Position numbers and translations under genes: made by a program. This document shows, in pieces, positions 1-64,000 of a stretch of DNA of 64,000 nt. Within the stretch, counting starts at the first letter, position 1, and each line of letters begins with the position of its first letter. Source of the DNA: Candidatus Deferrimicrobiaceae bacterium. GTDB taxonomy: Bacteria; Desulfobacterota; Deferrimicrobia; Deferrimicrobiales; Deferrimicrobiaceae. The stretch covers positions 2,973 to 66,972 of the forward strand of contig CAVRXE010000005.1 of assembly GCA_963725055.1 (NCBI GenBank). Reading direction: 5' to 3'. The notes beneath the pieces are model-generated. The model was given only the letters and a program-made list of their open reading frames with translations, made no database searches and had not been told where the DNA came from.

Positions 1-398
1 TCGAGGGGATCTTCCACAACTTCGCCTTCTTCTCCATCGACAAGCGGTACCCCGGCCACGCGCGGAAGGTGATGTGCGCCGTGTGGGGGCTGGGTCTGCT
101 CATGTTCTCCAAGTTCGTCGTGATCTTCGACTCCGACGTGAACATCCAGGACATGAGCGAAGCGCTCTGGCGGATCGGGAACAACGTCGACCCGCGCCGG
201 GACACGATGATCGTGGACGGCCCCGTGGACGCCCTCGAGCACGCCTCCCCGATACCGCACTACGGCTCGAAGATGGGGATCGACGCGACGAGGAAATGGG
301 CTTCGGAAGGGTTCGCGCGCGAGTGGCCCGGAGACATCGCGATGCCCCGGGAGATCGTCGACCTCGTCACCCGACGGTGGAAGGAGTACGGATTCTGA
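1..398 (+). CDS. UbiD-family prenyl-FMN-dependent (de)carboxylase, C-terminal fragment (gene starts left of the window)
   Basis: Frame open from base 3. The translation ..EGIFHNFAFFSIDKRYPGHARKVMCAVWGLG..FVVIFDSDVNIQD..WRIGNNVDPRRD..GSKMGIDAT matches the conserved C-terminal half of UbiD-type enzymes. UbiA- and UbiX-type genes follow directly. Confidence 0.8.
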   Translation, partial: EGIFHNFAFFSIDKRYPGHARKVMCAVWGLGLLMFSKFVVIFDSDVNIQDMSEALWRIGNNVDPRRDTMIVDGPVDALEHASPIPHYGSKMGIDATRKWASEGFAREWPGDIAMPREIVDLVTRRWKEYGF

Positions 399-430
399 AC
401 GTCTTCCGCCGCATCGGCGTCTACCTCGAG

Positions 431-1282
431 ATGGTCAAGGTGGCGCATACCGTTTTCGCGCTCCCCTTCGCGCTGACGGGGATGTTCCTCGCGGCCCGGG
501 AGCTCGGCGCGCGGAACGCCCTCCCCCCTGCCCGGACCGTCTTCTACATCGTCCTCGCGATGGTGGGGGCACGCAGCGCTTCCATGGGATTCAACCGGCT
601 GGTGGACGCGGAGATCGACGCGAAGAACCCCCGGACGAGGGGCCGGGCGATCCCATCGGGGCAGGTCAGCCGGCCGATGGCGCGCGTCTTCATCCTGATG
701 TCCGTGGCGCTGCTCGCCCTTTCCGCCGCGAAGCTCAACGCGCTCTGCCTCATGCTCACCCCGGTCCTGCTCCTGCTGCTCTTCTCCTACTCGTACATGA
801 AGCGGTTCACGTGGGCGTCGCACCTCGTCCTCGGCGCGTGCCTGGGGGCGGCGCCGCTGGCGGCGTGGATCGCCGTGACGGGCACGGCGGACATCCGGGT
901 GCTCTGGATCTGCCTCGCCGTCCTGTTCTGGGTGGGCGGGTTCGACGTCCTCTACGCGCTTCAGGACATCGACTTCGACCGGCAGGAGGGCCTCCACTCG
1001 ATCCCCCGGTCCCTCGGAGTGGGGCCCTCGCTGTGGGTCGCCCGGGCCTTCCACCTGGCGATGGCGGGGTTCCTCCTGGTGGGGTATCATGTGTTCGGGC
1101 TGGGCGGGTGGTATCTTGCGGGGCTCGTCCTGTGCGCGGCCGTGCTGGGGTACGAGCACGCGATCGTCCGGAAGGACGACCTCTCGCGGCTGAATATGGC
1201 GTTCTTCAACCTGAACGGGGTCGTGAGCATCGCGTTCTGCCTGTTCACCTACCTCGACCTGGTGTTGCGGGGCCGCCCATGA
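431..1282 (+). CDS. UbiA-family aromatic polyprenyltransferase (quinone biosynthesis)
   Basis: Two Asp-rich UbiA motifs (NRLVDAEIDAKNPRTRGRAIPSG; GGFDVLYALQDIDFDRQEG) and 8-9 hydrophobic helices. Start uncertain: ATG 431 is used, but in-frame GTG 377 would add ..FRRIGVYLE. Confidence 0.8.
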   Translation: MVKVAHTVFALPFALTGMFLAARELGARNALPPARTVFYIVLAMVGARSASMGFNRLVDAEIDAKNPRTRGRAIPSGQVSRPMARVFILMSVALLALSAAKLNALCLMLTPVLLLLLFSYSYMKRFTWASHLVLGACLGAAPLAAWIAVTGTADIRVLWICLAVLFWVGGFDVLYALQDIDFDRQEGLHSIPRSLGVGPSLWVARAFHLAMAGFLLVGYHVFGLGGWYLAGLVLCAAVLGYEHAIVRKDDLSRLNMAFFNLNGVVSIAFCLFTYLDLVLRGRP

Positions 1283-1887
1283 AGGTTCTTCTCGGCATTT
1301 CGGGCGCCAGCGGCGCGGTCTACGGAGTCCGCTCCCTCTCCCTGCTCCTCGCGGGCGGCGCGGACCTGCACGTTCTGGTCACGAAGACGGCGTGGGGGAT
1401 CCTCGCCGCCGAGGTCGGGGACGGCAAGCTCCCCCGGGACGCGGACGCGCGGCGGAAATGGCTCGCCCGCCTCTCCTCCTCCACCCGGCCGTTTCGCCTG
1501 TACGCCGAGGACGACTTCGGGATCCCGTTCGCCTCCGGGTCGAACGCGCCCGACGCGATGATCGTCGCCCCCTGTTCCATGGGGACCCTCGGGCGGATCG
1601 CCCAAGGGGTGTCGTCGTCGGTGCTGACCCGGTGCGCCGACGTGGCCCTCAAAGAGCGCAAGCCGCTGGTCCTGGTGGCCCGGGAGACGCCGCTGTCGGT
1701 CATCCATCTCGAGAACATGCTGACGCTTGCCCGCGCGGGGGCGCACGTCCTCCCCGCGTGTCCGGGGTTCTACCATCGCCCGGAGACGGTCTCCGGGCTC
1801 GTCGATTTCGTCGTGTCCCGGGCGCTCTCCTGCATCGGCGTCGACGCCGGGGTCCTCCCGCGGTGGGGGGAGGGAAAGGAGGAGTGA
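1279..1887 (+). CDS. ubiX: UbiX-type flavin prenyltransferase
   Basis: MKVLLGISGASGAVYG, ..MIVAPCSMGTLGRIAQG.., ..LVLVARETPLS.. The start overlaps the upstream stop (ATGA at 1279-1282). Confidence 0.85.
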   Translation: MKVLLGISGASGAVYGVRSLSLLLAGGADLHVLVTKTAWGILAAEVGDGKLPRDADARRKWLARLSSSTRPFRLYAEDDFGIPFASGSNAPDAMIVAPCSMGTLGRIAQGVSSSVLTRCADVALKERKPLVLVARETPLSVIHLENMLTLARAGAHVLPACPGFYHRPETVSGLVDFVVSRALSCIGVDAGVLPRWGEGKEE

Positions 1888-1891
1888 GACG

Positions 1892-2248
1892 ATGAAGAAG
1901 GTCCTTGTGGTGGACGACGAGGAGAGCATCCGCGAGCTGTACCGGGCGGACCTCTCCGACGAGGGGTACGAGGTGGAGCTGGCCCAGGACGGGCGGCAGG
2001 CGCTCGCCCTTGTGGAATCCTTCCTGCCGAACCTCGTGACGCTCGACATCAAGCTGCCGGACATCGACGGGATCGAGGTCCTCCGCCGGATCCGGGAGAA
2101 GAACGCGACGATCCCGGTCATCCTGCTCACCGCCTTCGGGGAGTTCCGCCAGGATTTCAACACCTGGGCTTCCGACGCCTACATCGTGAAGTCCCACGAC
2201 ACGACGGAGCTGAAAGACACCGTCCGCAGGCTGCTGGGGGCGGGATGA
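1892..2248 (+). CDS. Single-domain response regulator (CheY-like receiver)
   Basis: KKVLVVDDEESIRE.., phospho-acceptor context VTLDIKLPDIDG, ..PVILLTAF.., ..YIVKS. GGAGG-type RBS lies upstream of ATG 1892. Confidence 0.85.
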   Translation: MKKVLVVDDEESIRELYRADLSDEGYEVELAQDGRQALALVESFLPNLVTLDIKLPDIDGIEVLRRIREKNATIPVILLTAFGEFRQDFNTWASDAYIVKSHDTTELKDTVRRLLGAG

Positions 2249-3351
2249 GCGTCCTGTCCGTCCTCGCAGAAGCCCTGCGCGGGGGGAGAAAGCCCCACGG
2301 CAGCGCGAAGGAGGTGTCGCTGGCCGCGGCGCTGACCTCCGGCCTCTACGAGGTGTCGCAGGCGATGAGCGCGCCGGCGGGGGACGTCCAGCACAGCCTC
2401 GACCTCATCACCTCCGCCGCCGCGTCGATCCTTCGGGTCGAGCGGTGCGTTCTCCTCCTTCCGGAACCCGGTGTGGAGCACCTGGTGGTCCGGTCGATGG
2501 CGGGGATCCCGCGGGGGCGGCAGTTCGAGAAGTACCGGCAGGAGATCTACAAGATGGTCGTCCATCCGGTACTCTCCTCCGGGACGGGGATGATCGTCTC
2601 GGAGGGGAGGCCGGCGACGGACCGCGCCCTCCTGCGTCTGATGCGCCGCCTGGAGATGAAGGGGTTCCTCGTCGCGCCGGTGAAGAGTCCCACGGCCGCG
2701 ATCGGGATCATCGCCGCCGCGACGCCGCTGGACGGGCGGGAGCTGATGGACGGGGATCTGAAGCTCCTCTCCGTCCTTGCGAACTTCGCGGCGATCGCCC
2801 TCGAGAACGCGGCGCTGATCGGGCACCTCGACAAGAAAGCGCGCAAGCTGACCGCGATCTTCGAGATCAGCAAGGCGTTGAACGAGCAGAGCGACCCGGC
2901 CGTCCTGTTCCAGCTGATCGTCGACCGGGCGACGGAGTTGATGGGCGCCTCTTCCGGGTCGGTGATCCGGATGGATCCCGTAACGGGGACGCTCTTCATC
3001 GAGGCGGAGCGGGGCCTGGGCCCCGAGGTGAAGAACGCGATGCGGCTTCGCGTCGGGGAGGGGGTCACCGGGTGGGTGGCGCGGGAAGGGGAGCCGCTGC
3101 TCGTTCCCGACGTGCGGAAGGACCCCCGCTACGTACAGGCCAATCCCGCGGTGCTGTCCGAGATGGCGGTGCCGGTGAAATGGGGATCCGAGGTGATGGG
3201 GGTCATCAACCTCGACCATTACAAAGTGGAAGGATTCGCCGAAGAGGACCTCGAACTGCTCACGGCGTTCGGCAACGCGGCGGCGGTGGCGCTGCGAAAC
3301 GCCAACGCCCTCCGCGGATGGACCCGGAAGGCGGACCCCGGAAAAGAATGA
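2245..3351 (+). CDS. Tandem GAF-domain protein
   Basis: 368-aa ORF with two GAF-like halves, e.g. ..GEGVTGWVAREGEPLLVPDVRKDPRY.. and ..SEMAVPVKWGSEVMGVINLD... The start overlaps the upstream stop. Confidence 0.7.
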   Translation: MSVLSVLAEALRGGRKPHGSAKEVSLAAALTSGLYEVSQAMSAPAGDVQHSLDLITSAAASILRVERCVLLLPEPGVEHLVVRSMAGIPRGRQFEKYRQEIYKMVVHPVLSSGTGMIVSEGRPATDRALLRLMRRLEMKGFLVAPVKSPTAAIGIIAAATPLDGRELMDGDLKLLSVLANFAAIALENAALIGHLDKKARKLTAIFEISKALNEQSDPAVLFQLIVDRATELMGASSGSVIRMDPVTGTLFIEAERGLGPEVKNAMRLRVGEGVTGWVAREGEPLLVPDVRKDPRYVQANPAVLSEMAVPVKWGSEVMGVINLDHYKVEGFAEEDLELLTAFGNAAAVALRNANALRGWTRKADPGKE

Positions 3352-4292
3352 CCCCCGTGCATGGAACCGTTCTTATCGCCCGTCCATTATGGCCCGTCCT
3401 CGGGCGCGTCGGGAACCTGTTGTCCCGCCGTGGCTACTCGGTGGAGACGGCCGGTTCCTGGAGCGCGCTCCTCGCGGAGCCGGGAAGGCGGGCGGGGCTC
3501 GCGGCCGTTCTGCTGGGGGAGTACGGGAGCGTCGCCGAGGAAGAGGAGATCCTGCGGCGGTTTCGCGACGCCGGCGGACCGGGAGTTCCCGTGTTCCTGA
3601 TCGGCGGACAGGGCGCTGTCCGCCGGACCCACCGGTTCCTGGAGGCGGGGGCGGACATGGTCTTTGCCGCGGACCTTCCGGAAGCGGAGATCCTCGAACG
3701 TGCGCAGCCGCTCCTCGCGTACGGAGAGATGTACCGGAGCGCCGTCCACGCCGGCCGGGAGCTCTCGGACCTCGCAATGCGCGACGGACTGACCGGGTTG
3801 CCCGACCGGCGCGGTTTCTCGCTCGATCTCGACCGTTGCGCCGAGACGGCACGACGCATCGGGCGGCCCCTCTCCTGCATCGTAACGGATATCGACGACC
3901 TCCGGAGCGTCAATGAGAAATTCGGGCCGGAGGTGGGGGACAGCGTGATCCGGCAATTCGGCGGCGTCCTGGCCCGGGTGAAGAGGAGTTACGACACCGT
4001 GGCCCGCCTGGGAGGCGACGAGTTCGTCTGGCTCCTTCTGGGCGTCGGTCGCGACGATGCGTTGCGGGCCGCGGAGAGGGCCCAGCGGCTGGTTTCCGGG
4101 AGCGTCTTCAACGGGACCCACACACCGGTCCGCGTGACCGCGGCCTTCGGTGTTTCGTCTCTCTCTCCGGGGGGGGAGTGGAACGCGCAGACCCTCGTGG
4201 AAAACGCCGACCGGGCCCTGTACTGGGCGAAGGAGAGCGGAAAGAACATGATACGGGTCTACCCGCCGGGGAAGGAGGTCGCCGATGCGTAG
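3348..4292 (+). CDS. Diguanylate cyclase (GGDEF) with a degenerate N-terminal receiver-like domain
   Basis: ..DGLTGLPDRRGF.., active-site RLGGDEF, and an RSYD I-site five residues upstream. The N-terminal REC-like fold has no obvious phospho-Asp (..AAVLLGEYG..). ATGA overlap with the GAF gene. Confidence 0.85.
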   Translation: MTPVHGTVLIARPLWPVLGRVGNLLSRRGYSVETAGSWSALLAEPGRRAGLAAVLLGEYGSVAEEEEILRRFRDAGGPGVPVFLIGGQGAVRRTHRFLEAGADMVFAADLPEAEILERAQPLLAYGEMYRSAVHAGRELSDLAMRDGLTGLPDRRGFSLDLDRCAETARRIGRPLSCIVTDIDDLRSVNEKFGPEVGDSVIRQFGGVLARVKRSYDTVARLGGDEFVWLLLGVGRDDALRAAERAQRLVSGSVFNGTHTPVRVTAAFGVSSLSPGGEWNAQTLVENADRALYWAKESGKNMIRVYPPGKEVADA

Positions 4293-4755
4293 GGAGATCC
4301 TGATCTACCCCGATCCGTTCCTCGCGCGGAAGGCGGTCCCTGTGGCCGCGGTGGACGACCGGATCCGCGCCCTCGTCCGCGACATGTTCGAGACGATGTA
4401 CGCCGCCGAGGGGATCGGGCTTGCCGCGACCCAGGTGGGGGTGGGGAAGCGGGTCGTCGTCCTCGATGTCTCTCCCGTGGACGAGACGATCTCTCCCATG
4501 GCCGTGGTCAACCCGGAGATCGTCTCGCGGAACGGATCGGTGACGGGCGTCGAAGGGTGCCTGAGCGTCCCCGGGGTCCAGGGCGAGGTGTGCCGCGCCG
4601 AAACCGTCGAGGTGCGCGGCATGGACGAGCAGGGGAATCCGCTTCGGATTCAGGCGGCCGGGATCCTCTCCCGCGCGCTGCAGCACGAGATCGATCATCT
4701 CGACGGGATCCTCTTCATCGAGCGCCTTTCCTCCTCCGCGGTGGCCTCCTCGTAG
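4285..4755 (+). CDS. def: Peptide deformylase
   Basis: All three deformylase motifs are present: GIGLAATQVG, EGCLSVPG, HEIDHLDG. Confidence 0.95.
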   Translation: MRREILIYPDPFLARKAVPVAAVDDRIRALVRDMFETMYAAEGIGLAATQVGVGKRVVVLDVSPVDETISPMAVVNPEIVSRNGSVTGVEGCLSVPGVQGEVCRAETVEVRGMDEQGNPLRIQAAGILSRALQHEIDHLDGILFIERLSSSAVASS

Positions 4756-5720
4756 TGATTCTTCCGTCGCCCGTTCCCGGGGCCGCCCGGCTGCGCACGG
4801 TGTTCATGGGGACGCCGGGGTTCGCCGTCCCTTCCCTCGCCGCCCTCGCGGAAGCGGCGGACGTGACCCTCGTCCTGTGCAACCCGGACCGGCCCGCGGG
4901 ACGCGGACGATCGATGGCGTCGCCCCCGGTCAAGGAGGAGGCGATCCGGCGCGGGATCCCGGTCTTCCAGCCGGAAAAGGCGCGCCACCCCGACGCCGTC
5001 GCCCGGATCGGCGCCGAGGCGCCCGACCTGATCGTCGTCGCGGCGTACGGCCACATCCTGCCGAAGTCGATCCTCGACATCCCCCGTCTCGGGTGCATCA
5101 ACGTCCACGCCTCCCTGCTCCCCAAGTACCGCGGCGCGGCCCCGATCAACTGGGCGGTGGCTCGCGGGGAAACGGTGACGGGGATCACGATCATGCGGAT
5201 GGACGAGGGGATGGACACGGGTCCCATGCTGCATGTGCGGGAGATGCCGATCGGCGAGGAAGACACCGCGGAGACGATCTTCGCGAAACTGTCGATCCTC
5301 GGCGCCGAGGCGCTGCGCGAGGCGTTGCGCAGGCTGCGGGAAGGGACGCTCGACGAGACGCCGCAGGACGCCGCCCTTGCGACGTACGCCCCTCTGCTTA
5401 CGAAGGAGCACGGCAGGATCGACTGGAGCCGTCCGGCGAGAGAGGTCCTCAACCTGGTCCGCGGTATGACGCCGTGGCCCTCCGCGTTCGCGCTCCACGC
5501 GGGGAAGACGCTCAAGGTCCTCTCATCGGTCCTCCCCGCGGAATCCGGGCCGGCGGGGGAGCCCGGCGAGTTGGTCGCCATCGGGCGCCGCGGGATCTCG
5601 GTCGCCTGCGGGGAAGGGGTCCTCCGCCTTCAGGTCGTGCAGCCGGAGGGGGGAAAGGCGATGGAGGCGTGGGCGTACGCCCAGGGACGGCGCGTGGCGA
5701 CGGGGGAACGGCTATCGTAA
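4755..5720 (+). CDS. fmt: Methionyl-tRNA formyltransferase
   Basis: ..VFMGTPGFAVPSL.., ..NVHASLLPKYRGAAPINWA.., ..TGITIMRMDEGMDTGP... GTG 4755 is taken as the start; it lies directly after the def stop. Confidence 0.9.
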   Translation: MILPSPVPGAARLRTVFMGTPGFAVPSLAALAEAADVTLVLCNPDRPAGRGRSMASPPVKEEAIRRGIPVFQPEKARHPDAVARIGAEAPDLIVVAAYGHILPKSILDIPRLGCINVHASLLPKYRGAAPINWAVARGETVTGITIMRMDEGMDTGPMLHVREMPIGEEDTAETIFAKLSILGAEALREALRRLREGTLDETPQDAALATYAPLLTKEHGRIDWSRPAREVLNLVRGMTPWPSAFALHAGKTLKVLSSVLPAESGPAGEPGELVAIGRRGISVACGEGVLRLQVVQPEGGKAMEAWAYAQGRRVATGERLS

Positions 5721-7045
5721 GGGACGCGGCGATCTCGGTCCTGGCCCGGGTGGACCGCGACGAGGCCTTCGCCGACATCGTGCTCGACCGCGCGCTGCGC
5801 GACGCGGGCTTTTCCGATTCCCGCGACCGGGGGCTCCTGACGGAGCTCGTGATGGGAACCTTGCGCCGGCGCGGCACGATCGATTTCGCTCTCCTGCCGT
5901 TCCTCTCCCGTCCCCTCGAACAGACCGACGCGTACGTCCGGAACGCCCTCCGGGTGGGGGCGTACCAGCTCTTCTACACCCGCATCCCCGACCGCGCGGC
6001 GCTGAACGAAACGGTGGCGGCCGTCAAGGCGGCGCGGGGCGGCGGCGCGGGGGGGTTCGTCAACGCGGTTCTGCGCGGGATCGTCCGCGCGGGGAAGATT
6101 CCCGTCCTGCCCCCGGAGGGAGACACCCGCCGGCTTCCCGCGGAGGGGTCGGCCCCGCGGGATCTGATCGACGCATTCGCTGCGTCGCTGGGGGAGGCGG
6201 AGACGCGGGCGTTCCTCGCCGCGTGCCTCGAGAAACCGCCCTTCGCGGTGCGCGCCAACCCGTTCCGTGTCGTCACGGATGCGTTGGCGAGGCGATTCGC
6301 CGACGAAGGGAGAGACCCCGTCCCCTGCCGGTTCGCGCCGGACGGGTTCGTCCTCGGAAAGCCCGCCCCGGTCTTCTCCGACGCGGCGTTCCTCGAAGGG
6401 GCGTACCTCGTCATGGACGAGGGGGCGCAGTTGATCGCCACGCTCCTGCGTCCCGGGCCGGGCGAGCGGATTCTCGACGCCTGCGCCGCCCCGGGCGGGA
6501 AAACAACGCACCTGTCCGCCCTCGCCGGGGGGAAGGCGGAGATCCTCGGAACGGACGTCTCCGCCCTGCGGCTCCGCATGTTGCGCGAGGTGTTGACGCG
6601 GACCGGCGCGCCGGGGATCCGGACGGCCCTCCACGACCTCTCCCGGGCTCCGCTGACGCTCTCCTCCGGGCTCTTCGACAAGGCGCTTGTGGACGCCCCG
6701 TGCACGGGGATGGGGGTGATCCGCCGGAACCCGGACGCCAAGTGGCGGTTCCGGCCGGACGGGCCGCGGCGAATGGCGCGGGTGCAGGCGGCGATCCTGC
6801 GGAACGCGTGGGAAGCCGTGCGCCAGGGCGGGCTCCTGCTCTACTGCACCTGTTCGCCGTTGAAGGAGGAGGACGAGGAGGTCGTGGCGGCGTTCCTCGC
6901 GGAGCGCCCGGAGGCGGCCGTGGCGGCCCGTCCCGACGGATGGCCGGGCCCCGCCGACGCCTGGACGGCGGACGGCTTCCTTCGGCTCTATCCGCACCGG
7001 CACGGCACCGACGCGTTCTTCGCAGCGCTTCTCCGGAAGGGGTGA
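5669..7045 (+). CDS. rsmB: 16S rRNA (cytosine967-C5)-methyltransferase RsmB/Sun
   Basis: NusB-like N-terminus (RDAAISVLARVDRDEAFADIVL..), SAM motif DACAAPGGKT, and catalytic DAPCTGMGVIRRNPD and ..LLYCTCS... Start uncertain: GTG 5669 overlaps the fmt 3' end. Confidence 0.85.
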   Translation: MGVRPGTARGDGGTAIVRDAAISVLARVDRDEAFADIVLDRALRDAGFSDSRDRGLLTELVMGTLRRRGTIDFALLPFLSRPLEQTDAYVRNALRVGAYQLFYTRIPDRAALNETVAAVKAARGGGAGGFVNAVLRGIVRAGKIPVLPPEGDTRRLPAEGSAPRDLIDAFAASLGEAETRAFLAACLEKPPFAVRANPFRVVTDALARRFADEGRDPVPCRFAPDGFVLGKPAPVFSDAAFLEGAYLVMDEGAQLIATLLRPGPGERILDACAAPGGKTTHLSALAGGKAEILGTDVSALRLRMLREVLTRTGAPGIRTALHDLSRAPLTLSSGLFDKALVDAPCTGMGVIRRNPDAKWRFRPDGPRRMARVQAAILRNAWEAVRQGGLLLYCTCSPLKEEDEEVVAAFLAERPEAAVAARPDGWPGPADAWTADGFLRLYPHRHGTDAFFAALLRKG

Positions 7046-7102
7046 CCGGATCACCCCGGCCCCGGGGACGTGCTACTATCGATCACGAGGGGGGGGAACC
7101 GC

Positions 7103-7780
7103 ATGGAGTATTACATCGCGCCGTCGCTCCTTTCGGCGGACTTCGGCCGGCTGGCCGAGGAGGTGCAGGCGGTCGAGAAGGCGGGCGCCGACCTGCTCCA
7201 CGTCGACGTGATGGACGGCCGTTTCGTCCCCAACATCACCATCGGCCCATCACTGGTGGCGGCGATCCGGAAAGCGGCCACCACGCCCCTCGACGTCCAC
7301 CTGATGATCGTGGAGCCGGAACGGTACATCGAAGACTTCGCGAAGGCGGGGGCCGATATCATCACGGTCCACGCCGAGGCGACCTCCCACCTCCAGCGCG
7401 TCGTCGCACGCATCCGCGAACTCGGGAAAAAGGCGGGTGTCGCCCTCAATCCCTCCACGTCGCTCTCCGCCGTGGAGTGGGTCCTGACCGACGTGGACAT
7501 GGTCCTGCTCATGAGCGTCAACCCCGGCTTCGGCGGCCAGGCGTTCCTGCCGTCCGCGCTCGGCAAGATCGAGCTGCTCCGCTCCCAGCTCACCCGCGCG
7601 GGGCTGGACGTCGATATCCAGGTCGACGGCGGGGTCAAGGCGGACAACGTCGGCGATGTGGCCGCCGCCGGGGCGAACGTGATCGTCTCCGGATCCGGGA
7701 TCTTCGGGACTCCCGATTACGGGAAGACGATCGCCCTGATGAAACGGAATTTACGGAAAGCCGTCGGCGCGAAGGTTTAG
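7103..7780 (+). CDS. rpe: Ribulose-phosphate 3-epimerase
   Basis: ..APSLLSADF.., LHVDVMDGRFVPNITIG, ..VHLMI.., MSVNPGFGGQ, ..IQVDGGV... An alternative upstream start lies at 7070. Confidence 0.95.
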   Translation: MEYYIAPSLLSADFGRLAEEVQAVEKAGADLLHVDVMDGRFVPNITIGPSLVAAIRKAATTPLDVHLMIVEPERYIEDFAKAGADIITVHAEATSHLQRVVARIRELGKKAGVALNPSTSLSAVEWVLTDVDMVLLMSVNPGFGGQAFLPSALGKIELLRSQLTRAGLDVDIQVDGGVKADNVGDVAAAGANVIVSGSGIFGTPDYGKTIALMKRNLRKAVGAKV

Positions 7781-7842
7781 CGGCCCGATAGGACGTAACC
7801 CGTCCCGCTCCCCGGCGGTACTTCCGCAAGGAGGATTCCCCC

Positions 7843-8211
7843 TTGCCCCTCTCGTTCCTCGGCTTCCTCGCGATCGGCGCCGCGATCGGCGGCATGTCCG
7901 GAATGTTCGGAATCGGCGGCGGCGCTTTCCTCGTCCCGGCGTTGGTCGTCCTTTGCGGATTCGACCAGAAGACGGCGGCCGGGACGACGCTCGGGATGCT
8001 TCTCCCCCCGATCGGCATCGCCGCCTTCTGGCAATATTACAAGGCGGACCTGGTGAACGTCCCGGCCGTGCTGCTGCTCGTTGCGGGTTTCCTGGCCGGC
8101 TCGTACCTGTCCGCGGGGTACGCGATCGGACTGCCTTCGCTCCTCTTGAAGCGGGCCTTCGGGGGAGTGATGATCGTGACAGGGGTGATCTACATATTGA
8201 CGGCGCGGTAG
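7843..8211 (+). CDS. Half-size TauE/SafE (DUF81) family membrane protein
   Basis: 122 aa with 4 predicted helices and GMFGIGGGAFLVPALV and ..GTTLGMLLPP.. motifs. TTG start 7843 sits behind a strong AAGGAGGA RBS (7828-7835). Confidence 0.65.
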   Translation: MPLSFLGFLAIGAAIGGMSGMFGIGGGAFLVPALVVLCGFDQKTAAGTTLGMLLPPIGIAAFWQYYKADLVNVPAVLLLVAGFLAGSYLSAGYAIGLPSLLLKRAFGGVMIVTGVIYILTAR

Positions 8212-8237
8212 GCCGTTGGTACCATTGCTCCTTCCAT

Positions 8238-8314
8238 CGGGATGTGGCTCAGCCTGGTAGAGCACCTGGTTCGGGACCAGGGGGTCGCTGGTTCAAATCC
8301 AGTCATCCCGACCA
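8238..8314 (+). tRNA. tRNA-Pro (anticodon CGG)
   Basis: Hand-folded cloverleaf: acceptor CGGGATG/CATCCCG, D arm GCTC..GAGC, anticodon stem CCTGG/CCAGG with loop TTCGGGA, T arm GCTGG-TTCAAAT-CCAGT, discriminator A, encoded CCA. 77 nt. Confidence 0.9.
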
Positions 8315-8331
8315 TCTTCAAAAGAGGTTGC

Positions 8332-8363
8332 GGGTCGCCGTTCCCGGGGCGGCCCGTTTTTTT
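8332..8363 (+). terminator. Rho-independent terminator after tRNA-Pro
   Basis: GGGTCGCC-(8-nt loop)-GGCGGCCC stem (one G-U pair) followed by G plus T7. Confidence 0.75.
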
Positions 8364-8496
8364 ACCCCCCCCAGCCACGCCGGGTGGTACTACCCCTCCT
8401 GCACCTCGTGGACTACAGGATCCACGCCCTCGTAAATCGCCTGCCGTTCCGGTTCAATGCGGGGTAGGGATGCGGCGGTCAGGAGGGCGAAAAGGA

Positions 8497-10550
8497 ATGG
8501 GTGGAACATGGTCCCCGAAGGAATCGGTTATCTTCTTCCAGGAGAAGTTGTTTCCGTATGCACCGGTCGTCCTCTTCATCCCCGCGACTCTCTTCCTTTC
8601 TTATCGATGGAACCCCCAGTTCTCCCACAACCTGGCCGAGACGTTCAGCATCATCGTCGCCTGCGGCGTCTTCACACTGATGTGGAACGCCCAGAAGTTC
8701 ATCGACAACCATTACTTCATCTTCCTCGGCATCGCCTATCTGTTCGTCGGCGCCATCGACTCTATCCACTTGCTCACGTTCGGTGGCGTGATTCATCCCG
8801 GAAAAGTCCACCCAATCTTACGCGCTCTGGTTCTCCGCCCGATTCGTCCAGAGCGTCGCGCTGATTTTCGCCCCGATCTTCGTTTCGCGCAGGCTCTACC
8901 CGTGGCTCGTTTTCCTCGGATTTGCGGTCCTCTCCGCCGTGCTTGTCACAATCACATTGGCTGGCGCTTTCCCCATCTTCTTCATCCCCGGGGTGGGATT
9001 TACGCCCGCCGAGAATCTTTGGGATTTCATCATCGTGGGGATACAACTTCTCTCGATCGGCGCCATCTGGCGGGTCCGCAAGCATTTCGACGGGGAGGTG
9101 TTTCAGAAACTGGTCGTCTCCATTATCTTCTCGATCGCCGCCGTGCTGGTGGACGATCTCAGCCCGGAAAAGTACATGTATGGCAGCCTCTTCGGCCATT
9201 ACCTGAATGTCCTCTCGTACTACCTGGTCTACAAGGCGATCATCGTGATCGGCCTCAACCGCCCCTACGATCTCATCTTCCGGGAGATGAAAAGGAACGA
9301 AGAGGAGATCCGCGTCGCGCGGGATGAGCTGGATGCCCGGGTGACCGAGCGGACGGAAGAGCTCCGGGATGTGAACGTCCGGCTCGAGCGGGAGCTCTCC
9401 GAGCGTATCCGGATGGAGGAGGAGCGCGGGGTGACGAGCCATCGGCTTCGGGAGAGCGAGGCCCGGTTCCGGTCCCTGGTCGAGAACGAGGCCGTCGGCA
9501 CCATGATCGTCCAGGAGGGCCGCGTCGCCTTCCGGAATCCGGAACTGGAGCGTCTTATGGGTCCGATCCCGGAGGGGTTCGATTTTCGACGGCTGGGACC
9601 TCCCCACCCGGAGGACGTCCCGAAGTTCGAGCGGCTTTGCGGTACGGTGCGGGAGGGGGAGCCGTTCCGGCAGGGGATGGAGCTCCGGTTCTCCGTGCCC
9701 GACGTCGAGACGGGGGAGAAGGCGCTTTGCTGCGTGCAATGCCGGACCGTTCCGATCGACTTCCAGGGAAAGCCCGCTGTTCTCGTCAACATGGTCGACA
9801 TCACGCGCATGAAAGACCTCGAGCAGATCGTGATGGCACGGGAGAAGCTCGCCTCCCTCGGCCAGCTGGCCGCCGGGATCGCCCACGAGATACGGAACCC
9901 CCTCTCCGGGATCAATATCAACATCTCCACACTGGACCTGCTCTGCCGGCGGGCGGAAGGGATGGACCCGGAAGAGAAGGAGAAGCTCGCACGCGGTCGT
10001 CGCCCAGGCGAAGGCCGCTTCCGACAAGATCGGCGCGGTCGTCAAACGGATCATGGATTACTCCAAGCCGATCCCTCCCCGGATGGACCGGATCGACGTG
10101 GTCCGGGTCGTCCGAGAGGTCCTCGTCCTTTCGGCGGCCAGCATCCGCAATGGCGATGTCAAGCTCCTGCAGGACCTTTCGCCGGAGCCACTGTACTGCC
10201 GGGCGGACGCCACGCTCCTGCAGCAGGCGATCCTCAATCTCATCACGAACGCACTCCAGGCGATGGAAACCGTCGACCGGGAGAAATTCATCAGTGTGGG
10301 CGTGGCGCAGGAGGGGCAGCAGGCGGTGATCCGGGTCGTCGACAACGGCCCGGGCGTGGCCGAGGACCTTCTCGGCAAGATCTTCGACCCTTTCTACACG
10401 ACGCGGAAGGACGGCCACGGGATCGGCCTCTCGTTCAGCCACCGCGTCATCTCCAAACACAACGGCCGGCTTTCCGCCGGCGCCGCCGAAGGGGGAGGTG
10501 CGGTGTTCCGCATCGAGCTTCCCCTGTGGCGGGACAGGAGGACCGCATGA
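8497..10550 (+). CDS. Sensor histidine kinase (MASE3-like membrane domain, PAS, HisKA, HATPase_c), broken by two 1-nt frame shifts as sequenced
   Basis: The membrane domain runs in frame 1 to ..LTFGGVIHPG and continues in frame 2 (..KSTQSYALWFSARFVQSVALIFAPIF..) after the A4 run at 8802-8805. Coiled coil, PAS and H-box HEIRNPLSGI follow. The frame changes again near 9989 (..EKEKL|HAVVAQAKAASDKIGAVVKRIMDYSKP..). N/G boxes: NLITNALQAM, DNGPGV, GHGIGLS. Confidence 0.8.
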
Positions 10551-11929
10551 CCGCCTGGAGCGTCTTCATCGTGGACGACGAGGAGACCATCCGGGAGGGG
10601 ATCCGGATCGCCCTCGAGCCGCGCTACCGGGTCCGTGCGTTCCCGGACGCGGAGTCCGCCGTCGAGGTCGTCACGGAGGATCCGCCGGACCTCGTTCTCA
10701 TGGACATCGGGCTGCCCGGGATGGGCGGCGTCGAAGGGATCCGGGCGATCAAGGCCCTTCGTCCCGAGACGCTGTTCGTCGTGATCACCGCATACGAGGA
10801 TGTCCAGACGGTCGTCAGCGCGATGAAGGGCGGGGCATTCGATTACCTGGTGAAGCCGTTGCACATGGAGACCCTGGAAACGAGCATCGGGAACGCGCTG
10901 GAGACGGTTCGCCTCCACAAGGAGGTTCGGGAGCTGCAGGAGCGGTTTCTTCGGGAGAAGGTGCCGCTGTTCGTCGGGGAAAGCCACGCGATCCGCGAGG
11001 TCATGGAGTTCGTGGAGTCGGTCGCGAAAAGCCCCGATACGCCCATACTCATCCTCGGCCCGACGGGAACGGGGAAGGAGCTCATCGCGGCCGCGATCCA
11101 CTACCGGAGCCCCAACTTCCGCGGCCCCCTTGTGAGCATCAATTGCGCGGCCATCCCGAAGGAGCTGCTCGAAAGCGAGCTGTTCGGGTACGAGAAGGGC
11201 GCCTTCACCGGCGCGAGCCTCGCCGGGAAGAAGGGGCTGGTGGAGGAGGCATCCGGCGGAACGCTCTTCCTGGACGAGGTGGCGGACCTGAGCCCGGAGG
11301 CCCAGGCGAAACTGCTGCGGTTTCTCGAGGTCGGGGAGTTCCATCGCGTCGGGGGGACGCGCCTCTTGCGTGCGTCCGCGAGGGTCGTATCCGCAACCAA
11401 CAAGGAGCTGGAAAGTCTCGTCGGGAAGGGGCTCTTCCGCGAAGATCTCTACTACCGGCTCGCGGTCGTACGGGTGACGGTGCCCACCCTTTCCGACCGG
11501 CGCGACGACATCCTTCCGATCGCACGCTACTTCCTCGCGGAGTTCTCACGGAAGTTCGGCCGGGTCCTGAGCGGGTTTTCCCCGGAAGCGGAAGGGGCCC
11601 TCCTTGCGTGTCCATGGGAGGGGAACATCCGTGAACTCCGCAACGTCGTGGAGCGGGCGGTCCTCTCGGGAAAGGGGAAGGAAGTCGCCGCCGCCGATTT
11701 GCGGCTGGCCCCGGGGGGGGCCGTCCCCCGCATTCCGCCCCCCGCCGGCCCCTCGGGTCCTCCCCTCACGCCGGAGGGGATCGACCTGCCCGCGGTGCAG
11801 GAGTCGATCGAGAAGCGCTATATCGAAGCGGCCCTTCGACTGGCGGCGGGGAAAGAGACGAAGGCGTCGCAGCTCCTCGGCGTCAACTACCACACCTTCC
11901 GCTACCGAAGGAGGAAGCTCGGGCTGTAG
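10547..11929 (+). CDS. Sigma54-dependent response regulator (NtrC family)
   Basis: Receiver (VFIVDDEE.., LVLMDIGLPGMGG), AAA+ domain with Walker A GPTGTGKE and the sigma54-contact loop GAFTGA, and a C-terminal Fis-type HTH (ASQLLGVNYHTFRYRRRKLGL). ATGA overlap with the kinase stop. Confidence 0.9.
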   Translation: MTAWSVFIVDDEETIREGIRIALEPRYRVRAFPDAESAVEVVTEDPPDLVLMDIGLPGMGGVEGIRAIKALRPETLFVVITAYEDVQTVVSAMKGGAFDYLVKPLHMETLETSIGNALETVRLHKEVRELQERFLREKVPLFVGESHAIREVMEFVESVAKSPDTPILILGPTGTGKELIAAAIHYRSPNFRGPLVSINCAAIPKELLESELFGYEKGAFTGASLAGKKGLVEEASGGTLFLDEVADLSPEAQAKLLRFLEVGEFHRVGGTRLLRASARVVSATNKELESLVGKGLFREDLYYRLAVVRVTVPTLSDRRDDILPIARYFLAEFSRKFGRVLSGFSPEAEGALLACPWEGNIRELRNVVERAVLSGKGKEVAAADLRLAPGGAVPRIPPPAGPSGPPLTPEGIDLPAVQESIEKRYIEAALRLAAGKETKASQLLGVNYHTFRYRRRKLGL

Positions 11930-12126
11930 CTCTCCTCCCCGGACGACCGGTGGAAGTTGCATTTTTCCTATTTTTCTACGGGAACTTTTCGATTCTCCCG
12001 TCTCCCCCCGCCGGTTTTCCGCACGCCACGTGAACGTATCTATATTGAAAATAAAAGGAATCCGTGTTTGGTCCGTTCCGGCATACGTCGTGCTATCTGG
12101 AATGGACATCGCACGAAAGGATACCG

Positions 12127-12549
12127 ATGGAAACGAACCAGGCGCCCTCGGGGGCGAGGGTTGCCATCATCGAGGACGATGTCCCTCTGCGCGAAGCGCT
12201 GGTTCTTTTCCTGCGGGTGAAGGGGTGGTCGGTGGATTCCTTCGGGAGTGGCGAGGAGTCGGCCGGGGTCGTGAATTGGGGAGAGTACACGGTGGTGGTC
12301 TGCGATTTCTCCCTTCCCCGAGAGGACGGCCTCTCCGTGCTTCGCCGCGTCAGGGAGGCTTCGGACAAGGTCGTTACGGTGTTGATCACCACCTACCCTG
12401 GTGGCGACCTTTCGGCGCAAGTCGAGTCGGCGGGCGTCGACCGGGTCCTGTTCAAGCCGTTTTCCACGATGGAGTTGGTGAAATCGATCGGGGCCCTGAC
12501 CGAAAATCGATCCAGCCGAGGTTCGACGGCGCCCGCATCGCCTCAATGA
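12127..12549 (+). CDS. Single-domain response regulator (CheY-like receiver)
   Basis: ..RVAIIEDDVPLREAL.., phospho-acceptor context VVVCDFSLPREDG, ..VTVLITTY.., ..VLFKPF... Preceded by a ~200-nt lower-GC intergenic region. Confidence 0.8.
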   Translation: METNQAPSGARVAIIEDDVPLREALVLFLRVKGWSVDSFGSGEESAGVVNWGEYTVVVCDFSLPREDGLSVLRRVREASDKVVTVLITTYPGGDLSAQVESAGVDRVLFKPFSTMELVKSIGALTENRSSRGSTAPASPQ

Positions 12550-12693
12550 CCCCGGGGCGATGGATCCCTGCCGCGTCCGTTGCGGCGGATCCCCTCATCG
12601 GCATTCTTGGGGTTGTCCGCTCCTCTTCCCCCTGCCCCGCCGTGGAGGCTCTTCGGGATCCTGCAGGTCGTTGACCTGAGGTAAGATACCGTC

Positions 12694-14396
12694 ATGGGAG
12701 CTACGATCCTCAGTCGAAGGCGGTTCAACGAGGCGCTGCTGGCAACGCTCCCGGTTTCTCCCTCCGAGATGGAATCGTTGAACGGCCTGGCCGCGGAGGA
12801 AGGAGCGGGGTTTCCGCGTCTCCTCGTCTCCCGGGGGCTCCTTTCCCCGGAGGGGTTGCTCCGCGCCTACCAGGCGCTCTGCGGGATCCCCGCGTTCCGG
12901 CGCAATCCCGACGCGGACACCTCCGCCCCCTCGGACGTCCTTCCGCTTTCTTTCCTGCGCGCCAAGCTTCTGATCCCCGTGTCCGCCGCCGACGGCACGC
13001 TCACCGTGGCGATGGCCGATCCCCTCGACGCGAACGCAAGGGAAGCGGTGGCCAAGGCCACCGGGAAGCGCGTGGAGGTGATGGCCGGGACCGAGGAGGA
13101 GATCCGCGAGGCGATCGAGAGGGAGTACGGCGAGTCCGGCTCCTCGATGGAGAGCCTCGTCGAGCAGGTCGGGGACGAGACGCCGGAAGTCGCGGGCGAC
13201 GAGCGGGTGGAGCAGTTGATCGGCGTCGCCTCCGAGGCGCCCATCATCCGGCTGGTCAACTTCGTCATGGCGCGCGCGATCGAGCGCGGCGCGAGCGACA
13301 TCCACTTCGAGCCGTACGAGAAGGCACTGCGCGTCCGGTACCGGATCGACGGGATTCTCGAGGATGTGGAGTCCCCCCCCGGCGGCTCCAGACGGCGATC
13401 CTCTCCCGGATCAAGATCATGGCGCGGCTGAACATCGCCGAGAGCCGGCTTCCTCAAGATGGCCGTGTGAAGCTCCGGATCGGCGGGAAGGAGATCGATT
13501 TCCGGGTCTCGACGATCCCCACGCTGCACGGCGAGAGCGTTGTGATCCGCATCCTCGACCAGGCGACCGTTCCTTTGAACATGGAGACGCTGGGCTTCTT
13601 TCCCGACACGCTGTCGGTCTTCCGCCCGATGGTCTCCGCCCCGTACGGGATGATCCTGGTCACCGGCCCCACCGGCAGCGGGAAGACGACCACGCTCTAC
13701 GCCGCCCTGCGGGAGATCACCTCTCCGGCGCGGAAGATCATCACCATCGAGGACCCGGTGGAGTACCAGATCCCCGGCGTCATCCAGATCCAGGTGAAGC
13801 CGCAGATCGGCCTGACGTTCGCCTCGGGTCTTCGCTCCATCGTCCGGCAGGACCCCGACGTGATCCTCGTGGGGGAGATCCGCGACCGCGAGACCGCGGA
13901 GATCGCGATCCACTCCGCGCTCACGGGGCACATGGTGCTGTCCACCCTCCATACCAACGACGCCCCCGGGTCGGTCACGCGCCTGCTCGAAATGGGGGTC
14001 GAAGAGTACCTGCTGCCGTCCGTCCTCATCGGCGTGCTCGCGCAGCGGCTGGTTCGCACGATCTGCGGGGGTTGCGCCGCCCCGCGCGAGATTTCCCCGG
14101 CGTTGCGCGAGGATCTGCTGCGCGAGGCCGGCTTCGTCCCGGAGGGGAACCTGCGGATGGGGCGTGGCTGCGACGCTTGCGGAGGTACGGGGTTCCGGGG
14201 GCGATCGGGAATCTTCGAGCTGCTCCCCGTCACTGACGGGATCAGGGAGTTGGTCCTCGCACGGGCGGACGCCGGCGCGCTCCGGACGAAAGCGGCGGCC
14301 GAGGGGATGCGGCCCCTGCGGGAGGACGGCTGGGAGAAGGTTCGGCAGGGAATCACGACGATCGAGGAAGTCCTGCGGGTCACACGAGCAGGGTAA
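12694..14396 (+). CDS. gspE: Type II secretion ATPase GspE, one frame break as sequenced
   Basis: N-terminal GspE_N-type domain, then ..APIIRLVN..ERGASDIHFEP.., Walker A GPTGSGKTT, ..ILVGEIRD.., ..GHMVLSTLHTND.., and a tetra-Cys C-terminal motif. The frame changes inside the C8 run at 13373-13380 (..ILEDVESPP|RRLQTAILSRIKIMARLNIAESRLPQDGR..). Confidence 0.9.
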
Positions 14397-14405
14397 GGGC
14401 AGGCA

Positions 14406-15632
14406 ATGGCGGTCTTCGGCTACAGAGTCACCGACGGGTCCGGCCGGGTCTCCGAGGGTGTAATCGAGGCGGCGGAGGAAGCGGCGGCCCGGGACCGGCT
14501 GCGGGAGAGGAACCTCACTCCGATCCGGGTGTGGGCAGCCTCGGCGGCGTCGGAGCGGAAAGGGGGCGAGGCCCCGCCGCGCGGGGCCGGTGCGCGCGGG
14601 GCGCGGAAGGATCTGCTTCCGTTCCTGCAGGGGTTCCGCACCCTCCTCACTGCCGGCGTTCCGATGGACCGGGCCCTCGAAATGATGGCCGACCTGTTCC
14701 GCGGCGGGCCGATGGGACCCGTGGCAGTTTCCCTCCTCCGGGAGGTGCGCGCCGGATCTTCCCTTTCGGACGCGATGCGCAAGGCTCCCGGGGCTCCGTT
14801 CAACCGCTTTCTCATCCAGATGGTCCATGCGGGGCAGGCGACCGGCCGGCTCGAGGAGGCACTCGACCAGGCGTACCGCTTCCTCGAACGGTCCAGGGAT
14901 TTTCGCTCCAACCTCCTCGGATCGCTCCTCTACCCGATCATCCTCCTCGCCGCCTCGATCGTATCGGTGATCCTTCTCGTCGTCTTCGTCGTCCCGCGCT
15001 TCGCCGGGGTGTTCGCCTCCTCGGGGGTGCTGCTTCCCCTCCCCACCCGTGTCCTCCTCGGCATCAGCACGTTTCTCGAGGGGAATTTTCTCTACCTCCT
15101 CGCCGCCGGGGGCGCTCTCTTCGCGTTCGCCCGCGCGGCGTTGTCGCGGCCGGAGGTCCGCCGGGACTGGGACCGGGGGAAGATGACGTGGCCCTTCGTC
15201 GGGGAGACGGTGACGGCGATGGAGACATCCCGGGTGATGCGGTCCCTCTCGTCGCTCCTGTCCGGCGGCGTGCCGATCCTGCACGCCTTCGTCATCGCCC
15301 GGGAGGTGAGCGGGAACACGGCGATCCGGGAAGGGATGGAGGCGGCGCGGCTGAAGGTCCAGGGGGGAGCCAAGGTGGCGCGCGCTCTCGGCGAGACGAC
15401 ACCGTTCCCGGAACTTGCGCTGCAGATGATCGCCGTAGGGGAGGAGACGGGACGGCTCGAGGAGATGCTCGCCTCCGTGGCCGACACGTATGAGGACCGG
15501 GCGCGCCGGAGCCTGAAGAACTTTCTCACGATCCTCGAGCCCGTCGTGATCCTCGGGATGGGGTTGCTGGTCGGGTTCATCGCCTTCTCGATGTTCCTCG
15601 CGATCTTCCGCCTCAACGAGGTCCCGTTCTGA
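14406..15632 (+). CDS. gspF: Type II secretion inner-membrane platform protein GspF
   Basis: 408 aa with two T2SSF repeats and three hydrophobic segments. The N-terminus (MAVFGYRVTDGSGRVSEGVIEA..) is typical of GspF/PilC. Confidence 0.85.
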   Translation: MAVFGYRVTDGSGRVSEGVIEAAEEAAARDRLRERNLTPIRVWAASAASERKGGEAPPRGAGARGARKDLLPFLQGFRTLLTAGVPMDRALEMMADLFRGGPMGPVAVSLLREVRAGSSLSDAMRKAPGAPFNRFLIQMVHAGQATGRLEEALDQAYRFLERSRDFRSNLLGSLLYPIILLAASIVSVILLVVFVVPRFAGVFASSGVLLPLPTRVLLGISTFLEGNFLYLLAAGGALFAFARAALSRPEVRRDWDRGKMTWPFVGETVTAMETSRVMRSLSSLLSGGVPILHAFVIAREVSGNTAIREGMEAARLKVQGGAKVARALGETTPFPELALQMIAVGEETGRLEEMLASVADTYEDRARRSLKNFLTILEPVVILGMGLLVGFIAFSMFLAIFRLNEVPF

Positions 15633-16067
15633 TGCGCAGCGAAGGCTTCACCTTCGTGGAGTTGATCGTCGTGCTGGCGATTCTCGCCGGGCTCGCGGCG
15701 CTGGTCGCGCCCTCCTTCTCCCGAACCGTCGCGTCGGCGCGGCTGCGGACCGCCGCCTCCGACGTGCGATCGACCTTCGCCCGGGCGCGCGCGCTCGCCG
15801 TCGCTTCCGCGCGGGAGCGCTCCGCCGTCTTCGACCTTTCGCGGGGCGAATTCGGCGTCGACAACGAGGCGGTGCGGCTCCTGCCGGAGACGATCCGCCT
15901 CGGGGCCGTTCTCCCGGGGGGACCGCCTGGACCGGGGAAGCGTCCGGGTCCGTTTCTTCCCCGACGGCGGCGGCGAGGAGGCGGAGATTTCCGTGACGGC
16001 GCAGGATGGCGGGGCGTTGCGCGTGACGGTGGATCCGCTCACAGGGTTGTCGGAGGCGGGAACGTGA
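15632..16067 (+). CDS. gspH: Minor pseudopilin GspH-like, one frame break as sequenced
   Basis: Prepilin-type N-terminus MRSEGFTFVELIVVLAIL. After the G6 run at 15916-15921 the protein continues in another frame (DRLDRGSVRVRFFPDGGGEEAEISVTAQDGGALRVTVDPLTGLSEAGT*). That frame ends in a TGA overlapping the next GTG start. Confidence 0.75.
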
Positions 16068-16465
16068 CCGTCCCCCGCCGTGGAGAAAGAGGGTTCACGC
16101 TTCTCGAGGTGATCGTCGCGATCGCGCTCTTCGCGGCGGGGATCGTGGCGATCTCCCGGCTGTTCACCGGCTCGTTGCGCCTGTCGGGAGGGGCGAGGGA
16201 CGCATCCGCCGCAGCGATCTACGCCCGGCAGCGGATGGAGGAGGCGCTCCTCGCGCCCGATCCGGCCGAAGGGACGGAGCAGGGCGCCTTCGGCGAAGGG
16301 TACCGGTGGAAGCTGGAGACTGCGTTCGTGCCCCCGGAGGAGGTGAAGCCGTACGACGAGATCCGGTACCGGGTCACGGTGACGTGGGACGACGGGGGAG
16401 AGGAGCGTTCGACGGAGCTCACGGCCGGGCGGTGGCGATGGAGGAAGACCGATGCCGGCGCCTGA
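16064..16465 (+). CDS. gspI: Minor pseudopilin GspI-like
   Basis: GTG start overlapping the gspH stop (GTGA). Prepilin N-terminus ..RGERGFTLLEVIVAIALFAAG... About 133 aa. Confidence 0.75.
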   Translation: MTVPRRGERGFTLLEVIVAIALFAAGIVAISRLFTGSLRLSGGARDASAAAIYARQRMEEALLAPDPAEGTEQGAFGEGYRWKLETAFVPPEEVKPYDEIRYRVTVTWDDGGEERSTELTAGRWRWRKTDAGA

Positions 16466-17235
16466 TGCTAGTGCACGCCGCGGGTTCACGCTCCTCGAGC
16501 TCGTCATCGCCCTTGCGATCCTCGCGATGATCGCGGGAAGCGTGGCGGTGGGGATCCGCCTCGCCGTCGGGTCGATCGAGCGGGGGGAGGCCGTGACCCG
16601 GGATGCCGCGAGGCTGCGCGCCGCCGTGGGGATCTTCGAGCGTGCGCTCATGTCGGCGGACCCGCTGCCGATCCCCGTGGGGGACAATACGACATCGTAC
16701 TTCGCGGGGGAGGAGAAGAGCGTCCGGTTCCTGACCGCAGGGGCGCCGTCGGCGATGCATGGGAGCGGGTTGCGCCTGATCTCGTTTTTCGAGCGGTCGG
16801 GAGGCGAGGGGAGCGGGATCGCGGTCGCGACGGCGTCCCCGTTCCGGGCCGAGGGGGCGGAACGCTGGGAGGGGAACGGAGAAGGCGCGGATCCTGGTCC
16901 CGGGCGGTGGGGAGCTCGCCTTCTCCTTCTCCGCGGGCCCTGGGAAGGAAGGGGCGTGGGAATGGCTCCCGGCGTGGGATCCGAAGGAGACGGGCCGTCT
17001 TCCCGCCGCCGTGCGGGTGGAGTTCAGCGTGCCGTCCCCGTCCGGCCCCCGGAAGACCGCGTTCGTGGTGCCGGTGCCCGCCGGGAGAGGGGCGGAGGAT
17101 GAAGGGACAGGCTGGCCCGCATTTCTCACCAGAGTTCGTAGCGAGGTGGTGGAGATGGGCGTGGATACAAGGCGCGCGACCGAGCGCAACGAAGTAGACA
17201 TGCCCATATCCGCCGCCGCAGTAGAAGGCTGGTGA
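16452..17235 (+). CDS. gspJ: Minor pseudopilin GspJ-like, one frame break; 3' end uncertain
   Basis: Prepilin N-terminus ..ARRGFTLLELVIALAILAM... After ~16880 it continues in frame 1 (..ARILVPGGGELAFSFSAGPGKEGAWEWLPAWDPKETGRLPAAVRVEFSVP..), a typical GspJ C-terminus. That frame stays open to 17235, but the conserved part ends near 17100. Confidence 0.65.
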
Positions 17236-17236
17236 G

Positions 17237-18145
17237 ATGCGCTACCGCGGCGTCGCGCTCCTGCTCGTCCTGTGGGCGCTGGTACTGCTCGGGACGCTGG
17301 CCCTCGGATTCTCGTTGTCGATGCGGACGGAGGCGATGGCGGCGCGCAACGGGATCGACGAAACGCGCGCCTTGTTCCAGGCGCGGACGGGAGTGAACCG
17401 GGCCGTCGCGATGCTCGCCTCCGTGCCCGCAGACAACGTGATGGCGGCGACGATCGCAGGGGAAGACGGGGACGCGTCGTACGAGGTCCGGGTCGAGAGC
17501 GAGAGCGGCAAGGTGGACGTGAACCTCGTCGGCGAAGAGCTTCTTCTGGAGATTTTGAAGAAGGGAGGGCTTCCGGAGGAGGCGGCGGAAGACGTGCGGG
17601 ACGCGATCCTCGACTGGCGGGACGCGGACGACGTCCCCCGTCCTCGCGGGGCGGAACGCGCGGAGTACGGGCGGATGACCGAGCCGATCGCGCCCCGCAA
17701 CGGGAAGATCCGCGGCATCGGGGAGCTGATGTACGTGAAGGGGGTGACGAAGGAGATCCACGAGGGGTTTCTTTCAAGGATCTTCACGGTGCACGGGAAT
17801 TCCGCGCAAGTGAACTTCCTGCGCGCTCCGGAGATCGTCCTTCGATCGCTTCCGGGGGTTTCGTCCGAGGCGGCGGACCGGATCGTGGCTGGGCGCAGGG
17901 AGGAACCGCCGATCTCCGCCAAGGACCTCGCGCCGATGGTGAGGGAAGGGCTGCTGACCTCGCAGGGGCTGGCCCTCCTCTCCGGCGGATCCTCATCGCG
18001 TGTCTATACGATCACCGCCACGGGGAGGGCGGGAAACGACGTGACCCACGTCGTGCGGTGCCTGGTGGAAGTTTCGGGTTCCGGGGAAAAAGGGGTTAAG
18101 ATGCTCGGGTGGCTCGACAAGGCGCCTCGGGAGGAGGGCGGTTGA
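17237..18145 (+). CDS. gspK: Minor pseudopilin-like protein GspK
   Basis: MRYRGVALLLVLWALVLLGTLAL.. plus the central GspK pattern (..DAILDWRDADD..RPRGAERAEY.., ..IGELMYVKGVT..). Confidence 0.8.
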   Translation: MRYRGVALLLVLWALVLLGTLALGFSLSMRTEAMAARNGIDETRALFQARTGVNRAVAMLASVPADNVMAATIAGEDGDASYEVRVESESGKVDVNLVGEELLLEILKKGGLPEEAAEDVRDAILDWRDADDVPRPRGAERAEYGRMTEPIAPRNGKIRGIGELMYVKGVTKEIHEGFLSRIFTVHGNSAQVNFLRAPEIVLRSLPGVSSEAADRIVAGRREEPPISAKDLAPMVREGLLTSQGLALLSGGSSSRVYTITATGRAGNDVTHVVRCLVEVSGSGEKGVKMLGWLDKAPREEGG

Positions 18146-18159
18146 AGCGGTATCGCACC

Positions 18160-19605
18160 ATGATCGGGATCGACCCGTCCGGCGGTCGCCTGGCGATCGT
18201 GGCCGTACGCCGCGGCGTCGGCGGTGCCTCGCTCGCCGTTCCTCCCTTGTGGCATGAGCCGAGGACCACGAAGGAGCACGCCCGCTTCGAGGAGATCGAG
18301 GGAGTCCTCGGCGAGTTCGTCGCCCGCAACGGGCTGGTCGGCGCCGGGGCGGCTCTCGTTCTGCCCGCGGAGCGGGTCTATCTGGCGAGCGCGGCGTTTC
18401 CCCCGATGAAGGAACGGGACCTGCGGGACGCCGTCGGGATGGAGCTGGAGCGCCTCTTCCCTGTACCGCCCGCGGAGCTGCGCCACGGGTTCCGGCGTCT
18501 CGCCGGTCTTTCCGCGGGGGGAAAGATCCCCCTGATCGTCGCAGCGACCCCTTCGGAATACATCGACCGATGGGAGGAGATCGTCACACGGGCGGGCCTT
18601 TCGCTGTCCGCCGCGGTCCCCGCGGCGTGGGCGGTAGGCGACGCGCTATCGGGGCCGGGAGGCCCGTCGGGTGAACCTGGCCGCACGGCGGCCGTGCTCC
18701 GCGCGGCGGGTGCCGCGGTGGAGTGCACCCTGCTCGCCTCCGGCGAACCGTTCTTCTGCGCCTCCGGCCCCTGTTCGCCGGAATCGGCGCCCGAGGAAGG
18801 GCTCTCGCTGGCGCGTGTCGGGCTTGCCGACCCGCCGTCCTCCGCCGGTGATGGACCCGTTGACCTGTTCGCCCCGCAAGGATGGTACGGGAAGGAAGGG
18901 AAGCAGATCGAAGACGGGAGCGTCGTGTTCCGGGTCCGTGGCGATTTCGACCGCTCGGCGGTATCCGCTCTGTCCGGCGCGGGCGTGGGGGAAAGCGGCA
19001 CGGCGCCGGATCCGTTCGCCCTCCTTGGCGCATTCGGAGCGGCGCTCGGGGAAGGGCGGATGAACCTGCTTTCCCCGCCGCGGGGAGGGTCCGACTCGGG
19101 GATTTCCCGGTCGTTCCTCGGTGCGGCCGCCCTGGCCGCCCTCGCCCTCGGAATCGCTTGGCCCTACGCCGTCTCCTGGAAGGCGAAAGCGGAGCTTCGG
19201 AGACTGGACGCGCAGGTCGCCGCGCTGCGCCCCTTCGCGGAGCGGTACGAGGAGACCCTCTCGGATCTCGACGACGCCCAGGGACGGATCGCCGCGCTGC
19301 GGGAAGAGGCGTCGACGTCCGGGGAACCGCTGCAGATCCTCCGGGAGTTGACGGACCGGCTCCCGAACGGAACCTGGCTCCTCGCCCTGCGCATGGAAGG
19401 GAGGAAGGTGGATATCGAGGGGCTCTCTCCGTCGGCCAGCGAGATCTTCCCGGCCCTCACGCGGGACGGCCGGTTCCGCTCCGTGGAGTTCGGGGCGCCG
19501 ATCACCCGGCAGGCGGACAACATCGAGCGGTTCAAGATCCGGGGAGAGTTTGTCCCGCCGCCGCCGTCGGCTCCCGCATCCTCCGAGAAGGGAGCGGCGC
19601 GATGA
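18160..19605 (+). CDS. gspL: GspL-like assembly protein (PilM-like cytoplasmic domain fused to TM and PilN-like periplasmic domain)
   Basis: N-terminus MIGIDPSGGRLAIVAV.. is actin-like PilM/GspL. A single TM (..FLGAAALAALALGIAWPY..) follows, then a coiled coil and ..LPNGTWLLALRMEGRKVDIEG.. (PilN/GspL C-terminal type). Alternative starts: TTG 18142, 18109. Confidence 0.7.
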   Translation: MIGIDPSGGRLAIVAVRRGVGGASLAVPPLWHEPRTTKEHARFEEIEGVLGEFVARNGLVGAGAALVLPAERVYLASAAFPPMKERDLRDAVGMELERLFPVPPAELRHGFRRLAGLSAGGKIPLIVAATPSEYIDRWEEIVTRAGLSLSAAVPAAWAVGDALSGPGGPSGEPGRTAAVLRAAGAAVECTLLASGEPFFCASGPCSPESAPEEGLSLARVGLADPPSSAGDGPVDLFAPQGWYGKEGKQIEDGSVVFRVRGDFDRSAVSALSGAGVGESGTAPDPFALLGAFGAALGEGRMNLLSPPRGGSDSGISRSFLGAAALAALALGIAWPYAVSWKAKAELRRLDAQVAALRPFAERYEETLSDLDDAQGRIAALREEASTSGEPLQILRELTDRLPNGTWLLALRMEGRKVDIEGLSPSASEIFPALTRDGRFRSVEFGAPITRQADNIERFKIRGEFVPPPPSAPASSEKGAAR

Positions 19606-19624
19606 GTGCGGCGGTTGCTGTGCG

Positions 19625-20260
19625 ATGAACGCGGTGGGAGCGCTCCTCGCGCGCATTTCCGGGTTTTCCAGGCGGGAGAAGGCGATGTTGGCCGCGTGCC
19701 TTCTGGGCGTCGTCGTCTTCGCTGTCGCCAGTTGGGTGGTGATCCCGGCGCGGGCGGATTACGCGAGGAACCGGACCGCGATTCCCGCGCGCCGGGCCGT
19801 GATCGCGCGGTATGAGGCGTTCCGCCTTGGGCAGGACCAGGTCGACGAGGAACTCTTCGATCAGGTCCAGCGGATGGAGAAGTGGGAGGACGGCCTGCTG
19901 GTGGGGGAGACTCCGTCGGCGGCCGGGGTCTTCCTCCAGGGGCTCCTGAAGCCGCTCACCCAGCGGTCGGAGATCCGGGTGACGTCGATCCGGTCGCTGC
20001 CGCCGGTGAGGAAAGGGGCGTACACCGAGGTGTCCGTGCAGATCGAGATCCAGACTTCGACGGAGGGGCTTGCCCTCCTGCTGGCCGATCTCTCCCGGCA
20101 AACGAAGATCCTCCGGGTCGGGAAACTATTCGCCACCACGGGGGCGTATTACTATTCCGGGCAGGCGGCGCGAAAAGAAATCGTCGGCGTCTCGATGGTG
20201 GTGGCAGGCATCTCCGCGGCCCCCCTGGACGAGAAGACTCCGGGAAGGGGGGAAGAGTGA
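19625..20260 (+). CDS. gspM: GspM/PilO-like assembly protein
   Basis: Single N-terminal TM (..MLAACLLGVVVFAVASWVV..), position after gspL, and a ~210-aa size with ..YTEVSVQIEIQTSTEGLALLLADL.. as in GspM/PilO folds. Confidence 0.6.
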   Translation: MNAVGALLARISGFSRREKAMLAACLLGVVVFAVASWVVIPARADYARNRTAIPARRAVIARYEAFRLGQDQVDEELFDQVQRMEKWEDGLLVGETPSAAGVFLQGLLKPLTQRSEIRVTSIRSLPPVRKGAYTEVSVQIEIQTSTEGLALLLADLSRQTKILRVGKLFATTGAYYYSGQAARKEIVGVSMVVAGISAAPLDEKTPGRGEE

Positions 20261-21006
20261 GACGGCCGGCCCTCGCCACCGTCGCCCTCTCCCTGCTGGC
20301 GCTCCTCTTCGGATGGGAGACGCGGCAGGCATTGCTGGCGACGCCCGGCGGGCAGGATAACGTGGCGACGGCGGGGGCCTGGCAGCCCGGTGTCTCCGCG
20401 CCCGACCCGTCGCCCCCTCCCGACCCGACGACGCAGGCGGCGGCGGTCGCGGCCCGCCCGCTCTTTCGGCCGGACCGGCAGCCGTTCCGGGAGCAGGGGG
20501 CCGGTGCATCCGGACGGAATTACGAGGAGGAATTGTCCCGCTACACGCTGCTCGGGGTGCTCGATTTCGGGGGTGCGCCGTACGGCGTCGTGGTGGGAAA
20601 GGCGGGAAGCAAAGGGGAGCGTTGGGAGGTCAAGAGGGGGGATTCCCTCCAGGGGTTCGCGGTGAAGGAGGTCGGGGTGGAGGGGCTGCGGTTGACGGCG
20701 GATGGCCGGGAGTTCCTTCTGCCGCTGTATGCCGGGGCGCCCCGACAAGACGCCACGCGCCCGGCGTCCAAGCCGGTCTCTCCCCCAGCGCCCGCGCCGG
20801 GCTCCCCGACGCTCACACCAGGCTTCCCGACGCCCATGCCCGGCTCCGCCGCACTGCCGGGACCGGCGGCTCCGCCCGCCTCTCCCCTCTCGAACCGTTT
20901 GAGGCGAGTTCCCGCCACGCCCGTGGCGCCGGGCGCCTCACCGGCTCCTATGCCGTCCGATACACCGCCGGCCATGGCGCCGGGCAACATTCCGGGAAGA
21001 CGATGA
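20257..21006 (+). CDS. GspC/PilP-like (HR-domain) protein with a Pro-rich tail
   Basis: GTG overlaps the upstream stop. N-terminal TM, then ..RPLFRPDRQPF.. and ..YTLLGVLDFGGAPYGVVVGKAGSKGERWEVKRGDSLQGFAVKEVGVEGLRLTADGREFLLPL.., typical of the secretin-interacting HR domain. The C-terminus is Pro/Ala-rich. Confidence 0.6.
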   Translation: MRRPALATVALSLLALLFGWETRQALLATPGGQDNVATAGAWQPGVSAPDPSPPPDPTTQAAAVAARPLFRPDRQPFREQGAGASGRNYEEELSRYTLLGVLDFGGAPYGVVVGKAGSKGERWEVKRGDSLQGFAVKEVGVEGLRLTADGREFLLPLYAGAPRQDATRPASKPVSPPAPAPGSPTLTPGFPTPMPGSAALPGPAAPPASPLSNRLRRVPATPVAPGASPAPMPSDTPPAMAPGNIPGRR

Positions 21007-23423
21007 ACGAAGAACACGAAGGAACGGGGAGAAGACGGATGAATCGGATCGGTTGGTTGCTCTGCGTCGCCGCGCTGTTCGCGGCGAACGTCGTCGCCGC
21101 TGAAGAAGTCTCTCCGCCGGTTGTCCCCATGGAGACGGCGGCCCCACCCGCCACCGGCGCTCCGGCGCCGGACAATGTGGATACCGTCGTTCCGGCTCCT
21201 CCCGCGCCGCCGGAGACGGCCATACCGCCTCCTTCGCCGCCGTCGGTGACCACCCCTCCGCCCCCGCCTTCCGCTCCCGACCGCCACTCCGCCTCCGCCT
21301 TCCGGGCCCGCCCGCCATTCCGCCTCCGCCTTCCGGTTCCCGACCGCCACTCCGCCCCCGCCTTCCGGGTTCCCGACCGCCACTCCGCCCTCTCCGGCGT
21401 ACCCGATCCGCAGGCCACCCGCCGCCGTCGTTCCCCCGGCAGGCGGTCCCGTCTCCTGCCGTGGGGGGCGGCGCCGGATTCTTCGTCAAGTTCAACAACG
21501 CGGACATCTACGAGGTGATTCACACGCTCGGGCGCGCCGCGGGGATCAACTACCTCATCGACCCGAGGGTCCGCGGCGTCGTGAACGTGCACACGCAAGG
21601 TGTGGTGAGGAAGGACGGCGCGCTGGACCTCCTGTTCTCCATCCTTAAAGTCAACGGGGCGACGGCGATCAAGGAAGGGGACACGTACCACATCGTCCCG
21701 ATGACCGAGGCGAAGACGGAGCCGCTCCTCCCGACGTTTCCCGGGGACAACGCGGCGAAGGCATCCCCCAATCAGCCTTCCATGCGCGCGTACCCGCTGC
21801 AGTACATCGCCGTGGCGGAGATGGCGAAGGTGATCAGGCCGTTCCTGACCCCGGGAGGCGAGGCGGTGGAAGTGGGCCGCGCGAACATCCTCCTGGTGGT
21901 CGACACGACGGCGAACCTGGAAAAGACCGCGCGCCTGGTGGAGTTGTTCGATTCCGAGGTGTTCCGGGCGGCGGGGATGAAGCTTTTCAAGTTGAAGGTC
22001 CTCGACCCGGAGGAGATGGCGAAGAACCTGGAGAACATCTTCGGAGCTCTCGACTTCTCCGCCACGCGGGGCGGAAGCCGTCGGGCATCAACTTCGTCCC
22101 CATCCCGCGGCTGTACGCCCTGCTGGTGGTCAGCGCGTCCCCCAAGACCATGGAGGACGTGGAGAAGTGGATCGGTGAACTGGACCGCACGGGAGGGGGA
22201 GCATCCCGATCGATCCACCGGTACCGCGTGAAGTACGGGAAGGTGAAGGACATCGCCGCCGTCCTGGAGAAGCTGTACCCCAGGAAAACCGCGTCTCTTG
22301 CCGCCGACAAGGCAACGGAGTTCAAGCCCGCAGTGGGACTCGGTCTCCCCGGCCAGGCGTCGTTCCCCTCGCAAACGCCACCGGCCGGACAGCCCGGGGG
22401 TGCGGTCGCCCCGGCGGCCGCCAAGACGGCGAAAGGGGAAACCGAGGTTTCCACGCAGCCCTTCGACATCATCCCGGACGAGGCGACGAACTCCCTGATC
22501 CTGCGGGCCAGCCTGTCGGAGTACGCGGACGCCCTGGAGATCCTGAAGGCGGTGGACGTCTACCCGCAGCAGGTGCTGCTCGAGGTGCTGGTGGGGGAGG
22601 TGAACCTCAAGGACGATCTGCGGCTCGGGATCGACTGGACGTGGACGGGCAGCGGCGGGGGATACAACCAGACCGCCACCCTCGCACCCGGCGCGCTCCC
22701 CGGGCTGAACAATTTCACCTACCTGATCGAGAAGACGGGGAAGCTGACGGCGGCGTTCCGGTCGCTGGCGGAGGACGGCCGGGCCTCGGTCATCTCCTCG
22801 CCGAGCGTCATCGCGACCAACGGGAAGAAGTCGAAGATCAACGTGGTGGACCAGATCCCCATCACCTCCTCGGTCCTGAACAGCGCCACGAACCCGCCGG
22901 TGACGACCACCACCGTGGAGTACCGCGACGTGGGCGTCATCCTCACCTTCACGCCGTTCATCAACGACGAAGGGCTGGTGACGCTCGAGATCGAGCAGGA
23001 GGTGAGCGATGTCAACACCCTCTCCGCGGCGTGAACGCGAACCCGACCTTCTTCAAGCGGAGCATCTCCACGAATCTGATCGCCTCGCAGGACCAGAGCA
23101 TCGTCCTGGGCGGGCTGGTGAAGGAGCGCAAGTCGCTCGACCGGAGCGGGCTGCCGTGGTTCTACAAGATCCCCGTTTTCGGGTGGATCTTCGGGTCCCG
23201 GACGGACAGCGTCAGCCGGAACGAACTGCTGATCTTCATCACGCCGCGCGTGATCCGCAGCGTGGAGCAGGGGATCCAGCTCAGCCGGGACTTCGAGGAG
23301 CGGGTGGCGCAGCTGAAGTCCCGCATGAAGGAGACGCAGGGGATCCGGCTGAAGGTCCAGCCGGTCTTGCCGGTGCCCGACCCGACGAGAAACATCCCCC
23401 CGGCCGAAACGCCGCCGCAGTAA
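21003..23423 (+). CDS. gspD: Type II secretion secretin GspD, at least 4 frame breaks as sequenced
   Basis: Signal peptide MNRIGWLLCVAALFAANVVAAEE (frame 0), then a Pro-rich tandem-repeat linker. N0-N3 domains follow (..FFVKFNNADIYEVIHTLG.., ..RAYPLQYIAVAEMAKVI.., ..NILLVVDT..), then the secretin core (..DWTWTG.., ..VISSPSVIATNGKKSKINVVDQIPI.., ..VEYRDVGVILTFTPFINDEGLVTLEIEQEVS.., ..IVLGGLV..IPVFGWIFG..ELLIFITPRVI). Frame changes lie in 21270-21340, at ~21462-21467, at ~22068-22071 and at ~23028. Confidence 0.85.
21274..21400 (+). repeat. Tandem 33/30-bp coding repeat (about 4 units) in the secretin N-terminal linker
   Basis: Units at 21274-21306, 21307-21336 (30 bp), 21337-21369 and 21370-~21400, with consensus TTCCCGACCGCCACTCCGCCNCCGCCTTCCGGG. 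This encodes (F)PTATPPPPSG. A related unit (VTTPPPPPSA) lies just upstream. Confidence 0.85.
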
Positions 23424-23438
23424 GACATCCCGCCGGGG

Positions 23439-23946
23439 TCATATCCAGCGGGAGAAGTCTCCGGGGAGCGTGTGCGACTTGTAACACGATGACGCCCTCG
23501 CGGCCGATGAGCACGTACGTGGGAATCCCGACCACCCCGTACGCCCGGGCCGCCTGTCCCTGTTCGTCGAGGAGAACCGGGTACCGGATCGCGCGCGACT
23601 TGACCGCCTGCTCGACCTTTTCCCGGGACTCCCTGAAGTCGAGCCCGAAGACCAGCAATTTTTCCTTGAGCGGTCCCGTGACCAGCGCGTTGATCTCCGG
23701 GATGGCCGCCTTGCACTCCGGGCACCACGTCGCCCAGAAGACGAGGAGGACCGGGGTCTTCCCGAGGAACGGTCCGAGCGTCACCTGCCGGCCATCGAGA
23801 TCCGGCAGGGTGAAATCCGCGGGCCGGTCGCTTCCCGCACCGGATGCCACGGCCCCGCCGGCTGACAGAAGGGCAGAATCGGGTCCCGCGAGAGCGACCC
23901 CGCACAGAAGGAACAGCATCGCGGCGACGGCGAACCGGCACGGCAT
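23439..23946 (-). CDS. TlpA/ResA-like periplasmic thiol:disulfide oxidoreductase, probable 1-nt frame break near the 3' end
   Basis: RBS GGAGGGGA. Signal/anchor MPCRFAVAAMLFLLCGVALAG, thioredoxin motif FWATWCPECK, and ..GVVGIPTYVLIGREGVIV... As sequenced the ORF runs on to 23281, overlapping gspD. Removing one base at ~23483-23485 gives ..VIVYKSHTLPGDFSRWI* with the stop at 23439-23441. Confidence 0.75.
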
Positions 23947-23996
23947 CGTCCCCTCCTTCCACCGTTCGATGGGTCCCGACCCGGGAGCGTTTCGGG

Positions 23997-24707
23997 TCAT
24001 ATCAGCCGCTTCCCCGCCTCGAGGAGAAGGTATTCGCCCGCCAGCAGGAGCACGACGCCGAACGCCCGCTGGACCTTCACCGTCCACCCCCCCCCCTTCG
24101 GGAGGTTCGAGACCAATCCCGCGAACGTGCCGAGTGCCACGACGGGAAGCCCCATCCCCAGCGCGAAGGTGAACAGGAGGGTCGCCCCGAAGAAGGGGCG
24201 CCCGCTCGCCCCGACATAGAGGAGCAGTCCCCCGAGCACCGGCGCCGTGCACGGCCCGACGACCAGGCCCGACAGCAGGCCCACGACGAAGGCGCCCCCC
24301 GCCCCCCGTGCCTTCCCCGGTGGCCCTCCGGCGCCGGCGAAGATCGCCAGTGCCGGGAGATGGAAGACGTCGAACAGGGAAAGGGCGAAGAGGATGCAGA
24401 CGTTCCCGAGGATCAGGTACGAGAGGGGGTGCGCCGTCGCCTCGCCGAACACGCTGCCGGAAAGCGCGGCCGCCATCCCGAGGGCCGCGTACGTCATCGC
24501 CATCCCGAGAGCGTAGGACGCGGATACGAGGAACGCCTGCCGGCGGGACCCCCCGGTGCGGCTTCCGATGTACCCCACCGTCACCGGGAGGATCGGGTAG
24601 ACGCACGGGGTGAAACTTGCGAGGATCCCTCCGAGAAAAGCGATGGCGTACGCAAGCGGGGAGCCCGCCTGGAGGTGCGCCTGGAACGAGGAGAAGAGCA
24701 TCTGCAT
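23997..24707 (-). CDS. ccdA: Cytochrome c biogenesis thiol-transfer membrane protein CcdA (DsbD transmembrane-domain family)
   Basis: MQMLFSSFQAHL.., two conserved Cys-Pro motifs (..ASFTPCVYPILP.., ..VVGPCTAPVLG..) and 6 hydrophobic helices. Confidence 0.85.
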   Translation of the reverse strand: MQMLFSSFQAHLQAGSPLAYAIAFLGGILASFTPCVYPILPVTVGYIGSRTGGSRRQAFLVSASYALGMAMTYAALGMAAALSGSVFGEATAHPLSYLILGNVCILFALSLFDVFHLPALAIFAGAGGPPGKARGAGGAFVVGLLSGLVVGPCTAPVLGGLLLYVGASGRPFFGATLLFTFALGMGLPVVALGTFAGLVSNLPKGGGWTVKVQRAFGVVLLLAGEYLLLEAGKRLI

Positions 24708-24772
24708 CGGGGCGGCGCTTTCCGTCCCCGGAGAGGGACCGGGAATCGATGGAATCAGTTGTCCCGGACAGT

Positions 24773-25555
24773 CTACCGGGCGCCGTTCAGGAGCGAGAGC
24801 AGCGCCTCCGCCTCCATGTAGCCGCTGACCATGCGCCCGTTGGGGAGGATCATGGTCGGCGTCCCCTCGATCTTCAGCCGGTCGGCGAGCTTCATCGTCT
24901 CGTTCACCGCGTCGCTCTCGCACGACGGGGCCGGGAGCTCCTTCCCGGCGTAGGCCTCGTCGAGCATCTTCTCCGATTTCGAGCAGACGACGGCGAGGCA
25001 ATTCCGGTACGTGGCCTTGTCGTTCCTGTTTCGCGGATACGGCATCACGAGGAACGCAACGTCCTTATCCTTCGCCGCCGCCTTTTTGATCTCCCCGTGC
25101 AGCTTCACGCAGTACGGGCAGGTGGGGTCGGTGAGGACGATGACCGCCTTCTTCGCCGCCTTGCTCCCGATCCGGACGGCGTCCTTGACCGGGATGGAAG
25201 CGACGTCCACGCGGTTCAGGTCCTGGTACCGCAGCCCGGTGAGGTTCTCCATGTTCGCCAGGCGGATGAACTGTCCGTTGAAGAGGTACTTCAGGGAATA
25301 GTCGAGGTAGATCGGATACGTTTTTCCGCTTCGCGCGACGTCCACCTCCCATACCCCGGGGAACGGCCCCGGCACGACGGCGACGACGTTGTCCACGACC
25401 TTCCCGAGCAGCTTCCCCGCCTCCTCTTTCGAGAGTTTGTGGCACTCCGTACAGTCCCCGGCGATCCCGGCCTCTTTCCGGAACGCAGCCGCGGGTGTGG
25501 AAAGGAACAGGGCGAGAAACGAGGCGAGGACGCAGGCGGTCAGGAACGGTTTCAT
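24773..25555 (-). CDS. DsbC/DsbG-like thioredoxin-fold protein with an N-terminal CxxCH motif
   Basis: RBS AAGGAGA. Signal peptide MKPFLTACVLASFLALFLSTPAAA, then ..GDCTECHKLSKEEAGKLL... The thioredoxin fold carries ..VLTDPTCPYCVKLH.. and ..IEGTPTMILPNGRMVSGY... Confidence 0.75.
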   Translation of the reverse strand: MKPFLTACVLASFLALFLSTPAAAFRKEAGIAGDCTECHKLSKEEAGKLLGKVVDNVVAVVPGPFPGVWEVDVARSGKTYPIYLDYSLKYLFNGQFIRLANMENLTGLRYQDLNRVDVASIPVKDAVRIGSKAAKKAVIVLTDPTCPYCVKLHGEIKKAAAKDKDVAFLVMPYPRNRNDKATYRNCLAVVCSKSEKMLDEAYAGKELPAPSCESDAVNETMKLADRLKIEGTPTMILPNGRMVSGYMEAEALLSLLNGAR

Positions 25556-25789
25556 CCGGAGTCTCCTTGTGGGGGGCATGGAAACAATTGTACACCGACT
25601 ACCGCGGCATTTCGCCGAATTCGAGGATGCGTTGCGTGGATCCACCTGCTTCGCCGCCCTTCCGTTCGGCCCTGCCTCCTGCCGCTTTCCCCATTGTCGG
25701 TGCCGGCTGTGGAAGATTGTTGTTGATAGGATCGGTTATTTTTGGGAAAATCTTTGTCATTCCAAATTCCGTTTTGTTTGGGGGTACGA

Positions 25790-27109
25790 ATGGGACGTCC
25801 GACGACCGTGGCCTCTCCCGGGAAACGAGTGCTCCCTGCCGTTGTTGCCGTCACGCTGTTCCTTCCCCTCCTGTTCGCGGGCACGGCCCTGGCGGCCGAC
25901 CTTTCCCTCTCCTCGAAGACCTACGGCCTGGCATACGAGCGGGAGCAGGCCGGGGGTCAGAAGGACCGGTACGTCCCACTGTACGAGTACCTGTCGGCGG
26001 ACGCGGCGAACCTGGGGGGAAAGCCCCTCTCCTTCCACTTCTACGGCTGGGGGCGGGTCGACCTCGACACGGATAGCGGCTCCGGGAGTACCTCCGGGGA
26101 GGTCGGGAGCATCTACCTGGAGTATCTCCATCCGGAGGGGAACGCCCAGGCGAAGCTGGGCCGGTTCTTCCTCACGGAGGGGGCGGCGATGGAGATCATC
26201 GACGGCGCGTTCGTCAAGGCGACGACCCCCATCGGTCTTGGGGTTTCCCTCTACGGCGGCGTCCCGGTGGAGTACTCCATCCTTGGCAACACGAGCGGGG
26301 GAGATTCCCTCTTCGGCGGCCGGGTATTCTTCGTCCGCCCGGGGTTCGTGGAGATCGGGGCATCGTACCTGAAGGAGAACGGGACGTTCCAGGAGGGGAA
26401 GGACCGTGAGCTGGTCGGCGGCGACCTGTGGCTGCGCGTCGCCCCGTCGGTGGAATTGACCGGCCAGGCGGCGTACAACCGGTCGGTCAGCGAGATGGCC
26501 TCGCAGCGTTACGCGGTCCGGATCGTCCCCGGCTCTACCCTCGACATCTCCGCGGGCTACGAGTCGTACACATACAAAGGGCTCTTCCAACCCGCGCTGA
26601 ACCCGGCGTTCGTATTCCCCTCGGTGAACCCCGACGACAAGGTCGATGTGATCTTCGGCATCGTGGACTGGACGTTCGTCCCCGGCTGGACGCTTGAGGT
26701 GGCGGGGAAGAACATCCGGCACGACAAGTCCGACCCCGGGGACGCCAACCGCGGGGAGGTCGGGCTGCGCTACTCCTACAACGACAAGAAGGACACGGCG
26801 GGGCTCTCCGCCGCCTTCGTCTCCGCCGACCGGGAGGAGAACGAGTACCAGGAGTACCGCGGCTTCGCCACCTACTCGCCGGGGAAGACCCGGCTGACCC
26901 TCGATGCCCTGACCCAGCAGTACAAGAAGGAGATCAACGGGAAGAAGGACCAGGTCCAGGTGGTCGCCACGGCGGGGTACCAGCTCCTCGCGGCGCTGCA
27001 GCTCTCCGGCAACCTGATGTACACGCAAAGCCCCAGCTTCCAGGAAGACTGGGCGGGGTTGGTCCGGGTGACCTACGATTTCGCGATGAGCACGGGAGGG
27101 AAGAAATGA
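25790..27109 (+). CDS. Large outer-membrane beta-barrel (porin-like) protein, first gene of the cytochrome trio
   Basis: Signal peptide ..VVAVTLFLPLLFAGTALA|ADL. The ~440-aa mature part consists of short alternating strands rich in G/Y/W/F, with aromatic beta-signal ..GLVRVTYDF near the end. The stop overlaps the next start (ATGA). An alternative TTG start lies at 25742. Confidence 0.75.
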   Translation: MGRPTTVASPGKRVLPAVVAVTLFLPLLFAGTALAADLSLSSKTYGLAYEREQAGGQKDRYVPLYEYLSADAANLGGKPLSFHFYGWGRVDLDTDSGSGSTSGEVGSIYLEYLHPEGNAQAKLGRFFLTEGAAMEIIDGAFVKATTPIGLGVSLYGGVPVEYSILGNTSGGDSLFGGRVFFVRPGFVEIGASYLKENGTFQEGKDRELVGGDLWLRVAPSVELTGQAAYNRSVSEMASQRYAVRIVPGSTLDISAGYESYTYKGLFQPALNPAFVFPSVNPDDKVDVIFGIVDWTFVPGWTLEVAGKNIRHDKSDPGDANRGEVGLRYSYNDKKDTAGLSAAFVSADREENEYQEYRGFATYSPGKTRLTLDALTQQYKKEINGKKDQVQVVATAGYQLLAALQLSGNLMYTQSPSFQEDWAGLVRVTYDFAMSTGGKK

Positions 27110-27576
27110 TGCGCCGCTCTCACGCCGTGAAGATCCTCGGGGCGGCCCTGCTCGCCCTGATGTTCGGCTGCTCCGCCGTCTCGAAGACCCCGTCGGTTCC
27201 CCCGAAACACCCGGAGGATCTGCCGCAGGGGCGGGTCGACTGCCTCGAGTGCCACAAGGACGTGTCCGCCGGGGCGCTGAAGCCGTACGCGAATTTCCGG
27301 CACTCCGTGGTCTTCATCAACTCCCACGGCACGTACGCCCGCCAGGGGCAGAACCTGTGCTCCTCCTGCCACAAGCCGGAGTTCTGCCAGACGTGCCACG
27401 CCGGGAAGGAGGAGCTGAAGCCGAACACGAAGATGGGCGACCGGCCGGACCGGATGGCGCCGCACCGGGGGGATTACATCGCCACCCACCGGATCGACGG
27501 GCGCCTCGACCCCGGGTCTTGCTACCGGTGCCACGGGAACAAGAGCGACAGCCGGTGCAAGCAGTGCCACAAGTAG
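27106..27576 (+). CDS. Small pentahaem c-type cytochrome (signal peptide/lipobox-like LMFGC)
   Basis: 156 aa with five CxxCH motifs: CLECH, CSSCH, CQTCH, CYRCH, CKQCH. Hydrophobic signal sequence MMRRSHAVKILGAALLALMFGCS. Confidence 0.85.
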   Translation: MMRRSHAVKILGAALLALMFGCSAVSKTPSVPPKHPEDLPQGRVDCLECHKDVSAGALKPYANFRHSVVFINSHGTYARQGQNLCSSCHKPEFCQTCHAGKEELKPNTKMGDRPDRMAPHRGDYIATHRIDGRLDPGSCYRCHGNKSDSRCKQCHK

Positions 27577-27589
27577 GACGGGAGGAGAC

Positions 27590-29507
27590 ATGACCACGAA
27601 GATGCGAACCCTCCGGGACTTCCGGAATCCGATCGGTTGCCTGATCCTTCTGGCTGCGTTCGCCGTGGCCGCCGGCTGCTCCACAGCCGAATCCCCCAGC
27701 GGGTCCGCCACGAACATGAACCACGTCCTCCCCTCCGGCAGTTCCGTGGCGGGGTGGCTGGTCCTCCCCTCCGGCGGGACGCACGCGAGCACCGCCACGC
27801 TGGACTACATCGACGGCGGCGGGAGCAGCGGTTGCACGCAGTGCCACGGATCGGATCTCTCGGGCGGGATCTCCAAGGTATCCTGCTTCGGTAACCCGGC
27901 CGGGTGCCACCACACCCCGGTCGCGAACTGGGCTACCCCCGCGGTGCACGGGGCGACCGCAAAGAAGGCCCCGGGCAGCTCCGGGTTCGCCTCCTGCCAG
28001 ATCTGTCACGGGAACAACTTCTCCGGCGGCGGGGCGAAGGTCTCCTGCACAAACAATCCCAACGCCACGTGTCACGGCCCCGCTGTCGCATCGCCGCACC
28101 CGCCCAAGCCATGGCGTGCCTCCGCTGGCACCACGTTCACCCACACGACCACGAACCCGGCGAACGCCCCGGTCTGTTACGGGTGCCATGCCGACTCCCC
28201 GGCGGGGAACCTGAACAACCCGCACCGTCCGCCGACGCCCGCGGCGGCGGGCACTGCCCCCGGTTGCTTCAACGGGACGATGTGCCACGAGCCGGCCGGG
28301 GGCTCCGCATCCGGTAGGGATTCCCGCCTGGGGGACGCCCCCGCCGGCGGCCCAGCCCCACGGGAACGACGCGAAGGCGACCCCGGGCTCGACCACCGGG
28401 TTCGCCTATTGCCAGGACTGCCACGGGACCGGGACGACGTCTCCGGCGAACTTCGGAGGCGGCTCGTCCGGGGTGTCCTGCTACACCTGCCATGGGCCGA
28501 ACGCACCGCATGCCCCCGCGCCGTGGCGCACCTCGGCCGGAAGCACTACAGCCACACCAGCACCGACGCGGCGAACGCCCCGGTCTGTCAGCAGTGCCAC
28601 TTCGTTGGGTCACCGAACAACCCGGCGGGCCATCCGCCCACCCCCGCTCCGGCGGGGACCGCGCCCGATTGCTTCAACAGCACGCTGTGCCACGGGAGCG
28701 TCGCCCCGCACAAGGTGCCGTTCAACGACAATACCCACTTCGACGTGGTCACCGCCACGTTTGAGGCAGCTTGCAGCGCCTGCCACGACGTCTCCGCGCC
28801 GTCGACGAAGTCCGGGCCTGTTTGCCGGACGTGTCACGTCGCGGCCTCGCCGCTGACGTCCCTGAACTGCACCTCCTGCCACGCCAGCCCGCCGTCGGGG
28901 GCGGCGTATCCGAACATCGCCGGAGCGCATTCGACCCACATCGCACTGGACAACACGGGGAGCCCGGTTTCCTGCGACACCTGCCACAACGGGCTGGGAC
29001 CCAGCCTCCTGAACCTGAACCATTACAACCGCGCCAAATCCCGGGTGGCCCCCGGGGACGCGGCGTTCCTGGCGACATACTTCGCGAAAACCGGGGCGTC
29101 GTCCTTCGATAACGGCGCAGCGCTTAGTTGTTCGAACGTGAGCTGCCACGGCGGGCAGGCCACGCCGAACTGGCAGGCCGGCACGCTCAATGTGAACTCC
29201 CAGTGCACGAATTGCCACGTTTTCGGGCCGTCTCTTGGAAACCCTCAATACAACAGCCCGTACTCGGGAGAGCACAACATAAACACACCGACCTTCCCGG
29301 GTGCGCATCAGACCTGCCACGAACTGCCACAACACCACCACGCTCGCGGTGAACCATTTCACCACGCTCGCCGATAATACGATCTCGCCGACCGTTGCGT
29401 CTGCGACCATCGGCGGCGCGGGGACGGCCATTATCACGTGGACGCCCGGAACAGGCACCTCGGGTACGTGCAATGCAGCCTGCCACCCAGGGGACCGGAC
29501 CTGGTAG
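27590..29507 (+). CDS. Large multihaem lipoprotein c-type cytochrome (9 CxxCH as sequenced, 12 after repair of 3 frame breaks)
   Basis: GGAGG RBS. Lipobox ..LLAAFAVAAGC. CxxCH motifs in the open frame: CTQCH, CQICH, CYGCH, CQQCH, CSACH, CRTCH, CTSCH, CDTCH, CTNCH. C-x4-7-CH motifs are also present (CSNVSCH, CFNGTMCH, CFNSTLCH). Frame changes lie at 28297-28301, ~28539-28543 and ~29318. The final part is ORF 29301-29507. Confidence 0.8.
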
Positions 29508-29540
29508 GCAAGCGGGGCCAGTATCCGGGGTAACGTCGCG

Positions 29541-29585
29541 GCCCCGGGGGACCGAGGTTCCCCGGGGCTTTCTCTTTTTATTTCG
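29541..29585 (+). terminator. Rho-independent terminator closing the cytochrome operon
   Basis: Perfect 9-bp stem GCCCCGGGG/CCCCGGGGC (29541-29549 / 29560-29568) with a 10-nt loop, followed by TTTCTCTTTTTATTT. Confidence 0.85.
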
Positions 29586-29628
29586 CCTCTCCGGGGCCGT
29601 AACATCCGCCGGGGTATAGACTGCAGGG

Positions 29629-30585
29629 ATGATGACTCTTGCCGTAAAGTCCCCGCTGCACCCGCGCGGGCGCGTCTACGCCGGTCTCGTCCTCACGATG
29701 GTGTTCTGGGGGAGCGCGTTCGCGACCTCGAAGATGCTCGTCTTCGAAGTGCCGCCGGAGGTGGGAGCGGCCCTCCGGTTCGGCCTCGGCTCCCTGCTGA
29801 TGATGGCGATCCTCTTCCGGCGGTCCGCGAATCCGATCCCCGCGCGGGCCGACTGGGGACGTATGGCCGTCGTCGCGCTTGTCGGCGTCACGGGGTTTAA
29901 CACCCTCTTCTTCCTCGGGCTCTCCCTCGCGCCCGCCTCCGACGCGGGGATGATCATCCCCACCATGTCCCCCGTCTTCACCGCGATGGCGGGCATGCTC
30001 TTCCTCGGCGAGGGAGTCCGCTTCGGACGGATCGCAGGGCTGACCGTTTCGCTTGCGGGGGCGGTTCTCTTCTTCTGGGCGGTGATCGCACACCCGGCGG
30101 GGCAGGGCGGTCGGGTGTGGGGGGACGTGGCGCTCGTCGGGGCCGCGATCTGCTGGGCGGCGGCCTCCATCCTGTCGCGCCCCCTCTCGGTCCGGATCGG
30201 CGCGATGCCGACGGCCGCGTGGACGATTTTCCTGGGGAGCCTCGTCCTGCTGCTGGTCTCCTCCCCCAAGCTCGCCGCCGTGCCGTGGGGGCAGTTAACG
30301 GGCCGCTTCTGGATCGTGCTGGCCTATGTGGTGGTCTTCCCTACGGTGATCGCGTACTTCCTGTGGATGGAGGGGATCCGCGCGATCGGGTCGGGGCCGA
30401 CGACGTCGTTCATGTTCCTCGCGCCCGTCTTCGCCCTGCTGATCGCCGCCGCGCTGCTCGGGGAACGTCCCACGGCGCTTCAGGGGGGGGGCGGCGCGTT
30501 GATGCTGCTCGGCGTGTGGCTGGTGAACCGTCCCCGAGAAGGGAGATCCCCGCTCAGGGGGCGAGGATCGCCCGCAAGCCCGTGA
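29629..30585 (+). CDS. EamA/DMT-family transporter
   Basis: 318 aa with 10 hydrophobic helices in two EamA-like halves (..VFWGSAFATSK.., ..ICWAAASILSRPL..). Confidence 0.8.
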   Translation: MMTLAVKSPLHPRGRVYAGLVLTMVFWGSAFATSKMLVFEVPPEVGAALRFGLGSLLMMAILFRRSANPIPARADWGRMAVVALVGVTGFNTLFFLGLSLAPASDAGMIIPTMSPVFTAMAGMLFLGEGVRFGRIAGLTVSLAGAVLFFWAVIAHPAGQGGRVWGDVALVGAAICWAAASILSRPLSVRIGAMPTAAWTIFLGSLVLLLVSSPKLAAVPWGQLTGRFWIVLAYVVVFPTVIAYFLWMEGIRAIGSGPTTSFMFLAPVFALLIAAALLGERPTALQGGGGALMLLGVWLVNRPREGRSPLRGRGSPASP

Positions 30586-31729
30586 CCAGCCGGTCGATCC
30601 CTTCGACGGCGGTCTTCTCCCGCAAGCTTCCGTAGGCGATCCGCAGCCAGCACCCCCGCGTCACGCCGAACGTCTCTCCGGGAATGACGGCCACCTTGTG
30701 CTCCCGCACGAGCCGTTCGGACAGGGCGAGGGCGCTCGTCCCGGCGGTCACCTTCACGAACAGGTAGAAGGCGCCCGTCGCGGGGGGAACTTCCACGAGC
30801 TCCGGAACGGCTTCGATCCGGGCAAGGACCTCTTTCCGGACCCTTGCGAGGGAAGGGAGGTGCGCCGCGCAATATCCGCGCCCCTCGCGCATCGCGCGCA
30901 TCCCGACGTATTGCGAGATCGCCGGCCCGCTCACGACCACCGTGTCCTGGATCTTCATGAGGTCGCGGTGCAGGTGCTCCGGCGCCACGAGGAATCCGAC
31001 CCGCCAGCTCGCCATCCCGTACGCCTTGGAGAGGCTGTAGAGGGAGATCACGTGCTCCCCGCCGAGGGAGCCGGGGGAGAAGTGCCGTGCGCCTTCGTAG
31101 GTGAAATATTCGTACGCCTCGTCGCTGATGTGGTAGATCCTACGCTCCGCGCAGAGCCGATGGATCGCCGCCAGCGTCTCCCGCGGGTAGACCGCGCCGG
31201 TCGGGTTGTTCGGCGACACGGTGACGATTGCGCGCGTCCTCTCCGTGATCGCCGCGGCGATCGCCGGCAGGTCCGGCTGGAGCCGCCCGTCGACGGGGAC
31301 GGTCACGGGAACCGCGGAGGCCAGGGTGATCGCCATCTCGTGGTTGAAGTAGTACGGGGAGAGGAGGATCACCTCGTCCCCCGGGTCGCAGATCGCGAGG
31401 ACCGCGTTGAGGAACGCCTGGTTCGCGCCGGCCGTCACGTAGATACGGCGCTCGAAGGGGGCGTCGATCCCGTTTTCGGCGCGCAGCTTTCCTTCGAACG
31501 CTTTCCGAAGCTCGGGGAGACCGGCGTCGGGGATGTACTGATGGTGGGGAACGGTCGCCAGGAACTCCGGAATCGCCGCGAGCGCCGCCGGCGGCGGCCC
31601 GTAGTGGACCACCCCCTGTCCCAGCGAGATCGTCCCCGGCGTCTCCGCGATCCACCCCGCCACGATCGGGATGATGGGGGACTGGACCCCCGCCGAGCGG
31701 TTCGACGGGGCGATGCGGCCCGGCGTCAT
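30554..31729 (-). CDS. Class I/II pyridoxal-phosphate-dependent aminotransferase
   Basis: ..VTVSPNNPTGAVY.., PLP-lysine context YSLSKAYGMASWRVGF, ..LRIAYG... The start overlaps the upstream stop (ATGA). Confidence 0.85.
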   Translation of the reverse strand: MTPGRIAPSNRSAGVQSPIIPIVAGWIAETPGTISLGQGVVHYGPPPAALAAIPEFLATVPHHQYIPDAGLPELRKAFEGKLRAENGIDAPFERRIYVTAGANQAFLNAVLAICDPGDEVILLSPYYFNHEMAITLASAVPVTVPVDGRLQPDLPAIAAAITERTRAIVTVSPNNPTGAVYPRETLAAIHRLCAERRIYHISDEAYEYFTYEGARHFSPGSLGGEHVISLYSLSKAYGMASWRVGFLVAPEHLHRDLMKIQDTVVVSGPAISQYVGMRAMREGRGYCAAHLPSLARVRKEVLARIEAVPELVEVPPATGAFYLFVKVTAGTSALALSERLVREHKVAVIPGETFGVTRGCWLRIAYGSLREKTAVEGIDRLVTGLRAILAP

Positions 31730-32880
31730 TCGGGATCCTTCGGAATCGAGCGCTCGATCTCCACAATGGTGACTTCGGGGGGGGCGAGGAACCGCATCGG
31801 CGGTCCCCACGTTCCCGTGCCCCGGCTCACGTGCAGGATCCCGCCTCCCGGGACGGGGTGGTTCCCCGCGAGGAGGGGGAAGACCAGCCGGGTGAGAAGG
31901 CGGAACGGAAAGATCTGCCCGTCGTGGGTATGCCCCGAGAGCTGCAGGTCGAATTTCCCCCCCGTTGCCGGGTCCAGCTGGGGGCGGTGCTTGAGGAGGA
32001 GCGTGAACAGTTCGTCCGGGCGATTCCCCAGGAGGGCGGCCTCGGAGGTCCCGCCGGTTCGGCCGAACCGTGCGCCGGCGGGATCGTCGACTCCCGCGAT
32101 GCGCACCGCGTCGTCGATCGTCACGGATTCGTCCCGAAGGACCGTGAAGCCGGACTTGCGGGTGAAGGCGATCGCACGGCCGATCCCCGCGTAATATTCG
32201 TGGTTCCCGAGGGCCGCGAATTTCCCTCGCGGCGCGGGGATTCCCCGGAAGATCTCCGCCAGCTCCGCGACGCCGTCCAGCTGCCCGTCCACGAGGTCTC
32301 CCGTCGACACGAAGACGTCCGGGTGTTCCCGGGAGACGATCGCCGCGACCTCCCTGGCCTTGGCGTTCCGGTGGATGAGACCGAGGTGGAGGTCGGTGAT
32401 CTGCGCGATCCGCAATGAGGGGACGGACGGCGGCAGCCGGTCCGTGACGACGCGAACCCGGACGACCTCGATGCGGGACGCCTCGACGATCGCATACGCC
32501 GACAGCGCGACGGCCAGCCCGGAGATGCAGAGAAACGCGGAGCGTCCCGCGAGCACCGAAGCCGCGTTCGCGGCGCTCCCGCCGCGCCCCATCGCCCAAA
32601 GAGCCAGGCGGAGGAGGTCGGTGGAGAGATTCAGGCAAGTGAAGAAGAAGAGAAACCCCATCCAGAGGTAGCCGACATGCGCGACGATCCGCGACGCGCC
32701 TTCGTAGCCGTGACGGCTCAACTGATACGTGAGAATCGGCGCGCACAGGAGGATCCCGAGGAGGAGGAGAAGCGCGAGCGTCGTCCCGGGACCGAACGCC
32801 AGCGCCGAGCGCGCCTTGAGAAGGGCATAGACGTGCATGGAACCGTAGATCAGGAAGAACGAAAGGAGGAACAGGCTCAT
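31726..32880 (-). CDS. Membrane-anchored metallophosphoesterase (calcineurin-like)
   Basis: About four N-terminal helices, then phosphoesterase motifs ..QITDLHLG.., ..STGDLVDG.., ..LGNHEYY.., ..LSGHTHDGQ... Confidence 0.8.
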   Translation of the reverse strand: MSLFLLSFFLIYGSMHVYALLKARSALAFGPGTTLALLLLLGILLCAPILTYQLSRHGYEGASRIVAHVGYLWMGFLFFFTCLNLSTDLLRLALWAMGRGGSAANAASVLAGRSAFLCISGLAVALSAYAIVEASRIEVVRVRVVTDRLPPSVPSLRIAQITDLHLGLIHRNAKAREVAAIVSREHPDVFVSTGDLVDGQLDGVAELAEIFRGIPAPRGKFAALGNHEYYAGIGRAIAFTRKSGFTVLRDESVTIDDAVRIAGVDDPAGARFGRTGGTSEAALLGNRPDELFTLLLKHRPQLDPATGGKFDLQLSGHTHDGQIFPFRLLTRLVFPLLAGNHPVPGGGILHVSRGTGTWGPPMRFLAPPEVTIVEIERSIPKDPE

Positions 32881-32933
32881 GGCGAATGTGCGATAATCAT
32901 CGCAAACGAGGACCGGAGCTGACGGAGGAGAGC

Positions 32934-33203
32934 GTGCCGATCTACGAGTACAAATGCCCCGGGTGCGGGGAGTTCGAGAAGGAGCAGCGGATGTCCGATC
33001 CGCCGCTCAGGAAGTGCCCCCACTGCGGCAAAGCGGTCACCCGGCTGGTCGGCGGCGGCGGCGGCTTCGTGCTGAAGGGCGGGAACTGGGTCTCCAAGAT
33101 GTCCTCTTCGGGGGAATCCGCCAAGAAGAAATCCGACCGGTTCATGAAGCAGACCGTGGGAGAGGTCGCCGAAGATATCGCGAAGCATTCCCGGTCCCAT
33201 TGA
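32934..33203 (+). CDS. FmdB-family zinc-ribbon protein
   Basis: GTG start behind a GGAGGAG RBS. VPIYEYKCPGCGEFE..(17 aa)..KCPHCG is the CxxC-CxxC FmdB signature. Confidence 0.8.
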   Translation: MPIYEYKCPGCGEFEKEQRMSDPPLRKCPHCGKAVTRLVGGGGGFVLKGGNWVSKMSSSGESAKKKSDRFMKQTVGEVAEDIAKHSRSH

Positions 33204-33209
33204 CGGCGT

Positions 33210-33941
33210 TTATGGCAACGCTTTGAGCAGGACGGAGCGGGGGGCGCCCTGCGAAAGTTCGACGAGCTCCCCGTCCGCGAGGAGACGCCATCCGGAATCC
33301 GCGTCGAGCGGTTCGCTCGCGACGACCGCAAGACCGTCCCCGGAGTTCAGGTACAGCGTGTAATATTCCCCGTTCCGGTGGAACCGCCGGAACGCGAAGA
33401 GCTCGTCGCCGGTGGCGATCAGCAGGTTCGCCGCCGAATATTCCCCCACCAGTTCGCGGTCGGAGAGAATCCCCCGAAGCGCTTCGGATAATCCGGCCAG
33501 CGTCCGCTCCGCCCACCGGTCCTCGAGGAGTTCGAGGAAGACCACGGTATCGCTGACCTTGCGGGCATCCCCCTCGGCGCCGATCTTCCCGTAAAAGGTC
33601 CCGTTGTGGGCGAGGGTCACTCCAAGCGCCTGGAACGGGTGCGAGTTCGCCGCGCTGACGGTTTCCGGGTTCGACGCGTACCGGACATGGCCGATGAACC
33701 GGTCGGTGACGGCGCTCATGCCGGAAAGGAGCGGGTCGGTCGCGGCGGGATTCCCGCTTTTCACCATCCGGATCTCGTCCCCCGCCCGCCAGGCAACCCC
33801 CCACCCGTTCGGGTGGTTTCCCCCCGCGCGCCTCTCCCAGCCGGCGACGAGGTTCCCCGATTCGCAGAACCTCGCAAGGGAGGCGAGGTACGGTCCCACG
33901 TCCCGCGGCTCGTTCGACGAAAACGCGATCATCCGGCACAT
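33210..33941 (-). CDS. Class II (Ntn-type) glutamine amidotransferase-like protein
   Basis: Begins MCRMIAFSS (Met-Cys nucleophile start), with ..GWGVAW.., ..GHVRYAS..NSHPF... No stop separates it from the upstream actF-like ORF (see findings). Confidence 0.7.
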   Translation of the reverse strand: MCRMIAFSSNEPRDVGPYLASLARFCESGNLVAGWERRAGGNHPNGWGVAWRAGDEIRMVKSGNPAATDPLLSGMSAVTDRFIGHVRYASNPETVSAANSHPFQALGVTLAHNGTFYGKIGAEGDARKVSDTVVFLELLEDRWAERTLAGLSEALRGILSDRELVGEYSAANLLIATGDELFAFRRFHRNGEYYTLYLNSGDGLAVVASEPLDADSGWRLLADGELVELSQGAPRSVLLKALP

Positions 33942-34044
33942 GTTGACATGATACCCGCTTCCCGCACCCGCGGACAGGGGAGAGCCGAGGATACCTCGAC
34001 GGCATTGATGTAGCGAAGATGAGCTCCCGCGAGGACGTAACGCT

Positions 34045-35081
34045 TCAAGGGAGGTACTTCTGGAACTCTTGTACACGACGGCGACGAACAGGAGAAGGAG
34101 GCAGGCGAAGTCGATCCCCAGCGCGACCGGGGAGAACCGGACCACGGGGGCCAGGAAGACGTACCGCTCGACCAGGATCCCCGACAGGATGGAGAGGGCC
34201 GCGGCGGAGACCACGTACGGGTTCGATTTCGCCCGGGTGGACAGGAGCGCCGGGAAGGGGATGAAGAAGAGGAGGAAGAGGACCGCGACGCAAAGCTCGC
34301 GCAGGGGGGACGCGGACAACCTCCGTGCGAGGAAGCCGACCTCCTCGGGGAGGTTCCCGTACCAGATGGTGAGGAACTGGGCGAAGAAGAGTCCGGCCCA
34401 CATGAGGCTGAAGCCGAACATCAGGATGGAGAGGTCCGAAAGGTCCGATCGGGATCCGTGGCCGCGGTCCGCGGGGGGAGTTCCGCGGAACAGGAGGCAG
34501 AGGAGGGCCGAGACGGCGAACCCCCCGTAGATCGACTCGATGAAGAAGTATCCCCCGAGGAGCGCGCTGATCCAGGGGTACTCGAGGGACATGACCAGGT
34601 CGAAGGCGGTAAGGGTCTGGGACACGACGAAGACGAGGAGGTACCAGGCGGCGCGGGACTTCGTCCCTTCCCCGTCGGCGGGGGCGGCGGCGAACCGCCG
34701 GGCCGTGACGTAGGCGAGCAGCAGGAAGGCGAGGTTGCGGCCGATGAAGAAATCCTTCCGGAGCCAGATCCCCGGCTTGCCCGCCCACGGGTAGGAGTCC
34801 ACGAAGGGGATCAGCAGGAGGAGCAGGAACGCCGCCAGGAGGAGGAGCGGGGTGACCGAGAGCAGCTCCTTCCTCACGGAGCCGACCCACCGCGCGTTCA
34901 CCGTGGCTCCCGCCGCCGCCGCCGCGATGCACCCCTCGACGACCGCGATGAAGAAGAGGAACGCCAGGAGGAGCGATCCGCCCCTCCCGGCGGCGGGGGT
35001 CAACGAGACGAACGCCATGAGCGCTCCCGCTGCCGCGATGAGGAGGACCAGGCCGCCCTTCTTTTCCAGGAACGCCGTCAT
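34045..35081 (-). CDS. actF: Alternative complex III membrane subunit ActF-like; 3' end uncertain
   Basis: Polytopic membrane protein with the ActF-type motif ..WAGLFFAQFLTIWYGNLPEEVGFLARR... As sequenced it reads through into the amidotransferase ORF. A 1-nt repair near 34055 would end it ..VVYKEFQKYLP* at 34045. Confidence 0.6.
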
Positions 35082-35515
35082 CGCCGCTCACCGTCCTCGA
35101 CCAGGATCACGAACGCGTTCCCGTACTCCTCCCCCGACCGGATCCCCCGGAGGCTCGGCAGGCGGGACAGGAGGAGGAAGCCCGCGAACGTGGACAGGGC
35201 GCCGAACAGGATCGTGAGGGCGAACGCGATGATGAGGAAGGGCGGCAGCGAGACGACCGGTTTCCCTCCAACGATGAGCGGCCAGCTGAGGGAGGTCAGG
35301 ATGGTGAAGGCGAACCCCGAGACCGTGCCGGACGCCGCGCCGACGAGCGCGAAGAACCGGACCTTCGATCGCTTGCCGGGAAGGATCTCCTCCACCTCGG
35401 GGACGCCGAACGGCGTAATCACCCGGATCCTCTCCCCCGGAACGCCTTCCTCAACCAGTCCCCGCAGACGCTCGAGGAACTTTCCCTTCTCTTCGAAGAC
35501 CATCGGCCCGGCCAT
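35078..35515 (-). CDS. actD: Alternative complex III subunit ActD (DUF3341 type)
   Basis: 145 aa with a soluble N-terminal part and two C-terminal helices. Position between ActC and ActF. ATGA-type overlaps on both sides. Confidence 0.7.
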   Translation of the reverse strand: MAGPMVFEEKGKFLERLRGLVEEGVPGERIRVITPFGVPEVEEILPGKRSKVRFFALVGAASGTVSGFAFTILTSLSWPLIVGGKPVVSLPPFLIIAFALTILFGALSTFAGFLLLSRLPSLRGIRSGEEYGNAFVILVEDGERR

Positions 35516-36831
35516 CAGAGGTGTTCCTTGATTTCCGAGATGGACAGCACGGGCAGGTTCTTCACGAAGAGCAGGTAGAGCATGAAGAACATCCCGAAAC
35601 TCCCGAGGGAGATCCCCACTTCGACGTAGGTGGGTCGATACGTGCCCCAGACGTACGGATCGAAGTCATGCGCAAGGGACGTGACGATGATCACGAACCG
35701 CTCCAGCCACATTCCGACGTTCACCAGCAGGGACACAACCAGGAGATACGTGGTGTTCCGCCGAAGGCGCCTGGCGAACAGCGTCAGGGGGACGAGGGAA
35801 TTGCAGAAGAGCATGGCCCACGTGAGGTACCGGAACTCCCCCAGGGCGCGGTACCGGAACGCCTCCCTCTCGAAGACGTTTTCGCCGTAGGTGGCCAGGC
35901 CGAACTCGACGATGTAGGCGTAGGTCACGATGAGGGAGGTGAAGAGGAGGATCTTCGCGATGCTCTCGAAGTGATCGTCGGTGATGTACTCGTGGAGGTT
36001 CATGGCCTTCCGGAGGGGGACCACAAGGGTGATGACCATGGCGGTCCCGGAGAAGATCGCCCCGGCCACGAAGTACGGGGCGAAGAGGGTGGTGTGCCAC
36101 CCCGGGACGATGCTCATGGCGAAGTCCCAGGAGACCACGGAGTGGACCGACGCCACGAGGGGGGTGGCGAAGGCGGCCAGGAAGAGGTAGAGCATGCCGT
36201 AGTGCCGCCACTCCCTGTCCGTGCCCTTCCATCCGAGGGCGAGGACGGAGAAGATCCTCTTCCGGATCCCCTCGACGCGCTGTTTCGCGGCCGCGAAGTC
36301 GGGGAGCATGCCCACGTAGAAGAAGACGACGCTCACGGTGAAGTACGTGCCTACCGCGAAGACGTCCCAGATCAGGGGAGACCGGAAGTTCACCCAGAGT
36401 TGCCGCTGGTTAGGGTATGGGATGAGGTAGTAGAAGACCCAGGACCGCCCCAGGTGGATGAGGGGGAACAGGCCGGCGACCATGAGGGCGAAGACGGTCA
36501 TCGCCTCCGCGGCGCGGTTGAAGCTCGTGCGGTATTTTGCCCGGAAAAGGAAGAGGACCGCCGAGATCAACGTCCCCGAATGGGCGATCCCCACCCAGAA
36601 AACGAAGTTCGTGATGTAGATGGCCCAGTTCACGGGGTGGGTGTACCCCGCGACGCCGAGGCCGTTCCGGATCTGGTAGGCCCAGAGGATTCCGCCGAGG
36701 ACCACCAGCGACGCCGTTACCGCGAGGCCGGCGAGGTAAAGGCGGCCCGGCTTCCCCATCGCCGCGAGGATGTCCCGGTCCACCTTGTCGTACTTGTCGG
36801 CGTTTCCCATGGCGACGTCGTCCCGGTTCAC
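35515..36831 (-). CDS. actC: Alternative complex III quinol-interacting membrane subunit ActC (NrfD/PsrC family)
   Basis: 438 aa with ~10 helices. NrfD-like motifs: ..PVNWAIYITNFVFWVGIAHSGTLISA.., ..LIWDVFAVGTYF... Confidence 0.85.
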   Translation of the reverse strand: MNRDDVAMGNADKYDKVDRDILAAMGKPGRLYLAGLAVTASLVVLGGILWAYQIRNGLGVAGYTHPVNWAIYITNFVFWVGIAHSGTLISAVLFLFRAKYRTSFNRAAEAMTVFALMVAGLFPLIHLGRSWVFYYLIPYPNQRQLWVNFRSPLIWDVFAVGTYFTVSVVFFYVGMLPDFAAAKQRVEGIRKRIFSVLALGWKGTDREWRHYGMLYLFLAAFATPLVASVHSVVSWDFAMSIVPGWHTTLFAPYFVAGAIFSGTAMVITLVVPLRKAMNLHEYITDDHFESIAKILLFTSLIVTYAYIVEFGLATYGENVFEREAFRYRALGEFRYLTWAMLFCNSLVPLTLFARRLRRNTTYLLVVSLLVNVGMWLERFVIIVTSLAHDFDPYVWGTYRPTYVEVGISLGSFGMFFMLYLLFVKNLPVLSISEIKEHL

Positions 36832-39614
36832 GGCTTCCTGCCCCGCAGGTAGTGGACCGACGGTTCGGTCCCCAGGGTTTCGAATACACGGTAGGCCCGT
36901 TCGGAATGGGCCAGCCGGTAGACCTTCGATTCCTTATCGAGGAGGTTGCCGAACGTCAGCGCTCCGGTGGGGCAGCTCTGCGCGCAGGCCGTCGTGAACT
37001 CCCCGTCCCTGACCTTCCTTCCCTCGTCCTTCGCCTTGTCCTTGGCGCCCCGGATCCGCTGGATGCAGAAGGTGCATTTTTCCATCACTCCGACTTCCCT
37101 CGCCGGCACGTCGGGGTTCAGCATCCGGTCGGTCGGTTCCGGCCACGGGTGTTGCCGCCAGTTGAACCGGCGCACCTTGTAAGGGCAGTTGTTGGAACAG
37201 TACCGCGTTCCCACGCACCGGGCGTACACCTGGACATTCAGCCCTTCGGGGTTGTGGTGGGCTGCGAAGACCGGGCAGACCGATTCGCACGGCGCGCTGT
37301 GGCACTGCTGGCAGAGCATGGGGAGGAACGCGACCTCCCCCTTTTCATAGAACGGCTCGATCCGCAGCCACGACATCTCGCGGCCCTTCAGGTGGTCCGC
37401 TTTTCCCGCAACGGGCACGTTGTTCTCGACGTTGCAAGCCGCCACGCAGGCGGCGCAGCCGTTGCACCGTTCAAGGTCCACGGCCAACGCCCACCGGTAC
37501 TCCTTGTGTTCGTGCACGGGGTAGAGGGTCCACCGTTTATGGCGGCGCTCCTCATCAAGGTGCACCGGATCGGGGATGAGGCCGCGTCCCTGCTGGGAGA
37601 AGGAGCCCGAGAGGATGGGGATCTCGACCGTCTTCCCGGTCTTCGTGATCCCGACGCCACCGATGGTGTCCACCGGTCCGCCCGTTCGCGGATCCGTCAA
37701 GATCGGAGGGGCGGGGATCGCGTCGCGGTAGACGACGAAGACCCCTCCGGGGAGGCCCGGCTGGACCTTCACCGGCAGAACTGCCTTCCAGCCGCCCGAT
37801 GCTATCGTCACCTCGTCCCGGTCCCGCAAGCCCGCCCGCGCCGCGTCCTCCTCGGACACGGAGACCCAGGGGCCGTACGTGATCGTGGTGAGCGGGTCGG
37901 GGATCTCGGAGAGGATCGGCAGGATCCGGCTCCGCCCGTCGAAGGTCCGCGGGGAGGGGGTAAGGAACAGGACGGGCTTCCCGGCTTCCACCGCCGGCCC
38001 GGCGCCCCGGAGGGCGGAGGCGGCCCGCTTCCCGTCGAGGGAAACCGGCTTCGTCGGCAAGGTCTCCTCGATGTACCCCTGCCGGAGGAGCAGGCTCCTT
38101 CCGGACTCTCCGAGCCGCTTCTCCCATGCCGCGGCGAGAAGGTCCCTGTAGCCGCCGGACGATCGCCTCCCCGAAGCCTTTCCGAGGAGCCCGAGGAGCG
38201 CGTCCCCGTCGGACAAGGTGTCGTGCAGGGGGGGGAGCACCGGCTGGAGGAGGGACACGACGCCTCTCCTGGGCTCGACGTCGCCCCACGACTCGAGGGA
38301 GTGGGAGAGCGGAAGGACCAGGTCGACCTCGCGCAAGGTTTCGTCGAGGAACTCGCCCATCCCGACCGAGAGGCCCGCCTTTTTCAGGTTCTCACGGAAC
38401 GTGAGTCGCGGCGGCAGGGAGAAGACGGGGTTGGTCCGGAAGAGGAATACGACCCCGGCTTCCCCCTTTCCCATCCGGGCGGAGAGATCCTCCATGTCCC
38501 GGAGCGTCCCGACGGCGCGGTAGTTCTCGCTCCTTGCGAAATCGACACGTTCCGGGATGGCTCCCGTAACCCATTGGATCAGAGCGGCGGCCGACGCGAC
38601 TTCGCGGCCTCCCGTCTGCGCCGTCCCGACCCCGCCGGCGATCACGAGAGGACGCTTCGCGGCGGCGAGGCGGTCCGCGATCTCCTTCAGCGACTCCGGC
38701 GGGATGCCCGTCTCCCCGGAGACCTTCGAAGCGGCTGTCCGGGGGAAGGCGGCAAGGAGTTCCTCCGGCAGCCGTACCTTCGGGGACTTCTTTTCCAGGA
38801 CCTCACGGAGCAGGAAGGAGAGGAGGAGCGTTTCCCGACCCGGGGCGACCGCGTACCTTCGATCCGCGTTTGCCCCGGTGAGCGACATATGGGGTTCCAC
38901 GTGGTACCAGAGGAAATCCCCCCCGGACCGGGCGGAGGAGATTTTCCGGGTGTAGGCGACCGGGGTGACGTACGTTTCGAGGAGGTCCGCCCCGACCGTC
39001 AGCAGGAAATCCGCCTTCTCGATCCGGTAATGGGGGAGGTCCCTTTCTCCGAACAGGAGGCCGTTCGCGTCCTTCTCGGCGGTGTGGGAGTACGTCTCGT
39101 ATCCGGGGAGACGTTCGACCCCCAGCCGTTCGCACACGGCGTCGGCGAGCCGGGAGAGCGAGCCGGTCGTCCGGCCGGACAGGAAAAGGTCTTTCCTGCC
39201 TCCTTGCCGGGATGCCGCCAGGGAATCCGCCACCCGGGAGAAGGCGTCCTCCCAGGAGATGGGCCGAAGTTTCCCCCCGTCCCGCGCCATGGGGCCGCGC
39301 ACTCTCTCCGGATGATAAAGGCGGTACAGGGAGGATTGGCCCCGGACGCAAAGCCCTCCGTCGCTCACCGGATGACCGGGAATCCCCTCGAGCTTGACCG
39401 GCCGCCCCTCCCGCACCCTCGCCAGCACCCCGCATCCGGCGGGACATTCCGTGCACGTCGAGGGGTGGAAGCTCGCTTCCCCGGGGACGATTCCCTCCTC
39501 CGGCGGAAGGAGGTAGGAGGTGAATTTCGCGGAACGGTTCGGCGACCCGCACGCGGACATCACCGTGGAGCCCGAGATCACCCCGAGGAGCCAAAGGAAG
39601 TCCCTTCGCTTCAT
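36828..39614 (-). CDS. actB: Alternative complex III subunit ActB (molybdopterin-oxidoreductase-like domain fused to a 4Fe-4S ferredoxin domain)
   Basis: Twin-arginine signal MKRRDFLWLLGV.., N-terminal Cys cluster CTECPAGCG, and a long MopB-like region. C-terminal FeS motifs: CNGCAACVAACNVENN, CQQCHSAPCESVCP, CVGTRYCSNNCPYKVRRFN, KCTFCIQR. 928 aa and intact. Confidence 0.9.
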   Translation of the reverse strand: MKRRDFLWLLGVISGSTVMSACGSPNRSAKFTSYLLPPEEGIVPGEASFHPSTCTECPAGCGVLARVREGRPVKLEGIPGHPVSDGGLCVRGQSSLYRLYHPERVRGPMARDGGKLRPISWEDAFSRVADSLAASRQGGRKDLFLSGRTTGSLSRLADAVCERLGVERLPGYETYSHTAEKDANGLLFGERDLPHYRIEKADFLLTVGADLLETYVTPVAYTRKISSARSGGDFLWYHVEPHMSLTGANADRRYAVAPGRETLLLSFLLREVLEKKSPKVRLPEELLAAFPRTAASKVSGETGIPPESLKEIADRLAAAKRPLVIAGGVGTAQTGGREVASAAALIQWVTGAIPERVDFARSENYRAVGTLRDMEDLSARMGKGEAGVVFLFRTNPVFSLPPRLTFRENLKKAGLSVGMGEFLDETLREVDLVLPLSHSLESWGDVEPRRGVVSLLQPVLPPLHDTLSDGDALLGLLGKASGRRSSGGYRDLLAAAWEKRLGESGRSLLLRQGYIEETLPTKPVSLDGKRAASALRGAGPAVEAGKPVLFLTPSPRTFDGRSRILPILSEIPDPLTTITYGPWVSVSEEDAARAGLRDRDEVTIASGGWKAVLPVKVQPGLPGGVFVVYRDAIPAPPILTDPRTGGPVDTIGGVGITKTGKTVEIPILSGSFSQQGRGLIPDPVHLDEERRHKRWTLYPVHEHKEYRWALAVDLERCNGCAACVAACNVENNVPVAGKADHLKGREMSWLRIEPFYEKGEVAFLPMLCQQCHSAPCESVCPVFAAHHNPEGLNVQVYARCVGTRYCSNNCPYKVRRFNWRQHPWPEPTDRMLNPDVPAREVGVMEKCTFCIQRIRGAKDKAKDEGRKVRDGEFTTACAQSCPTGALTFGNLLDKESKVYRLAHSERAYRVFETLGTEPSVHYLRGRKP

Positions 39615-39623
39615 CGTCCCCCT

Positions 39624-40136
39624 CTACTTATGGCAGGTGGCGCAGTCGCGGGATGCACCCCGGACCCTGTGGCACGAAACGCACCATCCCATGACCAGTT
39701 CGTTCACCCGCCGGACCCTTTTCATGCCCGCCACGTTTCCGTGGCACGCCGCGCACGTAAGCCCTGCCTTGACGTGCCTCTTGTGGGAAAAATAGATGAA
39801 GTCCGGCAAGGCGTGGACCCGCTTCCACTCGATGGGCCTCTTCTCCTCGTAATAGCGTGTGAGCTTTCGTATCTCGTTCCTGTCGGTGGCGATCGACCGG
39901 TGACAGCCCATGCAGATCTCCAGCGGGGGGGCGCCTGCGTGGCGCGACCGCTCGACGAAGGTATGGCAGTACACGCAGGGGATCTGCAGCTGCCCCGCGT
40001 GGACCGTGTGCGGGAAGGCGATCGGCTGCTCGGGGGCGGGGTCGGAGCGGTGCCATAGGACCCCGAGCCCCGCCACGAGCAGTATGCAGGCCCCGAAATA
40101 CCCGAGGACCGCGATGGCGACCAACGTCTTCTTCAA
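39624..40136 (-). CDS. actA: Alternative complex III pentahaem cytochrome c subunit ActA
   Basis: N-terminal anchor helix and five CxxCH motifs: CVYCH, CMGCH, CAACH, CVSCH, CATCH. 170 aa, directly upstream of actB. Confidence 0.85.
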   Translation of the reverse strand: MKKTLVAIAVLGYFGACILLVAGLGVLWHRSDPAPEQPIAFPHTVHAGQLQIPCVYCHTFVERSRHAGAPPLEICMGCHRSIATDRNEIRKLTRYYEEKRPIEWKRVHALPDFIYFSHKRHVKAGLTCAACHGNVAGMKRVRRVNELVMGWCVSCHRVRGASRDCATCHK

Positions 40137-40178
40137 CGTCTCTCCCGCATGCGACGGTTTCCCGTTCCGGCCCGGCGG

Positions 40179-40844
40179 CTACTTGCCGCCCTTGACCTTC
40201 GACAGCAGGTACCGGGCGACGGCGTCCACCTCGTCTTCCTTGATCGCCGGCTTCGGCATCGCCGGGAGGGCGGGGTTCACCTTGACCGGGTCCCGGATGA
40301 ACGCCTTCAGCTTTTCGACATTTCCCTTGTACTTCGGCACGACATCGTTGTAGGCGGGGCCGACGACCTTGCTGTCGAACCGGTGGCAGACCGAGCAGAC
40401 GGTGTCGAACACCTTCTTCCCCTTTTCCAGTACCGCCGCGTCCCCGGCCGCCGGTTTCTCCCCGGCCTTCCCATCCTTTACGGCCTTCTCAGCCGCCAGC
40501 GGCCCGATGGGGGAGGGCTGCCCCTGGTAGGCGTTGCCGGCGGCCGCCTGGTCGCACAGGACCACGGCGAGGAACATCAGGATGAACAGGGCCGTAACGC
40601 GGTCGCCCGGCTTGTTTTCCTCTTTCCCGGGGAGAAGGTAGAGCAGAGCGAATACGGCCAGTGCCAGGATCGGGACGGTCGCTGCCATGACGAACACCTC
40701 CGTGGACATCCCCGTTACGGGGAGTGATATCAGGTACAGCACGACGAGTGCCGGGGCCGCCAACGCCCCGGCCAGGGCGAAGGACGTCCCGGCGGTCCGG
40801 ACACGCGTTTCATACTCGGGACTCCCGCCCGCCTCCTCCGCCAT
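40179..40844 (-). CDS. Membrane-anchored monohaem class I cytochrome c
   Basis: Two or three N-terminal helices, a linker, then ..KGKKVFDTVCSVCHRFDSKVVGPAYNDVVPKYKG..AMPKPAI.. (c551/c552-like fold, single CSVCH). ATG 40844 overlaps the upstream gene by ~35 nt. Confidence 0.75.
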   Translation of the reverse strand: MAEEAGGSPEYETRVRTAGTSFALAGALAAPALVVLYLISLPVTGMSTEVFVMAATVPILALAVFALLYLLPGKEENKPGDRVTALFILMFLAVVLCDQAAAGNAYQGQPSPIGPLAAEKAVKDGKAGEKPAAGDAAVLEKGKKVFDTVCSVCHRFDSKVVGPAYNDVVPKYKGNVEKLKAFIRDPVKVNPALPAMPKPAIKEDEVDAVARYLLSKVKGGK

Positions 40845-41472
40845 TCGTCCGGCCAAGGAACCGCAAGGCGATCCCGCCGGCAAGCCCGAAGGACAGCGCG
40901 AGGAACAGGAGGAATTCCACGAGGGAGTGCCAGGAGAGGATGAAAACGAGGTTGCTTCGAACCAGGGGGAGCTTGGCCGGGTTCACGAGGGTCCCCAGCA
41001 GCAGGAACGACAGGAAGGCGGCGGAGAGCATCGCCAGGAGACCCGCCGTCCCCGCCCCGAAGGGGGCGGGGGGCATCTCCGTCGTCCGGCGGATCGCCGA
41101 CAGGTACAGGGAAAGGAGCAGGCACCCCGCCAGGAGGGCTCCGAACGGGACGAGCCACGCGATCGCCGGCAGGGACGCCCGACCTCCGAGAAATCGTTGG
41201 CATGCGTAGGCGATGGCCGGATACGGGAGGAGACCGAGGAGGAGAAGAACCCACCGGTTCACGGTGACCGCCTCGATCCATTCCCGGGACAGGCGCAGCG
41301 ACTTGTCGTCCCGGTTCTCCCTCCCGAAGAAGTTCAGGGCCAGGGAGGCGGCCGAACCGGCGATGACGATCCCGAGGAGCGGGAGGTAGAGGAGCAGGGC
41401 GGCGGTGAGGAGGTATCGGAGAAGGAGGATCGTGTCCGGCGGCAGGGCGGGGGGAAGAGCCAGAGGGTTCAT
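40810..41472 (-). CDS. Hypothetical polytopic membrane protein
   Basis: 220-aa ORF with ~6 hydrophobic helices and no motif I recognise. First gene of the same-strand run leading into actA. Confidence 0.5.
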   Translation of the reverse strand: MNPLALPPALPPDTILLLRYLLTAALLLYLPLLGIVIAGSAASLALNFFGRENRDDKSLRLSREWIEAVTVNRWVLLLLGLLPYPAIAYACQRFLGGRASLPAIAWLVPFGALLAGCLLLSLYLSAIRRTTEMPPAPFGAGTAGLLAMLSAAFLSFLLLGTLVNPAKLPLVRSNLVFILSWHSLVEFLLFLALSFGLAGGIALRFLGRTNGGGGGRESRV

Positions 41473-41562
41473 ATCATCGTGCCTCTTCCGGGATCAAGGA
41501 TGGACTCCGGCCGCTGACGACTCCCGATTGTATCGCACCCGTTTTGAAACAGGAATTTTTTT

Positions 41563-42738
41563 CTATTCCTTGCGGACGAAACCAACGACGAGGTCCCCGA
41601 TGGCGGCGCACGTAAGGCCGAAGGGGAGGTAGCCGGCATACCCGAGGAGAGGCATCTCGAAGATGTGCAGGGCGTCGACGTAGGGGATGACGTACACCCA
41701 CTTCGCGTAACTTCCGAAATTCCACGTTTCCCAGAAAACGCCGCAGAGGAGGGCGGCGAGGACGGAGGATACCGCGGGGCGCCAGTCGCCGGAGGCGATC
41801 CCGGAGAAGGCGTGCGGTTCTCCCCGGAGAGCGGCGAGGGAGATCAGGAGCGTGGGCGGGGCGACCCAGACCAGCGGGAACGCGAAGTCGGGGGCGATCC
41901 CGACGGCGAAGAGCCCGGCGCAGGAAAAGAGCAGCGCGGCGAGGCAGATCGCGCCCGGCCTTGTGCCCCCCGTTCTTCCTGCAGCGGGGGTACCCCGGCG
42001 GCGCGGAGCTCGTATTGCCCCCTTGGCAACATCCATCGGGGGTACCCCATCCGCGCGAAGCTCGAGGTGGGGCGGGGCCGGAGAGAGGGGGCGCCATTCG
42101 CGGAACGCGCGGTCGAAACGCGGGGAAGAGAGCAGCAGCTCGCGGGTCGACAGGACCGCCGGGAGAACGGTGGAGAACGGGAGGGTCGCGAAGAGGAAGT
42201 ATCCCACCGCTTCGAATTCCACCCCGCCGACGTAGCGCCAGTTCCCGACGAAGCGGTTCAGGTACTCGAAGACCCACCAGAACCCCGCGCTGACCGGGAA
42301 GAGGAGGAGGAAGGGGCGGGTCCGGGAGAGGATCAGGCACCGGCCCGTCCTCCGCACCGTGAACGCGTTTACAACCAGGATGAAGCCGATCCACAGGGGT
42401 GTGAACGCGTACGCATGGAATCCGCCCAGCCACGGGATCCGGCTCCACGCGAGGATCCAGGACGCCGCGCCCAGGCCCGCACCGGCCCATCCCCACCACG
42501 GGAACGGCATGACGGGCTCCCGGAGACCGTCCCCGCGCCGGAACGATATCAGGCGGCGGAGGAGGGGGATCGTCGCCGCGAGGATCAGGAGCATCAGGCC
42601 GAGGAAGGCCGGAAGGGAGAACGGCGCATGCGGCAGATCCGGGGTCTTCGGGGGGAATTGCAGATACGCCGCGTGCGGTTTCCCCAGGGCTGCTGCGCCC
42701 GCCAGCGGCAGGAGGAGAACGAGCGCCACGGCGAGCAA
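41563..42738 (-). CDS. Hypothetical polytopic membrane protein with two related halves
   Basis: Long minus ORF. TTG 42738 is chosen because the ORF upstream of it overlaps the cupin gene. Aromatic motifs recur: ..FWWVFEYLNRFVGNWRYV.. and ..VFWETWNFGSYAKWVYV... Confidence 0.45.
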   Translation of the reverse strand: MLAVALVLLLPLAGAAALGKPHAAYLQFPPKTPDLPHAPFSLPAFLGLMLLILAATIPLLRRLISFRRGDGLREPVMPFPWWGWAGAGLGAASWILAWSRIPWLGGFHAYAFTPLWIGFILVVNAFTVRRTGRCLILSRTRPFLLLFPVSAGFWWVFEYLNRFVGNWRYVGGVEFEAVGYFLFATLPFSTVLPAVLSTRELLLSSPRFDRAFREWRPLSPAPPHLELRADGVPPMDVAKGAIRAPRRRGTPAAGRTGGTRPGAICLAALLFSCAGLFAVGIAPDFAFPLVWVAPPTLLISLAALRGEPHAFSGIASGDWRPAVSSVLAALLCGVFWETWNFGSYAKWVYVIPYVDALHIFEMPLLGYAGYLPFGLTCAAIGDLVVGFVRKE

Positions 42739-42824
42739 CGTGTGGAGGAGATTTCCGGTACGATCCGCGAGGGACCCCGCGGAGCCGGCCGGGCGGGAGG
42801 CGGTGCGCTCCGCCGGGTGCCGAC

Positions 42825-43178
42825 TTATCTCAGGCACACCTTTGTCGCCGGGATGGCGCAAAGGAACGAGAAGGTCTCGCTCCCCCGATTTGCGAAGGCG
42901 TGCTCCTCGTCCGGCGGGACGAAGACGTAGGAACCCGGGCCCACTTCCGTTTCGCCGTCCTTGCGCTTCACCGTCCCTCTCCCCGAGAGGACGAACACTT
43001 CGTGCTCCCACGCGTGGGCGTGGAACGGGGTGTGCCCGCCCGGCGCCACCTCGAAGTGGCGGGTCGTGAAGTTCGGGGCCCCGACGTTGTCCCCCATCAG
43101 TACGCGGATCGTGACGCCGCCAGCCCCCGCCTCGGTGACCGCCTTCCCCTCGACGTCCTTCCAGTTCCCAACGTGCAT
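42825..43178 (-). CDS. Cupin-domain protein
   Basis: MHVGNWKD.., cupin motifs ..FEVAPGGHTPFHAHAWEHEVFVLSG.. and ..GSYVFVPPDEEHAF... 117 aa. Confidence 0.85.
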   Translation of the reverse strand: MHVGNWKDVEGKAVTEAGAGGVTIRVLMGDNVGAPNFTTRHFEVAPGGHTPFHAHAWEHEVFVLSGRGTVKRKDGETEVGPGSYVFVPPDEEHAFANRGSETFSFLCAIPATKVCLR

Positions 43179-43289
43179 CTCGACACCTCTCGCGTTCGGT
43201 GGATTCACTGTACCACGAGCTACCGTTTCACCTCGACCTTTGCCAGTTTTTCGAAATATCGGATCAGCCCGCCATGGTCGAGTTCCGGA

Positions 43290-43323
43290 TTGACAAGATA
43301 TAATGGATTCACTATATAGTGAA
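43290..43323 (+). promoter_or_regulatory. Sigma70-like promoter (TTGACA-17-TATATA) overlapped by a perfect 16-bp palindrome (candidate operator)
   Basis: TTGACA at 43290-43295, a 17-nt spacer, then TATATA at 43313-43318. TTCACTATATAGTGAA at 43308-43323 equals its own reverse complement. The related half-site GGATTCACTGTA lies at 43201-43212. Confidence 0.55.
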
Positions 43324-43353
43324 CGCTTTTCGATTCCCCGAACGAGGACGGCA

Positions 43354-44540
43354 GTGGAGAAAACGGGTTCCGGGGTCGTCTTTCCCCTGGCCGTCACGTT
43401 GGCGATCCAGGCGCTGGTCGCGATGGCCTCGGTCACGGTTCCCGTGCTCGCGCCCGCGGCGTCCGCGGACACGGGGATCGCCCTCGCGTACCTCGGCGTC
43501 TTCATGGCGTTCGTCTACGTCGGGGGGATGGCATCCACCCTCGCCAGCGGGGATTTCATCCTTCGGTACGGCCCGATCCGGGTCAGCCAGTGCTGCCTGG
43601 TCCTCTCCGGGCTCGGGCTGGCCGCCACCGCGGCGGGATCCGTCCCGCTCATGGTCCTCGGCGCCCTGCTGATCGGGGCCGGGTACGGCCCGGTGACGCC
43701 CGCGAGTTCCCAGATCCTGGCCCGGACCGCCCCGCCCGGCCGTATGTCCCTGACGTTCTCCCTGAAGCAGACCGGCGTGCCGCTGGGGGGAGCGATGGCC
43801 GGGGCCGTTGTTCCTCCCCTGGTCCTGTTCTGCGGGTGGAAGGGGGCGGCGATCGCGGTGGGCGCGTTCTGCGTCCTCCTCGCCTTCCTCTCCGAGCTGC
43901 CCAGGGCAGGCCTCGACCTCGACCGGGAAAAGGGCCGGCCGATTAGCTTCAAGGGGGTCGCCGGGCCGCTGGGAATGGTGCTTTCCAGCAAGCCGCTCCG
44001 GGAACTGGCCGTGGCATCGTTTTTTTTCGCATCCATGCAGGTTTGCCTGAGCACCTACCTCGTCTCCTTCCTGACGACGAGCCTGGGCGTTCCGCTGGTT
44101 CGCGCCGGGCTGACGCTCAGCGTCGCCCTGGGCGCGGGGGTCGCGGGACGCATCGTCTGGGGCGGCATCGCGGACCGGCTGATCCTGCCGCGCCGGATGC
44201 TCGGGACGCTGGGCCTCGTCATGTCATTGTCGGCGGCGGCGACATGCCTCATCTCCCTTTCCTGGCCGTACGCCGCCATCGTCGTCCTCGGGGCCCTGTT
44301 CGGCGCCTCCGCGGTCGGCTGGAACGGCGTGTACCTTGCCGAGGTCGCACGAAAGGCGCCTTCGGGGATGGCGGGGATGGCCACGGGGGGAACCCTGTTC
44401 TTCACGTTCTTCGGAGGAGTGGCCGCCCCTCCGATCTTCGGCGGGATCGCCGGCGCCGGGCACCGATACGCGCTTGCCTACTCCCTGATCGCCATTCCCG
44501 TGTTCCTGTTCAGCCTGATGCTCTTCCGCGGGCCAGCGGC
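43354..44540 (+). CDS. MFS transporter; 3' end not definable
   Basis: 12 hydrophobic helices (..GVVFPLAVTLAIQALVAMAS.. to ..AIPVFLFSLMLFRG). GTG 43354 with a GAGGA RBS is preferred over ATG 43303, which lies inside the promoter. The frame has no stop until 44853, so the end is approximate. Confidence 0.7.
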
Positions 44541-44548
44541 GGGAAGCC

Positions 44549-44853
44549 GTGGAGCACGTCCGGCAGGTCGCACACGTCGCCGACGACGGCTGGCCCAACA
44601 CTGCCCCGATGTCCCTTTTCTTTTGCCCGGACGAAAAAACATCGTCGCGGGGATGGTTAGGGCATCCCAGACCGCGACCAACCTCCGCCGGGACGGCCGG
44701 GTCATCATCGAAATGGTGTTCGGAGGAGATGTCGTCTTCGGAATTCGCGGGAAAGGAACCGTGCAAAAAGAAGCGTTAGAGTGCAGCGAGACCACCATGG
44801 CATTCAAGATCGACGTAGTCTCGGTGAAGAGGGACACTCCCCTGCGCAGATAG
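44549..44853 (+). pseudogene. PNPOx-like (FMN-binding split-barrel) protein remnant or frame-broken gene
   Basis: ..VRQVAHVADDGWPNTAPMSLFFCPDEK (frame 2) continues after the A6 run at 44634-44639 as NIVAGMVRASQTATNLRRDGRVIIEMVFGGDVVFGIRGKGTVQKEA..AFKIDVVSVKRDTP.. (frame 1). The pattern resembles pyridoxamine-phosphate-oxidase-family proteins. Confidence 0.4.
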
Positions 44854-45265
44854 TCACATCGGGACCGTCTTGTACGCCACGGTCTGACCGGGCAGTAGAA
44901 TACGAAAAGGCGGCCTGGAAGGAACTGATCGAAATCGCATCCGCGTAGGCAGCTGGATGAAGCGGTTCCGTCCAGGATATCCGACGCCCACGCCAGGGCA
45001 GCCGCGACCGCGGGAAAACTGATCGTGTACGTGAGAAGAACCAGCGCGTGCCGGATCTCCACCGGCCGAAGAGGCGTGGACAAAAAACCGCCGTGACCAT
45101 TTCGATATTATAATGTGAGGATCGCCTGGGGGGCCCCGTATTTTTCCCGGGGCTCCCTGACACAACAGTTTACGTCAGGAGACCAGCGACACCTTTGCTC
45201 ACGACCGATCTCGGTGCATGTCCCCGGTTGTCCAATCGAGTCCATCGAAAGAGAAGAATGTCCAT

Positions 45266-47090
45266 ATGGGACCAGTAGAAGAACACGCATCCATCCGGTG
45301 GGGCAAGGAACGGATCGCATGGGCAAGAGACAGGGTCTCCGGGGCGATATCCTCTTGGCCCTCGCAATTCCGACTGATGTTCCTGAGCATCGTCGTGGGA
45401 ATCATCTCCGGCCTCGGCGCCATCTTTTTCGACAGGTTGCTCGCGTTCACCCTAGACGTACTGATCCGGCCGCACACGGGCTACGGCGAACCGGGCAGGG
45501 GCGGGGCGGCGGCCATCGTTGCGGCGATGGCTTCGGTACACTCCTACTGGTTTCTTGTCATCCCCGCCCTGGGGGGACTGGTCTCCGGCCTGATCGTCTA
45601 CTCCCTCGCGCCGGAAGCGGAAGGGCACGGGACCGACGCGATGATCGAATCGTTCCACCTGCGGGGTGGGAAGATCCGCAAGCGGGTCCCGCTCATAAAG
45701 ATCATCGCCTCCGCCTTGACGATCGGCAGCGGCGGGTCTGCGGGGAAGGAAGGGCCGATCGCCCAGATCGGGTCGGGATTCGGCTCGATCTTCGCCTCCG
45801 CCCTGAAGCTCAAACCCCGGGAGCGGCGGATTCTCGTCCTGGCGGGAGCGGCGGGAGGCATCGGTGCGATCTTCCAGGCCCCCCTGGGGGCGGCCCTGTT
45901 CGCTCCGGAGGTCCTCTACCGGGAGACCGACTTCGAATACGAAGCAATCCTCCCCTGCGTTGTTTCGTCGATCATGGCGTACGCGGTGTACACGCAATTC
46001 TACAAGGGAGGCGCGCTCTTCTTTCCGGGGTCCGTATATTTTTCCCTTCCGACCGAGCTTCTGCCCTATGCGGTTTTCGGAGTCGTCTGCGCCCTGGTCG
46101 GATTCGTCTACGTCCGCTTCTTCTACGGTGCGCGGGACCGGTTCTTCAAGCCACTGAAGATCCACAAGATGCTCAAACCGGCGCTGGGCGGCCTGATGCT
46201 GGGCGCCATCGCGTTCCTTTCTCCACAGATAACGGACGGAGGGTACGGCTGGATCCAGATGGCGCTGGAAGGGAAAATCTTCTGGGGAACGATGCTCCTT
46301 CTGGTCTTCCTGAAAATCGTGGCCACCTCCTGTACCATCAGTTCCGGCGGAAGCGGAGGCGTCTTCGGCCCGTCGGTGTTCATCGGGGCCATGCTGGGCG
46401 GGGCTTTCGGTTTCCTCGGACACAAGATCGCCCCCGGATGGGTCATCCATCCCAATTCCTTCGTCCTCGTCGGAATGGGTGGGTTCTTCGCGGGAGTCGC
46501 CAAGGTTCCGATCGCTTCGATCATCATGGCGTGCGAGATGAGCGCGAGCTACACCCTTCTGGTCCCCCTTATGCTCGTCTCTTCCATCTCCTACCTGTTG
46601 CTACGGAACACGAGCCTCTACGAGAAGCAGCAGGTCAGCCGGTTCGCGTCTCCCGCCCACCTGACCGAGTTCGCCCGGGGGATGCTGGAACGGATCCAGG
46701 TCGGAGAAGCCGTGCACACCCAACCGATCACGCTCATCCCGGAAACCATGCCTTTCGGGGAACTCGTCCGAACGCTATCCCGCTCCGGGGAATCCCATTT
46801 TCCCGTTGTCGATCGCGACGGGCAGGATCACCGGGATCGTGTCGATCAACGACATCCGTTCAGTCCTCTTCGAGAACGACATCGACCAAGTCATCATCGC
46901 CAAGGACGTGGCAACCCGCGGAGTGGTGAGTGTCTTCCGGGACGATACGCTGCAGCAGGCTCTCGACAAAATGGCGATAATTGGAGTGGACGAACTACCC
47001 GTAGTGGATCGTGAGAAGCCGGACGCGATTGTGACAATGATTTCCAAACGCGACATCGTAAACTACTACTACGCCAGGAGCGGAGGCTGA
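45266..47090 (+). CDS. ClC-family chloride channel/transporter with a C-terminal CBS pair, one frame break as sequenced
   Basis: ClC motifs GSGGSAGKEGP, ..GAIFQAPLGAALFAPE.., GGSGGVFGPS. CBS region: ..HFPVVDRDG|RITGIVSINDIRSV..IGVDELPVVDRE..ISKRDIVNYY. The frame changes at the G-run at ~46822-46826. An alternative start lies at 45218. Confidence 0.85.
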
Positions 47091-47193
47091 GGATGCAGGG
47101 CCCGATGTCCAGCAACCTCCAAACCTGCCGCTTCTCTTACGCCTAACTGGTACACATTCAACGCTACGCCGCCAATACAGGTCGCATGAAACG

Positions 47194-48513
47194 ATGAACC
47201 GCTCTCTTTTAAGTATTACGTGCTTCGTGGCCCTGATCCTTCTCCCGGGCTTGGCTCACGCCGCGGGGGAAGATCCTTCTCTGCCACTCCTTCTGTATCT
47301 CGTCGTGATCTTGCTTTCCGCGAAGCTGATGGGGCATTTGGCAGTTCTCCTCGGACAACCGTCCGTTCTCGGGGAACTGTGCGCCGGGATCCTGGTGGGG
47401 AACCTCGGTCTTCTGGGGGTTGCCGGTTTCGAGGGAATCGCCGGGGACCCCTTCGTGGACATCCTGGCCCGGATCGGGGTCATCGTCCTGCTCTTCGAGG
47501 TGGGATTGGAGTCCACGATCCGGGACATGTTCGGTGTGGGGGTCTCCTCCTTGCTCGTAGCGGTCCTGGGCGTGGCGGCTCCCTTCGGGTTGGGCTGGCT
47601 TGTCAGCGCTTGGCTCCTGCCCGGTAACTCTCCGTATGCGCACGCCTTCCTGGGCGCCACCCTGTGCGCTACGAGCGTGGGAATCACCGCGCGCGTCCTG
47701 CAGGACATCGGCAAGTCCCGGGAGAAGGAGGCGAGGGTCATCCTGGGGGCCGCGGTGATCGACGACGTGCTCGGCCTGATCATCCTTGCCTCTGTCTCGG
47801 GCGCCATCCTCGCGGCGGAGGAAGGGAGGACCCCGGGACTCTGGCCTCAGGCGGTCATCGCCCTCAAAGCGGGAGGCTTCCTGGCCGGATCCCTCCTCCT
47901 TGGGGCGCTCCTCACGCCGAAGATCTTCCGCACGGCGGCAAAGCTGCACAGCCCCGGGGTTCTCGTGAGCATCTCCCTCGCCTTCTGCTTCCTGCTCTCA
48001 TTCCTTGCGGGGCAGGCGGGACTTGCCCCCATCGTCGGCGCGTTCGCGGCGGGCCTGATCCTGGAACCGGTCCATTTCCAGGCATTCGGGGAGCGAGGCA
48101 TCCGTCACCTCGAAGAGACTCTCACGCCCTTGACGGGATTTCTCGCCCCCGTGTTCTTCGTACAGATGGGGGCCAAGGTGGACCTGCGGGTATTCGCTTC
48201 CCAGCGGACGTTGTGGCTCGCCCTCGTGTTGACGGCGGCGGCGATCATAGGAAAACAGGTTTGTTCCTTCGGGGTCCTGGAGAAGGAAGCCAACCGCTGG
48301 GCCGTCGGGTTCGGGATGATCCCCCGCGGGGAGGTGGGGTTGATCTTTGCCGGCATCGGTGCAACGCTCGTTCTCGGGGGAGAACGGATCATCGACGCCA
48401 CCACCTATTCGGCGGTGATCATCATGGTCATTCTGACCACCATCGTCACGCCGCCTCTGCTGAAATGGTCTCTGCTCTCCCGGAACATCTCCGGGGAGGA
48501 CCGGGGGAAATAG
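47194..48513 (+). CDS. Cation:proton antiporter (CPA2/Kef-type membrane domain)
   Basis: 439 aa with ~12 helices, ..LLSAKLMGHLAVLLGQPSVLGELCAGILVG.. and ..GMIPRGEVGLIFA.., typical of Na+/H+-exchanger-family proteins. Confidence 0.85.
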   Translation: MNRSLLSITCFVALILLPGLAHAAGEDPSLPLLLYLVVILLSAKLMGHLAVLLGQPSVLGELCAGILVGNLGLLGVAGFEGIAGDPFVDILARIGVIVLLFEVGLESTIRDMFGVGVSSLLVAVLGVAAPFGLGWLVSAWLLPGNSPYAHAFLGATLCATSVGITARVLQDIGKSREKEARVILGAAVIDDVLGLIILASVSGAILAAEEGRTPGLWPQAVIALKAGGFLAGSLLLGALLTPKIFRTAAKLHSPGVLVSISLAFCFLLSFLAGQAGLAPIVGAFAAGLILEPVHFQAFGERGIRHLEETLTPLTGFLAPVFFVQMGAKVDLRVFASQRTLWLALVLTAAAIIGKQVCSFGVLEKEANRWAVGFGMIPRGEVGLIFAGIGATLVLGGERIIDATTYSAVIIMVILTTIVTPPLLKWSLLSRNISGEDRGK

Positions 48514-48597
48514 GCGGGACCTGCTTAATCGGAAAGGAGTTCAATCCGATATACGTGACGTTTCTTTCCTCAAGCGGAACATGAAAAGAGGATGCAC

Positions 48598-49140
48598 ATG
48601 ACCATCCAGATAAATAGCCCGGCGCCGGCATTCGAGTTGTCAGGGATTGTGGGGAAGCAGTTCCAGAAGGTCAAGTTGTCTGACTACACGGGGAAGTGGG
48701 TCATCCTGTTTTTCTACCCATTGGATTTCACCCCCATATGACACTCGGAGATCCTCGAGTTCTCCCGGCGGGAGAGCGAATTTTCGGTAGAAGGCGCGCA
48801 GATCCTCGGGGTCAGTACGGACAGCAAGTTTTCCCACTTGGCATGGATCGATCAGGAACTTGGGGAGTTGAACTACCCCCTGCTTGCCGATTTCACCAAG
48901 CAGGTTTCGAAGGAGTACGGAGTTCTGCTGGAGAGACTCGGGGCCGCGCTGCGGGGAACGTTCATCATCGGTCCAGACGGGCTCGTTCGGGCCTACAGCG
49001 TGCAGGACTTGACCGTGGGAAGGAGCGTCGACGAGATTCTGCGGCTCGTTTCCGCGCTCAAAACCGGGGAGTTGTGCCCCGTCGGCTGGCGCCCCGGGGG
49101 GCCATTTATTCCGCCAATCCCGAAAAACGCCCAGCGATAG
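48598..49140 (+). CDS. 2-Cys peroxiredoxin with in-frame TGA at the peroxidatic position (probable selenocysteine peroxiredoxin)
   Basis: RBS AGAGGA lies 5 nt before ATG 48598. MTIQINSPAPAFEL..GKWVILFFYPLDFTPI-TGA(48739-48741)-HSEILEFS..GVSTDSKFSHLAWI..LRGTFIIGPDG..GELCPVGWRPG. The TGA aligns with the Cys of the canonical FYPLDFTFVCPTE motif, and the same frame stays Prx-like for 133 more codons. Confidence 0.75.
48760..48776 (+). promoter_or_regulatory. SECIS-like hairpin downstream of the in-frame UGA
   Basis: UUCUCCC-GGC-GGGAGAG forms a 7-bp stem (one G-U pair). The G-rich apical loop begins 26 nt after the UGA, within the 16-37 nt range used for bacterial SECIS elements. Confidence 0.5.
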
Positions 49141-49492
49141 TCCAGATTCTCTATTCATCGTAATGGTGCCAAAGGGGAGACTCGAACCCTTTCGGGTAGA
49201 GCGTATTGTCGAGATCGAAGATGAAGAGCGGCGCCGTCATCCGGTGATCAACCCCCCTCCCACGGAGAGCCGGCCTGTCCGATGGCATTTTGCCGTAAGT
49301 ATCCCCACCTCGGGATATGATTCAACCCGAAAACCTGCACCGGGTGGGGGGATAAAAAAGAGTACGCACTCCTTGAATTATGTAAAATAACAAGGGCTTT
49401 TCTGTGCTCATCCGAAACATGCAGGGCAGGGGATCCATCCATGAACGTCGACCTCATCATCGCCCTGTATTCCGCTCCTTGAGGAGGAAAAA

Positions 49493-50452
49493 ATGAAGCC
49501 CGTTATCCTGGTTACCCGCAGACTGCCGGACGCCGTCGAGGAGCGTCTCCGACGGGACTACGACGCCCGCCTGAACCCCGAAGACGTCCTCTACTCCCGG
49601 GACGAGCTGATCGAACGCGCCAGGGACGTCGACGCCATCCTCCCCTGTCACACGGAGAAATTCACCGCGGACGTGATCGCCCGGTTGCCCGGGCGCGTGC
49701 GCGCCATCGCGAATTTTTCCGTCGGCTACGACCACGTGGACGTCAAGGCCGCCAACGCAAGGGGGATCATCGTCACGAACACGCCCGATGTGCTATCCGA
49801 CGCCACGGCGGAGCTGACCATGATGCTCATGCTCGGCGCGGCGAGGCGGGCCGGCGAGGGCGAACGGCTGATCCGCGCCGGCGCGTGGAAGGACTGGAGC
49901 CCGACGTTCATGATGGGGACCCAGGTGACGGGGAAGCGGCTCGGGATCCTCGGATTCGGGCGGATCGGGCAGGTCGTCGCCAGGCGGGCCCGCGGGTTCG
50001 ACATGGAAATCCACTATCACGACGTGCGGAGAACGGCGCCGGAATCGGAGGGAGGCGCGATCTTCCACCCGACGCCCGAGGCGCTGATGCCGCATTGCGA
50101 TTTCCTGACGCTCCACTGCGCGTCCACGCCGGACACCTTCCGGTTGCTCAACGCCGGGCGCATCGCCCTCCTGCCGGACGGGGCGATCGTCGTCAACGCG
50201 AGCCGCGGCGCGGTCGTCGACGACGAGGCGCTGATCGGGGCGTTGAAGTCCGGGAAGCTTGCGGCGGCCGGCCTGGACGTCTTCACGAACGAACCGGACG
50301 TCCATCCGGAGTACCGGAAGCTGCCCAACGTGTTCCTGACGCCGCACATCGCAAGCGCCACGAAGGAAGCGAGGGACGCCATGGGGTTCCGGGCGCTCGA
50401 CAACCTGGATGCCGTCTTCGCCGGGCGGGAACCGCGCGACCGCGTGGCCTGA
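49493..50452 (+). CDS. D-isomer-specific 2-hydroxyacid dehydrogenase (glyoxylate/hydroxypyruvate reductase type)
   Basis: NAD-binding GILGFGRIGQVVARRA and catalytic Arg/Glu/His contexts (..VNASRGAVVDE.., ..FLTPHIASAT..). 319 aa. Confidence 0.9.
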   Translation: MKPVILVTRRLPDAVEERLRRDYDARLNPEDVLYSRDELIERARDVDAILPCHTEKFTADVIARLPGRVRAIANFSVGYDHVDVKAANARGIIVTNTPDVLSDATAELTMMLMLGAARRAGEGERLIRAGAWKDWSPTFMMGTQVTGKRLGILGFGRIGQVVARRARGFDMEIHYHDVRRTAPESEGGAIFHPTPEALMPHCDFLTLHCASTPDTFRLLNAGRIALLPDGAIVVNASRGAVVDDEALIGALKSGKLAAAGLDVFTNEPDVHPEYRKLPNVFLTPHIASATKEARDAMGFRALDNLDAVFAGREPRDRVA

Positions 50453-50538
50453 TGGCGTTGGACGAAGGCCCGTTTCCTGTTGACACCTTTCATTTGCCCG
50501 TGATATCAGAACCCATGATCCGCTGCTACTCCAATCGC

Positions 50539-50583
50539 TTATCCTGTATACCGTATCCTGTATGCCGTATCCTAGTTACCGTA
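50539..50583 (+). repeat. Three direct repeats (period 14 bp) in the intergenic region upstream of the TRAP operon
   Basis: TATCCTGTATA at 50540, TATCCTGTATG at 50554 and TATCCTAGTTA at 50568, each preceded by CCG/CT. They lie in a lower-GC 440-bp spacer. Confidence 0.7.
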
Positions 50584-50896
50584 ATGGTGCATTGCCAGGC
50601 CCTCATGACCAACCCATTCCATCCACCCGCCATTGGACGAGGGACCGACGATAAACAGTAAAACATTAAATCCGCCATCCATGGGACCGTCCGCCGGTCT
50701 TTTTCTCCTCCAGGCAAGCGAACGGGGGAATGGAGGATGGGTTCCGCCATAGTTCTTATCGAGATGACAGAAGGGGGGTGCGATTAACGAACGGAGCATC
50801 GGGGGAAGCCTCCTGACCGGATTGGGCGTGGGAAAGGGCTGACCGGAAGTCTGCATCCAACTGGCGCAGATCCACTAGACCACCACTGGGAGGGAA

Positions 50897-52077
50897 ATGA
50901 TGACGAAGAAAGAACCGGGCGCAGACGCAAAGAAGACGTGCGTATCCCGCCGCAAGTTCCTCACCGGCGCCGCCGTGGCGACGGCCGGGGCCGCGGCGCT
51001 GGGCTTCCCGTCGATCGTCAAGGCCGCGGGGCCGATTACGATGCGCTGGCAGAGCACCTGGCCGAGCAAGGACATCTTCCACGAGTACGCCCTCGACTTC
51101 GCCAAGAAGGTCAACGACACGACCGGCGGGGATCTCAAGATCGAGGTGCTGCCGGCGGGATCCGTGGTGCCGGCCTTCGCCCTGCTGGACGCGGTGTCCA
51201 AGGGGACGCTCGACGGCGGCCACGGCGTGGTGGTCTACCACTACGGCAAGCAGAACGCCCTGGCGCTGTGGGGGTCGGGCCCCGCCTACGGCATGGACGC
51301 CAACATGCTGCTGGCCTGGCACAAGTACGGCGGCGGCAAGGAGCTGCTGGAGAAGATCTACAAGTCCATCGGCGCGAACGTGGTCTCGTTCGCCTACGGG
51401 CCGATGCCGACGCAGCCGTTCGGCTGGTTCAAGAAGCCGATCACCAAGGCCGAGGACCTCAAGGGCCAGAAATTCCGCACCGTGGGGATTTCCGTCGACG
51501 TGTTCACCGCCATGGGCGCGGCGGTCAACGCGCTGCCCGGCGGCGAGATCGTGCCGGCGATGGACCGCGGCCTCCTCGACGGGGCGGAGTTCAACAACGC
51601 CAGCTCCGACCGCCTGCTCGGCTTCCCGGACGTCTCCAAGGTGTGCATGCTGCAGAGCTACCACCAGAACGCGGAACGTTCGAGATCACTGTTCAACAGG
51701 GACAAGTTCAACGCGCTGCCCGACAAGATGAAGGCGCTCATCGAGGTCGCCGTGGAAGCGGCCTCGGCCGACATGTCGTGGAAGGCGATCGACCGCTACT
51801 CGAAGGACTACATCGAGATGCAGACCAAGGACAAGGTGAAGTTCTACAAGACCCCCGACGCGATCCTGCAAACTGGAGCTGGAAGTCGTACGACCAGGTC
51901 GCGGCGAAGAAGGCGGCGGAGAACCCCCTGTTCAAGGAGATCATCGAATCGCAGCTCGCGTTCGCCAAGCGCGCGGTGGGCTGGGAGATGGACACCGTCG
52001 TCAGCCGGCGCATGGCGTACAACCATTACTTCGGCGCCAAGAAAGCGGCTCCGATGAAGGCCGGACCGAAAGGCTAA
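50897..52077 (+). CDS. dctP: TRAP transporter substrate-binding protein (DctP type, Tat signal), frame break(s) as sequenced
   Basis: Tat signal ..SRRKFLTGAAVATAGAAALGFPSIVKA. ..MRWQSTWPSKD.., ..GGHGVVVYHYGK.., ..FGWFKKPI... The C-terminus (..SYDQVAAKKAAENPLFKEIIESQLAFAKRAVGWEMD..MAYNHYF..) is in another frame after the A-run at ~51870-51873. A compensating pair at ~51675-51692 is possible. Confidence 0.8.
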
Positions 52078-52145
52078 AGGTTTTTCGGCATCAGCCGGCA
52101 GCCATCCGGGCATAGCCCGGATGGCTGCCTTTTGAAAGGTCGAAC

Positions 52146-52739
52146 ATGCAAAAATTTCTGCTTGTCATCGACAGGATCAGCGCCTTCGTCGGGAAAACGG
52201 TTTCCTGGCTGATCGTGTCGCTCACCCTTCTCATCACCTATGAAGTGTTCTCGCGGTACGCGCTCAACGCGCCGCACCCCTATGCCTTCGACGCCATGCT
52301 CCAGATGTACGGGACCCTGTTCATGATGGCGGGCGCCTACACCCTGTCGCGGAACGGCCACGTCCGCGGCGATGTCCTGTACGGCTTCTTCCCGCCGCGG
52401 GCGCAGGCCGCCCTCGACCTGACGCTGTACATCGTCTTCTTCCTGCCCGGGGTGGTCGCGCTCTGCTGGGCCGGCTACACCTATGCCGGCGATTCCTGGA
52501 GGATCCTGGAGCACTCGAGCATCACCGCCGAAGGCCCGCCGATCTACCCGTTCAAGACCGTCATCCCGGTCGCCGGGGCGTTCCTGCTGGTGCAGGGGAT
52601 CGTGGAAATGATCCGCTGCGTCATCTGCCTGAAGGATGGCAAGTGGCCCCCGCGCCAGAAAGACGTGGAGGAGGTCGACGTCGAAGAGCTGAAGGAGACT
52701 GATGGGCGTCAAGGACGAGGATATCGAAAAGCTCGATGA
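52146..52739 (+). CDS. dctQ: TRAP transporter small permease (DctQ type); 3' end may extend to 52773
   Basis: Four helices, with MQKFLLVIDRISAFVGKTVSWLIV.. and ..RGDVLYGFF... The +1 frame after ~52700 reads ..MGVKDEDIEKLDEIITAREKDRK* and ends in an ATGA overlap with the dctM start. This suggests a 1-nt error near the end. Confidence 0.75.
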   Translation: MQKFLLVIDRISAFVGKTVSWLIVSLTLLITYEVFSRYALNAPHPYAFDAMLQMYGTLFMMAGAYTLSRNGHVRGDVLYGFFPPRAQAALDLTLYIVFFLPGVVALCWAGYTYAGDSWRILEHSSITAEGPPIYPFKTVIPVAGAFLLVQGIVEMIRCVICLKDGKWPPRQKDVEEVDVEELKETDGRQGRGYRKAR

Positions 52740-52769
52740 GATCATCACCGCGAGGGAGAAGGACCGCAA

Positions 52770-54755
52770 ATGAAAAAAGGGGTCTGGTTCGGACTTGCGA
52801 TGATGGCGCTGGTCATCATCGGCCTGTTCTGGGTGATGCCGTCGCGGGAGCACATGACCAACGGCCACCTCGGCCTCCTGATGCTGGGGCTGATCGTCGT
52901 GGCGATCATGCTCGGCTTTCCCACCGCGTTCACGCTGATGGGCCTGGGCACGATGTTCACCTGGTTCGCCTACTACAGCGTGGACCCGTCGACGGCGGTG
53001 CAGCAGACGCTCGACCTGATGGTGCAGCGCGCCTATTGGGTCATGAACAACGACGTGCTGATCTCGGTCCCCCTGTTCGTCTTCATGGGCTACCTGGTCG
53101 AGCGCGCCAACCTGATCCAGCGCCTGTTCAAGGGCCTGCACCTGGCGACCTGCCGCATCCCCGGATCGCTGGCCGTCGCGACCGTCGTGACCTGCGCGAT
53201 CTTCGCCTGCGCTTCCGGGATCATCGGCGCGGTGGTGACGCTCATGGGCCTGCTCGCGTTTCCGGCGATGCTCAAGGCCGGATACAACATCCGGCTCGCG
53301 GCGGGCGCCGTGACCGCGGGCGGCACCCTCGGCATCCTGATCCCCCCGTCGGTGCTCCTGATCCTCTACGGCGCCACCGCCGGCGTTTCGGTGATGCAGC
53401 TCTACGCCGGCGCCTTCTTCCCGGGCTTCATGCTGGCGGGGCTCTACATCGTTGGGATCATCATCTACGCGAAACTCAAGCCCAGCGCCGCGCCGCCGCT
53501 GTCGGCGGAAGACCAGGCACGTGGAGCTGCCCAAGTTCGCGGAAGATCTCTCCAGGGACGGCAGCAACGCCGTGGCGGGGCTGACCGGCGCGCTCATGGG
53601 CAGGCGAACCGCCGACGTCCCGAGGCCCCTGCTGCTCAGGCAGCTGGGCATTGCGCTGCTGCCGGCGCTGGCGGCCGTGCTGGTCATGGGCTCGATCTAT
53701 CTCGGCGTGACGGCGCCCAAGGAAGTGGTTCCCGAGGGCGTGGTCGAGATGGGCTTTGCGGCGTCGGACGAGCAAGCCCCGGCCGACGCCGGAGGCTTGC
53801 AGGAACCGGAAGTGGCCGGAGGGCTGCAGGAACCGGAAGGTTCCGGTGGCCTGCAGGAACCGGAGGTTGCCGGGTGGCGCTGCAGGAGCCGCCGGGGACC
53901 GCCGCCGGAAGCCCGAAGCGCCTGCCGAGGCGGCGAAGAAGGCGGCCCCGGCCGGCCGCCGCCCCCGACAAGGCGCCGGCGACGCGCGTGCCCGCCCCGA
54001 TGTGGTTCTGGATCGTCCTTGGTCTCTGCCTGGCGAGCGTCGCGGTCTTCTATCTGATCTTCGACTTCACCCGGTTCGAGGTCTTCAAGATGCTGCTGGG
54101 ATCGTTCTTCCCGCTGGCGCTCCTGATCCTCGGGGTGCTCGGATCCATCATCGCCGGCCTGGCGACGCCGACCGAGGCGGCGGCGATGGGATCGTTCGGA
54201 GGGTTGCTCCTGGCGGTCATCTACGGACAGTTCAACATGCGGATGCTCAAGGAGTCGGTCTTCCTCACCGCGAGGACCAGCGCGATGGTGTGCTGGCTGT
54301 TCATCGGGTCGGGCATCTTCGCCGCGGGGTTCGCGCTGCTGGGCGGCCAGGAGATCGTCAATGCGTGGTTTAAGTCGCTCAACCTGTCGCCCGTGGGATT
54401 CATGCTCCTGGCGCAGGTGATCATCTTCCTGCTGGGCTGGCCGCTGGAATGGACCGAGATCATCATCATCTTCATGCCGATCTTCCTCCCGCTGATTGCG
54501 CACTTCAACGTCGATCCGCTCTTCTTCGGCCTGCTGGTGGCGCTCAACCTGCAGACGGCGTTCCTGTCCCCGCCGGTGGCGATGGCGGCGTTCTACCTGA
54601 AGGGCGTGGCGCCGGCGCACGTGACGCTGAACCAGATCTTCCTGGGGATGATGCCGTTCATGGTGATCCAGATCATCGCCATCTTCCTGCTGTACATGTT
54701 CCCGCAGATCGGGTTGTGGCTGCCGAGCCTGGTGTACGGCTCCGGCGGGCCGTGA
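52770..54755 (+). CDS. dctM: TRAP transporter large permease (DctM type) with a long repeat-containing insert, at least 2 frame breaks as sequenced
   Basis: N-terminal DctM helices are in frame 0 to ~53518. The text ..VELPKFAEDLSRDGSNAVAGL..LRQLGIALLPALAAVLVMGSIYLGV..GGLQEPEVAGGLQEPEGSGGLQEPEVAG is in frame 1. It returns to frame 0 at ~53872-53879 (..MWFWIVLGL..GLATPTEAAAMG..LSPPVAMAAFYLKG..). Confidence 0.8.
   Translation: MKKGVWFGLAMMALVIIGLFWVMPSREHMTNGHLGLLMLGLIVVAIMLGFPTAFTLMGLGTMFTWFAYYSVDPSTAVQQTLDLMVQRAYWVMNNDVLISVPLFVFMGYLVERANLIQRLFKGLHLATCRIPGSLAVATVVTCAIFACASGIIGAVVTLMGLLAFPAMLKAGYNIRLAAGAVTAGGTLGILIPPSVLLILYGATAGVSVMQLYAGAFFPGFMLAGLYIVGIIIYAKLKPSAAPPLSAEDQARGAAQVRGRSLQGRQQRRGGADRRAHGQANRRRPEAPAAQAAGHCAAAGAGGRAGHGLDLSRRDGAQGSGSRGRGRDGLCGVGRASPGRRRRLAGTGSGRRAAGTGRFRWPAGTGGCRVALQEPPGTAAGSPKRLPRRRRRRPRPAAAPDKAPATRVPAPMWFWIVLGLCLASVAVFYLIFDFTRFEVFKMLLGSFFPLALLILGVLGSIIAGLATPTEAAAMGSFGGLLLAVIYGQFNMRMLKESVFLTARTSAMVCWLFIGSGIFAAGFALLGGQEIVNAWFKSLNLSPVGFMLLAQVIIFLLGWPLEWTEIIIIFMPIFLPLIAHFNVDPLFFGLLVALNLQTAFLSPPVAMAAFYLKGVAPAHVTLNQIFLGMMPFMVIQIIAIFLLYMFPQIGLWLPSLVYGSGGP
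53791..53900 (+). repeat. 27-bp tandem coding repeat (3 good units plus 1 degenerate) inside dctM
   Basis: Units at 53791-53817, 53818-53844 and 53845-53871, with consensus GGNGGNCTGCAGGAACCGGARGKTKCC. This encodes GGLQEPE(V/G)(A/S). A fourth unit from 53872 carries an extra base. Confidence 0.85.
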
Positions 54756-54774
54756 ACGGCCCGCCGGAACGCCT

Positions 54775-55716
54775 TCAGTCGAAGTTCAGCTCTTTCCTGG
54801 CACGCCGCTCGAGCGGGAGGAGACTCGAATAGATCATGCCGTTCACCGGCGTCGCCACGCCCGCTTCCTTCCCGAGCCGGACGACCGTCCCGTTCTGGGC
54901 GTCCAGCTCCGACGGCCGTCCCGCCATGATGTCCCGCTGCATGGAGGCGGTGCCCTCGTAGGGGAGCGCATCGATGAACGCCATCGCCAGGGGGATCGCC
55001 TCCTGTTCCATGGCGACCTTTCGGGCGCGCGCCAGCAGGAAGATCTCCTCCATGGCGCGTTCGAGCAGGGCCCGCGTCTCCGGCAGGCTGCGGGTCACTC
55101 CGGCGGGCGCCCGGGTCACCGCGCCCACGCCGCTCCAGGGCGCGATGAAGATGTACTTGCTCCACATCGCGACGTGGATGTCTTCCGGCACCTCGACCTG
55201 CACGCCCTCCGCCCGCGAGAACGCAGTCCGCAGGCGTTCCCCCCGCGCGCTTGGACGATGATCCAGCTCGCCGAATTTGATCGTCGGATGCGCGCCGGCG
55301 TGGCGAACGTGGCCGGGACCCGCGATCATGCTGATCACGCTGCATGTCCCGCCGAGCACGCGTTCGGATCCGAAGGCATCCGCCAACCGATCGGGCGCTT
55401 CGACGCCGTTCAGCAGGGGAACGATCGATGTCGTCTTCCCCACCATGGGGCGCATCGTATCGATGGCGTCGCGTAACTGCCACGTCTTGACGGCGACCAG
55501 GATGTAGTCGACTTCGCCCACGGTGGCAGGATCGTCCGCCGCCCGGACCGGATCGATGCGAAAATCGCCGTTGATGCTGTCGACGCGGAGCCCGTTTCCC
55601 CGCATCGCCCGCAGATGCTCCCCGCGGGCGATGAAGACGACGTCCTCTCCCGCCTGCGCGAGCCGTCCGCCGAAATAGCCGCCCACTCCGCCCGCCCCGA
55701 CGATCGCCACCTTCAT
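54775..55716 (-). CDS. 2-dehydropantoate 2-reductase family (ApbA/PanE) oxidoreductase
   Basis: MKVAIVGAGGVGGYFGGRLA (Rossmann), ..ILVAVKTWQL.., ..LLNG.., and a C-terminal ApbA_C-like region (..SMQRDIMAGRPSELD..NG..). Confidence 0.8.
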   Translation of the reverse strand: MKVAIVGAGGVGGYFGGRLAQAGEDVVFIARGEHLRAMRGNGLRVDSINGDFRIDPVRAADDPATVGEVDYILVAVKTWQLRDAIDTMRPMVGKTTSIVPLLNGVEAPDRLADAFGSERVLGGTCSVISMIAGPGHVRHAGAHPTIKFGELDHRPSARGERLRTAFSRAEGVQVEVPEDIHVAMWSKYIFIAPWSGVGAVTRAPAGVTRSLPETRALLERAMEEIFLLARARKVAMEQEAIPLAMAFIDALPYEGTASMQRDIMAGRPSELDAQNGTVVRLGKEAGVATPVNGMIYSSLLPLERRARKELNFD

Positions 55717-55738
55717 GGATGTCCCTCCCCCCCGATCG

Positions 55739-57028
55739 TTATTTTTTATCGTACTCCCGGACGCGGCACCAGGTCTCCCGGGTGAAGGAGACCGCCGCCA
55801 CCGACAGGCAGGAGCTCAGGAACAGCCACAGGAATGCCGCCGAATAGGCGCGCGCATCGTAGATTCGCGCCCCGTTGACCAGCAGGCCCCCCCAATGCCC
55901 GTCGAGGATGCTCCCGAGCGCCGGTTGCAGGATCGCCGCCAGGCCCAGGGGTCCCATGTTGACCACTCCGGCCACGGCCCCCGCCGCCCCGGGATGGTTG
56001 GCCTCCCGGGAGTGGGCGTAGCCGATGATCAGGCCCCCGGAGGTGAACCCGATGGCGGCGAACAGGGGATACAACAGGATCCGGGGGATGTCCCCCCGGA
56101 AAAGAAAGATCCCCCACAGCGTCGCGCTCGCGGCGTTCGCCATCAAATAGGGAAGCTTTCGCCGCCCGAGGCGGTCGGACAGCGCCCCGAGGGTGGGGCT
56201 CCCGATGGCCCAGGCGATCAACATGGTCGAGGTCATCGCGGCCGCGGGACTGCGGTCTAGCCCGTACACCTGGGTCAGGTAGGGAACGCCCCATAAACCG
56301 GCGAACACCAGGACCGGAGCGGCCGACAGGCCGGCGGCGGCCAGCAGCAGCCAGGTTTCCCGCCGGGCCGATACGGCGCGCAGCGCGCGCAAGGGGGGCA
56401 GGCTGCCGCTCTCGACCACCGAGGCGTGGACGAAGCTTGTGAAACCGCGCTCTCCCGGGTCGTCCCGCACAACCACCCAGACCGCCGCGGCCAGGGCGAA
56501 CGTGCACGCGGCGCTCGCCACCATCGCGGTCCGCCAGCCGAAGAGGCTTACGGCCTCCGAGAGCGGCACGCCGGCGAGCACGCCGCCGATATTTCCCAGG
56601 AGCAGGGCAAGGCCCGTCACCGTGGCGAACCGGTTGGCCGGGAACCAGTGCCCGGCGAGCTTCATGCAGGTGACGAACGCGACGCCGACCGCCGCTCCGA
56701 CCAGCAGACGGCCCGCGTAGGCCATCCACAGGTGGTCCGCGAGCCCGAACATCAGCGTGCCGACCGCGGCCAGGAATGCCGCCACGGCGCTCAGGCGCCT
56801 CGGGCCGATCCCGTCCGCCAGAAGGCCGCTGGGGATCTGCATCACCGTGTAGGAATAGAAGTAGGTGGCGGACAGATTCCCGAGAAGGGCCCCGCCGATG
56901 TCGAATTCGCGCATCAGCTCGTCCACCATCACGGCCGGGGCGACGCGCTGGAAGAACCCGATCAGGTAGAAGCCGGCCACCAATCCCCACATCAGCCAGG
57001 CCATCCAGACGGGTGCGTTACGGGACAT
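55739..57028 (-). CDS. MFS transporter
   Basis: 429 aa with 12 helices and ..YSYTVMQIPSGLLADGIGPRRL.. (MFS loop 2-3 motif). Confidence 0.85.
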   Translation of the reverse strand: MSRNAPVWMAWLMWGLVAGFYLIGFFQRVAPAVMVDELMREFDIGGALLGNLSATYFYSYTVMQIPSGLLADGIGPRRLSAVAAFLAAVGTLMFGLADHLWMAYAGRLLVGAAVGVAFVTCMKLAGHWFPANRFATVTGLALLLGNIGGVLAGVPLSEAVSLFGWRTAMVASAACTFALAAAVWVVVRDDPGERGFTSFVHASVVESGSLPPLRALRAVSARRETWLLLAAAGLSAAPVLVFAGLWGVPYLTQVYGLDRSPAAAMTSTMLIAWAIGSPTLGALSDRLGRRKLPYLMANAASATLWGIFLFRGDIPRILLYPLFAAIGFTSGGLIIGYAHSREANHPGAAGAVAGVVNMGPLGLAAILQPALGSILDGHWGGLLVNGARIYDARAYSAAFLWLFLSSCLSVAAVSFTRETWCRVREYDKK

Positions 57029-57171
57029 GGAACGGAAACTTTACCGGATCCTGTCGGTCACATCAAGGAGTTCCCTTTCCCTTTTCCGTTCCCCGGGAAT
57101 TTGTATAGACTGTTGGGCGTCGGGAGGCTTCGGTCGGCCCGGCCCGGCCGACGGAAATCACCACGGAAGGA

Positions 57172-60041
57172 ATGCGTGCGATGCCCCTGCGCTTGAGGAA
57201 AGAGGATTTTCTTGCTCTCCCGGAGGCATACCGGGTTTTCCACGCAGGCATCTCTCCCCCCATCCCCTCCTCCAGGATCTTCTGCGACCCCTTCCGGACG
57301 CTCGCTTTCGGCACGGACGCCAGTTTCTACCGCCTCGTCCCGAAAATCGTCGTCAAGGTGAACACCCCGGAGGAGGTCGCGCATCTTCTGCGGACCGCGG
57401 CGCCCTTGAACATTCCCGTCACGTTTCGCGCCGCCGGCACGAGCCTGTCGGGCCAGGCCGTGACGGATTCCGTCCTGGTGGTGCTGGCCGGAGGGTGGCG
57501 GGACTGCGTTCTCCATGCCAACGGGGAGAAGATCTCGCTGGGGCCGGGGGTCATCGGGGCCGAGGCCAACGCCCGCCTCGCGCCGTACCGGCGGAAGATC
57601 GGCCCGGACCCCGCGTCGATCAACCATTGCATGATCGGGGGGATCGCCGCCAACAACGCGAGCGGCATGTGCTGCGGAACGGCGCAGAACAGCTACCGGA
57701 CCGTCGAGAGCATGAAGATCATCTTCCACGATGGAACGGTACTGAACACCGCCGACCCGGAGTCGCGCCGCTCCTTCCTGACGTCCCACGCGGAGATGGT
57801 CCGGGGGATCGAAGAGATCCGGGACGAGATCGCCGGAGACGGCGTTCTCCGGCAGCGGATCCGGGACAAGTTCCGCATCAAGAACACCACGGGGTACAGC
57901 ATCAACGCCTTCGTGGATTACACAGACCCCGTCGACATCCTTCTCCACCTGATGATCGGTTCCGAAGGGACCCTGGGGTTCATCGCGGAAGTCACGTACC
58001 GGACCGTGGAGGAGCAGGCGTTCAAGGCATCCGCCCTGATCCTGTTCCCGGACATCTGGAACGCGTGCAGGGCGACGATCAAGCTCAAGACCGGCCCGGT
58101 GTCCGCCGTCGAGCTGATGGACCGCGCTTCCCTGCGGTCCGTCGAGGACCAGAAAGGGATGCCGGCCTACCTGAAAGGCCTGGGGGAATCCGTGACGGGG
58201 CTCCTGGTGGAGACGCGGTCCAACGATGCGGAGTCGCTGGCGAGGCAGGTGGAGGAGCTCCTGGGACTCCTTTCCGATGTCCCGACCGTCTTTCCTGCCG
58301 CCTTCACGGACCGGAAGGCGGAGTACGAGAAGCTCTGGGACGTCCGGAAGGGGCTTTTTCCCGCCGTCGGGGCGGCACGGCAGATCGGAACCACGGTGGT
58401 CATCGAGGACGTGGTGTTTCCCATCGAGACGCTCGCGGACGCGACCGTGGAGCTCGAGGGGCTGATGAAGAAGCACGGATACGACGACGGGATCATTTTC
58501 GGCCACGCCCTGGAGGGGAACCTCCACTTCGTCTTCACCCAGGATTTCAGCGACCCCGGGGAGGTGGCGCGCTACCAGCGGTTGATGGAAGACGTGTGCG
58601 ACATGACGGTGAAGAAGTACGACGGGTCCCTCAAGGGGGAGCACGGCACGGGCCGGAACATGGCCCCGTTCGTGGAGATGGAGTGGGGGGAGAAGGCGTA
58701 TGCGTTGATGAAGCGGATCAAGCGGGCATTCGACCCGAAACGCCTCCTCAGCCCCGGCGTGATCATCAACGACAACCCAAGGATATACCTGGAAGACCTG
58801 AAGCCCCTGCCGAAGGTGCACGAGATCATCGACAAATGCATCGAGTGCGGGTTCTGCGAGATCATGTGTCCGTCCAGGGACCTCACGACGACGCCGCGGC
58901 AGCGCATCGTCATCCGGCGGGAGATCTCCCGGCTGGGGGCTGTCGGAGGCGACGGGCAGGCGCTTCGCCGCCTCGAATCCGATTATTGCTACCTGGGCGA
59001 GCAGACGTGCGCGACGGACGGATTGTGCGCCACGACCTGCCCCGTGTCGATCAACACGGGGGAACACACGAAGGAGCTTCGGTCCCTGCAAAAAGGACGC
59101 TTCGGCCGGTCCGCAGCCCGGTGGACCGCCGGCCACTACGCAACGGTCACCGCCGGGGTCCGGGGGGGCTTGCCGCGTTGGGAGCGGCAAGGATGGTGCT
59201 CGGGGACCGCGCCCTGGGCTCCGCGGCGCGGGGGCTCAGGGCCCTTTCGGGAGACCGGCTTCCCCTTTGGAATGCCCGCATGCCGGGCGCGGCCCCGGCG
59301 CAGACGTTCCGGCGCACGTCCACCGGCTCCGCCCGCAAGGTGGTCTATTTCCCCAGTTGCATCGTGCGGACGATGGGGCCTTCCCCCGGGGACCCGGACC
59401 AGCGCGCCCTCTTCGAGGCCATCCGCTCCCTGCTCGAGAAGGCCGGGTACGAGATCCTGTATCCTCCCGACATGTCCCGCCTGTGCTGCGGCATGCCGTT
59501 CGGGAGCAAGGGGTTCTTCGAGGAAGCCGAGCGGAAGCGCGGGGAGCTCGAAGCGGCCCTTCTGGCATGCAGCCGGGACGGGGAATACCCGGTGCTCTTC
59601 GATACGAGCCCGTGCCTCTACACGGTGAAGCAGAAATCGGACCCGCGCCTGCGGCTCTACGAGCCGGTCGAGTTCATCCATACCTTCCTCATGGACGCCC
59701 TGGAGTTCACGAAAATCCCGGAGACGATCGCCGTGCACGTCACGTGCAGCTCGATCAAGCTGGGTCTCCGGGAGAAGTTCCTCGCGGTGGCGGGCGCGTG
59801 CGCGGAAACGGTGGTGGTCCCCGATCGCGCGGGGTGCTGCGGCGTGGCGGGCGACCGGATCTTCCTCTTCCCGGAGCTCAACGAATCGGCGCTTTCAGCG
59901 CTCCGCGACGGCTTGCCGGCCGGATGCCGATCAGGAGTTTCGAACAGCCGCACCTGCGAGATCGGGCTCTCCCTCCAAAGCGGCCTGCCGTACCAGTCCA
60001 TCGCCTACCTGGTCGACCGATGCACGGCGCGGAAGGTGTAG
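57172..60041 (+). CDS. FAD-binding / 4Fe-4S / CCG-domain dehydrogenase (D-lactate or glycolate dehydrogenase fusion type), one frame break as sequenced
   Basis: FAD PCMH domain (..FRAAGTSLSGQA.., ..IGGIAANNASG..), ..GEHGTGRNMAPF.., ferredoxin motifs CIECGFCEIMCP and CATDGLCATTCP, and CCG domains (..YFPSCIVR.., ..LCCGMPFG.., ..GCCGVAGD..). The frame changes in the G7 run at 59162-59168. Confidence 0.85.
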
Positions 60042-60144
60042 CGGTCAATGATGGTAGACTATCGATCACACGGCGAATAAAATTCGTGAAAAACTCACCA
60101 TTGGCGGGAGCCGTTTCCCCGACGCCCCGGCCGAGGAGGTACCC

Positions 60145-62205
60145 ATGAAAGGGGTGACATTCATCCGCCCGAGCCTGGCCAAGGAATTCACCGGAGACAT
60201 CCTCACATCCGATACGTTGACCCGGTTTGCCGAGCTCATCCACACCAAGGTGGCGGATGGGCGCACCCTGGAGGAAGTCCGCCGGTCCCTCATCGAGGCC
60301 CGGCCGGCGAAGCAGGCCCGGCTGGATGCCGGCGAACCGCTCAACTTCCTTCCGGCGGACGAGGTGATCACCTTCCTCGACGGGACCACGATGACGGCCA
60401 GGCAGATCCGCGAGGCCGACTGGAAGGTCGACGGGCAGCCGCCGAAGCTCAACGGGCGGCACGTCCAGCTCACCGGCCCGTGCTCGGATCCCGGCATGGC
60501 GATCGGCGCCATGAACACGGGGCAGCAGTGGATGGCGGACAGCGAGGACGCCGCCGCGCAGTCCACCGACAGCCCGTTACGGACACAGCGCTCCCTCAAG
60601 CTTCTCTGCACCTGGACGCCCGAGGGGAAGCGCGCCCTCGACGGGATGGGCGGAAAGCACCTGAAGCCCGAAAACGAGGTGGCGATGATGATCTATCGTC
60701 CCCGGGGCCTGCACCTTGACGACCGGCATCTCCTGGTGGATGGACAAGCCATTTCCGGAGCATTCGTGGACGCCTGGCTGTTCCTCAGGCACAACGCGAA
60801 GGCGCTGATGGACCGCGGCCTGCCGGTCGCCTTCTATCTCCCCAAGCTCGAATGCGCGCAGGAGGCCGACCTCTGGCACACCTTCCTGTACGAGACGGAG
60901 AAGGCGCTGGATCTTCCGCCCGGGACGGTCAAGATCTACCAACTTGTGGAGATCATCAACGCCACGTATCAGCTCGAGGAGATGATGTACGCCTTCACCC
61001 GGCCGATCCGTGACGCACGGACCGGGAAGGCCGTCCCCGCCTCCCGCTTCATCGGGCCGAACGTCGGTCGCTGGGATTACCTCGCCAGCATGTACCGGGC
61101 CACCCGGGCCGACCTTGCTGGCATTCCCCCCGACACGAACCTCGTGACGCTGGACGGGGCCAGGTTCCTCGCGGTGTACGAACAGTACGTCTCGGACATG
61201 GCGCGCAGGCGAGGCGCCGTTCCCTGGGGCGGAATGTCGGCCAACATATTGCTCCGGGCCACCCTGCGCCCGGGGGACTTCGAAAAAATCGCGGGAAAGG
61301 AGGGTGCGCCGGCCTTGTTGAGCGCCCTTCAGGCCGCGGGGTACCTGGATTCCAAGGGGAACGTCACCGGGAAATTCCAGGAGGGGGCGGACGCCCTGCC
61401 CGGCCTGCCGGCACTCTACGAGCCGCAACGAAAGCAGATCGCCGGGATCCTGGAGGCATTCGTCGCGCGGGCCTACAACAACAAGGTAGCCCTCGAGAAG
61501 GCGAGCGACGACAAGGCCCGGGAATCGGGGTTGCGGCTGGCGAAAGACGGCGGGCGCCGTTGCTACTACGGAGCCTGGGTGGCGACGCCGGACATGGTCG
61601 CCGTCATCCAGCCGGTCTTCGAGAAGGCCGCCAGGGAGGGCCTCCTGGCCGCTCTTGACACCGCTCCGGCGCGGTCCGACTGGTACGGGGAGGAGCTTGC
61701 GGCCGGACTCCGGGCGTTCCCGCAGGGACTGTTGACCGAGGGCGGGATGCGGGAGGACATCACGATCGCCCTCCAGTACATGGCCTCCTACCTCCAGGGA
61801 AGCGCCGCTGCGGCCGTGACGAGTCCGCAACTCAAGCTGCAGCTGATGGAGGATCTGGCCACGGCGGAGATCCGCCGGGCCGCCCTATGGAAGCGGATGC
61901 ACGCCGGGGCCGTCCTCCAGGGAGAGGGGCCGTTGGCCGGGAAGCGGCTTACCGGGGAGGTGTTCCTGCGGCTCCTGGACGAGGAGGCGGGAAAGCTCAA
62001 GGGCGCGTCGGTCGGCACGGCCAGGGAGATCTTGAGGTTGACGACCACCGCGAAGAAGCTGATCCCCTGGATCTCCGATCCCCTGAACGTCGTGCTGGAT
62101 GAAGAACGTCCGGAGGTGATCGCCGGCGCCCTCAAGGCGTACTTCGACACGTATGACGCGACCGGAAAGCGGCTTACCAGGGTGGCGGGAGCGGAGCGCC
62201 TGTAG
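60145..62205 (+). CDS. Malate synthase family protein, unusually long (686 aa)
   Basis: Malate synthase A-type landmarks in order: ..IYRPRGLHLDDRH.., ..VAFYLPKLECAQEADLW.., ..IYQLVEIINATYQLEEM.., ..VGRWDYLAS.., ..WGGMSA.., ..DDKARE..GAWVATPD.., ..MEDLATAEIRRAALWKRM... Extra segments lie between them. Confidence 0.75.
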   Translation: MKGVTFIRPSLAKEFTGDILTSDTLTRFAELIHTKVADGRTLEEVRRSLIEARPAKQARLDAGEPLNFLPADEVITFLDGTTMTARQIREADWKVDGQPPKLNGRHVQLTGPCSDPGMAIGAMNTGQQWMADSEDAAAQSTDSPLRTQRSLKLLCTWTPEGKRALDGMGGKHLKPENEVAMMIYRPRGLHLDDRHLLVDGQAISGAFVDAWLFLRHNAKALMDRGLPVAFYLPKLECAQEADLWHTFLYETEKALDLPPGTVKIYQLVEIINATYQLEEMMYAFTRPIRDARTGKAVPASRFIGPNVGRWDYLASMYRATRADLAGIPPDTNLVTLDGARFLAVYEQYVSDMARRRGAVPWGGMSANILLRATLRPGDFEKIAGKEGAPALLSALQAAGYLDSKGNVTGKFQEGADALPGLPALYEPQRKQIAGILEAFVARAYNNKVALEKASDDKARESGLRLAKDGGRRCYYGAWVATPDMVAVIQPVFEKAAREGLLAALDTAPARSDWYGEELAAGLRAFPQGLLTEGGMREDITIALQYMASYLQGSAAAAVTSPQLKLQLMEDLATAEIRRAALWKRMHAGAVLQGEGPLAGKRLTGEVFLRLLDEEAGKLKGASVGTAREILRLTTTAKKLIPWISDPLNVVLDEERPEVIAGALKAYFDTYDATGKRLTRVAGAERL

Positions 62206-62211
62206 CGTTCC

Positions 62212-62970
62212 TTATCCCCGCCCGACAAAGGGCATCTTCGTGGCCATGACGGTCAGGAACTGCACGTTCGCATCCAGGGGAAGGCTGGCCATGTACACCA
62301 CGGCCTGCGCCACGTGCTCGAGCTTCATGGTCGGCTCCGCGGAGAGCGTCCCGTCGGCTTGCGCCACTCCGTCTTTCATCCGTTTCGTCAAGTCGGTCTC
62401 CGCGTTGCCGATGTCGATCTGGCCACAGGCGATATCGTACTTGCGGCCGTCGAGCGCGGTGGATTTCGTGAGACCGGTGATGGCGTGCTTGGTGGCCGTA
62501 TAGGGGGCGGAGTTCGGCCTGGGGGCGTGGGCCGACAAGGAACCGTTGTTGATGATCCGCCCGCCCATCGGGCGCTGGCTCTTCATGATCCGAAACGCTT
62601 CCTGCGTGCACAAAAATACGCCGGTGAGATTGACGTCCACCACGGTTTTCCACTGTTCGAGGGACAGGTCTTCCAAATGGACCGGCGGCGCGCCCGTCCC
62701 CGCATTGTTGAACAGCAGGTCGAGCCTCCCGAACGCTTCCATCGTCTTGTCGAACAGAGCGTGAACGGATGCGGGATCCGACACATCGGCGGGCACAGCC
62801 AACGCTCGCGCGCCGGCCGCACCTGCCTGATCCATCGTCTCTTGTAATCGCTCCATCCGCCGCCCGGCCAGGGAAACGGCGTATCCCTCCCGCAGAAGGG
62901 CAAGCGCGGTCTGCCTCCCAATTCCCGATCCGGCGCCGGTTACGATCGCCACTTTTACCGGGTTCTTCAC
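62212..62970 (-). CDS. Short-chain dehydrogenase/reductase (SDR)
   Basis: Cofactor motif [10 protein letters not shown], ..NNAG.., and catalytic S..YTATK. GTG start in a GTGA overlap with an upstream-frame stop. Confidence 0.9.
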
Positions 62971-63367
62971 GCGAAATCTTGACAGGTTCGTGCCATCCGG
63001 TCCGCGATGACTCCTCCAACCGGGTCAGTACGCTTCCCAACCGGGAGACGTAGATGTGGGAGAACTCCGAGTCCCGGGTTGCGCCGTGCCAATGTTTTTC
63101 TCCCGGAGAGATGAGGACGATGTCCCCTTCGGTCACGACACGCTCTTCCTTCTCCGTGGCAACGATCCCCTTCCCGGAAGTGACGATCAGGACCTGTTCG
63201 CTGTCGTGGGAATGAAACTTGTTCCGCACTCCCTTGCCGAAGTTCACCACATTCACGCTGAACTCTTTGCTGTCGGGCACCAGGATCTGTCTCGTCACTT
63301 CCGGTCCCGTGAAGATCGGATTGGGAAATAGTTCCTTGGATACGCCTTGCATGGAAACGATTTTCAT
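62969..63367 (-). CDS. Cupin-domain protein; 3' end uncertain
   Basis: [25 protein letters not shown].. and cupin motifs ..[20 protein letters not shown].. and ..[16 protein letters not shown]... The open frame has no stop before 62174. A different frame ends in a TGA overlapping the SDR GTG (62969-62971), which suggests a 1-nt error near 62975-63050. Confidence 0.65.
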
Positions 63368-63411
63368 CTCTTTCTCCGGTGGTCGGCCGTCGTCGATCGG
63401 TTCGTCCGCCG

Positions 63412-63810
63412 CTATGATACGAATTTCCTGCACTTTTCGATATTGACGACGTGCACTTCCCGCATGTCGGCGAAGAACGCCTTCTCCCCGGCGTTCGTCT
63501 CCCCGGGGGGGAGCTCGTCGATCTTGCGGACGACCCACGCCTGCCCCTTGATGAGGAGCGCGACCCGCTCGCCCTCCGTCGGCAGGGCGATCACCTTGTC
63601 CGCGAACGCGCCGACGTTCGCCGTGGGGACCGCTCCGCGGGCCTGGAGGAACCCGAACAGGCCGGCGCAGAACTTCCCCTCGTCGTTCCGGAAGAGGGTG
63701 AACAGCTCCTTCTTCCCCATGTCCGACGCGTGGTCCGCCATCACGTCGAGGCACTTCACCCCCGCCCGCTCCGCTTCCAGCAGTTCCTGCATCCGGTCGA
63801 CCAGTGTCAT
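63412..63810 (-). CDS. Hypothetical protein (helical; ..LLEAERAGVKCL.. motif)
   Basis: Strong RBS AAGGAGGGAAAA before ATG 63810. 132 aa (MTLVDRMQELLEAERAGVKCLDVMADH..). I do not recognise the family with confidence. Confidence 0.5.
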   Translation of the reverse strand: MTLVDRMQELLEAERAGVKCLDVMADHASDMGKKELFTLFRNDEGKFCAGLFGFLQARGAVPTANVGAFADKVIALPTEGERVALLIKGQAWVVRKIDELPPGETNAGEKAFFADMREVHVVNIEKCRKFVS

Positions 63811-64000
63811 TTTTCCCTCCTTGAATGCTTCCTGTAATAAATACGGCAACGTATCGAAAAGGCAGCACGGAAGACGCACGCCCCACTCCCGTACGAGATA
63901 CGCTCCCTGGGGTACCCCCGCAGTAGGAAAAACGGGGGGCACAACTGGAGGGTTCGGCGGAGTCGCCGTAGGAGGGGGGGCGCAGTGAGGTAAAGCGCAG

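What the first reader, a model, noticed from the sequence alone, without database searches (positions are those of the whole stretch)
8497..29585. Contiguous regulator - T2SS - thiol-redox - conduit arrangement (possible self-contained EET island)
Seen: within 21 kb, four blocks lie side by side. (i) A MASE3-PAS histidine kinase, a sigma54 NtrC-type activator and a CheY. (ii) A complete-looking T2SS basal body, minor pseudopilins and a secretin. (iii) Three convergent genes for periplasmic thiol chemistry and cytochrome c maturation support: TlpA-like, CcdA, and DsbC-like with CxxCH. (iv) The barrel plus multihaem cytochrome trio. Established knowledge: in Shewanella the T2SS is needed to place outer-membrane decahaem cytochromes on the cell surface. 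In Geobacter an atypical T2SS is linked to reduction of insoluble electron acceptors. CcdA/TlpA-type proteins keep apocytochrome CxxCH thiols reduced. Inference: the four blocks may form one functional unit for export, maturation and regulation of a surface cytochrome. I do not know of that combination described as a unit.
Basis: inference. Interest (0 to 1): 0.65.

Follow-up and report, generated by a model that had tools for sequence, protein, structure and literature searches.

The report
T2SS beside cytochrome conduit, separable modules
In an uncultured iron-reducer lineage (Deferrimicrobiaceae), a type II secretion system with its own sigma-54 switch often sits beside an outer-membrane cytochrome "wire", but the two parts separate in close relatives, so this is a lineage-specific, optional pairing and not one fixed island.

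Summary
All four blocks are present at about 8497-29507. They are a MASE3 kinase/NtrC/CheY set, a T2SS (GspE F H I J K L M C-like D), TlpA-like/CcdA/haem-tagged DsbC-like genes, and a roughly 22-strand barrel with a 5-haem and a roughly 13-haem lipoprotein cytochrome. Many genes are broken by homopolymer indels, which are assembly noise; intact orthologues exist.

Comparative genomics splits the region in two:
- **Stable core:** the DsbC-like gene plus the barrel and two cytochromes. The three-gene conduit is ExtBCD-like and widespread.
- **Accessory segment:** 16.4 kb (8372-24762: regulators, T2SS, TlpA, CcdA), which starts right after a tRNA-Pro.

Four closely related species join the window's left flank directly to the DsbC-like gene, with no T2SS. 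One relative carries the T2SS elsewhere. Eleven Deferrimicrobiaceae loci keep the T2SS next to the conduit, in several arrangements. None of 81 distant conduit loci has T2SS genes nearby.

A conserved sigma-54 promoter lies before cheY-gspE, not before gspE itself or the barrel. The barrel has a conserved sigma-70-like promoter. gspG and gspO are absent.

The proposed function (T2SS places the lipoprotein cytochromes on the cell surface) is plausible but inferred.

The parts
8238..8314 (+). tRNA-Pro(CGG). It marks the left edge of the 16.4-kb presence/absence segment.
   Evidence: ARAGORN. The blastn breakpoints of L012, L020, L021 and L028 fall at 8315-8372.
8330..8357 (+). Intrinsic-terminator-like hairpin with a T-run, just after the tRNA.
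   Evidence: sequence.
8497..10550 (+). Sensor histidine kinase (MASE3, weak PAS in the orthologue, HisKA, HATPase_c). Split over three reading frames by indels.
   Evidence: Pfam; frame plot; tblastn to the intact 868-aa L006 orthologue.
10556..11929 (+). NtrC-type sigma-54 activator (REC, Sigma54_activat, AAA_lid_14, HTH_8).
   Evidence: Pfam; 79% identical to L006 NtrC1.
12079..12094 (+). Sigma-54-type promoter CGGCAT-N5-GTGCT (GG-N10-GC), about 32 nt before the cheY ATG.
   Evidence: GG and GC are invariant, with the same spacing, in all 4 loci that carry block (i) (alignment A4). Single exact match in the window.
12126..12549 (+). Single-domain response regulator (CheY-like).
   Evidence: Pfam Response_reg; translation.
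12694..14396 (+). GspE ATPase with an MshEN N-terminal domain. Frameshifted at a C8 run (13373-13380).
   Evidence: Pfam. The L006 orthologue scores 647.9 bits on TIGR02533, cut-off 630.25. Homopolymer context.
14406..15632 (+). GspF inner-membrane platform protein.
   Evidence: Pfam T2SSF, two stretches.
15632..17102 (+). Three minor pseudopilins: GspH-like (about 15632-16067), GspI-like (about 16064-16465) and GspJ-like (16452-17102).
   Evidence: N_methyl motifs; NCBIfam XpsH/GspH, GspI and T2SS protein J hits for the orthologues; prepilin motifs at 15644, 16091 and 16482.
17237..18145 (+). GspK.
   Evidence: Pfam T2SSK_1st.
18109..19605 (+). GspL-like protein (PilM/PilN-type).
   Evidence: Pfam PilN; NCBIfam GspL/PilM hits below the cut-off.
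19625..20260 (+). GspM (subtype b).
   Evidence: Pfam T2SSM_b; tblastn.
20257..21006 (+). GspC-like protein (weak match).
   Evidence: 50% identical to the L006 249-aa protein. That protein hits GspC_delta at E=3e-6, below the cut-off.
21039..23423 (+). Secretin GspD (N0, Secretin_N, Secretin). Split over three frames. Has a Pro-rich tandem repeat at 21244-21402.
   Evidence: Pfam; intact 748-809-aa orthologues; repeat.
23434..23946 (-). TlpA/ResA-like periplasmic thioredoxin. The CxxC is WCPEC in the orthologue.
   Evidence: Pfam AhpC-TSA/Redoxin/Thioredoxin; tblastn; motif.
23997..24707 (-). CcdA (DsbD_TM) thiol-reductant transporter.
   Evidence: Pfam DsbD_TM, E=1e-44; translation.
24773..25555 (-). 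Secreted DsbC-like protein with an N-terminal CTECH haem-c motif and a CPYC active site. Transcribed divergently from the barrel.
   Evidence: Pfam; NCBIfam DsbC below the cut-off; translation. Found next to the barrel wherever the upstream side is visible among loci with barrel identity of 64% or more.
25723..25751 (+). Sigma-70-like promoter TTGATA-17-GAAAAT with TG, in front of the barrel operon.
   Evidence: conserved across Deferrimicrobiaceae loci in alignment A2.
25790..27109 (+). Outer-membrane beta-barrel of the conduit (439 aa, about 22 strands).
   Evidence: No Pfam or PDB sequence match. AF2 model from an 89-sequence alignment: pLDDT 84.2, pTM 0.76. Foldseek matches usher and porin barrels at E=1e-10.
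27106..27576 (+). Pentahaem lipoprotein cytochrome (156 aa, lipobox LMFGC, 5 CxxCH).
   Evidence: Translation; 42-53% identical homologues lie next to the barrel in nearly all of the 81 distant loci where the downstream side is visible.
27590..29507 (+). Large multihaem lipoprotein cytochrome (lipobox AAGC). At least 11 CxxCH are visible across two frames. The intact L004 orthologue has 13 CxxCH plus 1 CxxxxCH. Frameshifted near 28200-28500 and near 29320.
   Evidence: The L004 orthologue matches TIGR01904 just above its cut-off (27.6 vs 27).

Best explanation
The 21-kb stretch is two separable modules that are often, but not always, neighbours in Deferrimicrobiaceae (candidate phylum MBNT15 / Desulfobacterota_E).

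**Module A, the stable core (24773 to about 29507).** This is an ExtBCD-type outer-membrane electron conduit: a roughly 22-strand barrel, a pentahaem lipoprotein and a roughly 13-haem lipoprotein. It runs from its own sigma-70-like promoter. A haem-tagged DsbC-like periplasmic thiol isomerase is transcribed divergently from it.

**Module B, the accessory segment (8372-24762, directly after tRNA-Pro).**
- A MASE3 kinase/NtrC pair acts on a sigma-54 promoter in front of cheY-gspEFHIJKLM-gspC-like-gspD.
- Convergent tlpA-like and ccdA genes follow.

**Inferred mechanism.**
- When an unknown membrane signal activates the kinase, NtrC switches on the T2SS.
- The T2SS needs gspG and gspO from elsewhere in the genome.
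- It moves the folded, haem-loaded lipoprotein cytochromes of the neighbouring conduit to the outer face of the outer membrane, as in Shewanella. In some relatives it probably also moves other substrates, such as multicopper oxidases.
- CcdA and TlpA supply reducing power to keep apocytochrome CxxCH cysteines reduced.
- The DsbC-like protein corrects wrong disulfides.

**Shown:** gene content, modularity, the promoter positions, and the lineage-restricted synteny.

**Inferred:** the substrate relation between the T2SS and the cytochromes, the roles of the thiol proteins, and what the kinase senses.
For: - **Gene identities:**
- **Modularity:** L012, L020, L021 and L028 join window positions up to about 8315-8372 directly to about 24762-24789, at 90-94% flank identity. 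L005 has the T2SS alone.
- **Recurrent adjacency in variant forms:**
  - Window, L002, L004, L013 and L029: T2SS-TlpA-CcdA-DsbC-conduit.
  - L001/L011: the same without TlpA/CcdA.
  - L022, L026 and L031: a second DsbC-like gene instead of TlpA/CcdA.
  - L003: a second kinase/NtrC/CheY set plus two SCO1 genes inserted before the DsbC-like gene.
- **Regulation:** the sigma-54 promoter is conserved in 4 of 4 loci that carry block (i). No terminator-like site was found between cheY and gspE.
- **Substrate candidates:** lipoboxes on both cytochromes.
- **Published background:** Shewanella T2SS dependence of MtrC/OmcA, and Geobacter Pul-T2SS secretion of the multicopper oxidase OmpB (references listed in PMC4282303; PMC3543383).
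- **In situ transcription:** sediment and groundwater metatranscriptome contigs cover both the T2SS and the conduit at 85% likeness or more.
- **A parallel:** a Geobacteraceae member of the conduit family lies beside ResB/CcsB cytochrome-c maturation genes.
Against: - No experiment links this T2SS to these cytochromes.
- The conduit persists without an adjacent T2SS in at least 8 related loci, and in 81 of 81 distant family loci. An adjacent T2SS is therefore not required. Whether those genomes carry a T2SS elsewhere is unknown.
- T2SS-minus loci are interleaved with T2SS-plus loci on the conduit tree, which points to several separations.
- The conduit and the T2SS have different promoter types.
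- The depth ratio of T2SS to conduit varied about 0.05-2.2 across four metatranscriptomes. This is a poor measure, taken from mixed strains.
- Other neighbours of the T2SS suggest a broader substrate range: multicopper oxidases in L029 and L030, polysaccharide genes in L005.
Confidence: 0.55

Rival explanations
1. All four blocks are one self-contained, co-inherited island dedicated to export, maturation and regulation of a surface cytochrome.
For: - All four blocks lie contiguous in the window and in L031. L031 has a second DsbC-like gene instead of TlpA/CcdA.
- L006 and L032 show blocks (i), (ii) and TlpA/CcdA followed by a second regulator set, as in L003, where the conduit follows.
Against: - Four close relatives lack exactly blocks (i), (ii) and TlpA/CcdA but keep the conduit.
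- Block (i) is missing upstream of the T2SS in L005, L007, L029 and L030.
- gspG and gspO are absent.
- No sigma-54 promoter lies before the conduit in the window.
- The conduit family elsewhere never has a T2SS nearby.
Confidence: 0.1
2. Inherited neighbourhood without a dedicated function. This is the lineage's general T2SS, and it sat next to the conduit in an ancestor. The adjacency is phylogenetic inertia that is being eroded.
For: - Adjacency is confined to one family.
- Repeated separations appear on the conduit tree.
- The T2SS also lies beside multicopper oxidases or polysaccharide genes.
- The two modules have separate promoters.
- gspG and gspO lie elsewhere, as is typical of a housekeeping system completed by shared genes.
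Against: - The right-hand neighbour of the secretin stays thiol-redox genes and/or the conduit in most contexts, while the left-hand neighbours differ: tRNA-Pro, DUF6599, ETF genes, a NrfA-like gene, Cu-oxidases.
- The adjacency survives the insertion of a 6-kb regulator/SCO1 block and the replacement of TlpA/CcdA.
- The only T2SS found away from these genes (L005) has a GspE with an internal deletion and no Walker A motif.
Confidence: 0.25
3. The 16.4-kb segment is a horizontally acquired genomic island that integrated at tRNA-Pro.
For: - It starts directly after tRNA-Pro(CGG) and a terminator.
- It is a presence/absence polymorphism at one chromosomal site, and other cargo occupies the same spot. 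L020 has an ORF there that reads, by eye, like an acyl-CoA synthetase.
- GC drops to 61% at 8-10 kb.
Against: - No integrase, no att-like direct repeat of the tRNA 3' end, and no mobility genes were found.
- T2SS DNA identity to relatives (71-89%) is in the range of the neighbouring genes.
- On the conduit tree, T2SS-plus is the commoner and more widely spread state, which fits ancestral presence with repeated deletions.
Confidence: 0.1
4. The thiol block serves copper-protein assembly rather than cytochrome c maturation, through a CcdA to TlpA to SCO1 route. Multicopper oxidases would then be the T2SS's main cargo. This is not exclusive of the best explanation.
For: - Two SCO1/SenC genes lie between the second regulator set and the DsbC-like gene in L003 and L025. 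One SCO1 gene is visible at the end of L032.
- Multicopper oxidase genes flank the T2SS in L029 (same strand, directly upstream) and in L030.
- The Geobacter Pul T2SS secretes the multicopper oxidase OmpB (PMC3543383).
- From my own knowledge of Bradyrhizobium, TlpA reduces ScoI.
Against: - The window has no SCO1 and no multicopper oxidase gene.
- CcdA plus a ResA/TlpA-like thioredoxin is the standard reducing arm of System II cytochrome c maturation.
- Two members of the conduit family, L114 (a Geobacteraceae MAG) and L065, lie beside ResB/CcsB.
Confidence: 0.15

Closest known systems
Geobacter sulfurreducens ExtABCD conduit (extBCD part)
   Same: - Same gene order and part list as described in PMC6148476: an outer-membrane integral beta-sheet protein, then a pentahaem lipoprotein, then a large (12-haem) lipoprotein cytochrome.
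- extBCD clusters without extA nearby are reported there too.
- The barrel family found here includes proteins from Geobacteraceae and Desulfuromonadales MAGs. One such locus (L114) has the same barrel, 5-haem lipoprotein and 15-haem lipoprotein order.
   Different: - Direct sequence homology to GSU2644-GSU2642 could not be tested, because no reference sequence was at hand.
- The barrel model has about 22 strands, against 18 predicted for ExtB.
- There is no ExtA-like periplasmic multihaem gene in the cluster.
- Here a haem-tagged DsbC-like gene is a constant divergent neighbour, and a T2SS is a frequent one.
Shewanella oneidensis MtrCAB plus the Gsp T2SS
   Same: A barrel with multihaem cytochromes. 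The outer-surface lipoprotein cytochromes MtrC and OmcA need the T2SS to reach the surface (Shi et al. 2008, cited in PMC4282303). This is the mechanism inferred here.
   Different: - There is no meaningful sequence relation. The MtrB/PioB model scores 15.3 bits against a cut-off of 240, and there is no PDB sequence match.
- There is no MtrA-like periplasmic decahaem gene.
- From my own knowledge, not tested here: in Shewanella the gsp and mtr loci are not adjacent.
Geobacter atypical (Pul) T2SS that secretes the multicopper oxidase OmpB
   Same: A T2SS in a metal reducer that is linked to reduction of insoluble acceptors. Multicopper oxidase genes lie beside the Deferrimicrobiaceae T2SS in L029 and L030 (PMC3543383).
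   Different: - The Geobacter pul genes lie near cell-division and DNA-uptake genes, not near conduits.
- The Geobacter system has pseudopilins PulG, OxpG and TklG. Here no GspG-type major pseudopilin is present.
- No sequence comparison was made.
System II cytochrome c maturation, reducing arm (CcdA plus ResA/TlpA-type thioredoxin)
   Same: CcdA (DsbD_TM, E=1e-44) sits next to a secreted thioredoxin-fold protein with a CxxC motif.
   Different: ResB and CcsA are not in the window. The pair is dispensable at this locus: it is absent or replaced in 5 related loci.
NtrB/NtrC-type sigma-54 two-component systems
   Same: A kinase plus a REC-AAA+(sigma-54)-HTH_8 activator, with a GG-N10-GC promoter directly downstream.
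   Different: The sensor is a MASE3 membrane domain with an unknown signal. The controlled operon starts with a CheY-like gene followed by a T2SS.

Membership tests
Type II secretion system (Gsp) | GspE-type ATPase | tested here: met
   The L006 orthologue (77-89% identical to the window protein) scores 647.9 bits on TIGR02533 (cut-off 630.25). It falls below the PilB cut-off. The window copy has the MshEN and T2SSE domains.
Type II secretion system (Gsp) | GspF platform protein, and a GspD secretin with an N0 domain | tested here: met
   Pfam T2SSF, and type_II_gspD_N0 + Secretin_N + Secretin. Intact secretins of 748-809 aa occur in relatives.
Type II secretion system (Gsp) | Minor pseudopilins GspH, I, J and K, plus GspL, M and C | tested here: met
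   - T2SSK_1st, T2SSM_b, PilN and N_methyl are above their Pfam cut-offs.
- NCBIfam GspH, GspI (42.8 vs 44.35), GspJ, GspL and GspC_delta hits are all below their cut-offs, so those subunit names are tentative.
Type II secretion system (Gsp) | Major pseudopilin GspG encoded with the system | tested here: not met
   Only three prepilin motifs occur in the 64-kb window, all in the H-, I- and J-like genes. The first pseudopilin matches XpsH/GspH over its full length, and GspG only at the N-terminal helix. The same gene set is found in all related loci.
Type II secretion system (Gsp) | Prepilin peptidase GspO | tested here: not met
   No such gene appears among the annotated ORFs of the island or among the flanking ORFs that were scanned. 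It must be encoded elsewhere.
Porin-cytochrome conduit, ExtBCD type | Integral outer-membrane beta-barrel | tested here: met
   AF2 model with pLDDT 84.2 and about 22 strands after a signal peptide. Foldseek gives probability 1.00 to PapC/FimD usher pores and to AlgE and Occ porins.
Porin-cytochrome conduit, ExtBCD type | Pentahaem lipoprotein, followed by a large multihaem lipoprotein | tested here: met
   - 156 aa, lipobox LMFGC, 5 CxxCH.
- Large cytochrome with lipobox AAGC. The intact orthologue has 13 CxxCH plus 1 CxxxxCH.
Porin-cytochrome conduit, ExtBCD type | Periplasmic multihaem partner (ExtA-like) in the cluster | tested here: not met
   The only other haem protein nearby is the one-haem DsbC-like protein. 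Multihaem c7-type genes belong to the ACIII-like cluster 10 kb away.
Porin-cytochrome conduit, ExtBCD type | Sequence homology to G. sulfurreducens ExtB, ExtC and ExtD | not testable with these tools
   No reference sequences were at hand. The indirect evidence is that the family includes Geobacteraceae and Desulfuromonadales MAG proteins, and that L114 has the same architecture.
MtrAB/PioAB conduit family | MtrB/PioB-family barrel | tested here: not met
   TIGR03509 scores 15.3 bits against a cut-off of 240. A profile search of the PDB found nothing at E up to 10.
System II cytochrome c maturation (reducing arm) | CcdA plus a secreted CxxC thioredoxin | tested here: met
   DsbD_TM at E=1e-44. 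AhpC-TSA/Redoxin/Thioredoxin fold with WCPEC in the orthologue.
System II cytochrome c maturation (reducing arm) | ResB/CcsA synthase nearby | tested here: not met
   Not among the ORFs of the window that were annotated. It is present beside the conduit family only in L114 and L065.
Sigma-54-dependent two-component regulation | Enhancer-binding protein plus a GG-N10-GC promoter at the regulated operon | tested here: met
   - Sigma54_activat at E=4e-62.
- The promoter at 12079-12094 is conserved in window, L006, L031 and L032.
- Not met at 12694 or 25790: no match to the stricter TGGCAC-N5-TTGCW consensus with up to 2 mismatches lies near either site.
tRNA-integrated genomic island | tRNA-adjacent, with an integrase and flanking direct repeats | tested here: not met
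   The tRNA adjacency is met. No integrase and no att-like repeat were found.

The most novel reading that the evidence does not exclude
In Deferrimicrobiaceae, a T2SS has become genetically coupled to an ExtBCD-like conduit and acts as its dedicated surface-display machine. It is switched on by a MASE3 kinase/NtrC sigma-54 circuit that senses electron-acceptor or envelope redox state. CcdA/TlpA and a haem-tagged DsbC-like protein act as a local quality-control line for apocytochromes. This would be the first natural genetic linkage of a T2SS with an extracellular-electron-transfer conduit. It would also be evidence outside Shewanella that lipoprotein cytochromes are T2SS cargo.
Probability: 0.3. 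Interest if true: 0.65.

Novelty: new variant of a known kind. Interest (0 to 1): 0.45.

Why it matters
How multihaem lipoprotein cytochromes cross the outer membrane is established only for Shewanella. For Geobacter-type (Ext/Omc) conduits it is open. A lineage in which a T2SS repeatedly sits beside an ExtBCD-like conduit offers three things:
- A natural hint at the export route.
- A small, testable gene set for heterologous expression.
- Natural "knock-out" relatives (conduit without the adjacent T2SS) for comparative work.

It also adds a conduit to the predicted iron-reduction machinery of MBNT15/Deferrimicrobium, which is abundant in soils and sediments. The paper that described that lineage does not mention a porin-type conduit or a type II secretion system in the text searched (PMC9386147).

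The result also shows that the arrangement is optional and confined to one lineage. It should not be used as a general marker of an "EET island".

Tried and rejected
No match to TGGCAC-N5-TTGCW with up to 2 mismatches lies near either site. The conserved site is at 12079-12094, before cheY. A sigma-54-like element (AGGCAC-N5-TTTGC) lies about 170 nt before the barrel in L009, L021 and L025, with a one-base-short version in L002. It does not occur in the window, and it does not track the presence of a regulator set.
2. **Pseudogenisation.** Rejected. The two frameshift junctions with a clear context sit at homopolymers, and orthologues are intact.
3. **Genomic island with an integrase or att sites.** None found.
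4. **First AF2 model from a shallow, 14-sequence alignment.** Useless (pLDDT 29). Repeated with 89 diverse sequences.
5. **PDB sequence searches for the barrel and the large cytochrome.** Nothing meaningful.
6. **Naming distant barrel homologues through cluster look-up.** Only "hypothetical protein".
7. **First metagenome scan with a 40-sequence alignment.** Repeated with 8 sequences.
8. **Co-expression.** Only assembled metatranscriptome contigs were available, so only presence of transcripts could be shown, not correlation.
9. **Literature.** Searches for a described T2SS-conduit gene linkage found none in the searchable library.
10. **MshEN c-di-GMP motif in GspE.** No full match to the motif, which I wrote from memory. 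Left open.

Full report
**What is in the window**

The window is 61-70% GC, so raw ORF lists are unreliable. A GC3 frame plot, Pfam, NCBIfam and tblastn against intact orthologues give this gene order:

| Coordinates | Strand | Feature |
|---|---|---|
| 8238-8314 | + | tRNA-Pro(CGG) |
| 8330-8357 | + | terminator-like hairpin |
| 8497-10550 | + | MASE3 / HisKA / HATPase kinase |
| ~10556-11929 | + | REC / sigma-54 AAA+ / HTH_8 activator |
| ~12126-12549 | + | CheY |
| 12694-14396 | + | GspE |
| 14406-15632 | + | GspF |
| 15632-17102 | + | GspH-, GspI- and GspJ-like pseudopilins |
| 17237-18145 | + | GspK |
| 18109-19605 | + | GspL |
| 19625-20260 | + | GspM |
| 20257-21006 | + | GspC-like |
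| 21039-23423 | + | secretin |
| ~23434-23946 | - | TlpA-like |
| 23997-24707 | - | CcdA |
| 24773-25555 | - | DsbC-like, with CTECH and CPYC |
| 25790-27109 | + | barrel |
| 27106-27576 | + | 156-aa pentahaem lipoprotein |
| 27590-~29507 | + | large multihaem lipoprotein |

Several genes are split between reading frames: the kinase, GspE, GspH, GspJ, the secretin and the large cytochrome. The breaks with a clear sequence context fall in homopolymers (C8 at 13373, G6 at 15916). Relatives from other assemblies have intact genes. This is long-read indel noise, not gene decay.

**Who carries it**

Barrel homologues (466 clusters, the top 120 all at least 75% identical) and GspL homologues carry names such as Candidatus Deferrimicrobium and Deferrimicrobiaceae. 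That lineage (MBNT15 / Desulfobacterota_E) was predicted to reduce iron through multihaem cytochromes. Term searches of the describing paper found no mention of a porin-type conduit or a type II secretion system (PMC9386147).

**The conduit**

- The barrel has no Pfam or PDB sequence match.
- An AF2 model built on 89 diverse homologues is confident (pLDDT 84.2, pTM 0.76). It shows about 22 strands after a signal peptide. It matches usher pores and AlgE/Occ porins in Foldseek.
- The 156-aa protein has a lipobox and 5 CxxCH.
- The large protein has a lipobox. In the intact L004 orthologue it has 13 CxxCH plus one CxxxxCH, and a TIGR01904 domain just above its cut-off.
- The order and part list match the description of extBCD in Geobacter: an outer-membrane protein, a 5-haem lipoprotein and a 12-haem lipoprotein, sometimes without extA nearby (PMC6148476).
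- The barrel family is large: 452 representatives at the 50% clustering level. It includes Geobacteraceae and Desulfuromonadales MAG proteins.
- One Geobacteraceae locus (L114) has barrel, 5-haem lipoprotein and 15-haem lipoprotein, followed by ResB/CcsB.
- Direct homology to GSU2644-2642 could not be tested.

**The T2SS**

GspE passes the NCBIfam GspE equivalog cut-off and not the PilB one. GspF, GspK, GspM(b) and the secretin domains are above Pfam thresholds. H, I, J, L and C are recognisable but below the NCBIfam cut-offs. There is no GspG-type major pseudopilin and no prepilin peptidase in the island. The window has only three prepilin motifs. The island cannot build a T2SS alone.

**Synteny test inside the family**

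I anchored on the barrel, using 20 GTDB species representatives and four contig look-ups. I also anchored on GspL. All loci were annotated with one reference protein set.

The T2SS is adjacent to the conduit in the window, L001/L011, L002, L003, L004, L010, L013, L022, L026, L029 and L031. The arrangement varies:
- TlpA and CcdA are present in most.
- They are missing in L001/L011.
- A second DsbC-like gene replaces them in L022, L026 and L031.
- In L003 a second PAS-kinase/NtrC/CheY set and two SCO1 genes are inserted between CcdA and the DsbC-like gene.
- The same insert precedes the conduit in L025 and begins in L006, L007 and L032.

Against a fixed unit:
- L012, L020, L021 and L028 have flanks 90-94% identical to window 1100-8372. 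These flanks join directly to window positions about 24762-24789, at the 3' end of the DsbC-like gene. They lack exactly the regulators, the T2SS, TlpA and CcdA.
- L021 has only 68 bp between the two flanks. L020 has an ORF there that reads, by eye, like an acyl-CoA synthetase.
- L016, L023, L024 and L027 also show no T2SS upstream.
- L005 has a T2SS 78-89% identical in DNA to the window's. It lies between exosortase and alkaline-phosphatase genes on one side and glycoside-hydrolase, Wzy and polysaccharide genes on the other. It has no regulators, no thiol genes and no conduit. Its GspE has an in-frame internal deletion without a Walker A motif.
- Block (i) is upstream of the T2SS in 4 of 8 T2SS-anchored contexts: the window, L006, L031 and L032.
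- On a neighbour-joining tree of barrel plus pentahaem DNA, T2SS-minus loci are interleaved with T2SS-plus loci. This implies several independent separations. The caveat is that this is a gene tree of the conduit itself.

**Synteny test outside the family**

A metagenome scan with distant barrel homologues gave 79 loci. Adding the two Geobacteraceae loci gives 81 loci and 936 kb. Nearly all keep the barrel, a pentahaem homologue (42-53% identical) and a large cytochrome. None has any hit to GspE, F, D, K, L or M, TlpA, CcdA or SCO1 at E up to 1e-3. Twenty-seven of them show the full 10 kb upstream. NtrC- or kinase-like genes are near about a dozen. The T2SS adjacency therefore belongs to Deferrimicrobiaceae, not to the conduit family.

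**Regulation**

- No match to TGGCAC-N5-TTGCW with up to 2 mismatches lies before 12694 or 25790.
- Between ntrC and cheY there is a CGGCAY-N5-nTGCY element with invariant GG and GC. It sits at the same place in all four loci that carry block (i). In the window it is at 12079-12094.
- No terminator-like site lies between cheY and gspE.
- The likely circuit is therefore kinase to NtrC to sigma-54 promoter to cheY-gsp operon.
- The barrel operon has a TTGATA-17-GAAAAT sigma-70-like promoter with TG. It is conserved across the family's loci.

**Expression**

Sediment and groundwater metatranscriptome contigs at 85% likeness or more cover both the T2SS genes and the conduit. The ratio of depths ranges from about 0.05 to 2.2 across four runs. 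Contig depth from mixed strains cannot test co-expression. It shows only that both are transcribed in nature.

**Interpretation**

The data fit two modules.
- The conduit with its DsbC-like neighbour is the stable core at a conserved chromosomal place. Its right flank (EamA, aminotransferase, metallophosphoesterase, then an ACIII-like complex) is the same in the related loci whose contigs reach that far.
- The regulator/T2SS/TlpA/CcdA segment is accessory. It begins right after a tRNA gene but has no integrase or att repeats.

The repeated retention of the T2SS next to the thiol genes and the conduit is notable. It holds through insertions, replacements and changing left-hand neighbours. Both cytochromes also carry lipoprotein signals. 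Together these make a functional link plausible: the T2SS puts the lipoprotein cytochromes on the cell surface, as shown for MtrC and OmcA in Shewanella. The link is inferred, optional and not exclusive. Multicopper oxidase genes flank the T2SS in L029 and L030, which recalls OmpB secretion by the Geobacter Pul system.

**Novelty**

I found no paper in the searchable library that describes a T2SS genetically linked to a porin-cytochrome conduit. The parts are known kinds. The arrangement is a new, lineage-restricted variant.

Noticed in passing
window 35078-41472 (-): An ACIII-like quinol-oxidising complex lies about 5.5 kb to the right of the conduit. It comprises ActD, NrfD/ActC, a molybdopterin/4Fe-4S ActB-like protein of 928 aa, a c7-type multihaem cytochrome and a mono-haem cytochrome c. 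Genes of the same complex follow the conduit in L002 and L004, as far as those loci extend. It is a candidate inner-membrane feed for the conduit.
   Followed up: partly
window 8238-8357: tRNA-Pro(CGG) and a strong terminator-like hairpin sit exactly at the left breakpoint of the 16.4-kb presence/absence segment. Relatives carry different cargo at this spot: an ORF in L020 that reads, by eye, like an acyl-CoA synthetase, an unknown 240-aa ORF in L028, and nothing in L021.
   Followed up: yes
L005 5525-6358: The only T2SS found away from the thiol and conduit genes has a 277-aa GspE with an in-frame internal deletion (about residues 109-400 missing) and no Walker A motif. It may be a decaying copy, or an assembly artefact.
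   Followed up: partly
L029 1-2606; L030 20970-21539: Multicopper oxidase genes lie directly next to the Deferrimicrobiaceae T2SS in two relatives. This recalls the T2SS-secreted multicopper oxidase OmpB of Geobacter.
   Followed up: no
L003 3342-9057; L025 1-6676; L006 16542-21315; L007 16767-20872; L030 16733-20804; L032 15281-19989: A second regulator set often sits between CcdA and the DsbC-like gene: a multi-PAS kinase, an NtrC-type activator and one or two CheY-like genes. In L003 and L025 it is followed by two SCO1/SenC genes, and in L032 one SCO1 is visible at the end of the contig. The window lacks this block.
   Followed up: partly
window 21244-21402: Five tandem copies of a 31-32-nt unit that encodes a proline-rich linker at the N-terminus of the secretin. 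In a noisy assembly the copy number is uncertain.
   Followed up: no
window 24762-28700 versus 1100-8372 and 29662-33954: Between the window and L012, L020, L021 and L028, the DsbC-like and conduit genes are less conserved in DNA (77-86%) than the housekeeping flanks (89-94%). This suggests faster evolution or exchange of the surface-exposed parts, as reported for Geobacter Ext clusters.
   Followed up: no
L114 14973-17113; L065 14398-16538: In a Geobacteraceae MAG (L114) and a related metagenome contig (L065), the same conduit family is followed by ResB and CcsB (System II cytochrome c synthase). This is a different way of placing maturation genes beside the conduit.
   Followed up: partly
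L009 431; L021 8801; L025 9831; L002 about 9840: A sigma-54-like element (AGGCAC-N5-TTTGC) lies about 170 nt upstream of the barrel in some relatives. The L002 copy is one base short. The window has none, and its presence does not track the presence of an adjacent NtrC gene.
   Followed up: partly
window 12694-13140 (GspE N-terminus): GspE carries an MshEN domain, which is a c-di-GMP-binding module in MshE-type ATPases. A simple regular expression for the binding motif, written from memory, did not match fully.
   Followed up: partly
window 8001-10000: GC drops to 61% over the MASE3 kinase gene, against 65-70% in the 2-kb windows on either side. The kinase is also the least conserved protein of the segment (47-58% identical to L006, against 77-89% for GspE).
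   Followed up: no

What the first reader, a model, noticed from the sequence alone, without database searches (positions are those of the whole stretch)
25790..29585. Divergent porin-cytochrome (Pcc/OmbB-OmaB-OmcB-like) outer-membrane electron conduit
Seen in sequence: three co-directional genes are start/stop-coupled (ATGA at 27106-27109; a 13-nt gap with GGAGG before 27590). They are closed by a 9-bp GC hairpin plus T-run (29541-29585). Gene 1 has a cleavable signal peptide (..LLFAGTALA|ADL), a ~440-aa mature part of short alternating strands rich in G/Y/W, and an aromatic beta-signal ..GLVRVTYDF. That describes a large outer-membrane beta-barrel. Gene 2 is 156 aa, with a signal peptide ending LMFGC and five CxxCH. 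Gene 3 has lipobox AVAAGC, 9 CxxCH in the open frame and 12 after three 1-nt repairs. It also has C-x4-7-CH motifs (CSNVSCH, CFNGTMCH, CFNSTLCH) like the Geobacter CxxxxCH...CxxCH multihaem domain. Established knowledge: Geobacter ombB-omaB-omcB conduits have this same order, namely a porin-like barrel, a periplasmic multihaem cytochrome and a 12-haem lipoprotein cytochrome. Inference: this is a divergent trans-outer-membrane extracellular-electron-transfer module with a 5-haem rather than 8-haem inner partner. Generic annotation would leave it as hypothetical protein plus cytochrome c.
Basis: partly seen in the sequence, partly recalled or inferred. Interest (0 to 1): 0.85.

Follow-up and report, generated by a model that had tools for sequence, protein, structure and literature searches.

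The report
ExtEFG-type outer-membrane electron conduit genes
These three genes, in an uncultured Deferrimicrobiaceae (MBNT15) bacterium, are a copy of the Geobacter ExtEFG outer-membrane "porin plus cytochromes" electron conduit, so they are a new member of a known system and not a new kind of one.

Summary
Three coupled genes encode a barrel protein, a 156-aa five-haem lipoprotein, and a large multihaem lipoprotein that needs three 1-nt frame repairs. A strong hairpin terminator closes the unit.

I compared each gene with the G. sulfurreducens PCA locus, which holds omcB/omcC and extEFG side by side.
- Barrel: 33% identical to ExtE over 398 aa (E 2e-63). Against OmbC only 26% over the N-terminal half (E 9e-11).
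- Five-haem protein: 52% identical to ExtF (E 2e-57).
- Repaired gene 3: aligns end to end with ExtG (E 3e-56) and shows no real similarity to OmcC.

So the "5-haem instead of 8-haem partner" is the normal ExtF feature, not a divergence. In the 76 testable genome loci (Deferrimicrobiaceae, Geobacteraceae, Desulfuromonadales), the barrel is followed by a five-haem gene, and in 71 its start codon overlaps the barrel's stop. The third gene is homologous wherever the contig reaches it, but has 4-24 CxxCH. AlphaFold2 gives a confident 22-strand barrel with no plug.

The frame breaks are probably long-read assembly errors, because gspD (and apparently gspE) upstream is broken too. The conduit function is inferred. 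Verdict: new member of a known kind, modest interest.

The parts
25723..25751 (+). Sigma-70-like promoter candidate (TTGATA, 17 nt, GAAAAT, with TG) about 40 nt upstream of gene 1
   Evidence: It is the only such site in 25300-29800; shuffles give a mean of 0.3. This is a consensus match only.
25790..27109 (+). Gene 1: ExtE-family outer-membrane beta-barrel, 439 aa, signal peptide ...FAGTALA|ADL, 22 predicted strands, no plug domain
   Evidence: 33% identity and E 2e-63 over 398 aa to G. sulfurreducens ExtE (P0328). AlphaFold2 gives pLDDT 89.6, pTM 0.81 and 22 strands. No Pfam or NCBIfam family. 422 clusters at 50% identity match with E<=1e-3.
27106..27576 (+). Gene 2: ExtF-family pentahaem lipoprotein cytochrome, 156 aa, translationally coupled to gene 1 (ATGA overlap)
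   Evidence: 52% identity and E 2e-57 to ExtF. The 36-sequence alignment A3 has five invariant CxxCH plus five further invariant His (H35, H66, H74, H120, H128). The lipobox Cys aligns with that of ExtF.
27590..29507 (+). Gene 3: ExtG-family large multihaem lipoprotein cytochrome. It is 638 aa after repair, with 12 CxxCH and 6 CX3-7CH. As assembled, the frame is broken three times.
   Evidence: Frames read. E 3e-56 to ExtG over the whole length. TIGR01904 scores 26.6 bits at residues 499-553. An intact 747-aa orthologue is at L001:9866-12109.
28296..28335 (+). Frame break 1 in gene 3: one base too many, within a stretch holding G5 and C5 runs. The exact site is not resolved.
   Evidence: The conserved sequence (…GFAYCQDCHG…SCYTCHGP…) continues in frame +1 from here.
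28538..28545 (+). Frame break 2 in gene 3: one base missing (…WRTSAG|xHYSHTSTD…)
   Evidence: The frame returns to that of the start codon. This matches repeat copy 1 (WRASAGTTFTHTTT).
29316..29319 (+). Frame break 3 in gene 3: one extra C in tgCCacg. Removing it restores CTNCH and the C-terminal 60 aa ending ...CNAACHPGDRTW.
   Evidence: The restored C-terminus aligns with ExtG (CSECHDTTKLATTHFTNL…CLFTCH).
27950..28700 (+). Tandem duplication inside gene 3: two copies of a module of about 135 aa (period 405-415 nt), each with three C(x2-7)CH sites, a PHPxxPW motif and a closing CFN(G/S)T(M/L)CH
   Evidence: direct repeats D1-D3 and D6, 80-85% nucleotide identity; 77 identical residues in 166 aligned columns. 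L001 has three copies.
29540..29579 (+). Intrinsic terminator closing the three-gene unit
   Evidence: 13-pair stem with 10 G-C pairs, 4-nt loop, T-rich tail.

Best explanation
The locus is a three-gene ExtEFG-type porin-cytochrome module of a Deferrimicrobiaceae (MBNT15) bacterium.

Shown:
- All three products are full-length homologues of G. sulfurreducens ExtE (barrel), ExtF (pentahaem lipoprotein) and ExtG (large multihaem cytochrome), in the same order.
- The barrel and pentahaem genes are translationally coupled.
- The unit has its own promoter-like site and terminator.

Inferred mechanism:
- The 22-strand, plug-less barrel sits in the outer membrane.
- It sheathes the small bis-His pentahaem protein, which acts as the wire across the membrane. 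Five haems in a row would span roughly the thickness of an outer membrane.
- The pentahaem protein takes electrons from periplasmic cytochromes.
- It passes them to the large lipoprotein cytochrome on the cell surface. That protein is built from tandem modules of 3-4 haems plus a C-terminal CxxxxCH/CxxCH domain, varies in length between genomes, and reduces Fe(III)/Mn(IV) minerals or other extracellular acceptors.
- The three frame breaks in gene 3 are most likely assembly errors, so the organism probably has an intact gene.
For: Homology to the reference locus. L084 is G. sulfurreducens PCA AE017180.2. It shows omcB, a TetR gene, OmbC (403 aa), OmaC (8 CxxCH), OmcC (12 CxxCH), four small genes, then a 431-aa barrel, a 157-aa 5-haem protein and a 691-aa cytochrome, followed by a YedY-like gene and Hox hydrogenase. 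This is exactly the extEFG (GSU2726-2724) context described by Otero et al. 2018 (PMC6148476).

Pairwise comparisons:
- Barrel vs ExtE: 33% over 398 aa, E 2e-63.
- Gene 2 vs ExtF: 52% over 150 aa, E 2e-57.
- Gene 3 vs ExtG: whole length, E 3e-56, sharing CFNxT(L/M)CH, CSNVSCHGGQ and a C-terminal Cx3CH.

Recurrence across 80 genome loci:
- In 71 of 76 testable loci the five-haem gene's start codon overlaps the barrel's stop (ATGA 66, GTGA 5).
- 71 of 76 pentahaem proteins have a lipobox-like site, as do 31 of 34 gene-3 homologues.
- The third gene is homologous in nearly all loci where the contig reaches it, but carries 4-24 CxxCH.

Other support:
- Structure: 22 strands, pLDDT 89.6, no plug.
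- Five invariant extra His fit bis-His ligation of five haems.
- Frame breaks as errors: the upstream gspD maps in three frames onto the window, while Illumina-assembled relatives have intact gspD and gene 3. Sibling long-read assemblies break different genes. gspE also appears split, judged from ORF sizes only.
Against: - There is no functional evidence for this organism. No ExtEFG complex has been purified or solved: the PDB has no sequence relative of the barrel or of ExtF.
- I could not model which cytochrome sits in the barrel.
- The literature disagrees on topology. Otero 2018 put ExtF outside and ExtG in the periplasm. PMC13013709 puts the pentahaem protein facing the periplasm and the large one outside.
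- No periplasmic partner (an ExtA- or PpcA-type cytochrome) is encoded next to the trio.
- As assembled, gene 3 is broken three times, and I could not prove these are errors. The closest gene-3 DNA elsewhere is only 77-87% identical.
- The direction of electron flow cannot be read from sequence.
Confidence: 0.8

Rival explanations
1. It is a divergent OmbB-OmaB-OmcB (classical Geobacter Pcc) cluster in which the eight-haem periplasmic partner has shrunk to five haems.
For: The gene order is the same: barrel, small cytochrome, large lipoprotein cytochrome with 12 CxxCH. There is weak but real similarity of the barrel to OmbC (26% over 245 aa, E 9e-11) and of gene 2 to OmaC (26%, E 3e-12). This suggests a distant common origin of the two conduit types.
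Against: Every component matches ExtE, ExtF or ExtG far better (E 2e-63, 2e-57, 3e-56). Gene 3 has no significant similarity to OmcC. In the 76 testable related loci the small cytochrome is about 156-163 aa with five CxxCH wherever it is complete, so five haems is the ancestral state of this family and not a reduction.
Confidence: 0.04
2. The module is decaying. Gene 3 is a genuine pseudogene, perhaps along with the upstream type II secretion genes, and the conduit no longer works in this strain.
For: There are three frame breaks in 1.9 kb of gene 3. gspD upstream has at least two frame breaks, and gspE looks split on ORF sizes alone. Only one of the three gene-3 breaks lies near homopolymer runs. 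The broken genes would belong to one functional chain: secretion system plus surface cytochrome.
Against: All haem motifs and conserved segments survive intact in the shifted frames, with no stops or further decay. Related long-read assemblies (contig_NNNN records) break different genes: L001 has a broken secretin but an intact gene 3, and L003 has both broken. Illumina assemblies L037 and L007 have an intact secretin, and L037 an intact gene 3. The barrel and gene 2 are intact and highly conserved.
Confidence: 0.12
3. It is the same machine with a different job. The conduit carries electrons inward (Fe(II) oxidation or electron uptake, as with PioAB/MtoAB), or it serves soluble or oxyanion acceptors and not mineral Fe(III).
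For: Porin-cytochrome conduits are reversible in principle. In the held literature MBNT15 genomes encode aerobic respiration (PMC9386147). In G. sulfurreducens extEFG lies in a unit with a YedY-like gene and a Hox hydrogenase, and another ext cluster affects selenite and tellurite reduction (PMC6148476). The surface cytochrome is hypervariable (4-24 CxxCH), which suggests varied partners.
Against: [quoted passage not shown] MBNT15 abundance correlates with iron, and its genomes are rich in multihaem cytochromes. The window shows no Fe(II)-oxidation marker such as cyc2 near the locus, though I only scanned haem motifs and Pfam families for the neighbours.
Confidence: 0.15

Closest known systems
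ExtEFG of Geobacter sulfurreducens (GSU2726-2724; Otero, Chan & Bond 2018, PMC6148476)
   Same: Same three proteins in the same order. The barrel is 33% identical over its full length, the pentahaem lipoprotein of about 157 aa is 52% identical, and the large cytochrome aligns end to end and shares the CFNxTLCH, CSNVSCHGG and C-terminal Cx3CH motifs. The barrel stop and pentahaem start overlap by 4 nt in both.
   Different: - The host is in another phylum-level lineage (Deferrimicrobiaceae/MBNT15).
- The window's unit ends at a terminator and is followed by an EamA transporter gene, not the YedY-like gene and Hox hydrogenase.
- Gene 3 has two copies of the tandem haem module, 12 CxxCH, and one CxxCH replaced by CTNNPNATCH.
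- Upstream neighbours are Dsb/thioredoxin genes and a type II secretion operon.
ExtABCD of G. sulfurreducens (GSU2645-2642)
   Same: By published description, ExtB-ExtC-ExtD is a barrel, a five-haem lipoprotein and a 12-haem lipoprotein. That is the same layout as the window, where both cytochromes carry lipoboxes. Clusters with extBCD but no adjacent extA are known.
   Different: I could not obtain ExtB, ExtC or ExtD sequences, so relative closeness to ExtBCD versus ExtEFG is untested. No ExtA-like 12-haem periplasmic gene precedes the barrel here.
OmbB-OmaB-OmcB / OmbC-OmaC-OmcC (classical Geobacter Pcc)
   Same: Same logic and gene order (barrel, small cytochrome, large lipoprotein cytochrome). 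There is distant sequence similarity in the barrel's N-terminal half and in the small cytochrome.
   Different: The small cytochrome there has eight haems and 231 aa, and shows no lipobox in the N-terminus read. The OmcB/C-type surface cytochrome is unrelated to gene 3. The barrel similarity is only 26% over 245 aa.
MtrCAB of Shewanella oneidensis
   Same: Analogy only. A cytochrome wire sheathed by a large plug-less barrel hands electrons to a surface lipoprotein cytochrome. The inner pair is conserved and the outer partner is variable.
   Different: There is no match to the Pfam MtrB/PioB family among the families returned for the barrel. The barrel has 22 predicted strands, against 26 for MtrB (from the published structure, my knowledge). 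The wire would be a 5-haem lipoprotein, not a 10-haem soluble protein. Foldseek finds only generic large barrels (TM 0.3-0.5).

Membership tests
ExtEFG-type conduit (Geobacter GSU2726-2724) | Outer-membrane barrel homologous to ExtE over its full length | tested here: met
   33% identity, 398 aa aligned, E 2e-63 against P0328, which is the barrel at L084:9001-10296 in G. sulfurreducens PCA.
ExtEFG-type conduit (Geobacter GSU2726-2724) | Small pentahaem lipoprotein cytochrome (ExtF) encoded directly after the barrel | tested here: met
   52% identity and E 2e-57 to ExtF. It has five CxxCH and a lipobox Cys aligned with that of ExtF, and its start overlaps the barrel's stop by 4 nt, as in 71 of 76 related loci.
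ExtEFG-type conduit (Geobacter GSU2726-2724) | Large multihaem cytochrome homologous to ExtG as the third gene | tested here: met
   E 3e-56 with whole-length alignment, after three 1-nt frame repairs. As assembled, the gene is interrupted.
ExtEFG-type conduit (Geobacter GSU2726-2724) | Co-transcription with a YedY-like gene and Hox hydrogenase (a feature of the G. sulfurreducens locus, probably not of the family) | tested here: not met
   A terminator follows gene 3 at 29540-29569. The next gene is an EamA-family transporter.
ExtEFG-type conduit (Geobacter GSU2726-2724) | Contribution to extracellular Fe(III)/Mn(IV) oxide reduction | not testable with these tools
   This needs genetics or biochemistry. 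It is known only for G. sulfurreducens (PMC6148476).
OmbB-OmaB-OmcB porin-cytochrome (Pcc) | Barrel of the OmbB/OmbC family | tested here: inconclusive
   26% identity over 245 aa (N-terminal half only), E 9e-11 against OmbC. This is a distant relation, much weaker than the match to ExtE.
OmbB-OmaB-OmcB porin-cytochrome (Pcc) | Eight-haem periplasmic cytochrome OmaB/OmaC | tested here: not met
   Gene 2 has five CxxCH, 156 aa and a lipobox. It is 26% identical to OmaC (231 aa, 8 CxxCH) in partial alignments.
OmbB-OmaB-OmcB porin-cytochrome (Pcc) | OmcB/OmcC-type 12-haem surface lipoprotein | tested here: not met
   The best segment against OmcC is 44 aa with E 0.003. There is no alignment beyond isolated haem motifs.
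MtrAB/PioAB/MtoAB conduits | Barrel matching the Pfam MtrB/PioB family, paired with a decahaem MtrA-type cytochrome | tested here: not met
   The barrel hits no Pfam family at E<=0.1. The partner has five haems.
ExtABCD-type conduit | Sequence homology to ExtB, ExtC and ExtD, and an ExtA periplasmic 12-haem gene upstream | not tested
No cytochrome gene precedes the barrel in the window.
TIGR01904 CxxxxCH/CxxCH domain cytochromes | Score at or above the curated cutoff (27 bits) | tested here: inconclusive
   26.6 bits, E 3.7e-6, residues 499-553 of repaired gene 3. This is just under the cutoff.

The most novel reading that the evidence does not exclude
This ExtEFG-type trio would be the missing outer-membrane step of iron respiration in the Deferrimicrobiaceae/MBNT15 lineage, for which Begmatov et al. 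2022 left the outer-membrane Fe(III) reductase hypothetical. In this family it forms a conserved island with a type II secretion operon and Dsb/thioredoxin genes, which would export and mature the surface cytochrome. More generally, the barrel plus lipid-anchored pentahaem pair would be a minimal trans-outer-membrane wire, about half an MtrA, shared across phyla, with a surface cytochrome whose length is tuned by gain and loss of tandem haem modules.
Probability: 0.4. Interest if true: 0.5.

Novelty: new member of a known kind. Interest (0 to 1): 0.3.

Why it matters
MBNT15/Deferrimicrobiaceae bacteria are abundant in iron-rich peat, sediments and groundwater. They are predicted to be iron reducers from cytochrome counts alone. 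The one genome paper in the held library found inner-membrane and periplasmic modules but no outer-membrane conduit. Assigning a specific, conserved ExtEFG-type conduit gives a concrete marker for transcript and protein studies. It also shows that the Ext family extends well beyond Desulfuromonadales.

For annotation, it shows that Pfam and NCBIfam have no model for ExtE or ExtF, so such clusters are systematically labelled "hypothetical protein" and "cytochrome c". None of this changes how these systems are thought to work.

Tried and rejected
- Pfam and NCBIfam scans of the barrel found no family.
- PDB sequence searches with profiles of the barrel (A1) and of the ExtF family (A3) found nothing meaningful.
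- Foldseek of the barrel model against the PDB found only generic large barrels (ushers, OprD/Occ, AlgE; TM 0.3-0.5) and no specific relative.
- The search for related loci with the 68-sequence alignment failed because no stretch was conserved enough. It worked with 12 sequences.
The single-sequence run gave pLDDT 41, which is unusable, so I made no fold comparison.
- No multimer modelling is available and no model coordinates are accessible. The question of which cytochrome enters the barrel therefore stays open.
- I tried to place the three indels exactly by DNA alignment to relatives. Gene 3 is too divergent for this: the best matches are 77% identity with 140 gaps over the full gene, and 87% over only the first 700 nt.
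- I rejected a chance cluster of CxxCH motifs, because all three genes have full-length homologues in synteny.
- I rejected recent horizontal transfer from Geobacter. Identity is only 30-50%, and the G+C of the locus (0.67-0.68) matches its flanks.
- A literature search for ExtEFG in Deferrimicrobium/MBNT15 found no report.

Full report
**1. What is in the sequence**

The region holds three co-directional genes on the + strand.
- Gene 1 (25790-27109, 439 aa) starts with a long signal peptide (…LLFAGTALA|ADL). Its stop overlaps the start of gene 2 by 4 nt (ATGA).
- Gene 2 (27106-27576, 156 aa) has an N-terminus ending ALLALMFGC|S and five CxxCH.
- After a 13-nt spacer containing GGGAGG, gene 3 starts at 27590.
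- As assembled, the gene 3 open frame ends at 29377 with nine CxxCH. The conserved coding signal moves to the +1 frame somewhere in 28296-28335, returns near 28541, and moves again at about 29318.
- Removing one base, adding one and removing one C gives a 638-aa protein ending at 29507. It has a lipobox (AAGC|S), 12 CxxCH and six CX3-7CH sites.
- A 13-pair hairpin (10 G-C pairs) with a T-rich tail at 29540-29579 closes the unit. A sigma-70-like site lies at 25723-25751.

The mature barrel is about 400 aa, not about 440.

**2. Profile and structure evidence on the parts**

- The barrel matches no Pfam or NCBIfam family. Gene 2 gets only sub-threshold cytochrome c3/c7 hits. Gene 3 hits Cytochrome_C7 and c3 above their cutoffs, and TIGR01904 at 26.6 bits (cutoff 27).
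- AlphaFold2 with a 68-sequence alignment gives a confident model of gene 1: pLDDT 89.6, pTM 0.81.
- The model has 22 beta-strands and no plug or extra domain. The only helix of note is the signal peptide.
- Foldseek against the PDB returns only generic large barrels at TM 0.3-0.5.
- Profile searches of PDB sequences find no solved relative of the barrel or of gene 2.

**3. Recurrence**

- The barrel has hundreds of relatives: 466 clusters at 90% identity in one collection and 422 clusters at 50% identity in another.
- The closest named relatives are Candidatus Deferrimicrobium and Deferrimicrobiaceae (MBNT15).
- Three metagenome contigs with barrels 79-93% identical show the same trio in the same neighbourhood. 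One has an intact 747-aa gene 3 with three copies of an internal module.
- A scan of one genome per species returned 80 loci from Deferrimicrobiaceae, Geobacteraceae, Desulfuromonadaceae and relatives, including cultured Geobacter argillaceus, Geobacter sp. OR-1, Geomonas silvestris, Oryzomonas japonica and Pelotalea chapellei.
- In the 76 testable loci the barrel is followed by a five-haem gene of about 156-163 aa. In 71 of them its start codon overlaps the barrel's stop (ATGA 66, GTGA 5).
- 71 of 76 small cytochromes have a lipobox-like site.
- The third gene is a homologue of gene 3 in nearly all loci where the contig reaches it. It ranges from 4 to 24 CxxCH.

**4. Which known system it is**

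A search with the G. argillaceus barrel found a G. sulfurreducens protein (P0328, 431 aa, UniRef name "Outer membrane channel"). Its locus in strain PCA (AE017180.2) reads, in order:
- the end of omcB;
- a TetR gene;
- a 403-aa barrel, a 231-aa 8-haem cytochrome and a 768-aa 12-haem lipoprotein (OmbC-OmaC-OmcC);
- four small genes;
- P0328, a 157-aa 5-haem lipoprotein and a 691-aa cytochrome;
- a YedY-like molybdoenzyme and a Hox hydrogenase.

This is the extEFG (GSU2726-2724) context described by Otero et al. 2018 (PMC6148476). Having both conduit types in one locus allowed direct tests.

| Window gene | vs ExtEFG | vs OmbC-OmaC-OmcC |
|---|---|---|
| Barrel | ExtE: 33% over 398 aa, E 2e-63 | OmbC: 26% over 245 aa, E 9e-11 |
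| Gene 2 | ExtF: 52% over 150 aa, E 2e-57 | OmaC: 26%, E 3e-12 |
| Gene 3 (repaired) | ExtG: whole length, E 3e-56 | OmcC: best segment 44 aa, E 0.003 |

- ExtG shares the unusual motifs of gene 3: CFNNTLCH twice, CSNVSCH, and a C-terminal Cx3CH.
- The trio is therefore a member of the ExtEFG family. It is only a distant cousin of OmbB-OmaB-OmcB.
- The five-haem partner is the family's normal state.
- ExtABCD has the same barrel, 5-haem lipoprotein, 12-haem lipoprotein layout by description. I could not test it because its sequences were out of reach.

**5. How it most likely works**

Shown:
- homology of all three parts to ExtEFG;
- tight coupling of the barrel and pentahaem genes;
- a plug-less 22-strand barrel model;
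- five invariant CxxCH plus five further invariant histidines in the ExtF family, as expected for five bis-His haems;
- lipoboxes on both cytochromes;
- a tandem module of about 135 aa in gene 3 whose copy number differs between genomes.

Inferred:
- The barrel sheathes the pentahaem protein as a wire across the membrane.
- Periplasmic cytochromes feed it.
- The large, variable lipoprotein cytochrome is the surface reductase.

The pattern of a conserved inner pair with a replaceable outer cytochrome is the one Otero et al. noted for Ext clusters. It parallels MtrAB with MtrC. Published views of ExtF/ExtG topology conflict, and I could not model the complex. The direction of electron flow and the substrate are not determined by sequence.

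**6. The frame breaks**

- The upstream secretin gene gspD maps onto the window in three frames. gspE also appears split, judged from ORF sizes.
- Illumina-assembled relatives have an intact gspD (L037, L007), and L037 has an intact gene 3. Related long-read assemblies break different genes.
- In gene 3, all conserved motifs survive in the shifted frames.
- Assembly error is therefore the likelier cause. I put a real pseudogene at about 12%.

**7. Novelty**

- ExtEFG is a described, genetically studied cluster.
- Homologues have already been reported outside Geobacter, in Holophaga and in Ca. Geosyntrophus, the latter with a 24-CxxCH ExtG (PMC11748539, PMC13013709).
- The held literature has no report of it in Deferrimicrobium/MBNT15.
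- The genome paper on that lineage left the outer-membrane Fe(III) reductase hypothetical (PMC9386147).

This is a new member of a known kind. It is useful for annotation and ecology, but not surprising to a specialist.

Noticed in passing
window 12694-23423 (+ strand): A type II secretion operon lies directly upstream of the conduit: GspE-like, GspF, pseudopilins, GspK, a PilN/GspL-like gene, GspM and secretin GspD. The adjacency is conserved in Deferrimicrobiaceae loci (L001-L003, L007, L037) but not in the Geobacter loci. GspD is in three frames here, and GspE looks split on ORF sizes.
   Followed up: partly
window 23440-25645 (- strand): Three thiol-redox genes face away from the conduit: an AhpC/TSA-thioredoxin-like protein, a DsbD/CcdA-type membrane protein, and a DsbC/DsbA-like protein. 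The last carries one CxxCH (CTECH) just after its signal peptide. L013 carries a similar single-CxxCH protein at the matching position. They may serve cytochrome maturation.
   Followed up: partly
window 33142-40883 (- strand): An alternative-complex-III-like or NrfD-type quinol module lies about 4-11 kb downstream of the conduit. It has a 170-aa pentahaem cytochrome (39624-40136), a 928-aa molybdopterin-like/4Fe-4S protein with a Tat-like start (36828-39614), an NrfD-family membrane protein (35515-36831) and a monohaem cytochrome c (40179-40883). It could be the inner-membrane electron source.
   Followed up: partly
L084:10777-12852 (G. sulfurreducens ExtG): By my count ExtG has 13 CxxCH plus six CX3-10CH sites, and an N-terminus …GLALWGC|SSG that looks like a lipobox. 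Otero et al. 2018 describe it as a periplasmic dodecahaem cytochrome. 31 of 34 homologues with the N-terminus covered also have a lipobox-like site.
   Followed up: partly
window 28044-28073 (gene 3 residues 153-162): The window has CTNNPNATCH (Cx7CH) where the 747-aa orthologue in L001 has a plain CFTCH. This is a five-residue insertion inside a haem-binding motif.
   Followed up: no
L056:1042-8854: A Geobacteraceae MAG carries two complete modules in tandem: barrel, 163-aa 5-haem and 955-aa 19-CxxCH, then barrel, 157-aa 5-haem and 354-aa 8-CxxCH.
   Followed up: no
L058, L076, L081, L052, L079 (about 9000-13300 in each): In a subgroup of Geobacter loci the trio has a third gene with about 9 CxxCH. 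It is followed by a conserved haem-less protein of about 910-930 aa, a small lipoprotein of about 150-185 aa, and another cytochrome with 7-10 CxxCH. This looks like an extended operon variant.
   Followed up: no
L009, L029: Two loci with barrels 76% (L009) and 61% (L029) identical to the window's sit in MAGs labelled Actinomycetota and Candidatus Limnocylindria. This is most likely mis-binning of short contigs and not real occurrence in those phyla.
   Followed up: no
window 8939-11929 (+ strand): A 996-aa ORF combines MASE3 sensor, HisKA, receiver, sigma-54 activator and Fis-type HTH domains, just upstream of the secretion operon. It may be a fusion created by a frame error.
   Followed up: no

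Follow-up and report, generated by a model that had tools for sequence, protein, structure and literature searches.

Selenocysteine Peroxiredoxins and the Position of the Locus

Peroxiredoxins that carry selenocysteine (Sec) are an established family of bacterial selenoproteins, for which 12 members and five inferred independent Cys-to-Sec conversions have been described, with hosts including Syntrophobacter, Syntrophus, Anaeromyxobacter, and Geobacter metallireducens (Zhang et al., PMC1794560). In a 2026 review the family (PF00578, TxxU) stands above the block headed "Predicted with high confidence," and PxxxTxxU is given as the motif of the Sec-containing forms (PMC13188914). The bacterial SECIS (bSECIS) model of the same review consists of a loop of 3–9 nt on a stem of 4–16 bp, with a G within the first two loop positions (usually N1-G-[G|U]-N-N2), a distance of 16–37 nt from the UGA to the loop, and a minimum free energy (MFE) of −7.5 kcal/mol or lower (PMC13188914). 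Among the NCBIfam models, the PrxU equivalog is defined by NF040737 (peroxi_PrxU), with a cut-off of 270 bits. The prototype is PrxU of Eubacterium acidaminophilum.

Here, we analyze a locus at 48598–49140 of the window, i.e., of the whole 64,000-nucleotide stretch of DNA of a Candidatus Deferrimicrobiaceae bacterium under study; all features described below lie on its forward strand. On comparative sequence evidence, this is very probably a genuine selenoprotein gene, with a 180-residue product of the typical 2-Cys peroxiredoxin type in which Sec48 is the peroxidatic residue, and with a bSECIS hairpin inside the coding region. At the level of the family, and compared by description only, the protein falls into the same category as the catalogued Sec-peroxiredoxins (PMC1794560; PMC13188914). 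Unlike these, which come from anaerobic Deltaproteobacteria and Clostridia, the clade of the window gene is made of uncultured bacteria, for which the named relatives are limited to Ca. Deferrimicrobiaceae and metagenome-assembled genomes (MAGs) labeled "Deltaproteobacteria." Sec-peroxiredoxins as such are already known from anaerobic bacteria, and what the comparisons indicate is a lineage separate from the PrxU family.

PrxU shares with the window gene the AhpC/TSA fold, a UGA at the peroxidatic position of TxxU, and a SECIS hairpin in the coding region just downstream. NF040737 also fits the window protein better than any other NCBIfam model, but the score is 153.4 bits, well below the cut-off, and the two are far apart in a neighbor-joining (NJ) tree, so that identity with the PrxU equivalog was rejected. 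Five other UGA-containing peroxiredoxin genes were retrieved (L067, L143, L150, L156, and L160), and the two of them that were scored on NF040737, L067 (306.8 bits) and L156 (302.2 bits), are true PrxU. The PrxU examples have about 200 aa, against 180 aa in the window clade; their hairpin starts about 10 nt after the UGA and has AGUU or GGUC loops, whereas in the window clade there are 25 nt between UGA and loop; and L150 is the only one of the five with a Cys at the resolving position, whereas most members of the window clade have one. In the PrxU family the bases of the hairpin stem change in pairs between sequences, and this family served as a positive control for the combination of a UGA and a SECIS-type hairpin. 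The other candidate, the selenoprotein Prx-SUH (NF045827), is, like the window protein, a Sec-containing thiol peroxidase in which a His follows the Sec. It was rejected at 29.9 bits for a cut-off of 298, its motif being CxxU and not the TxxU of the window protein.

Reading Frame and Active Site

The frame that runs from the ATG at 48598 to the TAG at 49140 contains a single internal stop, the TGA at 48739–48741. A Shine-Dalgarno-like AAGAGGA (48586–48592) lies 5 nt before the ATG, and the upstream stretch from about 48560 is conserved in the orthologues L081–L083. With the stop replaced by Cys, the translation matches Pfam AhpC-TSA (PF00578) with 132.2 bits (cut-off 26, E = 1.3e-38), and its top matches among solved structures are Prx2, Prx3, and Prx4 (E from 1e-54 to 1e-48), the best one being human Prx2 (E = 5.9e-54). 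An earlier note on this DNA had described the locus as one frame encoding a typical 2-Cys peroxiredoxin, and these matches bear it out.

In the alignment with human Prx2, the TGA column coincides with the peroxidatic Cys of FTFVCPTE, exactly where the note had placed it. The in-frame UGA, predicted to encode Sec, closes the active-site motif P41-L-D-F-T45-P-I-U48 (48718–48741), which aligns with PLDFTFVC of Prx2 and has the PxxxTxxU form. The codon of the catalytic Arg119 (48952–48954) lies in LRGTFII, aligned with YRGLFII of Prx2. The resolving Cys160 is indeed retained, as had been claimed; it is encoded by TGC (49075–49077) in GELCPVGW, which aligns with GEVCPAGW of Prx2. The AhpC-TSA score, the PxxxTxxC/U motif with its Arg, and the C-terminal resolving Cys together place the product of 48598–49140 among typical 2-Cys peroxiredoxins. 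After the TGA the frame stays peroxiredoxin-like, as stated in the note, although over 132 sense codons and not 133. The mechanical list of open reading frames gives just 48838–49140 in this frame, i.e., the downstream half alone, which also agrees with the note.

With the eukaryotic Prx1–4 the window protein has its overall architecture in common, together with the Pro, Thr, and Arg of the active site and the resolving Cys. Human Prx2 has two extra segments (QYTDEH and a loop with GGLG) that are absent from short forms such as the window protein. The Cys-containing sisters P0002 and P0003 (72–73% identity) are short forms as well, of 173–174 aa, and agree with the window protein in architecture, in the Pro, Thr, and Arg of the active site, and in a resolving Cys within GELCP(V)GW. 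They differ from it in having Cys (TGC or TGT) with the flanks FV-C-PT, no hairpin, and no tail, where the window gene has UGA in PI-U-HS and the clade a PP(I/L)PKN tail at the C-terminus.

Conservation of the UGA among Orthologues

TGA at the peroxidatic codon recurs in about 20 more contigs, which come from other metagenomes and MAGs (L001, L002, L081–L091, L104, and L165–L170). The note had left it to a comparison of orthologues whether this codon is TGA or TGC/TGT; it is TGA in all of them and TGC or TGT in none. For example, the contigs of MAGs labeled Ca. Deferrimicrobiaceae (L001) and Deltaproteobacteria UBA11853 (L002) both read DFTPI-TGA-(L/Q)SEILEF, and 11 JGI metagenome contigs (L081–L091) all have TGA at the same codon, as has L104, an error-ridden copy. 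Two conspecific contigs from other samples, identical to the window gene at 542 (L165) and 539 (L166) of 543 nt, carry the TGA and are open throughout the rest of the frame.

The UGA-containing orthologues reach down to 77% amino-acid identity, are colinear across the whole gene, and have an intact frame in every member of the clade. Among 11 full-length copies, with a lowest pairwise nucleotide identity of 79% and a mean dS of about 0.42–0.46, the dN/dS ratio takes values of 0.23 for the part preceding the TGA and 0.18 for the part that follows (the downstream test covering 122 codons, 49–170). Because these ratios are low on both sides of the stop and hold for divergences down to 79% identity, one can conclude that translation covers the full-length frame and that purifying selection acts before and after the stop. 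The frame is thus conserved past the stop, where a lack of downstream conservation would have spoken against the earlier reading. A UGA aligned with Cys, its conservation in orthologues, and coding conservation on both sides are the features by which bacterial selenoprotein genes are recognized, and all are found here.

A search with the protein gives two types of hits: full-length Cys-peroxiredoxins with at most 80% identity, and C-terminal fragments of 114–118 residues with 86–100% identity and differing start codons. The fragments are what gene callers would produce when halting at a conserved in-frame stop. No full-length match above 80% identity was found in this homology search, and all the public protein records found for the clade are fragments, of 47 aa or of 114–118 aa, sometimes named "AhpC."

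The SECIS-Type Hairpin

Folding and RNAalifold both identify a hairpin downstream of the UGA, GUUCUCCC-GGC-GGGAGAGC (48759–48777), with a stem of 8 bp, including one U-G pair (48759–48766 with 48770–48777), and a loop of 3 nt (GGC, 48767–48769). The stem starts 17 nt and the loop 25 nt after the UGA. The hairpin folds with −12.6 kcal/mol, and in a context of 105 nt its core pairs reach probabilities of 0.93–0.98. The hairpin of the earlier note is thus real, but it extends over 48759–48777 with 8 bp rather than over 48760–48776 with 7 bp. All four elements of the bSECIS model agree with these values (loop GGC or GUC, stem of 8 bp, 25 nt, and −12.6 kcal/mol). Read as C-G-[G/U]-C-G, the observed loop and its sole natural variant both match the consensus exactly.

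In the window sequence alone the hairpin is weak evidence, and it is the comparison with other sequences that lends it weight. The window contains 1260 TGA triplets, 3.4% of which are followed by a SECIS-type hairpin just as good, and a fold of 75 nt (48736–48810) gives a z-score of 0.05 and an MFE structure without the hairpin, which appears in other contexts and in the partition function. Among the orthologues, on the other hand, the sequence of the hairpin is the same in all TGA-bearing copies, synonymous sites included, save for a G or U at the second loop base. It lies in a block of invariant nucleotides (48757–48782) whose sole variable column is that base (48768, G or T). Of all invariant runs in the gene, the two longest (gene positions 160–170 and 172–185) meet at the hairpin, and synonymous diversity has its minimum at codons 51–60. 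The RNAalifold consensus structure of 14 sequences is this hairpin, with all eight pairs unchanged and hence zero covariation, so that covariation is silent on the structure.

The longest invariant run of third codon positions is not significant alone (p = 0.27). The argument rests instead on the block of full-nucleotide invariance, at a position predicted beforehand, and on the absence of the hairpin from Cys homologues. In the two closest of these, P0003 (TGT, on L161) and P0002 (TGC, on L163), SKRTPEF takes the place of SRRESEF and the hairpin cannot form. Because these Cys forms lack it, the hairpin can be said to go with the UGA. A scan of the whole window with Rfam at gathering thresholds gave no SECIS match; at permissive thresholds, 48690–48860 gave chance matches only, with no family fitting the hairpin. 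A scan for promoters and terminators around the gene gave nothing useful.

The conserved TGA, the selection on both sides of it, the invariant hairpin, and the Cys homologues without hairpin all support the proposal, already made in the note, that the UGA is read through as Sec. From established bacterial Sec biology we infer that the hairpin at 48759–48777 would act as a bacterial SECIS element and recruit SelB, with GTP and Sec-tRNA(Sec), to a ribosome paused at UGA 48739–48741, where Sec would be inserted in place of termination. By analogy with peroxiredoxin chemistry, Pro41, Thr45, and Arg119 would activate the selenolate of U48, which would attack the peroxide and become a selenenic acid. 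The Cys160 of the partner subunit would resolve this to a selenenylsulfide, to be reduced in turn by a thioredoxin-type reductant.

Selenocysteine Machinery

None of selA, selB, selC, and selD was found within the 64-kb window by Pfam scans of its open reading frames and a tRNA scan, in which the sole tRNA gene is one for tRNA-Pro, and a tblastn of the window with SelD of the lineage gave no match. The search for a tRNA-Sec was negative in the window and in 25 related loci. Relatives provide partial, indirect support. On a contig of 104 kb with a UGA-containing orthologue (L167), a selD gene lies 2.4 kb from that orthologue and scores 318 bits on TIGR00476 (cut-off 125). Its called start is truncated, and the frame runs on upstream through SSCAG-TGA-ASKLGQG. 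We take this TGA to be at the position of the catalytic Cys17 of Escherichia coli SelD. The UGA is followed after 20 nt by a SECIS-type hairpin, GGGCAGGG-GGU-CCUUGCCC (−12.7 kcal/mol), and the same UGA and hairpin are present in the selD of L171 (GCA_037439645.1) and L172. The lineage with the UGA-containing peroxiredoxin thus has a selenophosphate synthetase that is itself a predicted selenoprotein. The circumstantial case for a functional Sec trait among the relatives is strong; for the window's own organism it falls short of proof.

A scan of the window for read-through of a single TGA found no other selenoprotein genes. Its thiol-disulfide cluster and a GlpC-like CCG domain, inspected for Sec, have Cys forms only. 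A global reassignment of UGA was rejected: more than half of the long open reading frames of the window end in TGA, genes confirmed by Pfam included.

Alternative Explanations

The note had cautioned that the TGA might be a miscalled TGC or TGT, in which case an error of assembly or base calling would hide an ordinary Cys-peroxiredoxin. Probable errors do occur in the window, where a secretin gene is split over three frames (21461–23423) and an FAD-oxidase/CCG gene shifts frame near 59150–59300, but these are indels and not substitutions. The same TGA is present in about 20 contigs assembled independently, from different samples and with different assemblers, the two conspecific ones among them, and it comes with a hairpin for which the TGT and TGC homologues have no counterpart. 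The caveat is thereby ruled out for practical purposes, and an error has a negligible probability. It is also very improbable, if slightly less so, that the gene is a relic in which the UGA terminates translation, either throughout the clade or in the window's organism after a loss of the Sec machinery. Such decay could account for the failure to see that machinery within the window, for the variable genomic contexts and the lack of the gene at the syntenic site of L171 and L172 (see following), and for a relative (L162) in which the UGA site reads GGG and the D of the PLD motif has become V. It is at odds with the downstream dN/dS of 0.18 (codons 49–170), with a frame that is intact in all members of the clade and held open along its whole length in the conspecific strains, with the invariance of the hairpin, and with the presence, in a relative that carries the gene, of a selD that itself encodes Sec.

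A translated UGA might also stand for a residue other than Sec, i.e., for Cys, brought by a tRNA(Sec)-like tRNA with SelB, or for Trp or Cys by near-cognate decoding. SelB-dependent recoding of UGA to Cys has been proposed for some uncultured bacteria, and sequence data cannot tell the inserted amino acid. Three points speak for Sec and render the other residues very unlikely: selD, which is required solely for the use of selenium, is present in a relative and contains a UGA of its own; UGA is an ordinary stop elsewhere in the window; and replacement of Cys by Sec at the peroxidatic site of peroxiredoxins is a documented pattern (PMC1794560; PMC13188914). The division of the locus in public gene calls into 47 aa and 114–118 aa would suit two separate products, an N-terminal peptide of 47 residues and a C-terminal protein of about 100–118 residues translated from an internal start. 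Yet the internal starts differ among orthologues in residue (M, V, or L) and in position, so that there is no conserved internal start, and nowhere is the gene more conserved than in codons 49–63, which separate the UGA from the called starts. Moreover, a peroxiredoxin without the Pro, the Thr, and the peroxidatic residue cannot be catalytic, and two products can be practically dismissed. A single, full-length Sec-peroxiredoxin is the reading retained in the following.

Evolution of the Clade

In the NJ tree, a distance tree without support values, the window clade is monophyletic and has L089 and P0001 as its sister. These together are sister to the Cys forms P0002 and P0003, and the whole group is nested in a large radiation of Cys-peroxiredoxins, far from PrxU. 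Because of this nesting, the simplest reading is that the lineage of the window made its own conversion of a Cys-peroxiredoxin into a Sec-peroxiredoxin, apart from that of PrxU.

Several states of the active site can be distinguished along this part of the tree. L089 has a UGA with the canonical flanks FTFV-U-PTE and a short C-terminus like that of the Cys sisters. In the main clade the near-universal Pro after the catalytic residue is replaced, giving PI-U-(H/Q/N/L)(S/T), and the protein ends in the PP(I/L)PKN tail. One subclade of orthologues has Thr in place of the resolving Cys. If ordered in time, the flanks would have changed from FV-C-PT to PI-U-(H/Q/N/L)(S/T) following the Cys-to-Sec conversion, and the subclade would have exchanged its resolving Cys for Thr later. 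A tentative extension, which we hold to be possible but doubtful, is that the clade is an independently evolved Sec-peroxiredoxin seen shortly after the switch, with its stages still visible. If so, the gain of Sec may have set off a series of changes by which the catalytic cycle moved step by step towards a one-Sec mechanism, and this within a candidate phylum, Deferrimicrobiota/MBNT15, for which no use of selenium is reported in the literature searched. Ca. Deferrimicrobiaceae belongs to this candidate phylum (Deferrimicrobiota, formerly MBNT15); its genome paper does not mention selenium, and the literature searched contained no paper mentioning both selenoproteins and MBNT15.

The main value of the locus lies in the correction of annotations and in the Cys-to-Sec series. 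Because the NF040737 model misses the clade and the existing records are fragmentary, pipelines will probably go on splitting the gene or calling it a pseudogene, and a dedicated model for the clade would correct dozens of records. The series, which goes from Cys sisters without hairpin to UGA with canonical flanks, to UGA with remodeled flanks, and to a subclade without the resolving Cys, offers a compact natural sample for the evolution of Cys enzymes into Sec enzymes and for the origin of SECIS elements in coding regions. The gene also points to a selenium-dependent defense against oxidative stress in uncultured bacteria related to Deferrimicrobiaceae. What is known of Sec decoding and of peroxiredoxin chemistry is left unchanged.

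Genomic Context

The upstream neighbors of the gene code for transporters (MFS, a ClC channel, and a Na+/H+ exchanger) and the downstream ones for a 2-hydroxyacid dehydrogenase and a TRAP transporter; no redox partner stands out among them. The ClC gene is the immediate upstream neighbor in L001 and L090 (76% nucleotide identity); in the window the additional exchanger gene lies between it and the peroxiredoxin gene. The label of L001 and its partial synteny with the window are the comparative grounds for placing the window in the lineage of Ca. Deferrimicrobiaceae. In L167 and L168 the neighbors of the orthologue are wholly different from those of the window, and in L171 and L172 the peroxiredoxin gene is absent from an otherwise syntenic site. 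The variety of contexts and this absence suggest that the gene is gained, lost, or moved fairly easily.

Genomic Placement of the Sec-Peroxiredoxin and selD

The Sec-peroxiredoxin does not occupy a fixed genomic position. In the 104-kb contig L167 it has a CBS-domain gene on one side and an MFS gene on the other, and its neighbours in the window, in L001 (from a MAG labelled Ca. Deferrimicrobiaceae) and in L168 (another contig with the UGA orthologue) differ from these. Where the surroundings are syntenic with L167, in contigs L171 and L172, the gene is missing from the matching gap (L171:7743–7815, L172:7772–7877), which contains only a GC-rich terminator-like hairpin.

All three syntenic contigs have a selD that itself contains an in-frame TGA, at the site equivalent to the catalytic Cys17 and in the context SSCAG*ASKLGQG. 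In L167 this gene is at 6342–7466 on the minus strand (TIGR00476, 318 bits), and the same TGA form is found near 9929 in L171 and near 9965 in L172. A hairpin, GGGCAGGG-GGU-CCUUGCCC, begins 20 nt past the selD TGA. In public gene calls the N-terminus of selD is cut off, and the products have 334–346 aa.

Variant Copies and PrxU-Type Peroxiredoxins

Some relatives of the Sec-peroxiredoxin depart from the typical gene. The gene of protein P0001 (L162:1317–1838), a close relative with 80% identity, retains the SECIS hairpin exactly, yet has GGG (Gly) where TGA is expected, and its active-site motif has PFV instead of PLD. Possible readings are decay of the copy, an inactive paralogue, and, on this 1.9-kb contig, an artefact of assembly. 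Additional copies with frameshifts or chimeric ends are found at L104:949–1476, L096:115–507, and L110:2029–2298, the first of these still having ATA-TGA-CAC and the hairpin. In one subclade (loci L083, L084, and L086; proteins P0018, P0067, P0080, and P0089), the resolving Cys is replaced by Thr (TGELTPVGW). This substitution suggests a move towards the one-Sec type of mechanism, in line with most PrxU examples retrieved here.

A second set of UGA-containing peroxiredoxin genes, unrelated to the clade of the window gene, is present at L067:5133, L143:286, L150:2248, L156:4148, and L160:1771. Of these five, L067 and L156 were scored, and both are true PrxU equivalogs (302–307 bits). In this set the SECIS hairpin starts ~10 nt after the UGA and has AGUU or GGUC loops, and its stems show paired base changes between sequences.

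Other Redox Genes and the Secretin Cluster of the Window

A minus-strand thiol-disulfide cluster (23281–25645) codes for a DsbC-like protein whose motif is CPYC (24773–25645), the transmembrane protein DsbD (23997–25001), and, within 23281–24606, a thioredoxin that resembles TlpA/ResA and carries WCPEC. None of the genes of this cluster contains a UGA, Cys being used throughout. On the plus strand, a fusion of FAD-linked oxidase, 4Fe-4S region, and CCG domain (GlcD/GlpC-like; 57172–60041) switches frame near 59150–59300, the CCG-domain tail running on in the frame of ORF 57027–60041. Both CCG motifs of this protein have Cys; hence, it is not a selenoprotein of the GlpC type. The ActD subunit of an alternative-complex-III-like module (35078–35515, minus strand) is adjoined by large minus-strand ORFs (35515–36831 and 36828–39614), in a region that extends upstream to ~41500 and in which gene selection by GC3 picked the wrong strand. 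Finally, a pseudopilin and T2SS-like cluster (~15632 to 20260) ends with a GspD/PilQ-like secretin gene (21461–23423, plus strand), which is split over three overlapping frames (21461–22231, 22126–23034, and 22641–23423). This arrangement points to frameshifts, which may be either indel errors of the assembly or the mark of a pseudogene.
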